A DNA stretch of 64,000 bases. It comes from Gammaproteobacteria bacterium. Lineage in GTDB: Bacteria > Pseudomonadota > Gammaproteobacteria > UBA4575. Where the stretch lies: NCBI GenBank assembly GCA_965222615.1, contig CBDCUI010000009.1, forward strand, positions 1 to 64,000. The letters run 5' to 3'. Made by a program: the position numbers and the translations under genes. Below the pieces are notes generated by a model, which did not search any database, was not told where the DNA came from, and worked only from the letters and a program-made list of their open reading frames with translations. This document shows, one piece after another, positions 1 through 64,000 of the stretch. Every line of letters starts with the position of its first letter. Position 1 is the stretch's first letter.

Positions 1-604
1 CTTAGGCTCAATTTCAAATTTAAAGATAAGTAATCCAAAAGGTTCTCAAGTGAACATTTATTTAACATGGAAAACATTGGAGTGCAGATTGACTTAGAAA
101 GGATTTCAAGAGAAGTTATAGTGGTTAATCAGATTTTAGTTGATGGTCCATCTATTAATTACGAGTTAGGTAAAAAACGGAAGTAATGTTGATGTTATTA
201 AAAAGAACGTAGAAAGTTACACTGGCAGCGGTTCGAACAGCAGTGGTAGTGGTGGACCTAAGTTAATTATTGAAAATTTGATAATTAAGAATGGCGATGT
301 GAAGGCCACTTCAAGTATGGTGAAAGGAAAGTCATTATCTACTAAATTGCCAACCATCCACATGCGCGATATTGGAAAAGACACCGGGGGTGCAACTCCT
401 GGAGAAGTAGCTAAAAAAGTCATTGCGGTGTTGACTAAACAGATCGGTGCTGCAGCAGGTAAATTAGATTTGCGATCCTTAATGGACGAAGAAATGTTAA
501 AAAACCTTGGTAAAGAAAAGTTAGATGCCGTAGAGGGTAAAACATTAGATAAGCTTAAAGATATCGGCGGTGGCGCAGGCGATAAACTGAAAGAGATGTT
601 TTAG
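1..604 (+). pseudogene. AsmA/DUF748-like protein, 3' part, with two apparent frameshifts (~44 and ~172-177)
   Basis: Joining frames gives ...ISNPKG(F)SSEHLFNMENIGVQID...VVNQILVDGPSINYELGKNGSNVDVIKKNV...PKLIIENLIIKNG...LPTIHMRDIGK, an AsmA-like pattern. The ORF track only catches 278-604. Confidence 0.55.
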
Positions 605-1066
605 CCTTGTAACTCATATTTGTAAAAATAAAATAATCCAATCCAGCAAATCATTGCAGCAAAGATATATATGCAGCATCGTTTTTTATATTGATAATCA
701 TTCGCATTTAAGTATTTCAATATCATTGTGAATGAGCATGATTTGCTTTTACCCATATAGGTAAAACAGCTCAATTCAGTCCCTCAATGCGATAGTGAGC
801 ACTGTAGTAATTAGTTCGAAAAACCCCATAATTTGGCTTGAGGTTAAGAGCATTAAGAGCCACTAAATCGAACGAGAACGCCAGTTAGAGCTAAGAATCT
901 GCTATTTATCGCCTCAATATAAAATCTGTAAGGGTTTGTTTTTACAATGGTAAATTAGGTACTAATAAAAAGAAGTCTTTTTAACTGATTGTATTATAAG
1001 GGGATAGTTTAGCTTCGAAGGTAGCCTTCAATATGTGGCTATTGGGTATATCTATTTTAATCATCT

Positions 1067-2179
1067 ATGGGTAACTCTTTATCTAGTCTTTTGAGTAGCT
1101 TTCGCCAACGTCTAGCCCTGCGCGAGGATAGTGAATTTTCTCAAGCGGTGCTCAGAATCATCATGGTGTTGTGTTCGCTTGGTTAATTTTTATCTCCATA
1201 TTTTCGTAAGCATTGCGACCCCCAAGCACTTGACGCGATTTATACTTTAATGAGTGTTTCCTTAAGTATTTGCGTGTTGGTTATTATCGGTACCATCGTA
1301 AGTATTACCCCTTCACCGACTCGCAGAATTATTGCTTTAATACATGATGCTACGGGAGTTTCACTAGTGTTGTTCCTGGGCGAAGCCTATACCGCACCAT
1401 TTGCAGTTTTATATTTATGGTTCACAGTAGGGAATGGATTTCGCTATGGGGTGCAATACTTATTCATTTCGCTGTTTTTTTCGCTTATCGGTTTTGGGTA
1501 TGTTGTGTACATGAGTGAATATTGGCGTAATGAGATGATCATGACGATTACAGTGTTTGCGATGTTGATTATGATTCCTCCTTATGTTGCATTGTTGTTA
1601 CGGTCGTTACAGCATGCAAATAAGAAGATAAAGTTACAAGCCATACACGATCCACTGGTTCCTGTCTATAACCGCCGCGGCTTTAATGATGCTTTTTACA
1701 AATCGATATATCGTGATGAAAACGATAATTTTCATCATACTTTATTATATTGTGATCTTGATGGGTTTAAAAAAGTAAATGATATAGCTAGGCATGCCAC
1801 AGGTGATCAGATGTTAATAGAAATTGCAGGCATTCTAAAAGATCAAGTTCGTGAAGGGGATATAGTAGCCCGCTTGGGTGGAGATGAGTTTGGTTTATTA
1901 TTAAAAGGTTGTCCTTTAAAAAAGGGCACGGCAATTGCAGATACTATTTGCCAAAAAATTAAAGATTACGAATTGGAATGGAACGAAATTAAATTAAAAG
2001 TTGGTATTAGTATTGGTGTAGTCGGCATTAGTCAAAAAGATCAAGATTTCAATCGCGTATTAAAATTTGCTGATATGGCTTGCTATATAGCCAAGAATTC
2101 GGGTGGCAATCAAAGTTATGTGTTTGAAGAAACGCTATCAGAGCTTGACTCTAATATCTTTCTGGCAAATCACTCATAG
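1067..2179 (+). pseudogene. Membrane sensor diguanylate cyclase (RpfC-like TM sensor + GGDEF) with an in-frame TAA at 1184-1186; the ORF resumes at 1250
   Basis: ATG1067 is in frame with 1250. Motifs RLALREDSEFSQAVLRI and LWFTVGNGFRYG, several TM helices, then HDPL...DLDGFKKVND...RLGGDEF. Confidence 0.8.
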
Positions 2180-2192
2180 ATAATATTAGCTA

Positions 2193-2744
2193 CTAGATAG
2201 ATTTTAATAAAACGTATACAGCACCAGTGCCACCGTCAACAGGTCTGGCGGAACAAAATGCCAAAATTTCATTTCTTTTTTGTAACCACTGATTAACCAT
2301 AGGTTTAAGTTTTGGGCCTTTGTTACTCGATCCGTAACCCTTACCGTGAATAATCCGTACGCAGCGTATATTATCTTCGCGTGTTAGTTGTATAAATTGA
2401 CTTAGGGCTAATTGTGCTTCGGCAATCGTCATGCCATGTAAATCTAATTCAGCACCAATACTATATTGGCCTTTTTTGAGTTTTCTAAAAATATTTTTTT
2501 GTATCCCAGATCTGCAAAAAGACAGACTATCGCCTGGCTGTAAGTCTTCGTATTCGAGGCTGAGTTCAAGCGATTCATCTAGAACTTTTTGTTGATCTTT
2601 AATTGTTTCTTTTGGAATCGGCTTTGGTTTAGGTGTATCGTCTTCGGCCCGGTTGGAATGATCTGTATGTAACGGTTTTACGTTATTCAACAGGTCGGCG
2701 AAACGGGGGTTTTCGTTTGATTTGGAACTTCCTTGCTGAGACAT
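2193..2744 (-). CDS. Smr/MutS2-domain endonuclease
   Basis: LDLHGMT, IIHGKG and DGGTGAVYVLL Smr motifs. Confidence 0.9.
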   Translation of the reverse strand: MSQQGSSKSNENPRFADLLNNVKPLHTDHSNRAEDDTPKPKPIPKETIKDQQKVLDESLELSLEYEDLQPGDSLSFCRSGIQKNIFRKLKKGQYSIGAELDLHGMTIAEAQLALSQFIQLTREDNIRCVRIIHGKGYGSSNKGPKLKPMVNQWLQKRNEILAFCSARPVDGGTGAVYVLLKSI

Positions 2745-2840
2745 AAACGTATTTCCATTCTGGTAATTTAATTTGCTACTATTGCTGGCTGTATCTTTAA
2801 TTTCATTCTACCTTCCGTATAAACGAATTTCAGCAGCACG

Positions 2841-3596
2841 ATGCATCTCTTGTTAAGTAACGATGATGGAATACATGCCACGGGTCTTCGAGCACTAGCT
2901 GAGGCACTTTCTCCTTTAGGCAAAATCACGGTGGTGGCGCCAAATCGAAATCGCAGTGCCTCAAGTAATTCTTTGACACTAGATCGCCCGATTCGTGCCC
3001 AGAAAATGAAAGATAATTGGTATAGCGTGGATGGTACCCCAACAGATTGCGTACATTTAGCCATCACAGGGCTCATCAAAGATGAGCCTGATATTGTCGT
3101 TTCAGGCATCAATGCCGGCGCCAATTTAGGTGATGATGTAATTTATTCAGGTACTGTGGCAGCAGCCATGGAAGGTCGTTTTTTAGGGCTACCAGCTGTG
3201 GCGATTTCAATTACTTCTTTTCAGCCACAATATATTGAGGAGGCCGCCCAAGTGAGTTTTGCAATGATCGGCAAGCTTGCTACTACTCAACTCCCTAGAG
3301 ATGTAATTATTAATATTAATATACCCAATTTACCAAAAGATCAGCTAAAAGGTGTGCAAACGACACGCTTAGGTAATCGTCATAAGGCCGAACCGGTAAT
3401 CCAATCAGAAGATCCGCGTGGCAAGCCAATTTATTGGGTAGGTGCTGCAGGTCCTGAACAAGATGCCGGCCAGGGCACGGATTTTTACGCAATTAACAAT
3501 GGTTATGTTTCAGTAACACCTATGCATCTCGATCTCACACATTACAATGCTATGCAAGCTGTGGCTGATTGGGTGGCCAATTGTAATTTAGCTTAA
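2841..3596 (+). CDS. surE: 5'/3'-nucleotidase SurE
   Basis: LLSNDDG, GTPTDCV, SGINAGANLGDDVIYSGTV. Confidence 0.97.
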   Translation: MHLLLSNDDGIHATGLRALAEALSPLGKITVVAPNRNRSASSNSLTLDRPIRAQKMKDNWYSVDGTPTDCVHLAITGLIKDEPDIVVSGINAGANLGDDVIYSGTVAAAMEGRFLGLPAVAISITSFQPQYIEEAAQVSFAMIGKLATTQLPRDVIININIPNLPKDQLKGVQTTRLGNRHKAEPVIQSEDPRGKPIYWVGAAGPEQDAGQGTDFYAINNGYVSVTPMHLDLTHYNAMQAVADWVANCNLA

Positions 3597-3614
3597 TATG
3601 AAGAAAAAGGTGTT

Positions 3615-4280
3615 ATGAATCGTAGCATGCAAGAAGGAATCGGAATGACTTCGCAACGAACTAGAGATCGTCTGATCACTAGGCTAGAGGAAAAAGGCAT
3701 TCAAAACGTAAATGTATTGGAAGCAATGCGTATGACACCTAGGCACTTGTTTGTAGATGAAGCGCTTGCCTCCCGTGCCTATGAAGATACAGCTCTACCG
3801 ATCGGCCATAAACAAACTATTTCACAACCCTATATCGTAGCTAGAATGACAGAAGTAATTATGCAGGATGGCATACCAAATAAAGTTTTAGAGATTGGAA
3901 CTGGATCTGGATATCAAGCAGCAATCCTAGCGGTTTTAGTTAAAGAAGTTTACTCAGTTGAGCGAATTGAACCTCTTTATCAACAAGCACGTCGTCGCGC
4001 AATGAATCTTGGTTTGCGAAATATTAAATTTAAGTTATCGGATGGTTCGTGGGGTTGGGAAAGTTATGCACCATACGATGCAATCGTCGTCACTGCCGCG
4101 CCTAAAGAAATACCTTCGACGTTAATTGATCAGTTAGCAGATAATGGTCATTTAGTCATACCTGTAGGAAAGTCTTCAGAAATTCAAGAGTTAAAGTTAA
4201 TACATAAAACATCAAATGGTATTGAAGAAGAAACAATAGAGGCAGTTAGTTTTGTACCACTTGTTCCAGGCAAGGTATAA
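3615..4280 (+). CDS. pcm: Protein-L-isoaspartate O-methyltransferase
   Basis: [26 protein letters not shown]; follows surE. Confidence 0.97.
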
Positions 4281-4299
4281 CAGTTTTTGCTAAATTGAA

Positions 4300-4884
4300 A
4301 TGAAACTATTCAGCTCCCTCTATGATAAAGTAATGGCATGGTCTAGGCATCCACATGCTACGTATTATTTAAGTGGCTTAAGTTTTGCCGAGTCTTCATT
4401 TTTCCCCATACCGCCAGACGTGATGTTGGCCCCGATGTCGGTTGCACGACCAGATCGTGCCTGGTGGTTTGCTTTATTAACCACAGTTACCTCAGTACTT
4501 GGTGGGTTGTTCGGCTATTTGATTGGGGCATTTGCTTTTGAATACATCGAGCCTTGGTTACAAACCTCGGCGTATTGGGGAAAATTTGAGACTGCACGCG
4601 CATGGTTCGATGAATGGGGAGTTTGGGTGGTATTTGTTGCGGGTTTTTCACCGATTCCATATAAACTCTTTACCATTACTGCCGGCGTACTTTCCTTAGC
4701 GCTAGTGCCTTTCGTAATTGCTTCTTTCATCGGAAGAGGTGCACGTTTTTTTCTGGTAGCGGGCTTACTCAAATATCTAGGCCCCAAACTGGAACCATTG
4801 GTAATGAAATATGTGGAATGGATTGGTTGGATTACGGTCTTATTATTAGTAGCGGTAATTGTTTATTATAAATTATTGCATTAA
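4300..4884 (+). CDS. yqaA: YqaA/DedA-family membrane protein
   Basis: SFAESSFFPIPPD and GFSPIPYKLFTITAG; hydrophobic. Confidence 0.88.
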   Translation: MKLFSSLYDKVMAWSRHPHATYYLSGLSFAESSFFPIPPDVMLAPMSVARPDRAWWFALLTTVTSVLGGLFGYLIGAFAFEYIEPWLQTSAYWGKFETARAWFDEWGVWVVFVAGFSPIPYKLFTITAGVLSLALVPFVIASFIGRGARFFLVAGLLKYLGPKLEPLVMKYVEWIGWITVLLLVAVIVYYKLLH

Positions 4885-5630
4885 TGATTTTTTCTTTTCG
4901 AACAGTCTTCACTAGCATAGCAATATTCATGCTACTTGCTTGCGTATCAAATAATAATAGCAAAGTTTATTATGATTACGACCATGGCTATCACACCGTC
5001 TTAATTGGTGAAACACTTTATTCCATTGCTTGGCGGCATGGTAAAGACTATAAACAACTCGCTGCATGGAATAACATTGGCCCTCCTTATACTATATATG
5101 CGGGGCAACGATTGCGCTTAACTCGTCCTAACATAACATCTCAAACCTATGCAAAAAAAAGCACTAATAAATCAACAGATGATGTAAAAAAAACAAAACA
5201 AGCACAAGCAAGCAGCGCCTCAATTTCTAAACCAGTAAAAAAACCCACTAAGCCGATAAAGCATGATTGGAGTTGGCCTACACAGGGGAAAATAGTTAGC
5301 AGGTATTCAACTAAGGTTGGTGGTAATAAAGGTATCGACATTGAAGGTAAACCAGGTCAGGATGTATTTGCGGCTTCATCAGGCAAAGTTGTGTACAGCG
5401 GTAATGGTTTACTAGGTTACGGTAATTTGATCATTGTCAAACATAGTGAACAGTTTTTAAGCGCGTATGCGCACAATAAAAAGTTATTAGTTAAAGAAGG
5501 TGGATCTGTAAAGCGTGGGCAAAAAATTGCAGAACTTGGTAGTACTGGTTCAAAAACCCCCAAACTGCACTTTGAAATTCGTCAAAACGGGAAGCCTGTA
5601 GACCCACTTAAATATTTGCCTAAGCATTAG
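4884..5630 (+). CDS. nlpD: LysM/M23 lipoprotein NlpD
   Basis: Lipobox LLAC, LysM GETLYSIAW, M23 NKGIDI...LHFEIR...VDPLKYLP. Confidence 0.92.
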   Translation: MIFSFRTVFTSIAIFMLLACVSNNNSKVYYDYDHGYHTVLIGETLYSIAWRHGKDYKQLAAWNNIGPPYTIYAGQRLRLTRPNITSQTYAKKSTNKSTDDVKKTKQAQASSASISKPVKKPTKPIKHDWSWPTQGKIVSRYSTKVGGNKGIDIEGKPGQDVFAASSGKVVYSGNGLLGYGNLIIVKHSEQFLSAYAHNKKLLVKEGGSVKRGQKIAELGSTGSKTPKLHFEIRQNGKPVDPLKYLPKH

Positions 5631-5670
5631 TTTTCAAAAAATCATTCAAAACTAATTTCAAAATGCTGAA

Positions 5671-5781
5671 TAGCGCGCTCAGACAAGGCACAGACTTTCC
5701 GAAAAGCGCAGTTTACACGCTAGTTTGCGTTTTCAACGCCCCGCATTTGAGGAAAGTCTGTAACGCAGTATCAGCGTGCTA
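5671..5781. repeat. Palindromic intergenic element related to the core of the ~145 bp MITE
   Basis: Inverted repeat ACAGACTTTCC/GGAAAGTCTGT with outer TAGCGCGCT/AGCGTGCTA. The core GAAAAGCGCAGTTTAC...GCATTTGAG resembles 8778-8922 and 45875-46018. Confidence 0.65.
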
Positions 5782-6171
5782 GGTACATTTTGAGATAAGT
5801 TTTGGAAATATTAGTGCGGCAGCTGCTCTCCTTCCTTCAGCAACAAGGATCCCATATGTTCTACAAGCAGCAGCTGTATTCATAGTCTCCAGACCGATGC
5901 CGTGTTGAGCAAATTGGGCAATAATTTCAGGCTCAGGAAAATTTGCTTGTTTACCTGTTCCCAGCAGTATCACCTCAGGTTTAAGCTTTATGATCGTTAT
6001 TACGTTTTCATCACGGAGTTGCTTTATATCATTGACAGGCCAAGGGCTGATGAGTTCGTCGGGGCAAATGATTAGGCTTTGGGAGTGGGGCTCATTATTG
6101 ATGAGCACACAATCGGCTTGAAAACCTGTGATGATGTAGTTTGCATCGGCGAAGTCTTGAGTAAGGCTCAT
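5779..6171 (-). CDS. Mth938-like (DUF498) protein
   Basis: PEVILLGTG...GLETMNTAAACRTYGIL..EGRRAAAALI. Confidence 0.9.
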   Translation of the reverse strand: MSLTQDFADANYIITGFQADCVLINNEPHSQSLIICPDELISPWPVNDIKQLRDENVITIIKLKPEVILLGTGKQANFPEPEIIAQFAQHGIGLETMNTAAACRTYGILVAEGRRAAAALIFPKLISKCT

Positions 6172-6260
6172 TAATTCTTAGTTCTTGGTGTATAAATTGG
6201 TTAGGCAGTTGATATTGAATCGCGTATTATACTTTGCGCTTATCAGGACTGATTGATCTA

Positions 6261-7436
6261 ATGGAAGATTTTGCAAGAATTTCACGACTACCTCCATATG
6301 TCTTCAATATCGTAAATGAACTCAAGGCAAACGCACGTGCCAAAGGCGAGGATATTGTTGATTTTGGTATGGGTAATCCAGATCGGCCGCCGCCCAGACA
6401 TATAGTGGAAAAGCTCGCGGAGGTAGCGCTGCGCGAGGATACGCATAGATATTCATTATCAAAAGGCATTCCTAGGTTACGTAGATCCATCGCAAACTGG
6501 TATAAGCGTAAATATGATGTTGATATTGATCCAGACACGGAAGCCATTGTAACGATAGGCTCAAAAGAGGGTCTCGCACACTTAACCTTGGCAACACTAG
6601 TACCTGGGGATGCCGTAATTGTGCCAAATCCTGCTTACCCCATTCACGCCTATGGCTGTGTCATTGCCGGTGCAGACATTATATATGTACCACTCGTTGA
6701 GGGCTCAGACTTTTTTTCTGAGTTAGAAAAAGCCATTCAAGATTCTTGGCCGAAACCCAAAATGTTGATTGTAAATTTTCCATGTAATCCGACTACGCAA
6801 TGTGTAGATTTAGAATTTTTAGAAAAATTAGTAGCGATCGCGCAAGAACATAATATTTGGTTGGTACATGATATTGCCTATGGCGAAATTACTTTTGATG
6901 GCTATGAGTCGCCTTCAATTTTACAAGTACCAGAAGCAAAAAATATTGCTGTCGAATTTTATTCTTTATCAAAGACCTATAACATGCCGGGCTGGCGTGT
7001 TGGTTTTATGTGTGGTAATTCAAAGCTTGTGGAGGCGTTATCACGAATCAAATCATATTTAGATTATGGAATGTTCACTCCCATTCAAGTTGCTGCGATA
7101 GCGGCTCTTGATGGACCACAAGATGTAGTTGAAGATATTTGTGCCACGTATAGAAGTCGTCGTGATGTATTATGTGAAGGTTTAAATAATGCTGGTTGGC
7201 AAGTTGATAAGCCGCTCGCAACGATGTTTGTTTGGGCAAAAATTCCAGAACCTTTTCGCGAAATCGGCTCATTGGAGTTTTCCAAAAAGTTATTAGAGGA
7301 TGCTCGGGTTGCAGTATCACCTGGAATCGGGTTTGGAAACTATGGTGATACACATGTGCGTTTTAGCTTGATAGAAAATGAGCATCGTACTCGACAAGCA
7401 GTTAGAAGTATTAAGAGAATGTTAAGAAATGTTTAA
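6261..7436 (+). CDS. alaC: Alanine transaminase AlaC (class I PLP aminotransferase)
   Basis: [29 protein letters not shown]; ATG6261 is the likely start. Confidence 0.9.
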
Positions 7437-7463
7437 GTCTTGTAAACAAAAAAGAGTAAGGTC

Positions 7464-8777
7464 GTGTTAGAAGCAGTAAAAGTAGGTGTACTCGGATTAG
7501 GTACTGTCGGTAGTGGTACGGCAAATATTTTGTCGCGTAACGCGGATGAAATTGCACGACGTGCAGGTCGCGGCATCGAGATTTCCATTGCAAGTGTACG
7601 TGATGTAAAAAAGCAGCGTGCATGTGATAGCAGTGTCATTACCCTGACAGACGATCCAAATAAAGTTATTGCAGATCCAAAAGTTTCAATTATTTTAGAA
7701 CTTGTTGGGGGGTCTGACTTAGCGCGTGAACTTGTACTCAAAGCAATCGACAATGGCAAGCATGTTGTAACCGCAAACAAAGCTCTTATTGCACTACACG
7801 GCAATGAAATATTTAAACGTGCACAAGAAAAAGGGGTAACCGTTGCCTTTGAAGCAGCTGTTGCAGGTGGTATACCCATCATTAAGGCGATACGAGAAGG
7901 CTTGGCTGGCAACTCTATTCAATGGTTAGCAGGAATCATTAATGGAACAGGTAATTTTATTTTGACGGAGATGCGCGATAAAGGCCGAGACTTTGCTGAT
8001 GTATTAAAAGAAGCTCAGCAACTGGGTTATGCCGAAGCCGATCCTACTTTTGACATTGAAGGCATTGATGCTGCACACAAATTAACGATTTTGGCGTCAA
8101 TTGCATTTGGTGTGCCATTACAATTTGACAAGGTGTATACCGAGGGCATTACGGAAATAACCAGTGCTGATGTTGCCTATGCATCTGAACTTGGCTATCG
8201 CATAAAACATCTAGGTATTGCCAAAAGAGCTGCAAATGGATTAGAGCTAAGAGTGCATCCAACTTTAATTCCTCATCGGCGTCTGATTGCGAATGTCGAT
8301 GGCGTCATGAATGCTGTAGTCGTGAAAGCCGACGCCTTGGGCCCAAGTCTGTATTACGGTGCGGGAGCTGGGGCCGAACCAACTGGATCTGCCGTGGTTG
8401 CCGATTTAGTCGATGTAGTACGGGCATTGACTACAGATCCAGAAAACCGCGTGCCGCATTTAGCATTTCAACCCGGCGCACTGTCTGATATACCAGTCTT
8501 ACCTATGGATGATGTTTCTACTGCGTACTATTTACGCATTCATGTACAAGATCGTCCAGGGGTGTTAGCCGATGTTACGCAAATATTTGCCAATCACGCC
8601 ATTAGCATTGACTCAATCATTCAAAAAGAACCTCAAGCAAATGTGAGTACGGTACCTATCGTTATACTTACTCATGAAGTGAATGAGCAAAATATGAATC
8701 AAGCAATTTCAGAAATAGAAAATTTGCAAGCAGTTACTAGTAGAATTACACGTATCCGTCTCGAAACATTATCTTAA
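7464..8777 (+). CDS. hom: Homoserine dehydrogenase with ACT domain
   Basis: GLGTVGSG, FEAAVAGGIP, GYAEADPTFD, C-terminal DRPGVLA. Confidence 0.97.
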   Translation: MLEAVKVGVLGLGTVGSGTANILSRNADEIARRAGRGIEISIASVRDVKKQRACDSSVITLTDDPNKVIADPKVSIILELVGGSDLARELVLKAIDNGKHVVTANKALIALHGNEIFKRAQEKGVTVAFEAAVAGGIPIIKAIREGLAGNSIQWLAGIINGTGNFILTEMRDKGRDFADVLKEAQQLGYAEADPTFDIEGIDAAHKLTILASIAFGVPLQFDKVYTEGITEITSADVAYASELGYRIKHLGIAKRAANGLELRVHPTLIPHRRLIANVDGVMNAVVVKADALGPSLYYGAGAGAEPTGSAVVADLVDVVRALTTDPENRVPHLAFQPGALSDIPVLPMDDVSTAYYLRIHVQDRPGVLADVTQIFANHAISIDSIIQKEPQANVSTVPIVILTHEVNEQNMNQAISEIENLQAVTSRITRIRLETLS

Positions 8778-8922
8778 GGAAACTCTGATTTATTCTGATA
8801 CGACCCTAAAAAATTGATTATGGAAAATGATCTCAAAATGCTCATGTATTTGTCATATACACTTCGCTTTTTCGACATTTTTTACCTTGTCTCAGGCATT
8901 ACATTAATAAATCAGAGCTTCT
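8778..8922. mobile_element. ~145 bp MITE-like element
   Basis: Terminal IRs GGAAACTCTGATTTATT / AATAAATCAGAGCTTCT. Its reverse complement aligns end to end with 45875-46018. Confidence 0.75.
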
Positions 8923-8953
8923 TTTAGTAAATATTATTAAAAGTAATTAGAGC

Positions 8954-10090
8954 ATGAAACAAAAACATTACACGGGCTTGATTGATCGCTATCGTTCCAT
9001 TTTACCTATACCTGCTGATTGTAAAGTAATTAGTTTATGTGAAGGTGACACACCACTGATTCAAAGCCGTAATATTGAACAAGTAAATCGAAAAGATATT
9101 AAGCTTTACTTTAAATTTGAGGGATTGAACCCGACTGGTTCTTTTAAGGATCGCGGCATGACGGTAGCGGTTACCAAGGCCGTTTCCGAAGGGAGTCGCG
9201 CCATTATCTGTGCATCAACCGGCAATACCTCTGCCTCTGCAGCTGCCTATGCGGCTAGAGCAGGTATTACTGCATTTGTGCTGATCCCTGATGGCAAAAT
9301 CGCCATGGGCAAATTGGCGCAGGCGATGATGCATGGTGCAATTATTTTACAAATTCGTGGAAACTTTGATGATGGTATGCGACTGGTTAAGGAGGTAGCG
9401 GAAGAGGCACCCGTTAGTATTGTAAATTCGATCAACCCATATCGTCTACAAGGACAAAAAACGGCTGCTTATGAAATTGTCGAGGCCTTGGGCGGTGCAC
9501 CTGACTTTCATTGCATACCCGTAGGTAATGCAGGAAACATTTCTGCTCATTGGACTGGATATTCAGAACTCGCTGCAGTAGATGGAAATAATGTGACGCA
9601 AGCCTGTGGATTTTGTAAAGGCAATTGTCAATTCATTACCTCTGCAAAAGTTAACAGCAAACCTAAAATGCTAGGCTATCAAGCGGCAGGTGCTGCACCA
9701 TTTATACAGGGGAAAATGGTCGATCATCCCGAGACCGTTGCGACCGCAATTCGAATTGGTCATCCTCAAAGCTGGGATTTTGCTCAAGCTGCTGTTAAGG
9801 AATCACAAGGCTGGTTTAATGCCTTCACGGATGAAGAAATACTCGCTACACAAAAATTACTTGCATCGCAAGAAGGTGTGTTTTGTGAACCAGCTTCAGC
9901 TACGTCGGTTACCGGTGCTCTACATGATATTGAACAAGGTAACATTGCTAATGGCAGTACCGTTGTGTGTACCCTAACAGGGCATGGGCTGAAAGATCCT
10001 GATATTGCCATTAAACAGAGCCAGACCGAACTCGTCACGATTGATGCGGAGTTGGATTCTGTTAAACGTGCAATATTGGACAATATGTGA
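8954..10090 (+). CDS. thrC: Threonine synthase
   Basis: [36 protein letters not shown]. Confidence 0.96.
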
Positions 10091-10137
10091 AATTCAACAC
10101 AGATTAATTTTAAAAAATTTAGTTACGAGAAACGAAA

Positions 10138-11046
10138 ATGAAAAAAGCAATTTGGCTTGGGGCAGTAATTTTTTATTGCTTTATTTTTGCGTTCTGTGCT
10201 ACTGCAATTGCTGAGACCGTAGAGAAACCTTTTCTATGGAAGATCGAAACAAAACAGCCTTCTTATTTATTTGGCACCATACACTTACCTGATGAACGTG
10301 TAACTACTTTACATCCTAGTGTAGAGACAGCTTTTGCAGAAAGTGAATACGTATATACTGAAATACCTTTAGACACCAAGGATATGCTTTCTCAAGTAAA
10401 ATATTTACTGCTCGAAGGCGATACCACACTTTATGACATTGTGCCTGCGGATTTAATTCAAAGATCAGAACAGCAAATAAAAGAAATCAATCCTGCATTA
10501 ACAATTGAGCCCTTTGCCAAGTTTAAAGTATGGGCACTGGCTACTAGTTTGCCTTTATTGGAACAACAACTTAAAAATCCTGGGGTAATGGCCTTGGATG
10601 CCCAACTTTATCAACGCGCTAGTAATGAAGGTAAAGGGGTAGGCGGCATTGAGACCATGCAAGAACAGATGCAATATTTTGAGGCTTTATCACAAAAAGA
10701 AGAAATTAAAATGTTACGCGATACCATAGAATTTATGGAACAAGCTGATACCGATGGAACTCCCATAGCCGAAGAATTTATAAAATTCTATACACAGGGT
10801 GATATCGAGGAATTCAGTGATTTAATGATCAAATATGTCAAAGAAGACGAGTTTTCTCGAGAATTTATCCAAAAAATATTGCACGATCGGAACTTTATTA
10901 TGGCCGATCGAATTGAAAAAAAGCTCAAGAAAAATCCTTCAAGAAGTTATTTCTTTGCAGTGGGTGCGGGTCATTTTGGTGGAGATACCGGCGTTCAGAA
11001 ATTGCTAATGAAAAAGGGCTTCAAAATAAAGCGTATTGAAAAATAA
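10138..11046 (+). CDS. TraB/GumN family secreted protein
   Basis: Signal peptide, SYLFGTIH, DRN..MA, FFAVGAGH. Confidence 0.9.
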   Translation: MKKAIWLGAVIFYCFIFAFCATAIAETVEKPFLWKIETKQPSYLFGTIHLPDERVTTLHPSVETAFAESEYVYTEIPLDTKDMLSQVKYLLLEGDTTLYDIVPADLIQRSEQQIKEINPALTIEPFAKFKVWALATSLPLLEQQLKNPGVMALDAQLYQRASNEGKGVGGIETMQEQMQYFEALSQKEEIKMLRDTIEFMEQADTDGTPIAEEFIKFYTQGDIEEFSDLMIKYVKEDEFSREFIQKILHDRNFIMADRIEKKLKKNPSRSYFFAVGAGHFGGDTGVQKLLMKKGFKIKRIEK

Positions 11047-11152
11047 AAGAGCCTCGGAAGATAAAAGGTCAAAAATTGCAGAATACTTGTAGTTACCAAA
11101 GTGCGTTAAATTTATAAAATTTTCTGTGATATCTTGATATTTCTACATTCCA

Positions 11153-11908
11153 GTGTTTTTTTCTGCCGATAAAATCAAGGCCTTCGCAATTCATCTTGCC
11201 ATCAGTGCAACCATTGTAGGCATTGTATTTATATTAATTTTCTTTTTTTGGTATCCAAAACCTTTCTTTGAAGCCAACGGGGCATGGACTGTATTACGCG
11301 TATTAGTAGGTGTTGACCTGGTAATGGGGCCATTGCTGACCTTAATATTATTTAAGAAAGGTAAGAAAGGCTTGGTATTTGATATGTGCATGATTGCTGC
11401 AATACAGCTTGCAGCACTAGTATATGGAATACACGTGATTTATGGAGAGCGCCCCTATTACTTGGTATTTGCAGTCGATCGATTTGAAGTAGTGGGCCGT
11501 GTAGAAATTGATGAGTCAAAAATTAAATATCCAGAGTTAAGAGATAAACCCAATGAAGGTCCAATTTTAGTGTTTGCCGATTTTCCTGAAGATCAAGAGG
11601 AGCGCAACGACTTTTTGTTTGAAGTGGTTACGCAAGGCAAACCCGATCTTGAAAGGCGTCCCGAATATTACAAACTTTATCTTCCAAACAAAGAAAAAGT
11701 GATAGAGAAAGGCAGAAAATTAACAGAACTAATAGAGAAAGATAATAAGAATAAAATCATCGTAGAAAAATTTCTTAAAGGGTATAAAAACAAGGAGGAT
11801 GATTTAGTATTTTTACCGTTGATAGGCAAAAATACCGATATGGCTTTAGTGTTAGATAAAACTACGGGCTTGCCTGTCGATGGGATCTCGGTAGATCCAT
11901 GGATTTAA
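11153..11908 (+). CDS. TfpX/TfpZ (FimB-like) type IV pilin accessory protein
   Basis: AFAIHL..S, WYP.PF, VDLVMGPLLTL, LVFAVDRFEVV. Confidence 0.8.
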   Translation: MFFSADKIKAFAIHLAISATIVGIVFILIFFFWYPKPFFEANGAWTVLRVLVGVDLVMGPLLTLILFKKGKKGLVFDMCMIAAIQLAALVYGIHVIYGERPYYLVFAVDRFEVVGRVEIDESKIKYPELRDKPNEGPILVFADFPEDQEERNDFLFEVVTQGKPDLERRPEYYKLYLPNKEKVIEKGRKLTELIEKDNKNKIIVEKFLKGYKNKEDDLVFLPLIGKNTDMALVLDKTTGLPVDGISVDPWI

Positions 11909-11915
11909 TAAGAAG

Positions 11916-12644
11916 TTAGGGTTTCCAGTTGGCGATATCCAAGCTATGATCCAACCTCCATTCAAAATCTATCAAAGATTCATTACAAAGCGGTAGCATC
12001 ATTTCAATATATTTTTTTCTAGGAATGGCTTCAGCACCTAAGCTGGTAAGGTGAGGTGAGGGTAGTTGACAGTCGAGTAATGGAAACCCCCATTTATGTA
12101 AATGTGATACCACATAGGTGAGTGCTACTTTTGAGGCATTGGGTTGAAAGCTGAACATGGATTCACCGTAAAACATTCTGCCAATTAAAACGCCATAGAT
12201 GCCACCAATTAAACGCTCTTGCTCATCCCAAATCTCTACAGAATGTGCAAAACCCTGTTCGTGTAAGGCAGTATAAGCTTCTGCCATGTCTTCGGTAATC
12301 CAGGTGCCACGCGCATAACTTCTCGGGGCAGCACATGCAAGTACAGTTTTTTTGAAGTCACCATCAAATGTTATTGTCCACGGATTCTTACGTAAGGTCT
12401 TTTTAAGGCTAGTGGATATTTTTAACTTGTTTGTGTACAAGATTCCTCTTGGATTAGGTGACCACCACAAAATAGGTTGACCGTCTTCATACCAGGGAAA
12501 AATTCCATTTTGATACGCATTTAATAATCGAGTAATACTTAAATCTCCTCCTGCGGCAAGTAAACCCTCAGGGTTTTGTAATGCATCTTCCACATCGGGA
12601 AACCTTGCATTACTATTCGATGGATCTAGCCAAGTGATATCCAT
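11916..12644 (-). CDS. aat: Leucyl/phenylalanyl-tRNA-protein transferase
   Basis: GLLAAGGDL, AY..GIFPW, WWSPNPR, GESMFS. Confidence 0.96.
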   Translation of the reverse strand: MDITWLDPSNSNARFPDVEDALQNPEGLLAAGGDLSITRLLNAYQNGIFPWYEDGQPILWWSPNPRGILYTNKLKISTSLKKTLRKNPWTITFDGDFKKTVLACAAPRSYARGTWITEDMAEAYTALHEQGFAHSVEIWDEQERLIGGIYGVLIGRMFYGESMFSFQPNASKVALTYVVSHLHKWGFPLLDCQLPSPHLTSLGAEAIPRKKYIEMMLPLCNESLIDFEWRLDHSLDIANWKP

Positions 12645-12653
12645 TACCAGAAC

Positions 12654-13841
12654 TCAATCAAATCGATAAGGCGAAAGCGACATTAATTCTTCACATTCTT
12701 GACGCATAAAGCTTTCTTCACGGTTACAAAAGTCTCGTATAGTAGAGCGAAACTGAGAATCCACAATGTAATGTGCAGACCAGGTCTTGGTTGGAATAAA
12801 TCCTCGACTGATTTTATGTTCACCTTGCGCACCGGGTTCAAAAACACTGAGCTTATTTTCAATGGCATATTCAATGCCTTGGTAATAGCAAGCCTCAAAA
12901 TGTAGGCTATGATATTCCTTTAAACAGCCCCAAAATCGTCCATATAATGCATCAGAGCTGCGAAAATTAATCGCACAGGCAACCAGTTGTTTGTCATGAT
13001 AGGCAAATACTAGAAGTACTTGTGAACCCATTGTTTCACCTATCTGCTTAAAAAATTCTAAACTAAGAGTTGGAAAGCCACTTTTGCGATAAAAGGTGCT
13101 GGCATAAAACGTATGTACTTGTTGCCATAATTCATCATCAAGTTCATTACCGTGTAAACGTTTTATAGCAATATTTTGTTCGGCTACATAACGTCGTTCT
13201 CGGTTTACTTTTTTTCTTTTCCGTGAAATGAAAGTTTCTAGAAAATGATCAAACGATGTGTAATTTTGATTGTGCCAGTGATATTGGCAACCAAGGCGTA
13301 GTGCTAAATCGTGTCGTTTAAAATAATCACATTCCTCGACTTCATTAAACAGCCAATGTATTCCAGACATTTCTAGTTTTTTTGCTTCAGTGAGTGATGC
13401 TGCCACCATTTGATTCGCGATAGCAGCTTTATATTCTGCTACGATGTCAGGTTTTATCAATAGTCGTTTACCGGTAACCGGTGTATACGGAATGGATGAA
13501 ACTAGTTTTGGATAGTAGCTAAGTCCTACTTGCTCATATGCAGAAGCCCACGACCAATCAAATACAAACTCTCCATAAGAATTGGTTTTAATATAGAGTG
13601 GTGTGGCTGCAATGAGTTTGTTGTGCTTATCATATGCAACTAAATGATGGGGAAACCAACCAAACTTATCACCTAAACAATCATTGTATTCTAAAGCGCT
13701 TAGAAACTCATAGCGTAAGAAAGGATGATCATCCTCCAATAAAGCGTTCCAGTCTTCACACCTAATTTCTCTTAGCGAACTAATAAAGCAAAATTTAGAA
13801 GGAGTACTTAAATTTGCTGAAGATGGAACCTCTAATGTCAA
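12654..13841 (-). CDS. GNAT/FemAB-like protein (DUF482)
   Basis: SYGEFVFDWSWA, LHFEACYYQGI, FEPGAQGEHK. Confidence 0.9.
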   Translation of the reverse strand: MTLEVPSSANLSTPSKFCFISSLREIRCEDWNALLEDDHPFLRYEFLSALEYNDCLGDKFGWFPHHLVAYDKHNKLIAATPLYIKTNSYGEFVFDWSWASAYEQVGLSYYPKLVSSIPYTPVTGKRLLIKPDIVAEYKAAIANQMVAASLTEAKKLEMSGIHWLFNEVEECDYFKRHDLALRLGCQYHWHNQNYTSFDHFLETFISRKRKKVNRERRYVAEQNIAIKRLHGNELDDELWQQVHTFYASTFYRKSGFPTLSLEFFKQIGETMGSQVLLVFAYHDKQLVACAINFRSSDALYGRFWGCLKEYHSLHFEACYYQGIEYAIENKLSVFEPGAQGEHKISRGFIPTKTWSAHYIVDSQFRSTIRDFCNREESFMRQECEELMSLSPYRFD

Positions 13842-13861
13842 AATAAAAAAGTAGGTGTAAT

Positions 13862-14845
<984 letters not shown>

Positions 14846-14858
14846 TTAACGGTGGTTT

Positions 14859-14875
14859 AATAAATCTGAGCTTCC
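14859..14875. repeat. Solo end of the MITE family
   Basis: AATAAATCTGAGCTTCC followed by TTAG; one mismatch to the TIR at 46002-46018. Confidence 0.45.
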
Positions 14876-15205
14876 TTAGAGCTATTCTAAAATAATCAGA
14901 GCGCCGTCCTAAAAGGTTGTTCCCGTGAATGGTAAAAAGACGGTGATAGTACCAAATATGGGTAAAGCAATTGGATTTCAAGGCTGATTAGACATGGACA
15001 TGCAAATAAGGTAACAATATACATTAGAGTACTTGCCTAACATTATGGTTTTGCAAAGAACAAAATAATAATGCTCACCTAAGTTGGTCCCATCGAAACT
15101 ATATGATTTTTGAAAATCATATAGATTTACGTAAATTGTTTATATAATATTCAATAGGTTAACTGATAAACCTAAGAGTAGAGATTAATAAGAGTATTCA
15201 TAGCA

Positions 15206-17512
15206 TTGAGACAGGCTACGTTAAAAAAGTCAGCACGAGTGGAATATAATCTTTCCTTGCTCAAAGGTCTGCGTGAAAGTGCATTAGTGGTATTGGTAGC
15301 ACTAGGTGCATATTTAATGGTGGCACTAGTGACTTATGATGGCGCAGATCCGGGTTGGACCCATACCGGTACCAATCAAGTCATTCACAATATGGGCGGC
15401 AAGGTAGGCGCTTATTTTGCTGACTTATTTTTCTTATTATTTGGCTTTTTAGCGTACTTAGCACCATTAATGGTGGCCTATAGTGGTTGGTTGCTATACC
15501 AAGGCCGGCTCGAAAATGCAGGCATAGATTATAAAAATCTTGGCATACGATGGGCTGGTTTTCTATTGACTTTGGCAGCCGGTTGCGGTTTGGCGACGTT
15601 ACATTTTCAGCCAGGATTTTTGCCCAGCTTTGCAGGTGGCATTTTAGGTGATTTAACGGGCAGCAGTTTTGTAGCAGTGTTTAGTTTTGTCGGTGCGACG
15701 TTATTATTGCTGGCATTATTTTTTGCAGGGATCACGATATTTTCCGGTTTTTCCTGGCTGTGGCTGGTCGATGTTACCGGCAAATACACGCTGAAGCTTA
15801 GTGCCTGGATTTGGCAACGGTTTAATGAGTTAAAGGAACATCATTTAGGCAAACGCGCCAAGACGGAACGCAAGGAAGTTGTGCAGGAAACCAAAATTAA
15901 GATTCAAAAGCACTCACGTCCAAGGATTGAACCCACCATAAAAGAAATTGAACCCAGTGAGCGAGTCGAACGTGAACGACAAATTCCACTCTTTAACGCA
16001 GCGGCGGCAACCGATCTACCACCAATCGCCATATTAGACAAGGTGATCGACACTTCTAAAGGTTATACAGAAGAGGCCTTGGAAGCGATGTCACGCCTGG
16101 TTGAGTTAAAATTACTGGATTTTAATGTAGAAGCGGAAGTGGTAGAGGTCCATCCGGGGCCTGTCATTACCCGTTTTGAAGTGCAACTTGCTCCAGGGGT
16201 TAAAGTCAGTAAGGTTTCCAATCTCTCTAAAGACTTGGCACGCGCACTTTCAGTGATAAGCGTACGTGTAGTAGAAGTTATACCTGGAAAATCCTACATT
16301 GGTATTGAAATTCCAAATGAACATCGCGAGTTAGTCGTGCTTAGCGATGTACTGCAATCTGAAGTCTATGATCAAGCACGTTCATCTTTAAGTTTGGGTT
16401 TGGGTAAAGACATCAGCGGCAATCCCATTATCGCGGACTTGTCGCGCATGCCGCACTTATTGGTTGCCGGTACCACGGGTTCAGGTAAATCAGTTGCCCT
16501 GAATGCGATGCTACTAAGTCTTTTGTACAAAGCGACGCCCCAAGATGTACGCATGATCTTAATTGATCCAAAGATGTTAGAGCTTGCCGTGTATGAAGGC
16601 ATACCACATTTACTTTCACCTGTTGTCACCGATATGAAAGAAGCTGCCAATGCCTTACGTTGGTGTGTGGCAGAGATGGAGCGGCGCTATCGACTAATGT
16701 CGTCACTGGGTGTACGTAATATCCAGGGATATAACAACAAAGTTCAAAAAGCCATTGATGAGGGTGAACCGATACTCGACCCCTTAGTCAATATGGAACA
16801 AACAGAGGGATTAGAACCTGCACAACCAGAAGAGTTGAGTGCACTACCCAATATTGTCATTATCGTAGATGAATTTGCCGACATGATGATGGTAGTGGGT
16901 AAAAAGGTGGAAGAACTCATTGCCAGAATTGCACAAAAAGCACGAGCTGCAGGGATACACTTAATATTGGCTACGCAGCGACCTTCAGTAGATGTGATCA
17001 CGGGTTTAATCAAAGCGAATGTGCCAGCAAGGATTGCGTTTCAAGTATCTTCCAAAGTGGATTCAAGAACTATTCTCGATCAAATGGGTGCTGAGCAGTT
17101 ATTAGGACATGGTGACATGTTGTATTTACCACCCGGTACTTCGATCCCGGAACGTGTGCACGGTGCATTTGTTTCCGATGAAGAGGTCCATAAAGTCGTC
17201 GCCTTTCTAAAACAAAAAGGTGAGCCTGCCTATTTAAATGAAATTACCCAAGATCATGCCAATGGTCTGAGTGTCATTCCAGGCTTAGAGCCGCTGAATA
17301 CTCGTGATGAAAGTGAATTAGATCCGCTTTACGACGAAGCCGTAGCCATTGTTACCGAAACGCGTAAGGCTTCTATTTCATATTTACAGCGTCGCTTAAA
17401 AGTGGGTTATAACCGTGCTGCACGTATGATCGAGGAGATGGAGTCGAGTGGAGTCGTGAGCGCGGTGCAATCAAACGGGACTCGTGAAGTTATCGCACCT
17501 GAACCAGTTTAA
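15206..17512 (+). CDS. ftsK: DNA translocase FtsK
   Basis: N-terminal TM domain, [16 protein letters not shown], gamma domain [14 protein letters not shown]. Confidence 0.98.
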
Positions 17513-17622
17513 TAGCAAAAGTAAAAGCTTCCATATTATTTACACATTTCTACATTTATATAGTTTATTGGTGAATTATATTTGATATCCATAGTCAAAT
17601 TACTGTGACTAGGAATTAGGTT

Positions 17623-18255
17623 ATGCAACGTATAGCAAAAATATTATCAATACTTTTTTTAATTACATTTTCACTACCTACATTCGGTAGTGATGCGATT
17701 CAGCGTTTGGATAAGTTTTTTGCTGAAGTGAAGTCTTTTAATGGCAGCTTTATCCAAACAGTGTTTGATGAGCAGGGCGAAGTGGTACAGAACGCTGCGG
17801 GTGATGTGGCGTTAAATAAACCAGGACGTTTTCGTTGGCAGTACACCCAACCCTATCCGCAATTGATTCTAGCTGATGGGGAGTACTTGTGGATATATGA
17901 CGAAGAATTGTTACAGGCCAGTGCAAAACCGATCGATGAAGCACTTGGCAATGCACCAATTATGTTGCTCACCGATATACGGCCCCTTAATCAAGATTTT
18001 GAAATTACGGAAGCGACGACCAGGGATGGTCTTAATTGGGTAGAGCTAATTCCATTGGTACAGGACACCGAATTTCACCGTATCCAAATAGGATTTGATG
18101 AAAACAGCATTCGAAAAATGGAATTACACGATCATTTTTCACAAAAAACAGTTATTGAGTTTGCAGATTTGGAAACCAATGTCGCTTTCAAACAAGATCA
18201 TTTCACTTTTACCGTGCCAGAAGGCGTGGATGTCGTTGGTTATCCCGAAAATTAA
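17623..18255 (+). CDS. lolA: Outer-membrane lipoprotein carrier LolA
   Basis: Signal peptide, KPGRFRWQY..PYPQLILADG..LWIYD; follows ftsK. Confidence 0.95.
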   Translation: MQRIAKILSILFLITFSLPTFGSDAIQRLDKFFAEVKSFNGSFIQTVFDEQGEVVQNAAGDVALNKPGRFRWQYTQPYPQLILADGEYLWIYDEELLQASAKPIDEALGNAPIMLLTDIRPLNQDFEITEATTRDGLNWVELIPLVQDTEFHRIQIGFDENSIRKMELHDHFSQKTVIEFADLETNVAFKQDHFTFTVPEGVDVVGYPEN

Positions 18256-18376
18256 ATAGCAAACAACCAAGTTACGAGAAATTAAATTACAGATGAGGGA
18301 TAATATCTGTTTTTAAACTTGGTGTTTTATTATTTCTAGTTTATCTGTCAACCCCTCTGCAGACCTGTTTGAGCAA

Positions 18377-19693
18377 GTGGATGACTATCGTCCACTCGCG
18401 GATTGTATGCGTCCACAAACCTTGGAAAGTTTTATCGGTCAATCCCATCTGCTCGCCAAAGACAAACCTCTACGTCTAGCGATAGAGCAGGGTAAATTAC
18501 ATTCAATGATTTTTTGGGGGCCACCTGGTACCGGTAAAACCACCTTAGCACGAATAATTTCACATACCTCGGATGCACAGTTTATTCCTATTTCTGCAGT
18601 GTTGTCGGGAGTAAAAGAAATCAGACAAGCCATCGAACAAGCCAAAGTACATCTGCAAAGTAGGGGACAAGGCAACGCAAGAAGAACCGTGTTGTTTGTC
18701 GATGAGGTGCATCGTTTTAATAAAGCACAACAAGATGCTTTTTTACCGCATATTGAAGATGGCACCATCTACTTCATCGGGGCGACTACTGAGAATCCCT
18801 CATTTGAATTAAATAATGCATTACTTTCGCGCGCACGAACCTATGTATTAAAAAGGCTAACGCAAGAAGATGTAATACAGTGCATTGAACAAGCCATACA
18901 CAATGATGAGCAAGGATTAGCTAAGCAAGTCGATGCAATCGATGATGATGCAAAAAGCATGTTAGCCATGACCGCAGACGGTGATGCACGACGCGCACTA
19001 AATTTTTTAGAAATCGCAGTAGACCTGCTGGATGATCAAACTAAACACAAAGTCATTACCAAAGAAATCGTTCAAGAAGTCACAGCACAATCGATGCGTC
19101 GCTTTGACAAACAAGGGGAATATTTTTACGATCAAATATCGGCATTGCATAAATCGGTACGAGGTTCCGATCCAGATGCTGCACTGTATTGGTTTTGTCG
19201 CATGATAGACGGTGGTTGCGATCCTCATTACATTGCTCGTCGTGTACTACGCATGGCCAGTGAAGATATTGGTAACGCCGATCCTCGTGGTTTGCAAATT
19301 GCCCTAGATGCCTGGAATACTTATGAGCGACTCGGATCGCCTGAAGGTGAATTAGCCATTGCGCATGCCATTGTGTATTTAACTTGTGTGCCTAAAAGTA
19401 ATGCTGTGTATACTGCGTATAAAGCCGCCATGCACGATGCAAAAGAATACGGCACGCTTGAAGTACCTATGCATATACGCAATGCGCCGACAAAATTAAT
19501 GCGCGAGCTTGGGTATGGGGAAGGTTATCGCTATGCCCATGATGAAACAGATGCTTATGCAGCGGGTGAAGTGTATCTACCAGAAGAATTGCAAGGTGTG
19601 CGTTATTACCATCCAGTAGAAAGAGGCTTAGAACTCAAAATCAAACAACATATGGATACGTTGCGCAACATGATGTCAAACAAAAGCAGCTAA
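18377..19693 (+). CDS. rarA: Replication-associated recombination protein RarA/MgsA
   Basis: [34 protein letters not shown]. Confidence 0.97.
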
Positions 19694-19730
19694 GAATTAG
19701 AGCTATCATAGAATATAGGTATATCGATAT

Positions 19731-20015
19731 ATGGACCAACTTAAGTTAACGAAAGAACTCATCGACAAAATACAACAAGTATTGGTAGAGGAAGATGAAC
19801 GTGCAAAACACCCATTACTTGCAGGCCAATATCTCTCTGCAATTATTGGATTCATGGTTGGCAATCATGATTTACCTTCTGGCGAAAAAAATGAAATCAT
19901 GAATGAACTCAATGCATTTTCAAAATATGTCTACGAGGATATCACCAGACAAAGACAAGTTGCGATGCAACCCAGAGGTGAAGCGTTTGGAATTTGGAAA
20001 CCAGGGGATGGTTAG
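19731..20015 (+). CDS. Hypothetical protein (94 aa)
   Basis: Clean ORF in an intergenic gap; ends AFGIWKPG. Confidence 0.7.
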   Translation: MDQLKLTKELIDKIQQVLVEEDERAKHPLLAGQYLSAIIGFMVGNHDLPSGEKNEIMNELNAFSKYVYEDITRQRQVAMQPRGEAFGIWKPGDG

Positions 20016-20233
20016 TTTCGACTATATTTAAAGTAGAAGAAGCACTTCACATCTTACAGTCAAACATCCCCTTCATCAGCATCAATAACTTCGCCTACTT
20101 CTACGTAATGAAATTTTTCTATTAGAACTTTTTAAACTATTAGAGCAATACGGACCTAATGGAGGAGAATTGCAACAAAATCTACTTCCATATTAGTAAG
20201 ACCTAGTTAAAGAAATCTAAGCTGAAAATTATT

Positions 20234-23200
20234 ATGATTTTCTCCTATCAGCCTCCTGCAAGAGATAAGTACAGGCAAAAAATTTTCGATAGCCATTTGC
20301 TCAATGAAGAGAATTACATTCCATATTTAATTAGCTATCTCAAGCTAGAAAATTCAACCCAAGAAAGTATTAAAAATACCGCAATAGACTTAATTACAAA
20401 AGTAAGAAACCAACCCCAACTAGAAACATTAGATGCATTTTTAAAAGAATATGATCTTTCAACGGAAGCGGGAATTGCTGTCATGTGTATTGCAGAGTCT
20501 ATTCTGCGAATTCCTGATATCCAAACAGGCGATGCATTAATTCAAGATAAGTTAACTTCGGTTGATTGGGAAAAGCATGTTGGGCGCAGTAGTTCTTTAT
20601 TTGTTAATGCATCCACATGGGCTTTTTTATTAACTGGAAAAATACTATATGAGCCAAGTGATAATAATAACGAAATACACAATGCGTTTAGTAAAATTTT
20701 ATCTGAAAGCAGCAAACCTGTCATACGTCAAGCCATACAGCAAGCAATTAAACTAATCAGTAATCACTTCATTATCGGAAGGGCAATTCAAGACGCATTC
20801 GAAAAAAGCCAAGAAAGTAAAAATCGAATCTATAGATATTCATTCGATATGCTCGGTGAGGCTGCAATTACAAGTGAAGATGCTAACAAATACTTTGAAA
20901 AATATATGCTTGCAATTGAACATTTGCATAAATCTGGAGATCATGATCCTATAACTGGGCCTGGTGTATCAATCAAACTTTCTGCATTACATCCTCGCTA
21001 TGAATTTGCCAAATATAAGTCTGTGTTTAATCGATTGTATCCTTATCTAAAAGACTTAGCGCAAGCAGCAAAACGAGCAAATATTAGCTTTGTAATCGAT
21101 GCCGAAGAGACAGAAAGATTAGATTTGCAACTCGATTTGTTTGAGTCTTTATGTAGTGAATCTTGTTTACATAACTGGGATGGTTTGGGGATTGCTGTAC
21201 AGGCTTATCAAAAACGTGTGTTCTCAGTTATCGATTGGTTGATTTCCATTGCAAAGACTACAGATCGAAGACTTATGCTACGTTTAGTGAAGGGAGCTTA
21301 TTGGGATTCTGAAATTAAACGTGCACAGATGCTTGGACTGAAAAATTATCCGGTGTTTACGCGCAAAGAATCAACTGACATCTCATATCTCGCATGTGCA
21401 AAGAAAATACTAAACCATACGGATATGATCTATCCGATGTTTGCAACTCATAACGCGCATACGATTGCCGCTATTTTAAATTTCACAGAGAGTTATAGAG
21501 ATTTCGAATTTCAACGTCTGTATGGAATGGGTGAACAGCTGTATTCGTCTATCATCACTTCTGAGGATCCACCTCTTCCCTGCAGGGTGTACGCACCCTG
21601 TGGTCAGTACAAAGAGTTACTTCCTTATTTAGTGAGACGCTTATTAGAGAATGGAGCGAATACTTCCTTTGTAAATCAAATTTTAGATCCTTCAATATCA
21701 GTTAATCAGGTAGCTGCAGACCCGATACAAAGCCTAAGCAAGCAATCATCTATCCCTAATTCCAAGATTCCTTTGCCACTCAATTTATATCAACCTCATC
21801 GATTGAACTCCATCGGTTTAGATTTAACCCAAGAAAGTACTCTGTTAAATCTTAAAGAAAGATTACAACAAAGTTCTCAAAATCATTGGCGTGCCACATC
21901 AATTATTAATGGTGAACTGCAACAAGGTGAAAAAACTTACGTATACAGCCCTGCAAATCCAAATAAGAAAATTGGATCTGTTGTATGGGCTACTAAAGAA
22001 GATGTAAATTTAGCAGTACAATATGCTCAACTCGCCTTTTCTTCCTGGCAAAAAACCTCTCCTAGCGATCGTGCAAATTGCTTGATTAAGGCCGCAGAAT
22101 TATTAGAAGCCAATACCGACGAATTAATTACACTGTGTATTTTAGAAGCTGGTAAAACAATTGCTAATGCTATAGCTGAAATAAGAGAGGCCATTGACTA
22201 TTGTCGCTATTATGCATATCAAGCAAATACACTATTTAATAGTCCTCTTTCATTTGCAAATTCTACAATTAAAGTAGAGCGCGTAGGTTGTGGTATATTT
22301 GCCTGCATCAGCCCTTGGAATTTTCCATTGGCGATCTTTTTAGGGCAAGTTGTTGCAGCATTAGTAACCGGCAATACTGTAATTGCTAAACCCGCAGAGC
22401 AATCTCCCTTAATCGCTACAAAAGTGATGCAGTTATTGCATCAAGCCGGAGTTCCTGTTGAGGTTTTACATTTAATCGTTGGCAATGGAGAAATTGGCGA
22501 TGCGATTGTAAATGATCATAGGATCGCCGGAGTGGTGTTTACTGGTAGTACTACAGTAGCCCATAGCATCAGTAAAGCGCTCAGTACTGGCGAGCCATGC
22601 TGTAGACCTCTTATCGCAGAGACAGGCGGGATCAATGCAATGATCGTTGACTCAAGTGCTTTGCTTGAGCAGGCGGTTATTGATGTGATTCAGTCTGCTT
22701 TTGATAGTGCCGGTCAAAGGTGCTCTGCACTGCGTGTCGTGTATATGCAAGAAGATATTGCAGAAGAATTTTTACAACTCTTAATAGGAGCAATGGCAGA
22801 ACTTGAAGTGGGTGACCCAAGCGATCTCTGCTCCGATATAGGGCCAATTATTGATCAAAATGCAAAACGCGATCTACAACAATATGAGCAAGAAATTTCT
22901 AAAGTTGCCAAGCTAGTCTATAAAACCAATACCTCGCTAACTTCTAAAGAAGATAACTTCTTTGCACCTTGCGTGTATGAAATTAAGTCGATTAAACAAA
23001 TCAAAAAAGAGGCATTTGGGCCCGTATTACATTTCATCCGATATTCAGCACATAATGTTATTAACGTACTTCAAGAAATAAACGGTTCTGGGTATGGACT
23101 TACTTTTGGTGTGCATAGCCGTGTCAACTCATTCACAAAGCATGCAAGCGAAACTGTGCGCGCAGGTAATATTTATATCAACAGAAATATGATAGGCGCT

Positions 23201-24247
23201 ACGGTTGGTATACAACCGTTTGGGGGTGAAAAGATGTCTGGTACTGGACCCAAGGCTGGTGGACCGCATTATCTCTATAAATTCACCCGCGAAATACGTA
23301 CTAACTTAGATTCATCACAAGTCGATATCAAGTATGAGAGTGAAACGAATAATCTATCTATGGAAAAGCAATGTGTAATTCAATCTTCGGTTGATATCAA
23401 TCAATCCAATAAGAATGAAAATATTTCGCTTATCTCCAAACATATAAAAATCAATGCCAGTGTGGAATATTCCCATTTAGAACATGTTAACAAATCGATA
23501 GGCTTTGCAGAAAAGTCAATTACAGACTTTGATAACATGAGCAATGTGCAACGCATAAAATATTTAAACTATATTTACGAGAACTTAGAAAAATACCGAA
23601 ATGAAATTATTCGTTTATATTCTTCAGAATTTGGCCTAGAAAGAAACCTTGTTCACAAAGAGTTAGATCTAGCAATTTCAATCATCAGTGATTACAAAAG
23701 CTATTTAGATAATAATTCCAATCAAATCATTTTTGAATCAGGGCCAACCGGGGAGCGAAATGAGCTGCATTTACATAACCGCGGAGTATTCACATTCTTT
23801 TGTGATAGGGATCCATGGCTACTTACTTTTAGTAGCACATTAGCCGCCATGATATCAATTGGAAATCCTTTACTTGTTATCGCAAGTAAAAACTCTTTAT
23901 TTACTAGCCACTATTTATTTAGTTATTTAATTCATCCAGAGCTGTATGCAAAGTATATATATTTCCTACCAACTAATAATCAAAACTTGATGACAAGCTT
24001 ATATTCCGACTCTAGGATTTCTGGTTATATCATTGCTACAACTAGCTCAAATTTAGTTGAGGCTGAAAAACTCATCGCCAATCGAGATGGACCACTTACA
24101 CCACTAATCGTAGACTTGGAAAACCAAGTCACAGGTGGACTATTGGCAAATCTGAATAATCTATACCTTATATGTACAGAACGTACGGTTTCAACTGATA
24201 CAACTGCAATTGGTGGAAATGCAACGCTTTACAATATGAAAGTCTAA
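20234..24247 (+). CDS. putA: Bifunctional proline dehydrogenase / P5C dehydrogenase PutA
   Basis: SFDMLGE, SIKLSALHPRY, RLVKGAYWD, YLVRRLLENGAN, ETGG.NAMIVD, SAGQRCSAL, C-terminal DTTAIGGNATL. Confidence 0.95.
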   Translation: MIFSYQPPARDKYRQKIFDSHLLNEENYIPYLISYLKLENSTQESIKNTAIDLITKVRNQPQLETLDAFLKEYDLSTEAGIAVMCIAESILRIPDIQTGDALIQDKLTSVDWEKHVGRSSSLFVNASTWAFLLTGKILYEPSDNNNEIHNAFSKILSESSKPVIRQAIQQAIKLISNHFIIGRAIQDAFEKSQESKNRIYRYSFDMLGEAAITSEDANKYFEKYMLAIEHLHKSGDHDPITGPGVSIKLSALHPRYEFAKYKSVFNRLYPYLKDLAQAAKRANISFVIDAEETERLDLQLDLFESLCSESCLHNWDGLGIAVQAYQKRVFSVIDWLISIAKTTDRRLMLRLVKGAYWDSEIKRAQMLGLKNYPVFTRKESTDISYLACAKKILNHTDMIYPMFATHNAHTIAAILNFTESYRDFEFQRLYGMGEQLYSSIITSEDPPLPCRVYAPCGQYKELLPYLVRRLLENGANTSFVNQILDPSISVNQVAADPIQSLSKQSSIPNSKIPLPLNLYQPHRLNSIGLDLTQESTLLNLKERLQQSSQNHWRATSIINGELQQGEKTYVYSPANPNKKIGSVVWATKEDVNLAVQYAQLAFSSWQKTSPSDRANCLIKAAELLEANTDELITLCILEAGKTIANAIAEIREAIDYCRYYAYQANTLFNSPLSFANSTIKVERVGCGIFACISPWNFPLAIFLGQVVAALVTGNTVIAKPAEQSPLIATKVMQLLHQAGVPVEVLHLIVGNGEIGDAIVNDHRIAGVVFTGSTTVAHSISKALSTGEPCCRPLIAETGGINAMIVDSSALLEQAVIDVIQSAFDSAGQRCSALRVVYMQEDIAEEFLQLLIGAMAELEVGDPSDLCSDIGPIIDQNAKRDLQQYEQEISKVAKLVYKTNTSLTSKEDNFFAPCVYEIKSIKQIKKEAFGPVLHFIRYSAHNVINVLQEINGSGYGLTFGVHSRVNSFTKHASETVRAGNIYINRNMIGATVGIQPFGGEKMSGTGPKAGGPHYLYKFTREIRTNLDSSQVDIKYESETNNLSMEKQCVIQSSVDINQSNKNENISLISKHIKINASVEYSHLEHVNKSIGFAEKSITDFDNMSNVQRIKYLNYIYENLEKYRNEIIRLYSSEFGLERNLVHKELDLAISIISDYKSYLDNNSNQIIFESGPTGERNELHLHNRGVFTFFCDRDPWLLTFSSTLAAMISIGNPLLVIASKNSLFTSHYLFSYLIHPELYAKYIYFLPTNNQNLMTSLYSDSRISGYIIATTSSNLVEAEKLIANRDGPLTPLIVDLENQVTGGLLANLNNLYLICTERTVSTDTTAIGGNATLYNMKV

Positions 24248-24380
24248 ACTGTTTATAGTTATCCCTGTTAAGTTGTATGGCGTGTTTTACACTCTAGTAG
24301 TCAACTTTATTTTAAATATATTTAATCAACTCAAATAATAGAAAACTAATTGATCCATTGATTGTGCTATCAAACAGTCA

Positions 24381-24896
24381 TTACTGATAGGTATCCACAA
24401 TTCGAAGTAATATTGCCTTTAGTTCTTGAGTGGCTTTTTCAGCAGCTTGGGCTTGCTTTAAATTAAGCCCATTTGCCTCAGCAACAGGATCGTAAAAACC
24501 CACCACAATCCGCTCTTTTTCGCGAAAAATTGTAAATCGACATGGAATAATAAGTGAAATAAATGGATCTTCATCAATCGCTCTAGCTAAATATTGGGAC
24601 TTACAAACCGATATCACTCTATTATCGGTTTGTTTACCAAAATCTTTTACTACTGTGCCAATATCCAGTTCATTGACGACTTGCCAATTTTCTTCCAATA
24701 CCTCATTTTTGACACTATCTACTACTTCATCAAAATCTAAATCTCCAGATAAATAAATAACATATGCATCGCCACGCTGCTCTATCTCTTCAGCATTGAT
24801 TTGCATAGAAAACAGTAAAAGAAAGCAGCCTAACCAAATCATATATCGCAAGGGGTGAAAACGAAGAATTTCTTGATGTATTTTTATGTTCGCCAT
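24381..24896 (-). CDS. DUF302-like exported protein
   Basis: AAGGGAGG RBS before ATG24896, hydrophobic leader, VISVC...IIPCRFTIF. Confidence 0.7.
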   Translation of the reverse strand: MANIKIHQEILRFHPLRYMIWLGCFLLLFSMQINAEEIEQRGDAYVIYLSGDLDFDEVVDSVKNEVLEENWQVVNELDIGTVVKDFGKQTDNRVISVCKSQYLARAIDEDPFISLIIPCRFTIFREKERIVVGFYDPVAEANGLNLKQAQAAEKATQELKAILLRIVDTYQ

Positions 24897-25331
24897 CTGA
24901 AAGCACCTCCCTTTAAATATAAATACTAGGGCTGTACAACAAGTATAAATTGCAAACACAGCCTCCTTAAATGGCTGTCGCCATGTTGTTAAGTATAGCA
25001 ATTTTTAGGTTGTTTATTTACCAGTTAAAAAACAATTGCATAATAAAAAATACAATTGCTGCAAATACACAAAAAAGTGCGACTTGAATCCAATATTCTT
25101 TAACAACTCTGGCTAGTTCATCCCAAAAATGCTCTATAGTTGATATATTTTTCATTTCACTTCTATACTTAATTAAATTACAAAACTTTTTCTTTCATGT
25201 TTATATGACATTTAATAGCATGTTTAGTTTGCTATATAGTGATATGTTTAAATAACAAAACAGAATATTCTTCATTAACTTTTCTTATTTGCTGAGTACA
25301 AAAGCCAACCATATTTAGATCAGGAGAAAAA

Positions 25332-25691
25332 GTGTTATATAAACAAGTCTATTTACTAAAAGTTATATTTATAATTTCTTTCTTTATAAGTGCTTACTCA
25401 ATACATGCAGAAATGACCTTATGCGACTGTATGAATAAACCAATGGATACAAATGAGAAGGTGGCTGCTTGTACAAAAATATTTGAAGCACAAAATCCTA
25501 AAACTGCATATGAGGAGCGCCTTGCATGTCGTGATAAACCGCCTCCAGCAGATGGCCCAGACATTTGCTATTGCTTAAAGGCATCGTATCCAGACGAAGA
25601 AGTAATAGCTAAATGTGAATCAATAACTGAGGATATGATTCAGCTCGAACTGAGGAAGCATATTTATGACTGCGCAGGGAAATCTTTTTAA
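25332..25691 (+). CDS. Small secreted Cys-rich protein with two CxC-x13-C-x18-C repeats
   Basis: AGGAG RBS, signal peptide ending IHA, 8 Cys in a duplicated spacing. Confidence 0.75.
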   Translation: MLYKQVYLLKVIFIISFFISAYSIHAEMTLCDCMNKPMDTNEKVAACTKIFEAQNPKTAYEERLACRDKPPPADGPDICYCLKASYPDEEVIAKCESITEDMIQLELRKHIYDCAGKSF

Positions 25692-25831
25692 TCGGGGTAG
25701 CTAGTCCCTTCCTAGTTTATCTGAAACTTCTATTGGAAAAATTCAATCGAGTTTGAATCGATTGGGTTAGTCGTAAATCTTTATAGTCAGTGATTTATGT
25801 AAATGTCATTCAATAAGTAGATATAATTTGA

Positions 25832-26239
25832 TTATTCATCAAGTAACTGGATAAATTCATCTATTTCTTTCTCGCTTATATGGCCATCTATTAAATCTCC
25901 TATTTCATCAAGTCTTGCAATGGCTTCAATAATTATTTCTTCATGCTCATTTTCATAGTCTATATCTATCGGCTTAGTTGGTGTTTTATCATTTGACGAA
26001 AAATAGCCTCTTCTAATGAAAGATGCCCATTTTTGAACATCTTCTTCACTAACATTTTCATTTCTAAAGTTTTCTAGAACAGTAATTATATTTTTCCTTG
26101 TAAGAATAATTGTCGGTAATTTATTAAATAACTTAATAAGTTCATAATGATTAGTATTTGCAAAAATGCTGACTTTTGAGATATCACCTTTAATGAAATT
26201 TAAAAGATCATTTGTTAGTAATTTGTTATTGTCCACCAT
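25832..26239 (-). CDS. Candidate immunity protein for cassette 5
   Basis: ATG26239 overlaps the 3' end of the toxin gene; small, acidic, no signal peptide. Confidence 0.7.
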   Translation of the reverse strand: MVDNNKLLTNDLLNFIKGDISKVSIFANTNHYELIKLFNKLPTIILTRKNIITVLENFRNENVSEEDVQKWASFIRRGYFSSNDKTPTKPIDIDYENEHEEIIIEAIARLDEIGDLIDGHISEKEIDEFIQLLDE

Positions 26240-27137
26240 GAATAAATTTCCTTTCAATTACATTACCATCCGGACTTATTGTGTCTTTAAACTCTCTTAC
26301 AATTTTTCCATTAGAGTCGACATCTTGTATAAATCTTTTCCCAAAACCTTCATTTTTTGCAGGAGTAAAAAACTCGAATCTCTTTCCACCATCAGGTAAA
26401 TCGGTAATAGTAAAATCCTTACTCTTAGTTTTACTTGCACCTTTAAAAAAGCGGTTGGCGGCTTTACCAAGGTCTCCACCTAATGCTTTTCTAGCTTCAT
26501 CTCTACTGGCAAACTTGATTCCAGCTTTTAAACCAACAGCTCCTATACCAAGTATTTTTAAAATCCCACCTCCAGGGACTAAGTTAATAGGATCACTAAC
26601 GACTCCATCCACGACATCGGCGCTAGTAGCTGCACCTTCTCCAAATTTTTCGAACGCATTACCCACTGACTCACCTGGAAGTTCTCCATCACCTAAAACT
26701 TCCCGCACTGCATCACGGCTATCCTCTCCATTAGGGTCTACATATTTATATGGGTTGTTAATTACTAATGCATAACGATTAAATGAATGTATATTATCTG
26801 AGCTAAACCCAACCGGATCCACCGCCATAAACCGCCCAATTTTAGAATCACAATAGCGAGCTCCAAGATACGTTAAGCCAGTCGCATCATCTAAGGGCTT
26901 GCCCGTATGCCATTGTCGATTATTTTTAGATTTGGGGTCCTTTTCCACCCGTTCCCCAAAAGGCATATATTCTTCCTGCCACAGAAGGTTTCCATTCTCA
27001 TCGGTAGCTGCCACCGGTGAGCCCAATAAATCATTGTGGTAATAGGTGACGAGTACGTCAGCTTGTATACTCGCCACCAAACAGGTTGAGATGAACAGGT
27101 AGAGAAGTGATTTAATGAATGGCTTCATTATTTTCAT
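26226..27137 (-). CDS. Cassette 5: signal peptide + Rhs core + beta-rich toxin-like C-terminus
   Basis: ...LVASIQA|DVLVTYYHNDLLGSP...GRFMAVDPVG...NNPYKYVDPNG|E, then a unique CT. Confidence 0.88.
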   Translation of the reverse strand: MKIMKPFIKSLLYLFISTCLVASIQADVLVTYYHNDLLGSPVAATDENGNLLWQEEYMPFGERVEKDPKSKNNRQWHTGKPLDDATGLTYLGARYCDSKIGRFMAVDPVGFSSDNIHSFNRYALVINNPYKYVDPNGEDSRDAVREVLGDGELPGESVGNAFEKFGEGAATSADVVDGVVSDPINLVPGGGILKILGIGAVGLKAGIKFASRDEARKALGGDLGKAANRFFKGASKTKSKDFTITDLPDGGKRFEFFTPAKNEGFGKRFIQDVDSNGKIVREFKDTISPDGNVIERKFIHGGQ

Positions 27138-27221
27138 CAGTTATTTACTAATGTAGTACTGATATTAATTAAGTGTATGGAAATAAAAAGTGCATTTGGC
27201 TACATCAGTTAACCAGTACGA

Positions 27222-27611
27222 CTATTCAAGTATATAAATGTCAATGTCTAAAGCAGCTCTGATTGATGCAGCAAATTGTATTAATTCAGTATTAAAAAAT
27301 AATTCAGGCACAGAATTATTTTCTACATTTACGATGCAAGATAAATCTACTTCTATATCATTTGGTAACTTTTTTAAACTTAAAATTTGTTTATCAAGAG
27401 CTGACATCATGCGTTTCCCGGCTGATGATAGAGACGAATCGGTGAATTCAAGTTGACAGCCATTATCTTTATGGCGGTTTTTTGCTAATGGGTGAACCAA
27501 ATCACCACAATTCCAAGTCTTGGAAGGTTTGAAGTTTACTACTTTGTTAATTTGCTCAGAAGATAAATTATTGCTTGAAAATATTAAACGAAGTTTTACT
27601 TCTGAAGGCAT
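27222..27611 (-). CDS. DUF4279-like candidate immunity protein for cassette 4
   Basis: ATG27611 lies just after the toxin stop. PSKTWNCGD...PELFFNTELIQFAASIRAALDIDIY matches the recalled DUF4279 pattern. Confidence 0.7.
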   Translation of the reverse strand: MPSEVKLRLIFSSNNLSSEQINKVVNFKPSKTWNCGDLVHPLAKNRHKDNGCQLEFTDSSLSSAGKRMMSALDKQILSLKKLPNDIEVDLSCIVNVENNSVPELFFNTELIQFAASIRAALDIDIYILE

Positions 27612-27615
27612 ACTA

Positions 27616-28449
27616 TTATAAATCTTTAAGGTTGATTCCAGTTTCTTCGCCTGGGCCACTTCCGTCTTTTGGTTTGATAATAACATTTCCTTTCTTATCC
27701 TTAAATAAATCTAATTTGCCAGTTCTTTTCCCTCCTTTTAGTTCTTCAGGGTCAATATCATTGTCTTTCAGTTTTTTAATATCTCCTTTCGTTAGTTTCC
27801 CTAAATCACCTTTATTGCTTGAAGTATCTGAGTCTTTCTCGCTATTACTATCGCCATCACCATCATCAGCTGATTCATTGAGTACACCAGGAAATGTTCC
27901 AGATGAAATGCTTCCAGAGTTATTGCCAATAATTTCAGCAGTGTTATCTAGTGCATTTTTAGCTGTGATAAATGTAAGTGCAGATAAAGTAAGAACACCA
28001 AGACAACTTAGAGGAGTTACGCAGAGTATAAGCTGACTAAACTCCCCATCCGGATCTACATATTTATACGGATTATTATTAACTAAAGCATAGCGGTTGA
28101 AAGAGTGCATATTGACAGGATCCACACCAACCGGATCCATCGCCATAAACCGCCCAATCTTAGAATCACAATAGCGAGCCCCAAGATACGTTAACCCAGT
28201 CGCATCATCTAAGGGCTTACCGGTATGCCACTGACGATTATTTTTAGATTTGGGATCCTTCTCCACCCGTTCCCCGAAGGGCATATATTCTTCCTGCCAC
28301 AGAAGGTTTCCATTCTCATCGGTAGCTGCCACCGGTGAGCCCAATAAATCATTGTGGTAATAGGTGACGAGTACATCAGCTTGTACACTTGCCATTAAAC
28401 AGGTTGAGAGTAAGGTGTAGAAAAACGCATTAATTATTTTTTTCATCAT
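27616..28449 (-). CDS. Cassette 4: signal peptide + Rhs core + Ntox33-like toxin
   Basis: MMKKIINAFF...VQA|DVLVTYYHND...VDPDG|E; CT KLKDNDIDPEELKG...DLFKDKKGNVIIKPKDGSGPGEETGINL. Confidence 0.88.
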   Translation of the reverse strand: MMKKIINAFFYTLLSTCLMASVQADVLVTYYHNDLLGSPVAATDENGNLLWQEEYMPFGERVEKDPKSKNNRQWHTGKPLDDATGLTYLGARYCDSKIGRFMAMDPVGVDPVNMHSFNRYALVNNNPYKYVDPDGEFSQLILCVTPLSCLGVLTLSALTFITAKNALDNTAEIIGNNSGSISSGTFPGVLNESADDGDGDSNSEKDSDTSSNKGDLGKLTKGDIKKLKDNDIDPEELKGGKRTGKLDLFKDKKGNVIIKPKDGSGPGEETGINLKDL

Positions 28450-28489
28450 TTTTATAGCTTTACAATTTCTAGTTTGACATTGTATTGGA

Positions 28490-28625
28490 GTAGAGCTCAA
28501 AAAGTAGTTTGAGTGAGATTTTGCGGTGTGGTCGTCACGAAGGAATATATATGTCGTTGTCCGCTACCATGTTCATGACATGATACCAATTGCCTGGAAA
28601 TTCAAATACGTAATTGGCGGAACAT
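28490..28625 (-). pseudogene. Decayed N-terminus of a RAYT/IS200-like Y1 transposase (copy A)
   Basis: Frameshifted MFRQLRI/EFPGNWYHVMN/GSGQRHIY...HRKISLKLLFEL. Confidence 0.65.
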
Positions 28626-28674
28626 GAGCAGGTCATATCACAACTTATTCTATAACATAAACATAGATTCGACC

Positions 28675-29448
28675 TTATAGCTTATTTTGAAGTTCTTTTA
28701 GTTTATTTTGGGCTCGTTTGTTATCAGGATCAGCTAATACAGCATTTTTAAGGTCTTCAAGTGCTTGACTTAAATTACCAAGCCCTATTTGAGCTTCACC
28801 TCTCATGCATAATGTCCACGAGTCATTGGGATTTCGATCAATTGCAGAATTTAGATAGTGAAGTGCATCCTCATATTTATTTTTTTCTAAACTCAATATT
28901 CCCAAATTGTAATATGGAGAAGAATAATCACTTTTCAATTCGATTGCGTGTTTTAAATTTTTAAAGGCATCAGATGTATTACCGACTTTGCTCAATGCAT
29001 ATCCAAGGCTATTAAAAGCTTCTGCTAATTCTGGATTTAGCTCTATTGCATAAGTGTAATCCTTGATAGCAGCTTCAAAATTTTTTTCATCTAAAAAAGT
29101 ATTACCGCGATTTAAATAACAATCTGCATCATTAGGAGATAGTTTTATTGCAAAATTATAGTCTTCTCTTGCTAGGGCATATTTTCTTTTTAGCCGATAA
29201 GCGATTCCACGATTTATATAGCCATCGATTTCATCAGGAGAAATTTCTATTGCTTTAGTAAAGTCTTCTATTGCTTTATCTAAGTTACTTGTTTTTAAAT
29301 AAGAATTTCCACGAAAATTATATGAATCACTTACTGGGTCATAGCCTATTAACTTGGTAAATACTTTGATGCATTTTGTATATTGTTCACTGTTATAAAG
29401 ACTGATTGCTTCGTTTAATATATCAGTTCTACGATCATTAACCGTCAT
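28675..29448 (-). CDS. TPR protein, candidate immunity for cassette 3
   Basis: Consecutive 34-aa repeats (Y.NRG.....A..D...AI.L.P); directly downstream of the toxin gene. Confidence 0.85.
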   Translation of the reverse strand: MTVNDRRTDILNEAISLYNSEQYTKCIKVFTKLIGYDPVSDSYNFRGNSYLKTSNLDKAIEDFTKAIEISPDEIDGYINRGIAYRLKRKYALAREDYNFAIKLSPNDADCYLNRGNTFLDEKNFEAAIKDYTYAIELNPELAEAFNSLGYALSKVGNTSDAFKNLKHAIELKSDYSSPYYNLGILSLEKNKYEDALHYLNSAIDRNPNDSWTLCMRGEAQIGLGNLSQALEDLKNAVLADPDNKRAQNKLKELQNKL

Positions 29449-29509
29449 AGTTTTCTTTTTTAAATTGAATAATCAGTATACTAATAAAAACATAATATTT
29501 GTTATATGA

Positions 29510-30382
29510 CTATCCTCCATTTTTAGACTTTGATTCACGTTTCTTTTGTTTAAGCTCATTTTTTCGTCTATTTCTCTCTAGGTCAGCATCTAGAGTGCTA
29601 ATATCACCTTCTTTACCTCTGTTTTTAGCTTTTTGTTTTTTTCTTTTATCTTGAGCTTTAGTAATTGAATCTAAATTGTCAGAAAGAGACCCAATTTCGT
29701 CGTCAGTTCCAGTTTTAATTCCTTGTTTAAGCTTAGAGTCTGATTTTGATATATCATCGATTTGCGGTAAAGGTTTTTCACTGCTACTAGAATCACCGTC
29801 ATCTTCACTATTTGATTCACTAAATACACCTAAGCCAGAGAAAAATTCACCTATGCCTTCAAGGGCTCTACGTTTTCCCTCTTGATCTCTTTGGAGCTCA
29901 AGTCCTCCAGCTACAAGAAGAATAACAATACCTAGCGGAATTGTCTGCGCAAGTTCCCCATCCGGATCTACATATTTATACGGATTATTATTAACTAAAG
30001 CATAGCGGTTGAAAGAGTGCATATTGACAGGATCCACACCAACCGGATCCATCGCCATAAACCGCCCAATCTTAGAATCACAATAGCGGGCTCCAAGATA
30101 GGTTAAGCCCGTTGCCTCGTCTAAAGGTTTGCCGGTATGCCATTGTCGATTATTTTTTGATTTGGGATCCTTCTCCACCCGCTCGCCAAAAGGCATGTAT
30201 TCTTCCTGCCACAACAGGGTTCCATTCTCATCCGTGGCGGCCACTGGTGAGCCCAACAAATCATTGTGGTAATAGGTAACGAGTACGTCAGCTTGTACAC
30301 TCGCTACTAAACAGGTTGAGAGTAATATGTAGAAAAAAGATTTAATAAGTTCTTGCATTTTTTTATACTTGATTAATTTCAT
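29510..30382 (-). CDS. Cassette 3: signal peptide + Rhs core + Lys/Arg-rich CT ending in GG
   Basis: ATG30382 (ATGA overlap with the upstream relic), VQA|DVLVTYYHND, VDPDG|E. Confidence 0.88.
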   Translation of the reverse strand: MKLIKYKKMQELIKSFFYILLSTCLVASVQADVLVTYYHNDLLGSPVAATDENGTLLWQEEYMPFGERVEKDPKSKNNRQWHTGKPLDEATGLTYLGARYCDSKIGRFMAMDPVGVDPVNMHSFNRYALVNNNPYKYVDPDGELAQTIPLGIVILLVAGGLELQRDQEGKRRALEGIGEFFSGLGVFSESNSEDDGDSSSSEKPLPQIDDISKSDSKLKQGIKTGTDDEIGSLSDNLDSITKAQDKRKKQKAKNRGKEGDISTLDADLERNRRKNELKQKKRESKSKNGG

Positions 30383-30638
30383 GGAGAAGCAACTCCTTCG
30401 ACATTCAGTTCTGCTACACAAGTCCACTCTCTATTGAGTGCCTCATTCAACGCTACTAATCGTATGTAGCATCCGGTCTTAGTCGTAAACGTAACTCTTT
30501 TCTCAGATGCATTATTTGCAAAACTATCCATGGCACGGGTGTGTCCCAATTCGTTCCATCTGTACTGACATAAAGCTGATAGTCTTCGATACGACCGTTC
30601 GATTGCGTAGCACGGGGTAAATAACGAAACGCATCAAG
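30379..30638 (-). pseudogene. Relic C-terminal half of a discoidin / F5-8 type C (CBM32-like) domain
   Basis: LDAFRYLPRATQSNGRIEDYQLYVSTDGTNWDTPV, a frameshift at ~30535, then AMDSFANNASEKRVTFTTKTGCYIRLVALNEALNREWTCVAELNVEGVASP*. Confidence 0.8.
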
Positions 30639-30858
30639 GATTATTGTTTACTAAAGAATATCTATTAAAAGTTTGAGGATCTAGTTCAATTCAAATTCAA
30701 TAACAGGGAAAGATCAGAGAATTCAAATTTTTCTAATGAATGTTGTTCTATAACAGTTTAATTACGTATTCGCTGCACACAACCAAGTCACAATTTTTAC
30801 AAGCTTAACAGTGTTAGAATAACTTATGGCTGTCTTTATATAGATATAGTAAATATAG

Positions 30859-31122
30859 TTATTTATTGTAAGGTAATTTTATATTTTGCTCTACTAAAGT
30901 AGTTTCATATGTATTAATTAAAGCTTCTAAATCGTCCTTTAATTGTGAAATATTGTCTAATGCATTGTCGAAATTATGGTTATTGATTTCTTTCTTTGTA
31001 TTCTTAACTAAAGTTAACATACTAAATAAAGTATCACCTTGAATTACAATGCCTGGAAATTCTCTTGTAGATAATTTGACAATGGGCGAATTTGAAATAT
31101 TCTTTAATATTGTTATTTTCAA
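30859..31122 (-). CDS. Small candidate immunity protein for cassette 2 (DUF6959-like)
   Basis: SNSPIVKLSTREFPGIVIQGDTL...YETTL....IKLPY; family recalled, not searched. Confidence 0.7.
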   Translation of the reverse strand: MKITILKNISNSPIVKLSTREFPGIVIQGDTLFSMLTLVKNTKKEINNHNFDNALDNISQLKDDLEALINTYETTLVEQNIKLPYNK

Positions 31123-31138
31123 TTTTATTTTTTAACTC

Positions 31139-32086
31139 TTATGGATCAAATTTTATAAATGGTTTATTGGTATCTACAGGTCCATCTAAGAAATCCTGTC
31201 CTGTCGGTCCTCTAGTACCAATTTCACCACCACCTTGTCCTTTTGGCAATTTTGATTTTGCTTTCTTTCTAATTTTCCTATTTATTGGCTCTATAATAAA
31301 GTCAAAATCTGAATCTATACTATTGCCCCCCTGCTTAGCCGCACGGCTTCCTACTAATGTCACACTAGAATCAGTTTCTGAAACAAACAGTTGTATTGCA
31401 TTACGCTCAGCCTCAGATAGATTATCAATATCAGCTCCACCTCCAGCTGTTATTTTTTTGCCTACATCATCGATAAAGGGGCCACCAATCTTGGTTAGTA
31501 GTTTTCCTGTTCCTCCTAGTATTATTCCTGCCCCAGCTTCGATAACACCATCTTTAGCGGCTTCACCTGCAGTTTTTTCTCCACGTGCAACATCCGAAAT
31601 ATTGCTTCCAATTGCAAAACCAGTGACTCCTACCCCCAGGAGTTTCAAAGTTGGAGGAATTAGCGCAAGAAAACCAGCTTCTCCATTTGGGTCGATAAAT
31701 TTTTGAGGATTGTTGTTTACTAGTGCATATCGATTAAAAGAGTGAAAGCTAGATTCTCCAAATCCAACCGGATCCACCGCCATAAACCGCCCAATCTTAG
31801 AATCACAATAGCGAGCTCCAAGATAGGTTAAGCCCGTTGCTTCATCTAAGGGTTTGCCGGTATGCCACTGACGATTATTTAGTGATTTGGGATCCTTCTC
31901 CACCCGCTCGCCAAAAGGCATGTATTCTTCCTGCCACAACAGGGTTCCATTCTCATCCGTGGCGGCCACTGGTGAGCCCAACAAATCATTGTGGTAATAG
32001 GTAATCAGTACATCGGCCTGAACACTCGCCACTAAACAGGTTGAGAGTAATATGTAGAAAAATGCATTAATTATTTTTTTCATCAT
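31139..32086 (-). CDS. Cassette 2: signal peptide + Rhs core + nucleotidyltransferase-like CT
   Basis: VQA|DVLITYYHND, IDPNG|E, CT motif VTLVGSRA...DSDFDFII. Confidence 0.88.
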   Translation of the reverse strand: MMKKIINAFFYILLSTCLVASVQADVLITYYHNDLLGSPVAATDENGTLLWQEEYMPFGERVEKDPKSLNNRQWHTGKPLDEATGLTYLGARYCDSKIGRFMAVDPVGFGESSFHSFNRYALVNNNPQKFIDPNGEAGFLALIPPTLKLLGVGVTGFAIGSNISDVARGEKTAGEAAKDGVIEAGAGIILGGTGKLLTKIGGPFIDDVGKKITAGGGADIDNLSEAERNAIQLFVSETDSSVTLVGSRAAKQGGNSIDSDFDFIIEPINRKIRKKAKSKLPKGQGGGEIGTRGPTGQDFLDGPVDTNKPFIKFDP

Positions 32087-32124
32087 TCTTATAGCTTTAC
32101 AATTTCTAGTTTGACATTGTATTA

Positions 32125-32263
32125 GAGTGAAGCTCTAGAAGCAGTTCGAGACAGAGTTTGCGATGTGGTCGTTATGAAGGGTTATATGTATCGGTATCCA
32201 GCACCACGATTCATAACATGATACCAGGCTCTTGGAAATTCGAGTACGTAACAAACAGGACAT
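32125..32263 (-). pseudogene. Decayed N-terminus of a RAYT/IS200-like Y1 transposase (copy B)
   Basis: MSCLLR/LEFPRAWYHVMNRGAGYRYI*...HRKLCLELLLEL; homologous to 28490-28625. Confidence 0.72.
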
Positions 32264-32318
32264 GAACAAATTATATTATCATCTGCTCTGTACAATAGAC
32301 TTGACGTCAATACTTTAC

Positions 32319-32930
32319 CTATATTTTATTTTGCTGATCATTTACCCAGAGAAAGGCTGCTTGTGCTTCCTTATATTCTTCAGGGTATTGATCAGATCTG
32401 AAAATTTCGAGTGAACTTTTTAAGTATTTGTGGGACTCTTTTAACATATTTTTTATTTCTTTTTGTTCAAATTCACTTGAAAAATTAAGTACCAATTCAT
32501 TAAGGGAATACGCAATATAAGCTTTTATGCTAGCAAGCAATTCTTTGTCCGCTTCATAATATTTGCCAATAAGCGCTTGTTTGTAATGGTAAATACAGCG
32601 TGTAAGATTGTTGACGCGATTATTTTGGGGGCGTTCGTAATAAGCCCAACCCAAATTTTTCTGAAGCTTGCTCCATTCGTCAGATAGTGGTTCGAGTTGA
32701 GAAATCAATTGTTCAAAGATCTGAATAGCTTCATCACAAGTATTCTTGAAATTATCTTCTACATTTAGCAAAGCAATTGCTAGAACTTTCTTAGCGTAGT
32801 AAAGCTTATCGGTTTTCAATGTTGGTATATGCTGGATAGCATTTCTGCATAGTTCAATACATTTTTCCCACTCTTGATTGAGATAGGCTTCTTTAATTTT
32901 ATCTAGATACAATGATGATTCTTTTTTCAA
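32319..32930 (-). CDS. Helical TPR-like protein, candidate immunity for cassette 1
   Basis: WSKLQKNLGWAY...AL and similar helical repeats; directly downstream of the toxin gene. Confidence 0.72.
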   Translation of the reverse strand: MKKESSLYLDKIKEAYLNQEWEKCIELCRNAIQHIPTLKTDKLYYAKKVLAIALLNVEDNFKNTCDEAIQIFEQLISQLEPLSDEWSKLQKNLGWAYYERPQNNRVNNLTRCIYHYKQALIGKYYEADKELLASIKAYIAYSLNELVLNFSSEFEQKEIKNMLKESHKYLKSSLEIFRSDQYPEEYKEAQAAFLWVNDQQNKI

Positions 32931-32955
32931 TTATTTACCTAAATCTTTGTTCAGT

Positions 32956-33813
32956 TTACCCGCCTTCATTCATTCGATTTTTAATCCTTTGTTTTGTTTT
33001 TCCTCCTGGTTGATCAGGATAAGCGTCCTTGATTCCTCGTTCTTTATCGATCAATTCATCTACACCACCTTGCTTTTGATCTTTATGTGCTTGGGTCATA
33101 TCACCAAAATGCTCATCTCGCTCCTTTTGTTTTTTTGTTCTTTCTTTATCATGCTTACGTCGTTCTTTTGCGCTTAGTTTTTTAGGAGTCTCTTCTTTGA
33201 TTTCATCCGCACTAGTATCATTAGATTCCCCATCGTCACCACTATTTGATTCATTATTGAATGCACTGCTACCTGAAATATCAGGACCGATCGAGATAGT
33301 GTTTGGGTTTCTATCTAATATGTCTAGAGTGTTCTGAATAGTATTTACGGCAACAGCTGCAACGACTACTGTAAATGCTAGAAACCCAAATACTACTACT
33401 GCGTTCTCCCCATCCGGATCTACATACTTATACGGATTATTATTAACAAAAGCATAGCGGTTGAAAGAGTGCAGATTGGCCGGGTCCACACCAACTGGAT
33501 CTACCGCCATAAACCGCCCAATCTTAGAATCACAATAGCGGGCTCCAAGATAGGTTAAGCCCGTTGCCTCGTCTAAAGGTTTGCCGGTATGCCATTGTCG
33601 ATTATTTTTTGATTTGGGATCCTTCTCTACTCGCTCGCCAAAAGGCATATATTCTTCCTGCCACAACAGGGTTCCATTCTCATCCGTGGCGGCCACTGGT
33701 GAGCCCAACAAATCATTGTGGTAATAGGTAATCAGTACATCGGCCTGAACACTCGCCACCAAAAAGATTGAGAGCAGAATGTAGAAAAATGCATTAATTA
33801 TTTTTTTCATCAT
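32956..33813 (-). CDS. Cassette 1: signal peptide + Rhs core + charged CT ending in GG
   Basis: MMKKIINAFF...VQA|DVLITYYHND...VDPDG|E; starts 60 bp after the shell stop. Confidence 0.88.
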   Translation of the reverse strand: MMKKIINAFFYILLSIFLVASVQADVLITYYHNDLLGSPVAATDENGTLLWQEEYMPFGERVEKDPKSKNNRQWHTGKPLDEATGLTYLGARYCDSKIGRFMAVDPVGVDPANLHSFNRYAFVNNNPYKYVDPDGENAVVVFGFLAFTVVVAAVAVNTIQNTLDILDRNPNTISIGPDISGSSAFNNESNSGDDGESNDTSADEIKEETPKKLSAKERRKHDKERTKKQKERDEHFGDMTQAHKDQKQGGVDELIDKERGIKDAYPDQPGGKTKQRIKNRMNEGG

Positions 33814-33872
33814 TCTTATATCTTTACAATTTCTAGTTTGACATTGCATTAGTGTGAAAAGGAAATTCGATA

Positions 33873-36800
33873 TTAGTTACCACCTGAAGTCACATCCACT
33901 TTATCCAAAGCCATGCGTTCACTACCTGAATCAGGATTAGGACCTGTTGCTGTGAAGCGCAAATACTTGGTACCACTGGTGGCGAACGTAGTCGACATGG
34001 ATAAAGTTGGGAAGGAAGCACCACTGCTTACCGTATCATTCATTACACCAATTTGGGTGTACGGACCAGCTAAGCTCTCGGCCGCTTCAACTTGAAAAGT
34101 GCCACGTGATACATTCAACTGATACTGAAGATCAAGGCTATAAGTGCCTGCACTACTGACGGTAATCGGGAAAGTGACAAATTCACCGATCGCATTGCTG
34201 TGGTAGAGGAGGAACTGTCCGTTGCTGGCGCCAGTATTAGACTTAATAGAAGTGGTGGTGGTGCCATCACTATCGGCAATGGTGAGGTTTTCAAATTCAA
34301 ACGTAGTGGTTTGCCCTGCGGTCTGAATGGTCCAGGTAAAGGAAGCGTTATCGGTGCCACCATTGCCATCGTCTACTGTAACAGTGGTATTAAACGTATT
34401 TGCAGTGGTTACAGTACCGGTAATGAGGCCGGTGGCACTATTAATGCTCAATCCTGTAGGTAGTCCGGTTGCGCTGTAAGTTAAGGTGTCTCCGGCATCC
34501 GGATCACTGGCTTGAATTTGTACACTCACACTGCCGCCTTCGGTGTGAGTTTGATTGCCAGGGTTCGTAATGGTGGGGGGATTATTACTGCCACCACTAG
34601 TTTGTACATCCCAAGTAAAGCTGGCAGTGTCGCTGCCGCCATTGCCATCATCGACAGTTACGATGGGGTTAAAGGTTCCCGCTGTCGTTACCGTACCATT
34701 GATAAGTCCCGAACTGTTGTTAATACTTAATCCAGTAGGTAAGCCCGTTGCACTGTAAGTTAAGGTGTCTCCAGCATCCGGATCACTGGCTTGAATTTGT
34801 AAACTCACACTGTCGCCTTCGGTATGTGTTTGTGTGCCCGGATTGGTGACTGTCGGGGGAGTGTTGTTAGGACCTCCACCGCCCGAGGTTACATCCACTT
34901 TATCCAAGGCCATGCGTTCACTACCTGAATCAGGATTAGGACCTGTTGCTGTGAAGCGCAAATACTTGGTACCACTGGTGGCGAACGTAGTCGACATGGA
35001 TAAAGTTGGGAAGGAAGCACCACTGCTTACCGTATCATTCATTACACCAATTTGGGTGTACGGACCAGCTAAGCTCTCGGCCGCTTCAACTTGAAAAGTG
35101 CCACGTGATACATTCAACTGATACTGAAGATCAAGGCTATAAGTGCCTGCACTACTGACAGTAATCGGGAAAGTGACAAATTCACCGATCGCATTGCTGT
35201 GGTAGAGGAGGAACTGTCCGTTGCTGGCGCCAGTATTAGACTTAATAGAAGTGGTGGTGGTGCCATCACTATCGGCAATGGTGAGGTTTTCAAATTCAAA
35301 CGTAGTGGTTTGCCCTGCGGTCTGAATGGTCCAGGTAAAGGAAGCGTTATCGGTGCCACCATTGCCATCGTCTACTGTAACAGTGGTATTAAACGTATTT
35401 GCAGTGGTTACAGTACCGGTAATGAGGCCGGTGGCACTATTAATGCTCAATCCTGTAGGTAGTCCGGTTGCGCTGTAAGTTAAGGTGTCTCCGGCATCCG
35501 GATCACTGGCTTGAATTTGTAGACTCACACTGCCGCCTTCGGTGTGAGTTTGATTGCCAGGGTTCGTAATGGTGGGGGGATTATTACTGCCACCACTAGT
35601 TTGTACATCCCAAGTAAAGCTGGCAGTGTCGCTGCCGCCATTGCCATCATCGACAGTTACGATGGGGTTAAAGGTTCCCGCTGCCGTTACCGTACCATTG
35701 ATAAGTCCCGAACTGTTGTTAATACTTAATCCAGTAGGTAAGCCCGTTGCACTGTAAGTTAAGGTGTCTCCAGCATCCGGATCACTGGCTTGAATTTGTA
35801 AACTCACACTGTCGCCTTCGGTATGTGTTTGTGTGCCCGGATTGGTGACTGTCGGGGGAGTGTTGTTAGGACCTCCACCGCCCGAGGTTACATCCACTTT
35901 ATCCAAGGCCATGCGTTCACTACCTGAATCAGGATTAGGACCTGTTGCTGTGAAGCGCAAATACTTGGTACCACTGGTGGCGAACGTAGTCGACATGGAT
36001 AAAGTTGGGAAGGAAGCACCACTGCTTACCGTATCATTCATTACACCAATTTGGGTGTACGGACCAGCTAAGCTCTCGGCCGCTTCAACTTGAAAAGTGC
36101 CACGTGATACATTCAACTGATACTGAAGATCAAGGCTATAAGTGCCTGCACTACTGACGGTAATCGGGAAAGTGACAAATTCACCGATCGCATTGCTGTG
36201 GTAGAGGAGGAACTGTCCGTTGCTGGCGCCAGTATTAGACTTAATAGAAGTGGTGGTGGTGCCATCACTATCGGCAATGGTGAGGTTTTCAAATTCAAAC
36301 GTAGTGGTTTGCCCTGCAGTTTGAATAGTCCAGGTAAAGGAAGCGTTATCGGTGCCACCATTGCCATCGTCTACTGTAACAGTGGTATTAAACGTATTTG
36401 CAGTGGTTACAGTACCGGTAATGAGGCCGGTGGCACTATTAATGCTCAATCCTGTAGGTAGTCCGGTTGCGCTGTAAGTTAAGGTGTCTCCGGCATCCGG
36501 ATCACTGGCTTGAATTTGTAGACTCACACTGCCGCCTTCGGTGTGAGTTTGATTGCCAGGGTTCGTAATGGTGGGGGGATTATTACTGCCACCACTAGTT
36601 TGTACATCCCAAGTAAAGCTGGCAGTGTCGCTGCCGCCATTGCCATCATCGACAGTTACGATGGGGTTAAAGGTTCCCGCTGCCGTTACCGTACCATTGA
36701 TAAGTCCCGAACTGTTGTTAATACTTAATCCAGTAGGTAAGCCCGTTGCACTGTAAGTTAAGGTGTCTCCAGCATCCGGATCACTGGCTTGAATTTGTAA

Positions 36801-39800
36801 ACTCACACTGTCGCCTTCGGTATGTGTTTGTGTGCCCGGATTGGTAACTGTCGGGGGAGTGTTGTTCGATGAATTTGGATCTGTACCATTACGTATTTCA
36901 ACACAATCAGGAATTTGATCGCTATCGGAATCCGTTGAGCAGTCATCCCTTCTTGCAAAAAGCGAATTATTTAAATAAATATAATCTGTGTAATCTCCTG
37001 TCTGTGGATTCTTTTCGTGGAGTAACTGTCCATTTTGGCCATAGACTGAATATTTAATAATGTTTCCATTGTCACGTTCTATGGTGCGACGGTTATTGGC
37101 ATCATATTCATAATCCATATCTAAGCTTGATGAATCAACTGAAATCAGATTAGAGAGATCATCGTAGACGAAAGTTTGCATATTAGTTCCACGTTGGGTA
37201 ATGTTTCCGTACGCATCATAAGTAATGTTGTTGTAGTCACTCATCCCAGAAACTGAAGTTAACCTATTGGAAGCATCATAACTATAGGTTCTTACTGCCC
37301 CATCGATTAGCTTAGAGGTAATATTTCCAGTAGCGGAATAAGTGGCAGACCAGTTTAAATCACCTGATATGGAAGTTAGCCGATCTGCAGCGTCATAACT
37401 TAAAGCTTTATTTGTGGATCGTACTTGGTCATTAATATTTGTAATATTTGCTTTACCATCATAGGTGTAGGTTAGATTAACAATATCTGAGGCGCCACCC
37501 ACAAAACTTTGTAGAGTTTTTGGGAAAAGACGGTTGTTAAACTGAATATCTGAGACTGCACCATTTGCATATAAGATTGAATCGGGCCACCCAGTTAAAT
37601 GTGGTGTTACAGTAGAAGTGTTCCCATCAAAGTTTACATTACGAGGCCTACCAAGATTATCAGGATTGTAGGCAACTGTGATTCCGCTACCAACTCCAGT
37701 TGCACCTGGATAGGTTATGGTATTTAGAAAATCTAAACTACTATAAGTATAGTTCAACTTCATAGAATCTGTACCCATAGTGAGTTTTTCTTCAGTTAAA
37801 TTATCATTTGGGTCATAGATATAGTCCCAAGTAATGCTATCTTTAATAGATTTAGTGACATTATCATTTGCATCATAGATAAAGGTAACGTTTGGTGAAC
37901 TTGATCCGGGGTAGCGAATAAACTCCAATCGATTTAAATCATCATATTCAAATGTAGTGGTGCCAGAAGCACCAACTTTTCTCGAGGTTAAATTTCCCGA
38001 TGCATCACGACCAAGAATAGTAGTGCCCGTCTCAGGGTTAACGATAGAAGTTAAATATTTTCTAGAGTCATAGCCATATGCTCTATTCATACCACCTTGG
38101 TTGACCGCAGTAATTTGATCTAAGTTGTTTCTAGTAATAGTGGTTGGAATAATTGTGGTTCCACTTGAATTTTTTACATTAATACCAGTGAGTGAACGTT
38201 TGTTGGAATCGCCATAGGACCGATAGATTAGATCTGTATCTAGTCCACGTTCATTGGTTATACGCACAGTATTGTTATTAGTTAAATAGTTATAACTGAC
38301 ATTAACATTTGCACCATTTTCCGGATTTGGTTTTGAGATATTAGTAATACGATCAAGCGCATCGTAACTAAATGATGTGGGTCGATTAGGATTAGTGCCT
38401 TGATAAGGTTGTGCGGTCTGTATTAAACGTCCAGTAGCATCATAAACTGATTCATTTGTGATCGTAATTCCACGTGCTAAGTCTGAGGTTTCTCTTTTAA
38501 CCACTCGGCCAAATCCATCATAGCGCAAAATGTCTCTAAACTTATTAGCCCCACGCGTGAGGGTTCTTCTTGCTTGGCTGGAATCATTCACACTCCAAAC
38601 TATATTGACCGAATCATTGTGAGGTGGATCAATTAAGGTCAGTCGCTTTAAACTATCGTAGTCAAAATTTGTTTGAAACCCGCGACCGTTTCTTTCCCAA
38701 TTAATAGTGCCGTCTTGTTGATTGACATCACGCGTGATGATTTTACCTTCTGGATGATTTTCTGTTTCTGGAATGCCGCGGAAAAAGTTACTGAATGTAC
38801 GAATTTTTCCTCTGGGGTCCGTAATCTGGTTTACGTTTCCGTATAAGTTATCGTATTGAAATGAATTTGTTACACCATAGCGATTTTCTGATGTAACTTG
38901 TCCTTTATTGTTAAACGTACGAGTAATATTTCCAGGAATACCAGAAACTGCTTCTGTTTTCGTTAAACGCGTAAACCAATTGAATAAATTTGCAGTTTCA
39001 AAGGTTAAATCGGTAGTTTTAGTAGGGGTAGTAGCACTACCATTTTTACCAGTTTCAATAATTTTTTTGGCGTTACCATAGAAGTCATAATCAGCCAGTG
39101 GAAATTGTGTAATGTATGTAGCGCCGTCACGTACTGTATCTACACGTGTAAGTAATGGTGCAAAGACATCGTTATCGAATTTTGTTTCTCGAAATGGCCT
39201 TTTATGTAGTTGGTCCGAAATTTTTGATTTGGCACTTGCATCATTTTGCCAAGTCATCGTTTCTGTTTGTAAAGTTACATTTGATAAGCTTTTAATTTGT
39301 TTCTCTTGCATTAGACCCACTTTCCATAAATCACCAGTTTGATTTATGGTGTGAAAACTGAAGTGTTTGTATACAAATATCCCATGTGGTGCCGTTACAG
39401 TCGTAGTTTGTGGAGTCCCGGGGGCGGCACTAAATGGCACATTAAAATCATACGTCCATGTGCCAGGTGTGATGGATTGTCCACTCACTGCTCTTGTTTT
39501 AATGGACGTAGTCAAATCATTCGTATTAAAGCAAGTCCCTTGAGTATTGTTTGGTTCAAAACAAACTTTTTGATAGGTGTAATCAATGTTACCGTTCCAC
39601 GGCGTTGTGATTTGTTTTAATGCATGAGCACCTGCGCCAGTTGGGTTGCTTCCAGGCGTACCATTTCCATCATAATAGTTATAGCGCCAGCTAGAAAAAT
39701 CTTGACGCCTAACTCTTGTTAAGTGATAAAACGTTCCTGATACTCCAGAAACTAAACTGTATTCATAGATCCATTGAGATAAAATATCTGAAATCATTGT

Positions 39801-40670
39801 GACACGTGCATACGCTTGTGATGCATCCGCATATGTTAAGGTAACTGGATTGCCTTGTTGTACTCCACTAATATTTTTCATCGTAAGTGTATTCACGAGG
39901 TGCCCATGGCTTGGGCGGTTTATATAGGTGATATCAATATGGTTGCCAGAAGAGTGAATGATTCGAGTGGTGTAAAGTGTACCGGTTCCTGTATTTCTGG
40001 CACCCATTTCATATATTTTTCCATCGGGTGATGTGATGACTAATCCTTGAAATGATTGGCCAGCGCCGTCAAGTCCACTAGGCTGTGTAAAGTTTTGACA
40101 TCTAGCTCGCCAACGATCTGTAGTGATGTAATCGTTTGTAGTAATACCTGCTTGAGTCAAACTGGAACGATATAAAATTCTGCGACTGCCATCTTCACGT
40201 TCAAAAACCGGGCTATTTTCAGTGGTTTCCGTAGATTGAACTTGTGGACAAGTAGTGAAACTATTTACGTTTAATACCCGACCATAATTAATTGTCCAGC
40301 CTACACCTGCTCCAGTACTTGCAGTTCCAGATTCACCGCTAGTCAGCGAACCATTTTGTGGTGGTGTGTATACTCTACGTACTTCTAAATTAAATCCTGC
40401 ATGACCTGGAATAAATAAATCGACTTGTTGAACATTTAAAGCCCCAGAAAAATTATCAATAAAATCTACATCATTCTGATTTAGATAATCTCTAAAAGGA
40501 TAGAACCCTGGTTCGGAATAAAAATCAGGGATATGATTGGCGTACGTATTCGATGCTACTAATAAAAGTAAAAGCAGAACACGAAAAGTAAATTTAAAAG
40601 TTTTTAAAAATGGTTGTTTGCGATTAAGTAATTTGAAAATATAGACACACCAACCAGAATAGTTTTTCAT
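33873..40670 (-). CDS. Secreted YD-repeat (Rhs shell) protein lacking the Rhs core, with a TSP3-like motif and 3x(Ig-Ig-CBM-like) tail
   Basis: Signal peptide ...LLLLLLVASNTYA, many YD repeats (YDALDRIT, YDDLNRL, YDAADRL, YDANNRR), DSDSDQIPDCVE..GTDPN, He_PIG-like LTYSATGLPTGLSIN..TGLITGT. No DPxG core motif. Confidence 0.9.
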   Translation of the reverse strand: MKNYSGWCVYIFKLLNRKQPFLKTFKFTFRVLLLLLLVASNTYANHIPDFYSEPGFYPFRDYLNQNDVDFIDNFSGALNVQQVDLFIPGHAGFNLEVRRVYTPPQNGSLTSGESGTASTGAGVGWTINYGRVLNVNSFTTCPQVQSTETTENSPVFEREDGSRRILYRSSLTQAGITTNDYITTDRWRARCQNFTQPSGLDGAGQSFQGLVITSPDGKIYEMGARNTGTGTLYTTRIIHSSGNHIDITYINRPSHGHLVNTLTMKNISGVQQGNPVTLTYADASQAYARVTMISDILSQWIYEYSLVSGVSGTFYHLTRVRRQDFSSWRYNYYDGNGTPGSNPTGAGAHALKQITTPWNGNIDYTYQKVCFEPNNTQGTCFNTNDLTTSIKTRAVSGQSITPGTWTYDFNVPFSAAPGTPQTTTVTAPHGIFVYKHFSFHTINQTGDLWKVGLMQEKQIKSLSNVTLQTETMTWQNDASAKSKISDQLHKRPFRETKFDNDVFAPLLTRVDTVRDGATYITQFPLADYDFYGNAKKIIETGKNGSATTPTKTTDLTFETANLFNWFTRLTKTEAVSGIPGNITRTFNNKGQVTSENRYGVTNSFQYDNLYGNVNQITDPRGKIRTFSNFFRGIPETENHPEGKIITRDVNQQDGTINWERNGRGFQTNFDYDSLKRLTLIDPPHNDSVNIVWSVNDSSQARRTLTRGANKFRDILRYDGFGRVVKRETSDLARGITITNESVYDATGRLIQTAQPYQGTNPNRPTSFSYDALDRITNISKPNPENGANVNVSYNYLTNNNTVRITNERGLDTDLIYRSYGDSNKRSLTGINVKNSSGTTIIPTTITRNNLDQITAVNQGGMNRAYGYDSRKYLTSIVNPETGTTILGRDASGNLTSRKVGASGTTTFEYDDLNRLEFIRYPGSSSPNVTFIYDANDNVTKSIKDSITWDYIYDPNDNLTEEKLTMGTDSMKLNYTYSSLDFLNTITYPGATGVGSGITVAYNPDNLGRPRNVNFDGNTSTVTPHLTGWPDSILYANGAVSDIQFNNRLFPKTLQSFVGGASDIVNLTYTYDGKANITNINDQVRSTNKALSYDAADRLTSISGDLNWSATYSATGNITSKLIDGAVRTYSYDASNRLTSVSGMSDYNNITYDAYGNITQRGTNMQTFVYDDLSNLISVDSSSLDMDYEYDANNRRTIERDNGNIIKYSVYGQNGQLLHEKNPQTGDYTDYIYLNNSLFARRDDCSTDSDSDQIPDCVEIRNGTDPNSSNNTPPTVTNPGTQTHTEGDSVSLQIQASDPDAGDTLTYSATGLPTGLSINNSSGLINGTVTAAGTFNPIVTVDDGNGGSDTASFTWDVQTSGGSNNPPTITNPGNQTHTEGGSVSLQIQASDPDAGDTLTYSATGLPTGLSINSATGLITGTVTTANTFNTTVTVDDGNGGTDNASFTWTIQTAGQTTTFEFENLTIADSDGTTTTSIKSNTGASNGQFLLYHSNAIGEFVTFPITVSSAGTYSLDLQYQLNVSRGTFQVEAAESLAGPYTQIGVMNDTVSSGASFPTLSMSTTFATSGTKYLRFTATGPNPDSGSERMALDKVDVTSGGGGPNNTPPTVTNPGTQTHTEGDSVSLQIQASDPDAGDTLTYSATGLPTGLSINNSSGLINGTVTAAGTFNPIVTVDDGNGGSDTASFTWDVQTSGGSNNPPTITNPGNQTHTEGGSVSLQIQASDPDAGDTLTYSATGLPTGLSINSATGLITGTVTTANTFNTTVTVDDGNGGTDNASFTWTIQTAGQTTTFEFENLTIADSDGTTTTSIKSNTGASNGQFLLYHSNAIGEFVTFPITVSSAGTYSLDLQYQLNVSRGTFQVEAAESLAGPYTQIGVMNDTVSSGASFPTLSMSTTFATSGTKYLRFTATGPNPDSGSERMALDKVDVTSGGGGPNNTPPTVTNPGTQTHTEGDSVSLQIQASDPDAGDTLTYSATGLPTGLSINNSSGLINGTVTTAGTFNPIVTVDDGNGGSDTASFTWDVQTSGGSNNPPTITNPGNQTHTEGGSVSVQIQASDPDAGDTLTYSATGLPTGLSINSATGLITGTVTTANTFNTTVTVDDGNGGTDNASFTWTIQTAGQTTTFEFENLTIADSDGTTTTSIKSNTGASNGQFLLYHSNAIGEFVTFPITVSSAGTYSLDLQYQLNVSRGTFQVEAAESLAGPYTQIGVMNDTVSSGASFPTLSMSTTFATSGTKYLRFTATGPNPDSGSERMALDKVDVTSGGN
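33876..36866. repeat. Three near-identical 999-bp tandem repeats (35868-36866, 34869-35867, 33876-34868)
   Basis: The same text recurs at 999-bp spacing, and shadow ORFs fall at 34200/35199/36198. Only scattered substitutions. Confidence 0.97.
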
Positions 40671-40886
40671 GTGTTCCCCAAATAATTATCGTTTTTATTT
40701 CTAATGAAACTATTTACTCAATTATTATTTTTGTCAAGTTAAGTTAATTTGAAAGATTAGAAGTCAGTTAATATTTAACTTACAACTTATTGAGAAAACT
40801 CTATTTGTTTTATAGCGCCAATAAATTGGCGCATAAATTTTAAACTAAGAAAAAATATAATGACCGGAAATTGTAGTTAGGGTTTA

Positions 40887-42071
40887 TTAATCGCGTCTTA
40901 ATTTATCTGAAATTGCAATGGGAGTTGGATAGCGCAGCACTATTAAATAAGTAGAAAGAATAAAGCTTACAATGGTGCATACCTGAATAAAGTTGGCGGC
41001 TTTGATCGAGATTAATCCGGCACTAAGTGCAACAAAACCTAGTAATAAAGAAAACTCGCTTAACTGGCCTAAACGCACGCCAATTTCATTTGAATCTTGT
41101 TCGGTTTCACCGCTCTTTTTTATTAATAGTTTGAACACAAATGGTTTGATGAACAATAAAACTGCACTGGTAATAATCGCTGGTATCAATAGCTGATAGG
41201 CAAGCCCTATATCTAGACTTGCACCTAAAGAAAAGAAAAATATGACTAAGAAAAAGTCTCGAATTGGCTTTAGGCTTTCAGAAATGAAGAATGAGATCGG
41301 GCCTACTGCAATCGAGACTCCTGCAATGAAAGCTCCGGTTTCATGTGATAAGCCAATAAAATAAGCGAGTTCTGCAATCCCCAAGCACCAGCCAATAGCC
41401 AATAGAAAAATGTACTCTTTGATCTTATCGAATTTCGTCATCAATTTGATTAATACATAACGTTCAACTACAAAAGTAAAGGCAATTAAACCCGGTAAGG
41501 CGATAGCAAGTTGAATGATTCCCTTTATAGCGCTGGCGTCATTACCCTGCGTCTCAATAAGAAGCAAAAGCACAATTGCCAAAATATCTTGCAGTAACAA
41601 TATACTTATAATGATTCCACCGACATGTTGGTGATGTAACACGGTTGTGGGGAGAAGTTTTAACCCAATTATGGTGCTGGAAAACATAAATGCACCTGCA
41701 ATGATTAATTGGTCCATAAGCGAAAGTTGCAATATCCAAGCTGCAGCAAAACCAATTAGGGCAAACAGTATTGAGCTTCCAAACGTTATAAGTGTTGATT
41801 GTTTGATTGATGCGAGGAGCTTTTGTGGGTGTAGATTGAGTCCCAATAAAAATAGCAAGAACATGATACCGACTTTGGCGATCTGCCGAGAAAATTCGGT
41901 ATCCGACACAAAATTCAATACTGAAGGCCCAAGAATAATGCCTACAGCTATATATGCGACCAATAATGCTTGTCTGGCAAAAAGAGCTACGGTGGCTAAT
42001 ATGGCCGCACTTGTAAAGATGATAAATATAGAAAATATAATCGATTCAGATGAGGTTATGTTTAAATCCAC
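40887..42071 (-). CDS. Cation:proton antiporter (CPA2/KefB-like, no TrkA domain)
   Basis: AYIAVGIILGP, GIMFLLFLLGL, FSSTII, LLLQD, GQLSEFS. Confidence 0.9.
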   Translation of the reverse strand: MDLNITSSESIIFSIFIIFTSAAILATVALFARQALLVAYIAVGIILGPSVLNFVSDTEFSRQIAKVGIMFLLFLLGLNLHPQKLLASIKQSTLITFGSSILFALIGFAAAWILQLSLMDQLIIAGAFMFSSTIIGLKLLPTTVLHHQHVGGIIISILLLQDILAIVLLLLIETQGNDASAIKGIIQLAIALPGLIAFTFVVERYVLIKLMTKFDKIKEYIFLLAIGWCLGIAELAYFIGLSHETGAFIAGVSIAVGPISFFISESLKPIRDFFLVIFFFSLGASLDIGLAYQLLIPAIITSAVLLFIKPFVFKLLIKKSGETEQDSNEIGVRLGQLSEFSLLLGFVALSAGLISIKAANFIQVCTIVSFILSTYLIVLRYPTPIAISDKLRRD

Positions 42072-42099
42072 CTGATTACATCCTGTCTTGCATTGGCAT

Positions 42100-43299
42100 C
42101 TAACTTAACAATTCAATCCAGTGTTTAACCGGTATTTGAGTACCTGACTGTAGGTGCAACAAACAGCCGATATTAGCTGTCGCGATCACATCAGGCTGTT
42201 TTTCTTCAAGCGTTGAAATCTTATTTTGTAACAACATGTTGGATAGTTCTTCTTCAAGCAGAGAATAACTCCCAGCGGAACCACAGCATAGATGCGGCTC
42301 TTTAACATCAATTAGTTGATAACCAGCTTCTCGAAGTTTGTTTTCTACATTGCCAAGGATTTTTTGTCCATGTTGCAGTGTACAAGGACTGTGGAAAGCG
42401 ACTGTTTTATTTTTTGCCTCAGGTTTAGTTAATTTTAACTCAGGGGTCATTTCAGTAAGATCTCGACAGCGTTGCGAGACGAATTTAGCCTTATCCGCAT
42501 AAGATTTATCAGCTTGCATAATAGTGCTATATTGCTTTATAAAACTGCTGCAACCACTTGAAGTTACTAATAAATATTCATGGTTACTAGAGAGTTTTTC
42601 ATACCAATTGTCGATATTGCCACGAATGGTCTTATTGGCCTGGTCGATATTTGTTAAATGATAGGCCAGGGCTCCACAACAGTTTGCTTTGGCCTCATCT
42701 AGTTGAATATCAGAGTTTTGTAAAACCTCTGAAGTTGCTGCATTGATTTGTGGAGCTGCAGTAGACTGTACACAACCTTTTATCGTCAACATTTTTCGTT
42801 TGCTGGTTTTGGTATTAGTTGATTTGATGGGTTTAGCTTTTACTGGAATCTTACTGGCGAATGATCTTGGTAATATTGGCTTAACCAGACGGGCTAGTGC
42901 AAAAAAGCTCACAACGCGCCTAGGGTGCGAGAAAATACGAATAATCAAATTTCGTTTTAAATTATCCAAAAAAGGTCGTTCAATCGTTTTTTCAAAATGT
43001 TTGCGTCCTATATCCACTAAATCACCATATTCAACACCAGAAGGACAAGTAGTTTCACATGCCAAACAAGTCAAACATCTATCGAGGTGTTGTTGGCTCA
43101 CCTTGCTGGTGTCTTTGTTCTCAAAGAAGTTTTTAATTAAATAAATGCGCCCACGTGGGCCATCTAGTTCATCACCTGTGAGCTGAAAAGTGGGACAGGT
43201 GGCATTACAAAACCCGCAATGTACACAGTTTCGTAAAATTTCATTCACCCGCTGGCCATCGTGGCTTTGTAAAAATGCTTGTGTAAATGATGTTTGCAT
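42100..43299 (-). CDS. glcF: Glycolate oxidase Fe-S subunit
   Basis: CVHCGFCNATCPT, CLTCLACETTCPSGV, CCG domains. Confidence 0.95.
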   Translation of the reverse strand: MQTSFTQAFLQSHDGQRVNEILRNCVHCGFCNATCPTFQLTGDELDGPRGRIYLIKNFFENKDTSKVSQQHLDRCLTCLACETTCPSGVEYGDLVDIGRKHFEKTIERPFLDNLKRNLIIRIFSHPRRVVSFFALARLVKPILPRSFASKIPVKAKPIKSTNTKTSKRKMLTIKGCVQSTAAPQINAATSEVLQNSDIQLDEAKANCCGALAYHLTNIDQANKTIRGNIDNWYEKLSSNHEYLLVTSSGCSSFIKQYSTIMQADKSYADKAKFVSQRCRDLTEMTPELKLTKPEAKNKTVAFHSPCTLQHGQKILGNVENKLREAGYQLIDVKEPHLCCGSAGSYSLLEEELSNMLLQNKISTLEEKQPDVIATANIGCLLHLQSGTQIPVKHWIELLS

Positions 43300-43304
43300 C
43301 GCGA

Positions 43305-44360
43305 TTAAAGTTCAGCGTACATCTTGCCAGGATTGAGGATGCCTGCCGGATCGAATGTTTTTTTCAAATTTTTATGTATTTTCATGGAGGTATGGGATAG
43401 TGGATGAAAGCGTTGTTCTGTAGTATTGCCTCTAAATAAACAAGCATGTCCTCCAACTTGTTCAGCTTCTTTACGAATAAGCTGTTCATCGGCATCACTT
43501 ACATACCAGCGCAATGCTCCGCTCCATTCAATGACATTGTCACCAGGTATATTTAAGATACCGGTAGCAGGCGGCACAGAAATTCTCCATAAAGACAGGT
43601 CGGTTTGGAAAAATTCATGTGTCTGCTCTTTCACACTGGTCCAAAACAATTCGTTTTGATCAAAAGTTTTTCCACCAATTTCCTTTTTACAGGCTTCAAT
43701 GGTAGATAAGGAACCTGATAAACGCAGATATAAATCCTGCCCATCATAAAAGGTTGCGGTAATAGGCATAGGTGTCGCAGCCCACTGGTTCATTTTTTTG
43801 ATGGCAGTGTGACTGTCTAATTCTATAACAACAGTGTGTTCATAAAGTGGTTTTGGTAATAGGCGTATGGTGATACACATCAACACGCCAAGTGTCCCTA
43901 ATGCCCCACACATCAAACGTGAAACATCATATCCGGCAACGTTTTTCATTACCTTGCCACCGAAGCGCAGATATTCGCCTTTGCCGTTTACGATTTCAGT
44001 TCCTAGCACACAGTCGCGTACTGCGCCTGCACTGACTCGTCTGGGTCCGGCTAAGCCACTGGCAACCATGCCACCCAATGTTGCAGTCGCTCCAAAATGA
44101 GGGGATTCACAAGGAATAATTTGGTTTTCTTTAGTTATAGTTTGCTCAATTTCTACTAGCGGAGTTCCACTTTTAACAGTTATATAAAGCTCTGAAGGCT
44201 CGTATTCGAGAATCCCTGTGTGGTTTGCCACAGAAAGTGTTTTCGCTTGAATATTTCTTCCATAAAAATTTTTCGTATCACCCGCTTTAATGACTAAAGC
44301 CTGTTTTTGGCGATATGCGTCTTGAATAACAGATGTGATCTCATCTCTTTTATCGTGCAT
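43305..44360 (-). CDS. glcE: Glycolate oxidase FAD subunit
   Basis: GGKVMKNVAGYDVSRL, FDPAGILNPGKMY. Confidence 0.95.
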   Translation of the reverse strand: MHDKRDEITSVIQDAYRQKQALVIKAGDTKNFYGRNIQAKTLSVANHTGILEYEPSELYITVKSGTPLVEIEQTITKENQIIPCESPHFGATATLGGMVASGLAGPRRVSAGAVRDCVLGTEIVNGKGEYLRFGGKVMKNVAGYDVSRLMCGALGTLGVLMCITIRLLPKPLYEHTVVIELDSHTAIKKMNQWAATPMPITATFYDGQDLYLRLSGSLSTIEACKKEIGGKTFDQNELFWTSVKEQTHEFFQTDLSLWRISVPPATGILNIPGDNVIEWSGALRWYVSDADEQLIRKEAEQVGGHACLFRGNTTEQRFHPLSHTSMKIHKNLKKTFDPAGILNPGKMYAEL

Positions 44361-44380
44361 AGAAAAATCTTAAGGAAGCA

Positions 44381-45850
44381 TTAGAAGCGAGGGAGATCGG
44401 GGTGTGGAAGTTTACCCTGATGGACATGCATGGCACCGAACTCCGCACAGCGGTGTAGGGTAGGGACAGCCTTGCCAGGATTCATCAGTTCATTTTCATC
44501 AAAAGCAGCTTTTATTGAATAAAATGTGTTTAACTCCGCTTCATTAAATTGCACACACATTTGGTTAAGCTTTTCTACACCAACTCCATGTTCGCCGGTA
44601 ATAGTGCCACCCACGGCAACACACAGTTCTAAAATTTCACCGCCAAACTGTTCTGCAGTTTCTAATTCTCCTAGCTTATTTGCATCATATAAAATGAGTG
44701 GATGTAGGTTTCCGTCTCCTGCATGAAACACATTGGCTACGCCTAGACCATATTTAACAGACAGCTTGCTAATACTTTCTAAAACTCTGGCCAGATGTTT
44801 ACGCGGAATGGTGCCATCCATGCAATAATAATCCGGTGATAAATTGCCTAAGGCAGGGAATGCGGCCTTGCGGCCTTGCCAAAGTTTTTCAGCCTCTCGA
44901 TCATTTTGTGCAACTCGTACTTCTATTGCATGATGTTCTTTAAAGACGTTTTTAGTAAACGTAACTTGTGATTGCAGTTCTTCTGCATAGCCGTCCAACT
45001 CACAAATTAATATTGCCGCGGCATTTTCTGGATAGCCCGGACTACAAAATTTTTCTGTGGCCTGAATGGTGCAATGATCCATTAATTCCAATCCGGCCGG
45101 GATAATGCCACTTGAAATAATTCCGGCTACCGCATCACCTGCTTTAGGAATGGTATCAAACGCCGCAAGCAATACTTTACGCTTATGTGGATGAGGTAAA
45201 AGTTTCACAGTAGCCTCTAGGACAATTCCAAGCATGCCTTCTGAACCTGTCATCAATGCAAGTAAATCATAACCGGGAGAATCAAAACTTTTTCCACCGA
45301 GTTCTAAAATTTCTCCATCTATGGTTAGCACTTTTAAGCCAAGAAGATTGTGCACTGTCAAGCCATATTTGAGACAGTGCACCCCACCTGAATTTTCTGC
45401 AATATTGCCACCAATGGTACAGGCGATCTGCGAGGATGGGTCAGGTGCGTAATATAGGCCATACGGATTAGCGGCTCCAGAAATTGCCAGGTTTCTAACT
45501 CCTGGCTCCACGGTTGCAGTGCGGTTATCAGGATCAATCTCAAGTATGTGGTTAAGCCTAGCAAAATTGAGTAACACACCTTCAGAATGTGGCAGTGCGC
45601 CGCCCGAGAGGCTGGTGCCCGCTCCACGCGCCACAATGGGTACTTTTAACTCTCTACAGATGTCGACAATTGCCTTGATTTCATTAACTGTGCTCGGGAT
45701 CAAGGCAATTCGAGGTAGTTGTTTGTAAGCGGTAAGGGCATCACATTCATAGGGGTAGAGCTGTTCTTTTTTTGCTAAAACCGCGGTTTCCGGCAAGACT
45801 TGATGAAAGCGTTCGGCAAGTTTGGATAGGCTAATTGCGTCGTTGTTCAT
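44381..45850 (-). CDS. glcD: Glycolate oxidase subunit GlcD
   Basis: PDPSSQIACTIGGN, HAGDGNLHP, TGEHGVG. Confidence 0.95.
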   Translation of the reverse strand: MNNDAISLSKLAERFHQVLPETAVLAKKEQLYPYECDALTAYKQLPRIALIPSTVNEIKAIVDICRELKVPIVARGAGTSLSGGALPHSEGVLLNFARLNHILEIDPDNRTATVEPGVRNLAISGAANPYGLYYAPDPSSQIACTIGGNIAENSGGVHCLKYGLTVHNLLGLKVLTIDGEILELGGKSFDSPGYDLLALMTGSEGMLGIVLEATVKLLPHPHKRKVLLAAFDTIPKAGDAVAGIISSGIIPAGLELMDHCTIQATEKFCSPGYPENAAAILICELDGYAEELQSQVTFTKNVFKEHHAIEVRVAQNDREAEKLWQGRKAAFPALGNLSPDYYCMDGTIPRKHLARVLESISKLSVKYGLGVANVFHAGDGNLHPLILYDANKLGELETAEQFGGEILELCVAVGGTITGEHGVGVEKLNQMCVQFNEAELNTFYSIKAAFDENELMNPGKAVPTLHRCAEFGAMHVHQGKLPHPDLPRF

Positions 45851-45874
45851 TTCGGCTCAAACCCAAATACATAG

Positions 45875-46018
45875 GGGAGTTCTGATTTATTAATGAAATG
45901 GCTGAGATTAGGCAAAATGATTTCGAAAAAACGGAGTGTATATAGGCATACATGAGTATTTTGAGAAATCATTACTAATTTATTTTTTTGGGACATATCA
46001 GAATAAATCAGAGCTTCC
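45875..46018. mobile_element. 144 bp MITE-like element with ATAG direct repeats
   Basis: ATAG|GGGAGTTCTGATTTATT ... AATAAATCAGAGCTTCC|ATAG. Confidence 0.8.
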
Positions 46019-46198
46019 ATAGGTTTTTGCATGATTGATCTTGGCTAAAGTTCTCATATAATCTCGCCACCAGCTTGATTGCTATCAATTCTTTATTTCT
46101 CAATATACCATTGATCAATATAGTTCATAGTAATTTCAGATAGTTGTTTCATTGATCTAGGTTAATTTAATAATGAACCGTAACAAGGGAGATATATT

Positions 46199-46570
46199 TT
46201 GACCATAGCAGCAATTGCTATTGGGGGCGCACTTGGATCCGTGTTGAGATATCTGATTCAGATGCAGTGTATGACTTGGTTTGGCACCAAGTTTCCCTAC
46301 GGGACCCTGATCGTTAATATCCTTGGATCTTTAGCAATAGGTTTTCTATCTATTTTCCTGGTGGAACGATTGCTAGTCTCTACGGAGCTTCGTTTTGCCA
46401 TCCTAGTAGGGTTGCTAGGAGGCTTTACTACTTTTTCAGCGTTTTCACTAGAAACACTGAGTCTTATCCAGCAGGGAAATATGCTCAGTGCTGCGAGCAA
46501 CATCGGGTTAAGTATTGTGCTATGTATCTTGGCGTGCTTTTTTGGTGTGTTGTTAGCACGTGCAATTTAA
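46199..46570 (+). CDS. crcB: Fluoride efflux channel
   Basis: GGALGSVLRY, PYGTL.VN, GLLGGFTTFSAF. Confidence 0.96.
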   Translation: MTIAAIAIGGALGSVLRYLIQMQCMTWFGTKFPYGTLIVNILGSLAIGFLSIFLVERLLVSTELRFAILVGLLGGFTTFSAFSLETLSLIQQGNMLSAASNIGLSIVLCILACFFGVLLARAI

Positions 46571-46586
46571 CTAAGTTAATACAGAG

Positions 46587-47867
46587 ATGTTAGATCCAAA
46601 ATTATTACGTACAGAATTTGATGAAGTTGCTAAGCAGCTTAGTCGGCGTGGTTTAAATCTAGATAAAGCACGTTTCACTGAGATGGAAGAAAGGCGCAAG
46701 AAGCTCCAAATCGCAACGGAAGAATTGCAAGGTCAGCGTAATAAAAATTCCAAGCTTATTGGGCAGGCGAAATCTAAAGGCAGAGATGCAAGTGAAATTT
46801 TAGCCCAAATGGAAAAAATTAACAGTGAACTTAAAAGTAATGAAACCTTGTTGGAAGAACTTCAGCAAGAAATACAAGAATGGATGTTTGGTCTTCCAAA
46901 TATGCCACATGAGTCAGTGCCGCAAGGTGAAACTGAAGAAGAAAATCTGGAAGTAAGGAAATGGGGCGAGATACCTAGTTTTGATTTTAAAGTACTAGAT
47001 CATGTCGATGTTGGTGAAAAATTAGGTGGCTTGGATTTTGAAACTGCAGCCAAGATAACTGGAAGTCGATTCGTCACCATGCATGGTGATGTTGCAAAGC
47101 TGCATCGAGCGCTTATTCAGTTTATGTTAGACACACATGTAAATGAACATGACTATCAAGAAGTGTATGTTCCCTATATTGCAAATGCGCAAAGTTTAAC
47201 GGGCACCGGCCAATTACCGAAATTTGAAGAAGATCTATTTAAACTTAAAACAGAGCATGATTACTATTTGATTCCTACTGCAGAAGTGCCGGTGACAAAT
47301 ATTTGGCGCGACCATATTGCAAAGGAAAAAGAGTTACCGATTAAATATGTATGTCATACCCCTTGCTTTCGTTCCGAAGCCGGTTCTTATGGAAAAGATA
47401 CACGTGGCATGATTCGCCAACATCAATTTGAGAAAGTTGAATTAGTTCAGTTGGTTAAACCAGAAGCTTCATGGCGCATGTTAGAAGAATTAACCGGGCA
47501 TGCAGAAACTATATTGCAAAAATTAGAACTACCTTATCGTGTAGTTACATTATGCACTGGTGATTTAGGTTTTTCTTCTGCTAAAACTTACGATATTGAG
47601 GTGTGGTTACCAGGCCAAAATACTTATCGAGAAATTTCTTCCTGTAGTAATTTTTTAGACTTTCAAGCAAGAAGATTAAAAGCGCGTTGGAAAAACACTG
47701 TTACGAAAAAAACAGAATTGTTGCATACATTAAATGGATCTGGTTTAGCAGTAGGTAGAACGTTAGTCGCAATTCTTGAAAATTATCAAGATGAAAAAGG
47801 TAATGTTCAAATTCCGAAAGTATTAATTCCTTATATGCGCGGCTTAGAAACTATTCGTTCTAAATAA
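46587..47867 (+). CDS. serS: Seryl-tRNA synthetase
   Basis: [37 protein letters not shown]. Confidence 0.98.
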
Positions 47868-47902
47868 TCTTTTTAGAATAATTAATTTTTAAATTGAGAA
47901 TT

Positions 47903-47993
47903 AAAAAAGCCAGCGCGGGTTGGGGCACGCTGGCTTCGAGACCTACATTAAATAAATAACGTAGGTTTGGGGACACGGTTGTTTGTAACTCGT
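47903..47993 (-). ncRNA. Candidate ~90 nt sRNA with an intrinsic terminator
   Basis: On the minus strand: two hairpins, a U6 tail, two CCCCAA motifs and TAAAAT just upstream; no ORF. Confidence 0.35.
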
Positions 47994-48070
47994 ACTACAA
48001 TTTTACATCAACTAGCAGATATTTAAAAATTATTTATTGTTGTGATTTGCAAATATTGAATGCCAATATT

Positions 48071-48086
48071 TGTGCTCCAGTTCACA
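48071..48086. promoter_or_regulatory. CRP-like box
   Basis: TGTGC-TCCAGT-TCACA, one mismatch to TGTGA-N6-TCACA. Confidence 0.4.
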
Positions 48087-48173
48087 TCAAATACCTCAGG
48101 TGTAAAAAATTGGTATAGATATAATTTTACATATTGTTTTGTTATGTAGACAAAATATGTGGTTTGTTATTAA

Positions 48174-48692
48174 TTGATAATGCCTAAGATGATAATTTTA
48201 AAAGATAATTTTCCCCATACCGGTAAAATTATCTGGTTAGGTTTAAGACAGTCGATGTCCAGTACAGTTACTGAAGTGGTAACTGCTGAGCTTTTACCAG
48301 GGCATGGCTTGGTTGGAGATAAAGCCGGTCAGCGCAAGGGCAGTAAGCGACAAGTCACGTTGTTTCAAGCTGAATATTTGCCTGTAATTGCTTCATTTCT
48401 AAGGCAGCAAGATATCTCACCTGCTGTATTACGTCGTAACCTTGTAGTATCTGGGATTAATCTTAGTATTCTTAAAGACTATAGGCTTATAGTAAATAAT
48501 GATGTAATAGTTGAAATTACAGGAAATTGTGCGCCCTGTAAAAAGATGGAAAAAGCACTTGGCTATGGTGGTTACAATGCCATGCGTAATCATGGCGGTG
48601 TTAATGCCATGGTTTTAAAAGGAGGAGTAATTAGAGTTGGAGATGAAGTACAGGTGATAATGAAACAATCACATCAATCTAAGCTTTTGTAG
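48174..48692 (+). CDS. MOSC-domain protein
   Basis: RQVTL, LRRNLVVSG, CAPCKKME, HGGVNA.V..GG.IRVGD. Confidence 0.9.
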   Translation: MIMPKMIILKDNFPHTGKIIWLGLRQSMSSTVTEVVTAELLPGHGLVGDKAGQRKGSKRQVTLFQAEYLPVIASFLRQQDISPAVLRRNLVVSGINLSILKDYRLIVNNDVIVEITGNCAPCKKMEKALGYGGYNAMRNHGGVNAMVLKGGVIRVGDEVQVIMKQSHQSKLL

Positions 48693-48703
48693 AATAAATT
48701 TAA

Positions 48704-49105
48704 TTAATCAGCTCTTAAAAAGGCGATAAAGACTAGCAACCAAGAAGTAATAAAAGTAATTCCTCCAAATGGTGTAATTGTGCCTAGCCAGGATAATTTG
48801 CTCAAACTTAACAAATAGAGGCTACCACAAAAAACAATAATACCTGCTTGCATAAACCACATAGAAAGCTCAAGGAGGCGTTGATTGATTTGGTGTGTTA
48901 TCAATAAGCCTACGATAATCAGGCCAAGCGCATGATAGAGGTGGTAATCCACCGCGATGTGGAATATCGAAAGCATTTTATCCGATAATGAATTTCTCAA
49001 TCCATGTGCGGCAAATGCACCTAGTAGTATAGCTAAAACTGCATTACCTGAGCCAAGCAAGATTGCTAACCTTGACAGATTTGATTTTTGTTTGAAATTA
49101 TTCAT
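48704..49105 (-). CDS. DUF423 (YgdD) membrane protein
   Basis: LGAFAAHGL, YHLYHAL, FCGSLY, ITPFGG. Confidence 0.9.
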   Translation of the reverse strand: MNNFKQKSNLSRLAILLGSGNAVLAILLGAFAAHGLRNSLSDKMLSIFHIAVDYHLYHALGLIIVGLLITHQINQRLLELSMWFMQAGIIVFCGSLYLLSLSKLSWLGTITPFGGITFITSWLLVFIAFLRAD

Positions 49106-49130
49106 TTAAAAAAAATAGGAGAATAGGTAA

Positions 49131-49613
49131 ATGCCATCGTTTGATACGGTATCCGAAGTTGATGCACATGAGCTAGCCAATGCTGTGGATCAAGCCAATC
49201 GAGAAATTTCCAATCGCTACGACTTTAAAGGTTCTGATGCAAAAGTAACACTGGAAAATGAAAATTTGCGCATTGAGGCGCAATCAGAATTCCAGCTTGA
49301 TCAAATTAACGATATCTTAATACAGAAGATGGCGAAACGTGGCATCGATGTTGGATGCATGCAACGAGGCAAGATAGAGGAATCAAACATGCGTGCCAAA
49401 CAGCCTATTACCATTCGTCAAGGCATTGATAAAGAAACTGCTAAAAAAATGGTTAAGTTGGTTAAAGATTCTAAGATTAAAGTACAGGCAGCCATTCAAG
49501 GCGAAAAGCTAAGGGTGACAGGGAAAAAACGCGATGACCTTCAAGAAGTGATGAAAATGCTTGAAAATGCCAAATTGGGATTGCCGCTGCAATTTAATAA
49601 CTTTCGCGACTAA
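49131..49613 (+). CDS. yajQ: YajQ family nucleotide/c-di-GMP-binding protein
   Basis: MPSFDTVS, RYDFKG, RVTGKKRDDLQ, LQFNNFRD. Confidence 0.96.
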   Translation: MPSFDTVSEVDAHELANAVDQANREISNRYDFKGSDAKVTLENENLRIEAQSEFQLDQINDILIQKMAKRGIDVGCMQRGKIEESNMRAKQPITIRQGIDKETAKKMVKLVKDSKIKVQAAIQGEKLRVTGKKRDDLQEVMKMLENAKLGLPLQFNNFRD

Positions 49614-49673
49614 CCAAACCAGTTCAATCACTATTTTACATTAGGAAGTTTTGATATCTTATTGAGATATAAT

Positions 49674-49703
49674 AAAAAGCCTCTCTAAACGAGAGGCTTT
49701 TTT
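49674..49703. terminator. Bidirectional intrinsic terminator
   Basis: AAAAAGCCTCTC-TAAAC-GAGAGGCTTTTTT between convergent genes. Confidence 0.85.
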
Positions 49704-49705
49704 AC

Positions 49706-49891
49706 TTATCTACTAACCATCCACATTAATCCTGCCACAAATAGAATTACTAATGCGATTGGAAAAAGAAAGGCCTGCCAATCACCTTGCTGCGCTTTTG
49801 GGCTATTATTTAACCAATATTTTGCTCTAGGGAACAGAAATATCAGAATTGCTACAGCAAGAATTACATAGCCGATTTCAAGACCACTCAT
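49706..49891 (-). CDS. Small 2-TM membrane protein
   Basis: Two hydrophobic helices around SPKA..GDW; lies between yccA and the terminator. Confidence 0.7.
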   Translation of the reverse strand: MSGLEIGYVILAVAILIFLFPRAKYWLNNSPKAQQGDWQAFLFPIALVILFVAGLMWMVSR

Positions 49892-49901
49892 TTACTTAGA
49901 C

Positions 49902-50573
49902 TTAGTCCCCGCTAGCAAATCCTAATAAATGTAGTAACGAGGTAAATATATTGTAGATACTTAAGAAAATTGAGGTGGTCGCCAAAACGTAATTGGTTTC
50001 ACCTCCATTAATGATGCGACTGGTCTCAAACAATATAAAACCACTGAAAATTAAGATAACGGCAGCGTTAATCGCAAGCCATAAACCCGGCATCTTTAAA
50101 AAGATGCCCGCAATAACTGCCAACATCACAACAATGAACCCAGTAAATAAAAAGCCTCCTAAGAAGCTGAAGTCACGTTGTGTGGTAAGTGCATAGCCTG
50201 ACAAGGCAAGAAAAATTATCGCAGTACCGCCCATTGAGGTTGCAATAAGTTCAGCCCCATTCGTCATGTTTAGGTAGTGGTTCAAAACAGGACCTAAGCC
50301 AAAGCCTAGCAGGCCGGTAAACGCAAAAACTACTCCTACACCAACTGCAGATTCTGCAGTTCTAGGTAGTACGAACCAGATTAAAGCGAGGGCACCAAAT
50401 GAACATACCAAGCTTGCGCCATAGCCGATATTCATCATTGTTGAGGCCATGGCCATTAATGCACTGAATATCAGAGTTGCCGAGAGCAACATATAAGTGT
50501 TGCGCAAAACCTTATTCGTCGCTAGGGCACTTTCGCGTGTTATGGTCTTCGTTGGAAAACGAGATTCATTCAT
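49902..50573 (-). CDS. yccA: Bax inhibitor-1/YccA protein
   Basis: TNKVLRNTYMLL, IINGGETNY; multiple TM helices. Confidence 0.93.
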   Translation of the reverse strand: MNESRFPTKTITRESALATNKVLRNTYMLLSATLIFSALMAMASTMMNIGYGASLVCSFGALALIWFVLPRTAESAVGVGVVFAFTGLLGFGLGPVLNHYLNMTNGAELIATSMGGTAIIFLALSGYALTTQRDFSFLGGFLFTGFIVVMLAVIAGIFLKMPGLWLAINAAVILIFSGFILFETSRIINGGETNYVLATTSIFLSIYNIFTSLLHLLGFASGD

Positions 50574-50714
50574 AGTGGTAATTCTCCAATTTAAGTAGAT
50601 ATCTATCTTATTAACATAATGGTATTTCGGCCTATTTCAAGCCCACTTAAGCTATATTTTTAGACAATATCAGGCCTAGCAGTTCCCAGCATCATTCAGG
50701 TATCCTAGCCGGCT

Positions 50715-50896
50715 GAGTACATGGATGTACGAAAGAGAGTTGCTTCAGGGATGAAGCTACAATAACTCAGCGGCGCAGCCGCATAAGCTAAGAATCTAAG
50801 GTATGGATTTAAGAGTGGTATTTTTGAGATATCGCAGAGGTGGCAGTGTGAGTGCAGGGAAGCACGAAAGAGAGATGCATCATGGATGAGGCTTAC
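50715..50896 (+). repeat. Two ~46 bp direct repeats, each two GGA-loop hairpins joined by GAAAGAGAG
   Basis: GAGTACATGGATGTACGAAAGAGAGTTGCTTCAGGGATGAAGC (50715) versus GAGTGCAGGGAAGCACGAAAGAGAGATGCATCATGGATGAGGC (50850). Confidence 0.7.
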
Positions 50897-50920
50897 TTTA
50901 AAGTATTGATTCAGTAAATC

Positions 50921-51008
50921 GGAGAGGTGGCAGAGTGGTCGAATGCGGCGGTCTTGAAAACCGTTGACTCGAAAGGGTCCGGGGGTTCGAATCCCTCCCT
51001 CTCCGCCA
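50921..51008 (+). tRNA. tRNA-Ser (anticodon TGA)
   Basis: GGAGAGG acceptor, anticodon arm GCGGT-CTTGAAA-ACCGT, long variable arm, TTCGAAT, ends CCTCTCCGCCA. Confidence 0.97.
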
Positions 51009-51047
51009 ATATTAACAAAGGGGCTTTCTAAGCCCCTTTGTTAATAT
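51008..51047. terminator. Hairpin after the tRNA
   Basis: ATATTAACAAAGGGGCTT-TCT-AAGCCCCTTTGTTAATAT. Confidence 0.75.
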
Positions 51048-51049
51048 TG

Positions 51050-51467
51050 CAGATAGTGTTTCGAACCCCCGGAAAATAAATAAGGGGGTTTGACAAATCG
51101 GCAGGATGGCCGATTTGGACGTTGCTTAAGCAACGCATGAGCGTAGCGAATGTGAGAGTCATGGATGACTCGAATCAATCCCTCCCTCTCCGCCATATAA
51201 ATAATAAAAGGGCTAAATGCCCTTTTATTATTTATACAGTCGGGATTTGAACTCACGAGGAAGGGGGTTCGACAAAATCGTTGGGAACGAGATTTTGAAC
51301 AGCCTCATGATAATGAGGCTGGCCTGAAAGGCGAGGGTAAGGATAGCTCGAGTAATCCCGAGCAATTTTATTATTAAAGAGTAATGAATCACGTTGTGAT
51401 TATTCCATTTGCGTGTAGTACCTACACGCAAAGGTCCCACTCGCAAGTGTGGTTCGACAAAATCGTC
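51050..51467 (+). repeat. tRNA-linked repeats duplicating the tRNA 3' end
   Basis: AATCCCTCCCTCTCCGCCA is repeated at 51177-51195 (187 bp period) with its own hairpin. GGTT(T/C)GACAAA(A)TCG recurs at ~51087, ~51266 and ~51451. Confidence 0.75.
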
Positions 51468-51552
51468 TTAAGTGCATAACGAATTAACGTTTTATCGTCA
51501 ATTCACTATGCAAAGATTAAATTAGTTAAGCTATCAAATTAGGGTATACAAC

Positions 51553-52947
51553 TTACTCTTCTAAGTGCGATAGAAGTTTATTGCTCTCACTGGGTTTTTG
51601 GCCATATAAGGAATATGCACCAAAACGCATTTGATGTGCACGCCCAAGTTTTAATTTATAAAAATCAACCTCAAACTCAAGTTCAAGCTTTTTGCCGTTC
51701 CAAGTATATAGTTTCATAAACTGCTCATCGGAATTGCCGGTCTTGTCCCAATTACTCAACAAAGAAGTCGTGTAGTAATTTCGCTTGCCATCCCAACTTT
51801 GTGAAACCATATTCACTTGCTTACCAATAACACGCTCATAGGTTTGTTTGGGTGCAAAGGGATCTGAGATGTCAAAGAAACGCGTCTTGCCGTCCATGAA
51901 CGTTTGTACCCAAAGACCCTGGTCATCCGCCGTGATGGAAATATCCACCGGTAAGGGTACTTTGGATGGGTCACCGATATCAGCTACATCTTTAGAATGC
52001 CATATGCCTTCATCATCTTCATAGATTAAAAAAAGTTTTGATGTTAATGCAGTACTTGTTATGCACCAGTTATTGTTAGAGCCCCATGCACAACGAATTT
52101 CTAAAGGTGCGCCGGGGACATCTAGTACTTGTTTTGGTTTACGTGTATGTAGATCCCATACCACAACCGTGTTACCAAAACGTTTCATCGCCTCTTCATC
52201 TTGAAGCATTTTGCCAAAATCCATCATGTAGTTCGACCAACCAGTGAAAGAGGTTGTAACCATTATGTTACGACGCGGTAACGCGCGAATGTCATAGCCA
52301 TATCCATCTGCATATTTACCACCTTTCTTAGCACCACGAAGATCTTCATCTGTTGGATTCCAATGTGCAGCAATAAAGTCACCTTCGTTGGTGTACTCTG
52401 CTAAACCGGTGCGGCCACCATGGTCTACATTGTTTGATAATCCATTGATGATCATTCGACCCGGCAATGCATATAGCGTATGTGGTCCTACCATACCACC
52501 GGTCTTCTCAACAAAGTCTGTAATGACTTTATGAAGCTTAGGCTTGCCTGGATTGGTATGAACATCAAAAATAAAGATTTTACTGCTGTCTAAACTACCC
52601 GCAAAAAGATATTTACGATCATCGGTTAAACCAGAATGGTGTGCTTCGTTACGCCCCCCTACAGAGAGTACATTCACTACTTTTCCATAGGTCTTTGAAT
52701 CCGGGTTAACCGATACGGTGACAAGCTTGTCCTGTTCATCGCCCATGTCCTCAACACCTAATGTCCAGACATAGACATAATCTTCCTGACCCACAATTTT
52801 TGCCATATAGGGAGACATGCATGTTTCATCTGCCATCGCATTAGTCTGAATACCAACGGCTAAAACAAATACTATAAATGCAAAGGTCAACACGCATGGC
52901 AACCACTTGGTTGATACTGTCATTTTCTTCATATCATATGACTCCAT
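51553..52947 (-). CDS. mtoX: Methanethiol oxidase (SBP56/SELENBP1 family), secreted
   Basis: Signal peptide AMA|DETCMSPYMAKI.GQED, NEAHHSG, GPHT, SFTGWSNY, LLSNWDK, RAHQMRF. Confidence 0.85.
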   Translation of the reverse strand: MESYDMKKMTVSTKWLPCVLTFAFIVFVLAVGIQTNAMADETCMSPYMAKIVGQEDYVYVWTLGVEDMGDEQDKLVTVSVNPDSKTYGKVVNVLSVGGRNEAHHSGLTDDRKYLFAGSLDSSKIFIFDVHTNPGKPKLHKVITDFVEKTGGMVGPHTLYALPGRMIINGLSNNVDHGGRTGLAEYTNEGDFIAAHWNPTDEDLRGAKKGGKYADGYGYDIRALPRRNIMVTTSFTGWSNYMMDFGKMLQDEEAMKRFGNTVVVWDLHTRKPKQVLDVPGAPLEIRCAWGSNNNWCITSTALTSKLFLIYEDDEGIWHSKDVADIGDPSKVPLPVDISITADDQGLWVQTFMDGKTRFFDISDPFAPKQTYERVIGKQVNMVSQSWDGKRNYYTTSLLSNWDKTGNSDEQFMKLYTWNGKKLELEFEVDFYKLKLGRAHQMRFGAYSLYGQKPSESNKLLSHLEE

Positions 52948-53529
52948 ATCAGTTAGATTTAGTGAAATTTAGAATTAAAATTCTTCTTCTATAAGAACCC
53001 AAACCCTACTATGTTCCATAGCCCATAAAAAATACTGATCTAGATCAGAATTTAGTAACAAAACATAAAACTATAATAGAAAGCTAAGCTATTACTAATC
53101 TTATATTAATAGTTGTACTTTCTTTATTCTTGAGTGTAATTACTAAAGTACTCTATTTATAGTACAAATATTGTAGTCAGCTTATATGGAAATTGAGGAT
53201 TTTGATTTGTAATAAGACTTGGAAGAATAATTAAAATCAGAAGGTAAGTCATTTTTATAATTTAATTATTACACGAAGATAGAAAATGTATTTATAGTGC
53301 GTACAAATTTATTCAAGCCATATTTATTCATATGCAGCAGATAAATAATGAAAATAGCATATAAAATATACTAATTTTAGCGACCTAATTTTGTATTTTT
53401 CAGATGTTTTTTACTACTATCTTGCATGGATTAAGTGAAAGAATATATTTGAGCTATTACTATATTTTTTGTAGCACATAAATGTATGTGCTAACTGTAT
53501 GATTATATTATTAGCTTAAAAAAGAAATA

Positions 53530-54216
53530 TTGATGAATTATTGTCAATTTTGCCCAGTTGCTAAAGCATCAGAGATTTTGGGAGATAAATGGACATTCCT
53601 AATTTTACGTGAGTTATTAATGGGTGGGCGGCGTTTTAAAGATTTTCAACGTGGCTTATCTAGAATTTCACCGACACTTCTATCGACAAGACTACGTCAG
53701 TTACAAAAGCAAGGTATTGTTGTACGAAAGAAAATTTCTGGTCAACGGGGATGCGAATATAATTTAACTAAAGCTGGTGAAGAAGTAATGCCTATTATCC
53801 AAGCATTGGGTTCATGGGGTATGAAATGGGCACGTGGTCAGATTGAAAAAGAAGATTTGGATGTTGAACTGCTGATGCTTTATCTGGAAAGAAGTATACG
53901 CCCAGATAAACTTACTGGAAGTGAGACTGTGATACATTTTAAATTTATGGATCTTGATAAATTCCAAGACTGGTGGATTTTAATTCAAAATGAAGATGTT
54001 GATGTATGTACTATAGACCCTGGAAAAGAAATAAATGTATGGTTTATTACTGATCTCAGCACTATGGTTAAAGTATGGATGGGTGATAAGACCTATGATT
54101 CGGCAATGAAAGAAAACAAATTAAAAATTGTTGGTCCTAGTAGGTTGATAAAAAATGTATCAAGCTGGATGGTAAATAGTAGTTTTGCAAAAATGAGTAT
54201 AGGGAATAGCGAATAA
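53530..54216 (+). CDS. HxlR-family wHTH regulator with an SCP2-like C-terminus
   Basis: YCQFCPVAKASEILGDKWT.LILREL, RISPTLLSTRL, WGMKW. Confidence 0.9.
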   Translation: MMNYCQFCPVAKASEILGDKWTFLILRELLMGGRRFKDFQRGLSRISPTLLSTRLRQLQKQGIVVRKKISGQRGCEYNLTKAGEEVMPIIQALGSWGMKWARGQIEKEDLDVELLMLYLERSIRPDKLTGSETVIHFKFMDLDKFQDWWILIQNEDVDVCTIDPGKEINVWFITDLSTMVKVWMGDKTYDSAMKENKLKIVGPSRLIKNVSSWMVNSSFAKMSIGNSE

Positions 54217-54606
54217 GTATTTTTTGCAAATCAATATATTGAATTTCTTCAATTTCGAATTAAATTCCTTTGCTCGAATATAGACATATTATTCGTAGAA
54301 TTAAATATATATATCTTTAAAGATCTCTTTGTTTTCTACCGCAGATCACGCTTCGAGAGTTCCTCGTTATTTTTAGATCAAGTTTGGCGGCTAGATACAT
54401 ATGCATGCATAGTTCGACATGTTTGCCTAGTGTGCGTCTGGATATGAGAGTAGAGAGGCATTATGGAAAGTGCATACATACAAGAAGCAATATTAACTAT
54501 CCCAAGTAATCCCAGTATTAACAAATTTGTGTTTATAGAGGTATTTTGTAATATCAATCTATGAACACATCAATATTTATTTAGAATTAATTTGTGGCAA
54601 TTGATT

Positions 54607-54622
54607 TGTGATAAAAATCACT
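54607..54622. promoter_or_regulatory. CRP-like box
   Basis: TGTGA-TAAAAA-TCACT. Confidence 0.35.
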
Positions 54623-54805
54623 CTTTATTGAAACTATGTATTCATGTAGATAGTAGAAAGAATAAGTCTGACAATTACAATTTTAGTTCACATGAGTTTA
54701 CGAATGTACTTCGTAAACCTTGCTATATTAAAAATATAATTTTTTAAACAAAATCATTAGTCATTGGCACATACCACATGACTAATAATATTAGCGAGGT
54801 GCGTT

Positions 54806-54994
54806 GTGAAAGAAGACGATAGTGAATTAAATGCAGCAATGAATCAAATAGAAAAGAAATATGGGTTGAAAGTAAGGGCAGAGGCAAATGAATTTATTTC
54901 AGATGCGCTGAGTGTAGATCAGCCACTCAGCGATTATGAGGTGTTATATGTAACTGAATTGTTAATCAGAGGATCTAGAGCGGCTATTTGCTAA
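54806..54994 (+). CDS. Hypothetical protein (62 aa)
   Basis: GAGGT RBS before GTG; isolated ORF in an AT-rich gap. Confidence 0.5.
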   Translation: MKEDDSELNAAMNQIEKKYGLKVRAEANEFISDALSVDQPLSDYEVLYVTELLIRGSRAAIC

Positions 54995-55267
54995 GTCATT
55001 TTTGTTTTACCAAAGCAAAGCGACTGATAGTGTCCGTTTGCTTTAGCCTACTTATGCCACAGTTTTTCACGTAGTATTCTCATTCGAGAGTTTTATCCTT
55101 TGCAAAACAATCTGTGTTTTGCCAATTGTAGCTATAAAAACTAGCTATATATTTTATTTGTAGTTCCTATAGACTTTTCGCCTTCGATTTAAATAATTAT
55201 AAATAATCAACGTAATCAATCCTGCCGCAAATATGTCTATATAGTAATCAAAGATAGTGAGGCCGGT

Positions 55268-56119
55268 TTGATGAGATCTATAATTATTGTTCGTATTAAG
55301 TACATATTACCCCTAATATTCTTGCTTTATATTGCAACAAATACTTTCGTCATAGCCGAAACGTCATCGGAAGAGCAAATGCTTTTTATTCCAGGTGGTG
55401 AATTTAATATGGGCTGTTCTGTTGGAGATAAAAATTGCGGAGACGATGAAGGCCCTATAGGTGGTATTGTCGTGATGGTTCCAGATTTTGTTATTGATCA
55501 ATATGAAGTGACCGTTGCTGATTATCTTGCATGCATAGAAGCTGGTAAATGCGGACGACCAAAAGATCATGCGCGTAATAAATATTGTAATGTAGGCGAA
55601 CCATCTCGTAGTAATCACCCCGCTAATTGCGTAGATTGGGATGAAGCGTTGGCGTATTGTGAATGGAAAGGCAAAAGACTCCCTTATGAGGCTGAGTGGG
55701 AGAAGGCGGCTCGGGCTGGGTCGACTACTCGTTATTCTTGGGGTCAAGAAGTTGATTGCACTCATGCCATCGTAGATGACGGTAAAACGTTTGGTTCGGT
55801 ACCAAATGAACTTGATGGTTGCGGTGAAGATCGTACTTGGGAAATCGGAAGTCGCGAGCCGAATAAATTAGGTCTGTACGACATGCACGGAAATACTGGA
55901 GAGTGGACGATGAATTGGTATTCACCAGGTGCGATCCGCAATCTCTATGCTAAGGGTGATCTTAAAGGGCCAGAAAGAGGCAAACAAAGAGTCGTTCGTG
56001 GCGGTTCTTGGGATGAAAATAAAAAGAATTTACGTAGCTCATTTCGAAATGTAAAACCACCTGTTAGCGGTAAAAGTATTTATGGATCGATTGGGTTTCG
56101 CTGTGCGGCATCGAACTAA
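55268..56119 (+). CDS. FGE-sulfatase (SUMF1) domain secreted protein
   Basis: IPGGEFNMG, RLPYEAEWEKAAR, GLYDMHGN..EW, RGGSW, IGFRCA. Confidence 0.9.
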   Translation: MMRSIIIVRIKYILPLIFLLYIATNTFVIAETSSEEQMLFIPGGEFNMGCSVGDKNCGDDEGPIGGIVVMVPDFVIDQYEVTVADYLACIEAGKCGRPKDHARNKYCNVGEPSRSNHPANCVDWDEALAYCEWKGKRLPYEAEWEKAARAGSTTRYSWGQEVDCTHAIVDDGKTFGSVPNELDGCGEDRTWEIGSREPNKLGLYDMHGNTGEWTMNWYSPGAIRNLYAKGDLKGPERGKQRVVRGGSWDENKKNLRSSFRNVKPPVSGKSIYGSIGFRCAASN

Positions 56120-57028
56120 TTAGATCGATTGAAAATAAGCTAACATTTGTTTTCGCATGGTGGTATCTGGTAATGGGCCTAGCAGGGCGCCCATGTTTTC
56201 ATCCATATGGTCTACGCGTGAAGTTGCTGGAATGGCTATCGTCACTGCAGGATGCGAAACAATAAATTTTAAAAAATACTGAGCCCAGTTTTTGCATTCT
56301 ATTTCTATTGCCCAGCTGGGTAATGATTTATTTTTAACATAGCTAAATAATTGGCCACGTCGAAAAGGCCGGTTAATAATGACCGCTATACCGCGATCTG
56401 CGGCTAATGGAAGTAATGTATTTTCTGCCTCTCGATCTGCTAGGTTGTATGTAAATTGAACGAAGTCTAAAGGTTCGTTTTGCATAATCTTGATAAGTTC
56501 TTCATGTCGTCGACCATGAGAGGTTGTAACCCCAAGATAACGTATGCGTTCAGAATCTTTCCACTCTCGTAATGTTTTCATATGTGAATTCCAATCTAAA
56601 AGATTATGAATTTGCATGAGATCGAAATTATTTAATCTCCATAGCTTTTCGGATTCTTTCATTTGCGTAATTCCAATTGCACGTCCAGGCGTCCAAACTT
56701 TTGTTGCTGAGAACAAAGCGCTTGAATGACTAATTTGTGCTAAACATTTACCTATAACTGCTTCTGATGAACCATACATAGGCGATGAATCAATCAGTGA
56801 GCCTCCTGAGGAGAAAAAATGTTTTAATACTTCTACACAGTTTTGAATAGCATTGTCGTCTCTGCCTACATCAAAGGTAATCCAGGATCCCATACCGATT
56901 ACTGGTAAGTTTTCACCAGTGTTAGGAATTGCACGTGTGATAATGGCAGAAGATTTAGCGAAAGAAGAAGTTCTCGCTGAGGACAAAAAGCTCGCTGCAG
57001 TAGTATATAGAAATTCTCGACGATTCAA
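56120..57028 (-). CDS. Aldo/keto reductase with a Tat-like leader
   Basis: NRREFL leader, IGMGSW, IDSSPMYG, DLMQIHNL, IPATS...HM.EN. Confidence 0.9.
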   Translation of the reverse strand: MNRREFLYTTAASFLSSARTSSFAKSSAIITRAIPNTGENLPVIGMGSWITFDVGRDDNAIQNCVEVLKHFFSSGGSLIDSSPMYGSSEAVIGKCLAQISHSSALFSATKVWTPGRAIGITQMKESEKLWRLNNFDLMQIHNLLDWNSHMKTLREWKDSERIRYLGVTTSHGRRHEELIKIMQNEPLDFVQFTYNLADREAENTLLPLAADRGIAVIINRPFRRGQLFSYVKNKSLPSWAIEIECKNWAQYFLKFIVSHPAVTIAIPATSRVDHMDENMGALLGPLPDTTMRKQMLAYFQSI

Positions 57029-57144
57029 CGATGTTAAGCAATATTAAGTGTTACGATAATACGATATTGAGTAACGATTGCTCGTGTTGCAAATGTAAAA
57101 TTTAAATCTGTGTGCTAAATTTAATCTATAATCAAATCTAATTA

Positions 57145-57342
57145 ATGAAGAATAAAAAGCTAATCATTGTTGCAGCTGTAGTTGCCTTATTCGCTTTGCT
57201 GGTGGCAAGTGTGTTTTTTTTAGTGAGAACCGGGGTAGTGAGTCCTCAAGTCGGCTTGTTAATGCTTATTGCTTTATTAGGTCTTTATGTAGGGTTCGGG
57301 ATCCTAATAGCCGTATACCGTCTAGTTCAGAAACTACAATGA
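57145..57342 (+). CDS. Small 2-TM membrane protein
   Basis: MKNKK followed by two long hydrophobic helices. Confidence 0.65.
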   Translation: MKNKKLIIVAAVVALFALLVASVFFLVRTGVVSPQVGLLMLIALLGLYVGFGILIAVYRLVQKLQ

Positions 57343-57558
57343 TACTTTTTCCATATTTGAAAAACGTGAGAAAAGCAGTTCGAATGTTTCATCGCCTACA
57401 AAGTTTTCTCCCACTTCGATATTAGAAATACGTCGATCTGGGTATCTACGTCGATCATGACGTATACACACCCCTTGTCGAGTGATTACCGGAAATTGTG
57501 CACCTTGTATTGAATTACGTCGCTCAGAACCGATACGACGTTCGAGTGGATTGTCCAT
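57334..57558 (-). CDS. 74-aa protein with tandem (D/E)RRxxx(D/E)RR motifs, paralog A
   Basis: ERRIGSERR...FP...DRRRYPDRRISNIEV...FELLF; aligns with 57767-57991. Confidence 0.75.
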   Translation of the reverse strand: MDNPLERRIGSERRNSIQGAQFPVITRQGVCIRHDRRRYPDRRISNIEVGENFVGDETFELLFSRFSNMEKVSL

Positions 57559-57643
57559 AGCCTATTCGTTCCCTTGGTCTTTATTATTATAGTTTGTGAC
57601 TTAATTACGAATAGGCAGTATCTTTGAATTACACGTAGTGTTG

Positions 57644-57659
57644 TGTGAGTAAACTCACA
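57644..57659. promoter_or_regulatory. Perfect CRP-family box upstream of paralog A
   Basis: TGTGA-GTAAAC-TCACA. Confidence 0.65.
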
Positions 57660-57766
57660 TTCTCAATTGAAAGCGCTAAGAAATTAGTGAGTTACATTGA
57701 AATACTCAAATATTGGATTATATAGGCGTTTGATCGATATTGCGTTTAGACAAATAGGGTCTGTGG

Positions 57767-57991
57767 CTATTTGCTAAATAGGTTTTCGAACATTTCCCCA
57801 TTCAGGGCGAGCTCTTTTACTTGAATATTTGCGAGGCGTCGGTCTGGAGAATTTCTTCGATCGGCTTTGATGTAACGTCCCTCGCTATCAATCAGCGGGA
57901 ATGCTGCCTTATTCACTTGTAAACGTCTATCAATCGTCTGCCTACGATCGTCAACAAGTAATATATCAGCTCCATTTTGGCTACTAGTCAT
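57767..57991 (-). CDS. 74-aa protein with tandem DRRxxxDRR motifs, paralog B
   Basis: GGAG RBS; DRRQTIDRR...FP...DRRNSPDRRLANIQV...FENLF. Confidence 0.75.
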   Translation of the reverse strand: MTSSQNGADILLVDDRRQTIDRRLQVNKAAFPLIDSEGRYIKADRRNSPDRRLANIQVKELALNGEMFENLFSK

Positions 57992-58063
57992 TGTAGTGCT
58001 CCTGCATCCATACTTATATGACTACACGACAATTGCATAATCCAACTCATACAATCAGCATAA

Positions 58064-58079
58064 TGTTAAGGGTTTCACA
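58064..58079. promoter_or_regulatory. CRP-like box upstream of paralog B
   Basis: TGTTA-AGGGTT-TCACA. Confidence 0.5.
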
Positions 58080-58184
58080 TATTGTACAAAAAAACAACAC
58101 TAAGTTTAGGCATGTTTTTATGTGTATGATAGCTAAATGGCATATTAATCTACTCGATATCAATAAGTTATTTTCCAATTAAAA

Positions 58185-59522
58185 ATGCATGATCTATTAA
58201 TAATCAACGCGACAGTTGTTAATGAGCATACGATCTCCGAACAAGACGTAGCGATAGCAAATAAGCGGATTGTTCAAGTTGATAAAAATTTACAACATCT
58301 ACAGGCAAAAAATATTATTGATGCGAATGGTAAATTCTTGATACCAGGCATGATTGATGACCAAGTGCATTTTCGTGAACCTGGTTTGACATATAAGGGA
58401 GACATCGTCACTGAGTCTCGTGCTGCAATTGCTGGAGGTATTACAAGCTTTATGGACATGCCGAATGTCAAACCTCCAACTTTAAGCTTGGAACTATTAG
58501 AACAAAAGTATCAAGCAGCGAATCAGCGAGCATTAGCCAATTACGCTTTTTACTTAGGAGCCAGTAACGATAATTTAGAGGTGATCAAACGCGCACCTAA
58601 AGATCTTGCCTGCGGAGTAAAAGTATTCATGGGTGCTTCTACTGGTAACATGTTAGTGGATCAATATGATGTGTTAGAAGGAATTTTTCAGTACTCGCCT
58701 GTTCCTATCATTACGCATTGTGAAGAGTCTCCGTTAATTGAACAAAACTTGAAAAAATTTCAACAAGAATATGGTGATGATATTCCAATTGAATTTCATC
58801 CGATCATTCGATCAGAAGAAGCTTGTTATCAATCTTCTTTAAAAGCAGTAAATTTAGCTAAGCAATACGAGGCACAACTCCATGTATTGCACCTCACTAC
58901 TGCGCGTGAATTAGAGCTATTTCAAAAAGGCAATGTTGAAGACAAATCCATAACTGCTGAGGTCTGTGTGCATCATTTATTTTTTAATGCGGCAGATTAT
59001 GCGACCAAAGGTTCTTTAATAAAATGTAATCCTGCAATTAAAACTTTGCAAGACCAACAGGGTCTTTTGCAAGGAGTAGTTGATGATCGAATTGATATTA
59101 TCGCGACAGACCATGCACCACATTTATTGGAAGAAAAACATGGAAATTATATGGAATCCCCAGCTGGTTTGCCGTTAGTTCAGCATGCGTTATTGACTCT
59201 ATTAGAACATTATCATGATAATGTATTGAGCATTGAAAAAATCGTCGAGAAAACAAGCCATAATGTGGCGAAGCGATTTTCTATTGTAGATAGGGGTTAT
59301 ATTCGAGAAGGATATTTTGCAGATCTGACGATAGTAGATACTAATAAATCGTACCTAGTAACTTCAGATAATGTCTTGGCAAAATGTGGTTGGTCACCGT
59401 TTGAAGGTTATAGTTTTCGCTCTAGTATAGATTCAACTATTTTGAACGGAAATCTCGTGTTTGAAAAAGGTGTTTTTTCAGACACTGCTTTTTTCGGAGA
59501 ACGTCTGCAGTTTAATCGTTAA
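58185..59522 (+). CDS. pyrC: Dihydroorotase (long type)
   Basis: PGMIDDQVHFREPG, KVFMGASTG, IKCNPAIK, IATDHAPH, KCGWSPFEG. Confidence 0.93.
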   Translation: MHDLLIINATVVNEHTISEQDVAIANKRIVQVDKNLQHLQAKNIIDANGKFLIPGMIDDQVHFREPGLTYKGDIVTESRAAIAGGITSFMDMPNVKPPTLSLELLEQKYQAANQRALANYAFYLGASNDNLEVIKRAPKDLACGVKVFMGASTGNMLVDQYDVLEGIFQYSPVPIITHCEESPLIEQNLKKFQQEYGDDIPIEFHPIIRSEEACYQSSLKAVNLAKQYEAQLHVLHLTTARELELFQKGNVEDKSITAEVCVHHLFFNAADYATKGSLIKCNPAIKTLQDQQGLLQGVVDDRIDIIATDHAPHLLEEKHGNYMESPAGLPLVQHALLTLLEHYHDNVLSIEKIVEKTSHNVAKRFSIVDRGYIREGYFADLTIVDTNKSYLVTSDNVLAKCGWSPFEGYSFRSSIDSTILNGNLVFEKGVFSDTAFFGERLQFNR

Positions 59523-59535
59523 CAGGCAACTTAAC

Positions 59536-59766
59536 ATGCTACGTCTTGTTAAAATTCATATTATATTTTTAATTGTTGCTTTAATTATTGCATTTATTTT
59601 GGTACCTATGGATATGTCGTATTTACGTAATTTACCTAAAGAAGAAGTTAATAGTTACTTAAATGGTGCATTTAATTTAGAGAACACTCGGATTTGGAAA
59701 GTTGTTTTTACTTGGTTTCTTGGCCTAACTTGTGGAAGGTTAATGCTTCGCGCATTAATGAAATAA
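59536..59766 (+). CDS. Small membrane protein
   Basis: ATG59536 is in frame with the tracked ORF; two hydrophobic segments. Confidence 0.55.
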   Translation: MLRLVKIHIIFLIVALIIAFILVPMDMSYLRNLPKEEVNSYLNGAFNLENTRIWKVVFTWFLGLTCGRLMLRALMK

Positions 59767-59794
59767 CCAATCATAATTATTATATAGTAAAATT

Positions 59795-60310
59795 TTGAAA
59801 AATTTCAGAAATAGAAACAGACTGAAAGATGTGAATGTACTGTTTGTGTGCATGGGAAACATATGCCGATCGCCAACAGCATTAGGGGTGTTTCAAAAAC
59901 TTGTTCACGATGCGTCATTGCAACACGTTATCGGTTCTGATTCTGCAGGCACCTATGCATATCATGCTGGAGAAATGCCAGATCCGAGAGCGATAGCTGC
60001 TGCCAAAAAACGTGGCTATGATTTGAGTAGAATACAAGCACGAAAAGTAGAAACTTTAGATTTTGAGAGATTCGATTATGTTCTCGCAATGGATAACGAT
60101 AACAAACAAGATTTGCTAGAAATTTGTGGTGAAAACCATAAAAAGAAAATTAAACTGTTATTGGAATTTTTAAGGAGATCTAAAGTAAAAGAGGTGCCTG
60201 ATCCTTATTATGGAGGTAAAAGAGGTTTCGAGACTGTCTTAGATCTCGTCGAAGAAGCAAATCGAGAACTGTTAGAGTTTATAAAAACAATGCACTCATT
60301 GCGAGGTTAA
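59795..60310 (+). CDS. Low-molecular-weight protein-tyrosine phosphatase
   Basis: VCMGNICRSP P-loop and VPDPYYG. Confidence 0.95.
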   Translation: MKNFRNRNRLKDVNVLFVCMGNICRSPTALGVFQKLVHDASLQHVIGSDSAGTYAYHAGEMPDPRAIAAAKKRGYDLSRIQARKVETLDFERFDYVLAMDNDNKQDLLEICGENHKKKIKLLLEFLRRSKVKEVPDPYYGGKRGFETVLDLVEEANRELLEFIKTMHSLRG

Positions 60311-60365
60311 AACTAGCATTACTTTAAAAGTTAACTCCAGTTCTTGATGATTCGTTATCTATCTG

Positions 60366-62318
60366 TTAAGTCACACTAGAAGTTTGTGAAGCTGCGTTGT
60401 TAGATTCTGAGCGTGTTTGCTCGCCTTTATCATTATTACGTTTACTGTTGTAATTTCGATTATTAGCACGTCTTCTCGAGTTATCATTTCTGCGTCTGTT
60501 ATTGTTACGCGAATTATCACGCGAACTTCTTCGTCTTTGTCCACCAGAACGATTACGTTGACGATTATTGTTTTGATACTTTCTTGAGCGCTCTCTTGAT
60601 TTGTTGGCGTGTGAAGCTCTTTTCTTCTGTGTTTGTTCTTCTTTTCCAAATAGTGAAGTAATTAAGCGGCTAAAAAATCCAGGTTTTGTAGGGCTTGCTG
60701 GCTTTTGTGGTGTGGGAGCAGGGCTTGTAGTTTGTATGGATTTCACCGCAGGTTGTTCGGTAACAGGTGTTGTGTGCGCAGTTAAGTTCACACTGGTTTC
60801 TTCTGCTGGTATCAAGTCATAACTTGATTTGTCACTTAATTCTTTATCATCATCACGTATACGTTCTACAGAAAAATGAGGTGTTTCAAGATTAGGGTCG
60901 GGAACTATAATAAGTTGGACTTTGTGTCGCGCTTCGATTTCACTAATAGCAGTACGTTTTTCATTTAACAAGAAGCTTGTTACATCAACAGGTAACTTTG
61001 CGATTACTTTGCCGGTTTTTTCTTTCATCGCTTCTTCTTCAATCAGGCGTAACACGGCTAAGGCAAGCGATTCAATACCGCGTATCGTGCCATGACCCGT
61101 ACAACGAGGGCATACAATTTGACTGGATTCTTTCAGCGATGGCCGCAATCTTTGGCGTGACATTTCTAATAGGCCAAAACGCGAGATTCTGCTTATTTGT
61201 ACTCGAGCACGGTCAATTTTTAATGCCTCACGTAGACGATTTTCTACTTCGCGTTGATTTTTATTTGACATCATGTCAATGAAATCAATAACGATAAGCC
61301 CGCCTAGATCACGTAAACGTAGTTGTCTGGCGATTTCATCAGCTGCTTCGAGATTGGTGTTTAGTGCAGTTTCTTCTATATCACTGCCTTTAGTGGCTCT
61401 GGCAGAGTTGATATCAATAGATATCATCGCTTCAGTATGGTCAATAACCACGGAACCACCTGATGGTAGTGAAACTTCACGCTCAAAGGCGGATTCAATT
61501 TGGGTTTCAATTTGATAGCGATTGAATAGAGGCACGGTATCTTCATATAAATTAAGCTTTTTAAGATTGTGGGGCATAACTTGCTCGACAAACTTCTTCG
61601 CGTCATTAAAGACACGTGCATCGTCAATAATAATTTCACCAATATCATCCCTAAGATGGTCACGTAGGGCACGAATAATTACATTGCTTTCTTGATAGAT
61701 GAGAAATGGCTCATCTTGAGAGTCTGCAGCTTTTAGGATGGCGTTATTAAGTTGTAACAGATAGTTAAGGTCCCATTGCAATTCCTCGACGGTTCGTCCT
61801 ACACCTGCAGTTCGAACAATGGTCCCCATACCTTTAGGTATATCAAGCTGTTCGACGGTGTTACGTAGTTCTTCACGTTCATCGCCTTCAATGCGGCGAG
61901 AAACCCCACCAGCTCGAGGATTATTCGGCATTAAAACAAGATAACGACCGGCAAGACTTAAATATGTGGTGAGTGCTGCACCTTTATTGCCACGTTCTTC
62001 GCGCTCAACTTGGATGGTTATTTGTTGCCCTTCGGATAAAAGATCTTTGATAGGAGCACGATCGTCAGCATTCGAGTTATTATCTAAATAACTGCGTGCA
62101 ATTTCTTTAAAGGGAAGAAAGCCATGGCGTTCTGCGCCATAGTTTACAAAGGCGGCCTCAAGGCTCGGTTCAATACGAGTGATTACACCCTTGTAAATAT
62201 TGCCTTTCTTTTGGTTTCGTGACGGTAATTCGATGTCTAGGTCGTATAGTCGCTGACCGTCGACCATCCCTACACGCAATTCCTCTTGCTGTGTAGCATT
62301 GATTAAAATTCTTTTCAT
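60366..62318 (-). CDS. rne: Ribonuclease E (short C-terminal region)
   Basis: [17 protein letters not shown]1 domain, IDINSAR, CPRC.G, membrane helix [12 protein letters not shown], Arg-rich tail. Confidence 0.97.
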
Positions 62319-62700
62319 AGTTAACTCTGTAAAATGTCCATAGCCTTCGTGACGTACTAGTAATCCCCAAAGGTAAATTTTTCTCTATCAGGCATTCTCT
62401 TGCTGATAGGAGAGTAGGTAGACGAAGGAAAAATTGAATTATGATATTTAAAAAACTAAACATACTGTATTTCGTATGATTTGATATTACTTATAAATTC
62501 TTCGCTGCATTTTGTTGATGAAAAATACAGGGAATGTGGTAAATCTTTGTTAACCAAACAGGAACAACAGATCACAATTTGGTGTGTTACGCTAGAATAT
62601 TGCGTAACTATTTAATAATACACAATATAACTATACCAATCTCTTATATGTCCAGCAAATTGAATGATCATTTACTTATCTATATTGGCTGGAAGGTCAT

Positions 62701-63660
62701 ATGCCAGTTATGAATGGCCAAACCTTAGTTATTGATTCCAGCAAGAATGGTCAACGAATCGACAATTATTTGATCACCAATTTAAAGGGTGTGCCAAAGA
62801 GCCATATCTATAAATTATTACGAACTGGAAAAATTAGAGTAAACGGTAAACGGGTAAAGCAGACTTATCGCCTTCAAATTGACGATTCAGTGAATATTCC
62901 CGAGCTGTATCTGCCCCAATCGAGTGATAACAGACTACAAATCTCACTACGTATTCAAGACCAAATAAATGCCTCAATTTTGTATGAAGATGAAATGCTT
63001 CAGGTACTAAACAAACCTGCAGGTATCGCCGTCCATCCAGGAACGGGTGTTGCCTTTGGCGTGATTGAAATTTTGCGCGAACTGCGTCCAGCAGCACCTT
63101 ATTTAGAATTAGTGCATCGTTTAGACCGTGATACCAGTGGATGTCTTTTGATTGCTAAAACTAAAACCATGTTAAATGAACTTCATGAGCTGTTGCGGTT
63201 GAATAAAATACATAAAGAATATTTTGCTGTGCTTATGGGTAAATGGCCCCATGGAGACAAAATCGTAACGACGCCCTTGGTTGACAAGCAAAAATTTACT
63301 GACTACCTGCAGGAAAGAGATCGTATTCCAAAATCAAAAAGCGCAATAACAAAATTTTCAATTAGTGAGCTCTATAACAATGCCTCGCTTATGAAAGTGC
63401 AAATAGATACGGGCCGCACGCATCAAATTCGCAGACATGCAGCTCAGCTTGGTTATCCAGTTGTGGGGGATCAAAAATATGGTGATTTTTCTTTCAATCG
63501 TAAATGTAAAAAAATCGGTATAAAACGCATGTTGTTACATGCTTCTAAGATATCTTTTCAGCTGCCCAAAAGTGGTCAACACTATGAATTTAGTGCCCCT
63601 ATCGACGATAATATGCAAAGAATGCTAAATATCCTTAAAACCTATGAACCATTGACATAA
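62701..63660 (+). CDS. rluC: 23S rRNA pseudouridine synthase RluC
   Basis: S4 domain GQRIDNYL, HRLDRDTSG, TGRTHQIR; divergent from rne. Confidence 0.92.
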   Translation: MPVMNGQTLVIDSSKNGQRIDNYLITNLKGVPKSHIYKLLRTGKIRVNGKRVKQTYRLQIDDSVNIPELYLPQSSDNRLQISLRIQDQINASILYEDEMLQVLNKPAGIAVHPGTGVAFGVIEILRELRPAAPYLELVHRLDRDTSGCLLIAKTKTMLNELHELLRLNKIHKEYFAVLMGKWPHGDKIVTTPLVDKQKFTDYLQERDRIPKSKSAITKFSISELYNNASLMKVQIDTGRTHQIRRHAAQLGYPVVGDQKYGDFSFNRKCKKIGIKRMLLHASKISFQLPKSGQHYEFSAPIDDNMQRMLNILKTYEPLT

Positions 63661-63766
63661 ATATTATGGCAACCTCCTTGAATTTCAGCATAGGCAGTCT
63701 GATATAATTTGTGTTGAAACATTCCGGCTTGTTTAGTGTCAAAATCAGTAACAACCAGGGCTAAAT

Positions 63767-64000
63767 ATGGATCCAGAGATTAATTTAGACAAGTTATCCA
63801 GCGAAGATCGTTCATCCACTAATTGGGAGCGAGAGGCAATTTATAATTTGGCTGCTGCAGGCCTACAGGAGCAGCGACGAGCCAGGAAATGGGGGATATT
63901 TTTTAAATTGCTCGGCTTTGCTTATCTCACTATCTTTGTGATCAGCTTATTAGGCTTTAATTTTTCCAATATGACTTCTGCTACGGGAAAGCATACTGCG
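63767..64000 (+). CDS. S49-family peptidase (SppA-like), 5' part, runs off the window
   Basis: MDPEIN...WEREAI...LQEQRRARKWGIFFKLL followed by a TM helix; typical neighbour of rluC. Confidence 0.8.
   Translation, partial: MDPEINLDKLSSEDRSSTNWEREAIYNLAAAGLQEQRRARKWGIFFKLLGFAYLTIFVISLLGFNFSNMTSATGKHTA

Follow-up and report, generated by a model that had tools for sequence, protein, structure and literature searches.

The window, a 64,000-nucleotide stretch of a gammaproteobacterial contig, carries on its minus strand a large gene for a YD-repeat shell and, downstream of it, five smaller genes, here called cartridges, that each encode a signal peptide, an Rhs core and a C-terminal domain. All elements listed in the original prediction lay on that strand where it had placed them. 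Read along the strand, the features are:

40709..40737, minus strand: promoter-like site TTGACA-17-AATAGT just 5' of the shell gene (10 of 12 consensus matches)
33873..40670, minus strand: shell gene, 2265 aa, with signal peptide, SpvB-N-like plug, YD shell, TSP3-like linker and three Ig-Ig-CBM repeats
36942..40538, minus strand: mature plug and YD shell, residues ~45-1243, C-terminal end ...YIYLNNSLFARRD, by structural alignment
33876..36857, minus strand: three tandem 333-aa repeats (999 nt), each with two He_PIG/Big_9 domains and a CBM-like domain; GC 0.49
32956..33849, minus strand: cartridge 1, with signal peptide, Rhs core, hydrophobic segment and a C-terminal domain without family
33813, minus strand: probable start of cartridge 1, MMKK
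32319..32930, minus strand: candidate immunity gene 1, 203 aa, without signal peptide, by position only
31139..32086, minus strand: cartridge 2, with signal peptide, Rhs core and a 179-aa C-terminal domain without family
30859..31122, minus strand: candidate immunity gene 2, 87 aa, DUF6959 (6.8e-17)
29510..30427, minus strand: cartridge 3, with signal peptide, Rhs core, hydrophobic segment and a C-terminal domain without family
30358, minus strand: probable start of cartridge 3, MQELIK
28675..29448, minus strand: candidate immunity gene 3, 257 aa, TPR repeats (TPR_1 1.5e-47)
27616..28500, minus strand: cartridge 4, with signal peptide, Rhs core, hydrophobic segment and an Ntox33 domain (1.1e-15)
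near 28446-28449, minus strand: probable start of cartridge 4
27222..27686, minus strand: candidate immunity gene 4, 154 aa, DUF4279 (1.1e-8)
26226..27137, minus strand: cartridge 5, with signal peptide, Rhs core and a 165-aa C-terminal domain without family
25832..26257, minus strand: candidate immunity gene 5, 141 aa, no family, by position only
25744..25764, minus strand: terminator-like hairpin (7 pairs and a T run) 3' of the last gene, a consensus match only

The 2265-aa protein had been read as a signal-peptide YD shell that passes into Ig/CBM repeats without a core or toxin, and profile and structure matches agree with this. Its N-terminus resembles a signal peptide (...RVLLLLLLVASNTYA|NH); signal peptides were called only from visual inspection and a crude hydrophobicity/AXA rule. 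The protein matches RHS_repeat (PF05593, 2.9e-16) and YD_repeat_2x (8.7e-9), and family profiles compared with its 2265 aa gave no match for PF03527 or TIGR03696. The YD part stops at ...YIYLNNSLFARRD (residue ~1242), where a TSP3-like Asp-rich linker follows. The tail proved to be Ig and CBM-like domains, as predicted: its three 333-aa repeats (999 nt each) are 98-100% identical, and each comprises a pair of He_PIG/Big_9 Ig domains (He_PIG 1.3e-107, 6 stretches) plus one further domain with sequence matches to carbohydrate-binding modules (7ehg_A MiXBM 6.7e-8, xanthan lyase 6f2p 1.8e-4, 2vzp CBM 5.8e-3). A model of residues 45-1244 (pLDDT 84.1, pTM 0.79) matches Rhs and TcB-TcC cocoons with Foldseek and VIA (Z 19-26 to 8qja, 8uy4, 8qjc, 7q97 and 8h8a; with VIA, 26.0 to 8qja_D and 24.4 to Tse15 8uy4_A), and its residues 26-282 resemble the SpvB N-domain 6p0x_A (VIA, Z 12.9).

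Each of the five downstream ORFs was expected to have a signal peptide, both Asp motifs, a differing C-terminus and a small gene next to it, and profiles and alignment bear this out. All five match PF03527 (about 5e-9 to 2e-8) and TIGR03696 (65-69.5 bits, cut-off 32.5); both DPVG and NP...DP.GE are invariant among them; the C-termini, putative toxins of 140-180 aa, are unrelated. The small ORFs that follow are of cytoplasmic type and encode 203, 87, 257, 154 and 141 aa, the first with no Pfam family above cut-off. The hydrophobic N-termini finish VQA|D or IQA|D, with DVL(V/I)TYYHNDLLGSP immediately after, so that the predicted cleavage after VQA/IQA would make the mature chain start D-V-L-(V/I)-T-YYH and not VTYYH, as had been proposed. 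One shell gene faces five cartridge genes, which raises a question of stoichiometry.

Shell and core-toxin are thus, by their ORFs and N-termini, separate genes each with its own Sec-type signal, as the original prediction held. The genome's own fused Rhs proteins carry both motifs in one chain (...YVYLNHQPIAKLEHKKIYAIHTDRLGTS...), which puts the break precisely where the shell's last strand gives way to the core's first, and the shell end ...YIYLNNSLFARRD complements the mature cartridge start. The shell model aligns to solved cocoons as far as the core start: to Tse15 up to chain residue 1246, upstream of the catalytic Asp 1369/1391; to TcdB2-TccC3 (6h6g) up to 2037, with 1084 residues at 3.6 A; and to YenC up to residue 570.

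The arrangement recurs elsewhere. A profile search of 1.84 billion representatives gave 5,848 matches at E<=1e-30, the best 150 of which are all 209-490 aa long (148 of them <=350 aa). At E<=1e-5, 299 short proteins (173-552 aa) match signal peptide plus core, and the crude rule finds a signal peptide in 113 of the 120 matches listed and in 104 of 109 further cluster representatives. We also surveyed 77 genome loci, in which 98 of 131 core matches lie in short frames; as the query contained the signal peptide and the loci represent the best 80 of its 548 matches, the ratio of split to fused among them is biased and no population estimate. The search of genomes for the same gene pair, named earlier as a check, found a coreless shell with an adjacent core-bearing ORF in at least 37 of the 77 loci, from many Proteobacteria (39 pairs), with the break at the same strand (shell alignments end at query residues 1237-1256). 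After the break, shell tails run from 15 to 2502 aa in independent assemblies of many genera, and in 12 of the 39 pairs, including four Pseudomonas loci, the shell ORF stops 2-6 residues past the last strand. PF03527 is listed for only one of the ten best non-self shell homologues. Extra domains of Ig/CBM type sit on the cartridge N-terminus in L017, L030 and L066, and arrays of two to five complete signal-peptide cartridges occur in, for example, L015, L079, L057, L061, L036 and L034. Judged by sequence comparison, the split shell/cartridge arrangement is widespread and not an accident of one genome; we found no description of a two-gene Rhs of this kind in the literature.

Frames overlap or abut in many pairs (for example, four Pseudomonas loci have -27 nt stop-to-stop, and L042 has an ATGA overlap of shell stop and cartridge start), as would be expected if frameshifting or read-through joined the shell and first cartridge into a canonical single-chain Rhs. 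That reading is hardly credible, however, given that the gap and frame relation vary from -159 to +103 nt across the 39 pairs, that in the window the shell stop is followed by 23-59 nt before the cartridge start, that a cleavable signal peptide would lie buried mid-chain and that tails of up to 2502 aa would separate shell and core.

A congener, G001, has the split in a second lineage: a signal-peptide shell with a 250-aa tail, then a signal-peptide core-toxin, then a Sel1-like ORF. Up to residue 703, its shell shows 50% identity to a fused Rhs of G000, and its core shows 54% identity to the same protein from residue 707, compared with only 28% (shell) and 30% (core) to the window. The quick tree puts the G001 core in the other deep clade (SH-aLRT 100%) and, on this phylogeny, the split is found in two deep Rhs core lineages. 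The five window cartridges form one clade, and over signal peptide and core all 10 pairs give dS 0.28-1.14, dN 0.03-0.10 and ω 0.05-0.17. Because ω is this low at dS of up to 1.14 within a single clade, each cartridge appears to have been kept as a translated protein in the lineage; by these estimates, all five are under purifying selection. The pairs in at least 37 of 77 loci, the second lineage and the ω values support a conserved, selected architecture and not silent orphans or a broken gene.

The same results bear on whether a frameshift, insertion or repeat collapse has left a decayed or misassembled canonical Rhs gene with non-functional products. Assembly is difficult across three 999-nt repeats that are 98-100% identical, public contigs are interrupted at the repeated core segments and leave the cartridge order unconfirmed, and another Rhs of the same genome spans several frames. 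We nevertheless regard such decay as very improbable: the same break, with tails of 15-2502 aa, occurs in independent assemblies of many genera, every core is preceded by a signal peptide, the cartridge copies are under purifying selection, and contigs of three runs (from two samples of a single study that may be the source) span the unique parts and show 0 differences there. These contigs bridge immunity gene 2 to the cartridge 3 start (30308-31793) and immunity gene 4 to the cartridge 5 start (27027-28072).

An experimental counterpart may already exist in Xanthomonas perforans. According to Marutani-Hert et al. 2020 (PMC7259588), who describe BcnA as lacking a signal sequence, Bcn-A activity requires ORFA, a 1398-aa Rhs, and also ORF4, 290 aa with a signal peptide, TM helices at 148-198 and similarity to WapA/RhsA/Tc; ORF5 confers immunity. 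The supernatant is active, mostly at >100 kDa, and the cell fraction is not; activity is lost in a mutant of xpsD, the T2SS secretin; the authors take ORFA as the toxin and ORF4 as accessory. As in the window, a large Rhs ORF is accompanied by a small signal-peptide ORF with an immunity ORF after it, although two extra small ORFs lie between, one of which (ORF2, 124 aa) is required and has no counterpart here, and there is one cartridge instead of five. Going by the paper's description, Bcn-A is probably an unrecognised experimental case of the split system.

The requirement for both ORFA and ORF4 in that account also argues against the cartridges being stand-alone Sec-exported toxins, with the core as a self-cleaving pro-domain and the shell as an unrelated adhesin upstream. 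For such a reading, adhesin-like domains are present on the shell itself, no shell is in view in 39 of the 77 loci, and five of these (L015, L019, L037, L052 and L054) have signal-peptide cartridge arrays and no shell despite a full 10-kb flank. In the genomes of these five, MAGs of unknown completeness, the shell profile found one family-type shell, weak YD matches only in two genomes and no match in the other two, so cartridges may also be able to act without a shell. Yet at least 37 of 77 loci have shell and cartridge side by side, in many cases with frames that overlap, the shells miss precisely the cartridge-borne part in two lineages, and in 12 of 39 pairs the shell has no adhesin part. 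As a weak further hint, a cartridge modelled alone gives a confident signal-peptide helix and first hairpins, with the remaining core at pLDDT 41-73 (pTM 0.25). We consider stand-alone action improbable, and assembly of the split chains in trans likely.

The window was said to be without T6SS genes, and this extends to the 99.8% complete genome, in which neither TssC nor PAAR was found; it does have a true GspD (593.8 bits). In P. brenneri, shell and cartridge overlap by ATGA and lie directly behind pseudopilin, GspL, GspM, GspC-like and secretin genes, the secretin ORF being common to Pseudomonas sp. ABY48. A T2SS gene lies beside the shell in only three loci (L042, L018 and L023), counted over 25 loci by Pfam plus L018 by the shared secretin ORF. 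The T2SS is somewhat favoured as the outer-membrane route. In the mechanism that we propose, both chains would cross the inner membrane unfolded via Sec, without a T6SS, and fold together in the periplasm, where the core's first strand would extend the shell's last strand and the core would plug the shell with the toxin inside. [quoted passage not shown] A two-polypeptide, trans-assembling, Sec-exported Rhs toxin system is, taken as a whole, the reading we moderately favour.

Within a split system, only the shell-adjacent cartridge might be made and loaded, with cartridges 2-5 held in reserve and reaching the first position by recombination via the common ~440-nt signal-peptide-plus-core segment, like Rhs orphans. 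The 300-nt segments shared by the five copies (81-92% identical) could serve such recombination, there is one shell gene for five cartridges, and a shell 3'-end fragment lies before an additional cartridge in L038, as in orphan modules; for fused Rhs, classical orphan displacement is documented (background in bioRxiv 10.1101/2025.05.08.652813). A good promoter-like site lies upstream of the shell only, a weak hint because such sites are not above chance in the region (38 found versus 46.2 expected). Against this, all five have a start codon and signal peptide of their own and no shell 3'-end remnant lies 5' of any of them, cartridges 1, 2 and 4 have a common conserved ~45-nt leader, and a consensus scan of the region gave no terminator-like site between minus-strand genes. 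The ω values of 0.05-0.17 at dS of up to 1.14 in a single clade, and the recurrence of complete arrays in other genomes, point the same way. A silent reserve is thus rather unlikely and, if the chains do assemble in trans, more than the first cartridge is fairly likely to be made and loaded.

Canonical single-chain Rhs proteins (T6SS Tse15, RhsA and RhsP; Sec-exported WapA) have the YD-repeat cocoon fold in common with the window system, as well as a core with two Asp motifs, a polymorphic C-terminal toxin (Ntox33 in one cartridge) and an immunity-type gene downstream. The window system differs in having shell and core-toxin as two genes with a signal peptide on each, extra Ig/CBM domains at the junction, on the shell C-terminus, and, compared with T6SS Rhs, no PAAR, VgrG or T6SS. 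Bacterial teneurin-like proteins (PMC13018210) also enclose a toxin in a YD shell with a predicted Sec/SPI signal and have an immunity gene after them, but are single chains with FN-plug and NHL domains and no split described. Rhs orphan modules likewise form arrays of core end, toxin and immunity gene with a common 5' segment, placed downstream of the main gene. However, classical orphans have no start or export signal (L023, L050 and L084 contain headless fragments of this kind), whereas the window's five units are complete genes with signal peptides and under purifying selection. In a 2025 preprint, all Rhs sequences of <=350 aa are classed as orphans, with signal peptides nowhere mentioned.

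As proposed for the window system, the Tc BC cocoon (TcB plus TcC, as in TcdB2-TccC3 and YenB-YenC) is a YD cocoon made of two chains from separate genes, the second of which bears the core and the hypervariable toxin; the N-terminus of the window shell resembles the SpvB/TcB N-domain (6p0x_A). TcB and TcC need co-expression. TcC brings about 570 shell residues (the model aligns to YenC 4-570), whereas the second chain in the window brings only a core of ~110 aa. Unlike in Tc, both window chains carry Sec signals, and the immunity-type genes at the locus would point to bacterial targets.

The split Rhs system at 25832-40670 on the minus strand comprises eleven ORFs, all in the same direction, and the division between its shell gene and its cartridge genes is a real feature of the locus. 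The shell is a 2265-aa ORF (33873-40670) with a signal-peptide-like N-terminus and YD repeats (PF05593, 2.9e-16; TIGR01643, 8.7e-9), in which the Rhs core families PF03527 and TIGR03696 have no match and the family scan found no propeller family. It is followed by five ORFs of 294-315 aa, the cartridges, each consisting of a hydrophobic N-terminus up to VQA↓D or IQA↓D, the motif DVL(V/I)TYYHNDLLGSP, an Rhs core and a C-terminus. TIGR03696 matches all five at 65-69.5 bits (cut-off 32.5), and DPVG and DP.GE are invariant. ORF and family scans thus confirm the original prediction of a coreless shell with a signal peptide and five signal-peptide-bearing core-toxin cartridges that keep both Asp motifs and differ in their C-termini.

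Repeats of the shell tail and hydrophobic segments of the cartridges
33876-36857, minus strand: three tandem repeats of 333 aa (999 nt) each, 98-100% identical
33405-33340, minus strand: hydrophobic segment, first ~20 codons after DPxGE, cartridge 1
31678-31610, minus strand: the same segment, cartridge 2
29953-29890, minus strand: the same segment, cartridge 3
28041-27970, minus strand: the same segment, cartridge 4

The break lies at a precise structural point, the boundary between shell and core. A stop codon at 33873-33875 ends the shell, and every cartridge is an ORF apart from it, with a start codon and a signal peptide of its own. Three ordinary fused Rhs genes of the same genome read ...YVYLNHQPIAKLEHKKIYAIHTDRLGTS...; the shell halts after the first motif of this stretch and the cartridges open with the second. 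Shell residues 45-1244, modelled from an alignment of 25 sequences (pLDDT 84.1, pTM 0.79), match solved Rhs and Tc cocoons with Foldseek E-values of ~1e-40 and Z of at most 26.0, an output from which cocoon closure itself is not visible, and the model's N-terminus resembles the SpvB/TcB N-domain (6p0x_A, Z 12.9). By VIA structure comparison the model's end corresponds to residue 1246 of the single-chain Rhs protein Tse15 (catalytic Asps 1369 and 1391, per the entry title), to position 2037 in the TcdB2-TccC3 fusion (alignment of 1084 residues at 3.6 A) and to residue 570 of YenC, stopping just before the core in all three. When a cartridge is folded alone, the signal-peptide helix and first hairpins are confident and the rest of the core has a pLDDT of 41-73, a weak hint from modelling that the cartridge may need a partner.

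The YD part of the shell closes with ...YIYLNNSLFARRD at residue ~1242. Directly after this last shell strand comes an Asp-rich linker, which we take to be TSP3-like, with the calcium-binding-type motif D.D.D..PD..E...GT(D/N)P at 36858-36944 (residues ~1243-1271). An Asp-rich motif of this type is also present in the tails of two related loci (L012, L045), and PF18884 is listed for the closest shell homologue (P0122). Each of the three tandem repeats holds two He_PIG/Big_9 Ig domains and a third, carbohydrate-binding-module-like domain, with sequence matches to 7ehg_A MiXBM (6.7e-8), xanthan lyase 6f2p (1.8e-4) and 2vzp (5.8e-3). Their GC content of 0.49, against ~0.37 in the surroundings, suggests a history different from that of the remainder of the shell gene, and their copy number could be affected by assembly error. 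The best promoter-like site lies 5' of the shell and a terminator-like hairpin 3' of the last gene, with both scans at chance level.

The five cartridge C-termini are mutually unrelated. One is Ntox33 (1.9e-16), the other four have no Pfam family even at E<=1, and the C-terminal domain of cartridge 2 has no sequence match in the PDB. Behind every cartridge stands a small ORF that lacks a signal peptide (DUF6959, TPR, DUF4279 and two without a family), a candidate immunity gene by position. The toxin-immunity reading of such pairs is supported by a related locus, L021, in which an Imm33-like gene (5.9e-44; 10836-11198) lies directly 3' of a signal-peptide cartridge. Right behind the predicted cleavage site, a strongly hydrophobic segment is present in cartridges 1-4 and in 45 of 109 relatives; it leads into a linker rich in acidic residues and Ser, behind which lies a small C-terminal domain. 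The segment may aid a released toxin in entering or crossing a membrane. A lipoprotein reading of 'LLSTC' was dropped, given that cartridge 1 lacks the Cys and VQA↓D suits signal peptidase I.

All five cartridges are maintained as proteins. Across the signal peptide and core (134 codons), all ten cartridge pairs give dS of 0.28-1.14, dN of 0.03-0.10 and ω of 0.05-0.17. In a quick tree they form one clade with 98% support. Upstream homology extends over ~45 nt among cartridges 1, 2 and 4 and ~170 nt between cartridges 2 and 4, and no leftover of the shell's 3' end was found upstream of the cartridges. Public contigs from three runs on two samples of one study, from which the genome may derive, show 0 differences over the unique toxin and immunity segments and connect the beginning of cartridge 3 with immunity gene 2 and the beginning of cartridge 5 with immunity gene 4. 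The listed pieces include none over the repeated core segments or 33532-33910, so the cartridge order and the junction from shell to cartridge 1 are not independently confirmed.

The same break is found in a second Rhs lineage. A congener (G001) encodes a 1534-aa signal-peptide shell ending YVYVDGQRLALFQP and continuing in a ~250-aa tail without a Pfam family. This shell is overlapped by a 313-aa ORF that reads TTHA↓GLYFYHTNHLDTP and goes on to a core and a toxin, with a Sel1-like ORF behind it. The congener's shell matches a fused Rhs protein of the window's genome at 50% identity across 650 aa, up to residue 703 of the fused protein, and its core matches at 54% identity from residue 707 on; the identity to the window's system is 28% for the shell and 30% for the cartridge. 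In the quick tree, built on 116 core domains after leaving out matches that did not span profile positions 4-108 or were cut by contig ends, the congener's cartridge groups with the fused Rhs, and a branch with 100% SH-aLRT divides it from the clade of the window. Counts of split against long labels on this tree were set aside, as the long class combines true fusions with second ORFs of split pairs that have N-terminal domains. Given these identities and the tree position, the break is present in two deep lineages.

The fused relatives and the congener's locus show some further features. A canonical fused Rhs on contig C8 of the window's genome (~539000-547789) is spread over several frames (549, 530, 572, 521 and 959 aa) and is possibly in decay; the congener's split pair has its closest relative in the last piece of this gene. 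Two other fused Rhs genes of this genome (C9:140301-144725 and C8:174244-178962) are 64% identical to each other and have a signal-peptide-like start followed by a Cys/Gly-rich motif. In the congener, an ORF of the REP-associated/IS200-like transposase type, as read from sequence, lies right behind the pair's immunity gene (L011, 9187-9678).

Cartridge-like proteins are widespread. With residues 1-137 of cartridge 2 as query (E<=1e-5), 299 proteins of 173-552 aa were matched. Among the 120 of these that were listed, 113 pass a crude signal-peptide rule; 115 bear the motif YYH.D..G.P, and in 109 of them its first residue lies between positions 23 and 56. A profile built from 48 of the 120 and run against 1.84 billion cluster representatives gave 5,848 matches at E<=1e-30; the best 150 of these are all 209-490 aa long (148 of them <=350 aa), and 104 of the 109 new sequences among these 150 pass the same rule. 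Scanning one genome per species yielded at least 548 confirmed stretches, and 77 loci were kept, from Pseudomonas, Comamonas, Acidovorax, Thiodiazotropha, Hahella, Colwellia, Ferrimonas, Methylovorus and many MAGs. Because the loci were selected for similarity to a query with the signal peptide in it, the proportions among them are no census.

The 131 core matches in the 77 loci fall in short frames (98), long frames (22) and at contig ends (11). A coreless shell with an adjacent core-bearing ORF occurs in at least 37 loci (39 pairs); the arrangement is widespread, and the homologues are not all single fused ORFs. Across the 39 pairs, the alignment to the window's shell ends at residues 1237-1256 and the core ORF follows at -159 to +103 nt. 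The shell ORF ends 2-6 residues beyond the last strand in 12 pairs and carries a tail of 200-2502 aa in 16, made of Ig, cadherin, PKD, FN3, CBM_4_9, beta-propeller or CARDB domains. Four pairs have a long second ORF; by Pfam, that of L017 and of L030 combines a signal peptide, Ig/CBM domains, core and toxin, and a locus outside the 39 pairs (L066) is alike. From these tails and second ORFs it follows that the extra domains are in every case located where shell and core meet, whether before or after the break. No shell is in view in 39 of the 77 loci, many of them short contigs or array interiors and some with a full flank. Arrays of signal-peptide cartridges without a nearby shell are counter-evidence to a two-chain system, and in two of five such genomes no shell was found. 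Headless orphans are also present in three related loci (L023, L050, L084).

The genes flanking the system are housekeeping genes (glycolate-oxidase-like genes, a Na/H exchanger, DUF302 and PutA). The original prediction had also reported that no T6SS gene is present in the window, and PAAR (PF05488) and TssC (PF05943) each have 0 matches in the whole genome (99.79% complete). A true GspD is encoded (593.8 bits, cut-off 351), and every fused Rhs protein of the genome has a signal-peptide-like start. In Pseudomonas brenneri (L042, 354-5490), a pseudopilin, GspL, GspM_b, a GspC-like protein and a secretin, the end of a T2SS cluster, lie directly 5' of a split pair whose shell and cartridge overlap by ATGA; this may be a dedicated secretion link. 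The secretin ORF is shared with Pseudomonas sp. ABY48 (L018), where it is next to the pair. From 23 loci, 75 upstream ORFs were chosen and 55 of them scanned with Pfam, which found a single T2SS gene, GspE upstream in L023; those left out were core ORFs, ORFs of L035 and L042 that were scanned separately and a few others in scanned loci. Clustering of 660 neighbouring ORFs gave no family present in more than five loci as a conserved third gene near the pair, the largest being a PAS/GGDEF protein.

We consider a two-chain Rhs system the most likely reading. Shell and cartridge would cross the inner membrane separately and fold jointly in the periplasm, where the first core strand would prolong the shell spiral and the core would act as its plug. 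The toxin would be enclosed in the shell and severed at DPxG↓E, and the loaded particle would leave through the T2SS. It is possible, though somewhat doubtful, that such systems form a large unrecognised Rhs class, in which Sec exports the empty YD shell and several interchangeable signal-peptide-core-toxin cartridges independently of each other, pairing takes place only in the periplasm and the T2SS releases mixed toxin cocoons. If so, and if cartridges 2-5 are expressed and the carbohydrate-binding modules act as presumed, one cell would release mixed diffusible cocoons with differing toxins and one glycan-binding address. On the shell-and-cartridge reading, a YD cocoon would receive its cargo after translation and from another molecule, and the toxin repertoire would shift without recombination. 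The thousands of short 'RHS repeat-associated core' proteins that annotation currently treats as orphan tips or fragments would be complete exported genes, and many toxin-less 'RHS repeat proteins' would be the shells of such cartridges. With the shell and the plug plus cargo as separate chains, this would be a natural system for studying cargo entry into YD cocoons (Rhs, Tc, teneurin). The reading also points to contact-independent, Sec/T2SS-released Rhs bacteriocins in bacteria without a T6SS.

A bacteriocin with apparently similar parts has been described in Xanthomonas perforans. Bcn-A was mapped to five ORFs, of which ORFA is a 1398-aa Rhs protein, ORF5 confers immunity and ORFA, ORF2 and ORF4 are required; activity was detected in the supernatant, mostly at >100 kDa, whereas the cell fraction showed none, and it was lost in an xpsD mutant, and the authors read ORFA as the toxin and ORF4 as accessory (Marutani-Hert et al. 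2020, PMC7259588). Going by the paper's description, an Rhs ORF, a ~290-aa signal-peptide ORF with Rhs similarity and an immunity gene agree with the window's architecture, and the fit appears to extend to the hydrophobic segment right behind DPxGE; ORF2 and ORF3, as described, have no counterparts in the window. The need for a second signal-peptide ORF in Bcn-A would then be explained by a two-chain system. No Xanthomonas name is among the listed matches to the cartridge and shell queries. T2SS-linked Rhs families have been predicted in Xanthomonas and Ralstonia in a 2025 preprint that classes every sequence <=350 aa as an orphan module and, in the parts available to us, does not mention signal peptides or a split (10.1101/2025.05.08.652813). 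Signal peptide/T2SS is given among the RHS toxin trafficking modes (Zhang et al. 2012, PMC3482391), and bacterial teneurin-like proteins are single chains (2026, PMC13018210). The literature searched, which excluded supplements and subscription journals, holds no description of a split Rhs with two signal peptides.

Compared with canonical Rhs proteins, the system shares the YD cocoon-type shell, as judged from PF05593, TIGR01643 and the cocoon matches of the model, and in all five cartridges the core with two Asp motifs and a DPxG end. As to a variable toxin with cognate immunity, the C-termini are unrelated, one of them Ntox33, and the small ORFs are candidate immunity genes by position. Autoproteolysis at the core and enclosure of the toxin, further traits of canonical Rhs proteins, are predicted here. 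However, canonical Rhs proteins carry shell, core and toxin in one chain, whereas here these are separate ORFs. Rhs orphan modules have no start or export signal of their own and are silent unless recombined, whereas all five cartridges have a start and a signal peptide and evolve at ω of 0.05-0.17. Unlike T6SS Rhs effectors, which are linked to PAAR/VgrG and a T6SS, the system sits among housekeeping neighbours in a genome without TssC or PAAR. In the Tc BC complex the C chain brings part of the shell, whereas the second chain here is a core without YD repeats, and the window's shell, as modelled, would span all of TcB and the shell part of TcC. TcB docks on the TcA translocator with a beta-propeller, a family that the scan of the window's shell did not find. 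Hence, as known here from genes and models, the system resembles a Tc BC cocoon in which the break is shifted to the shell/core boundary.
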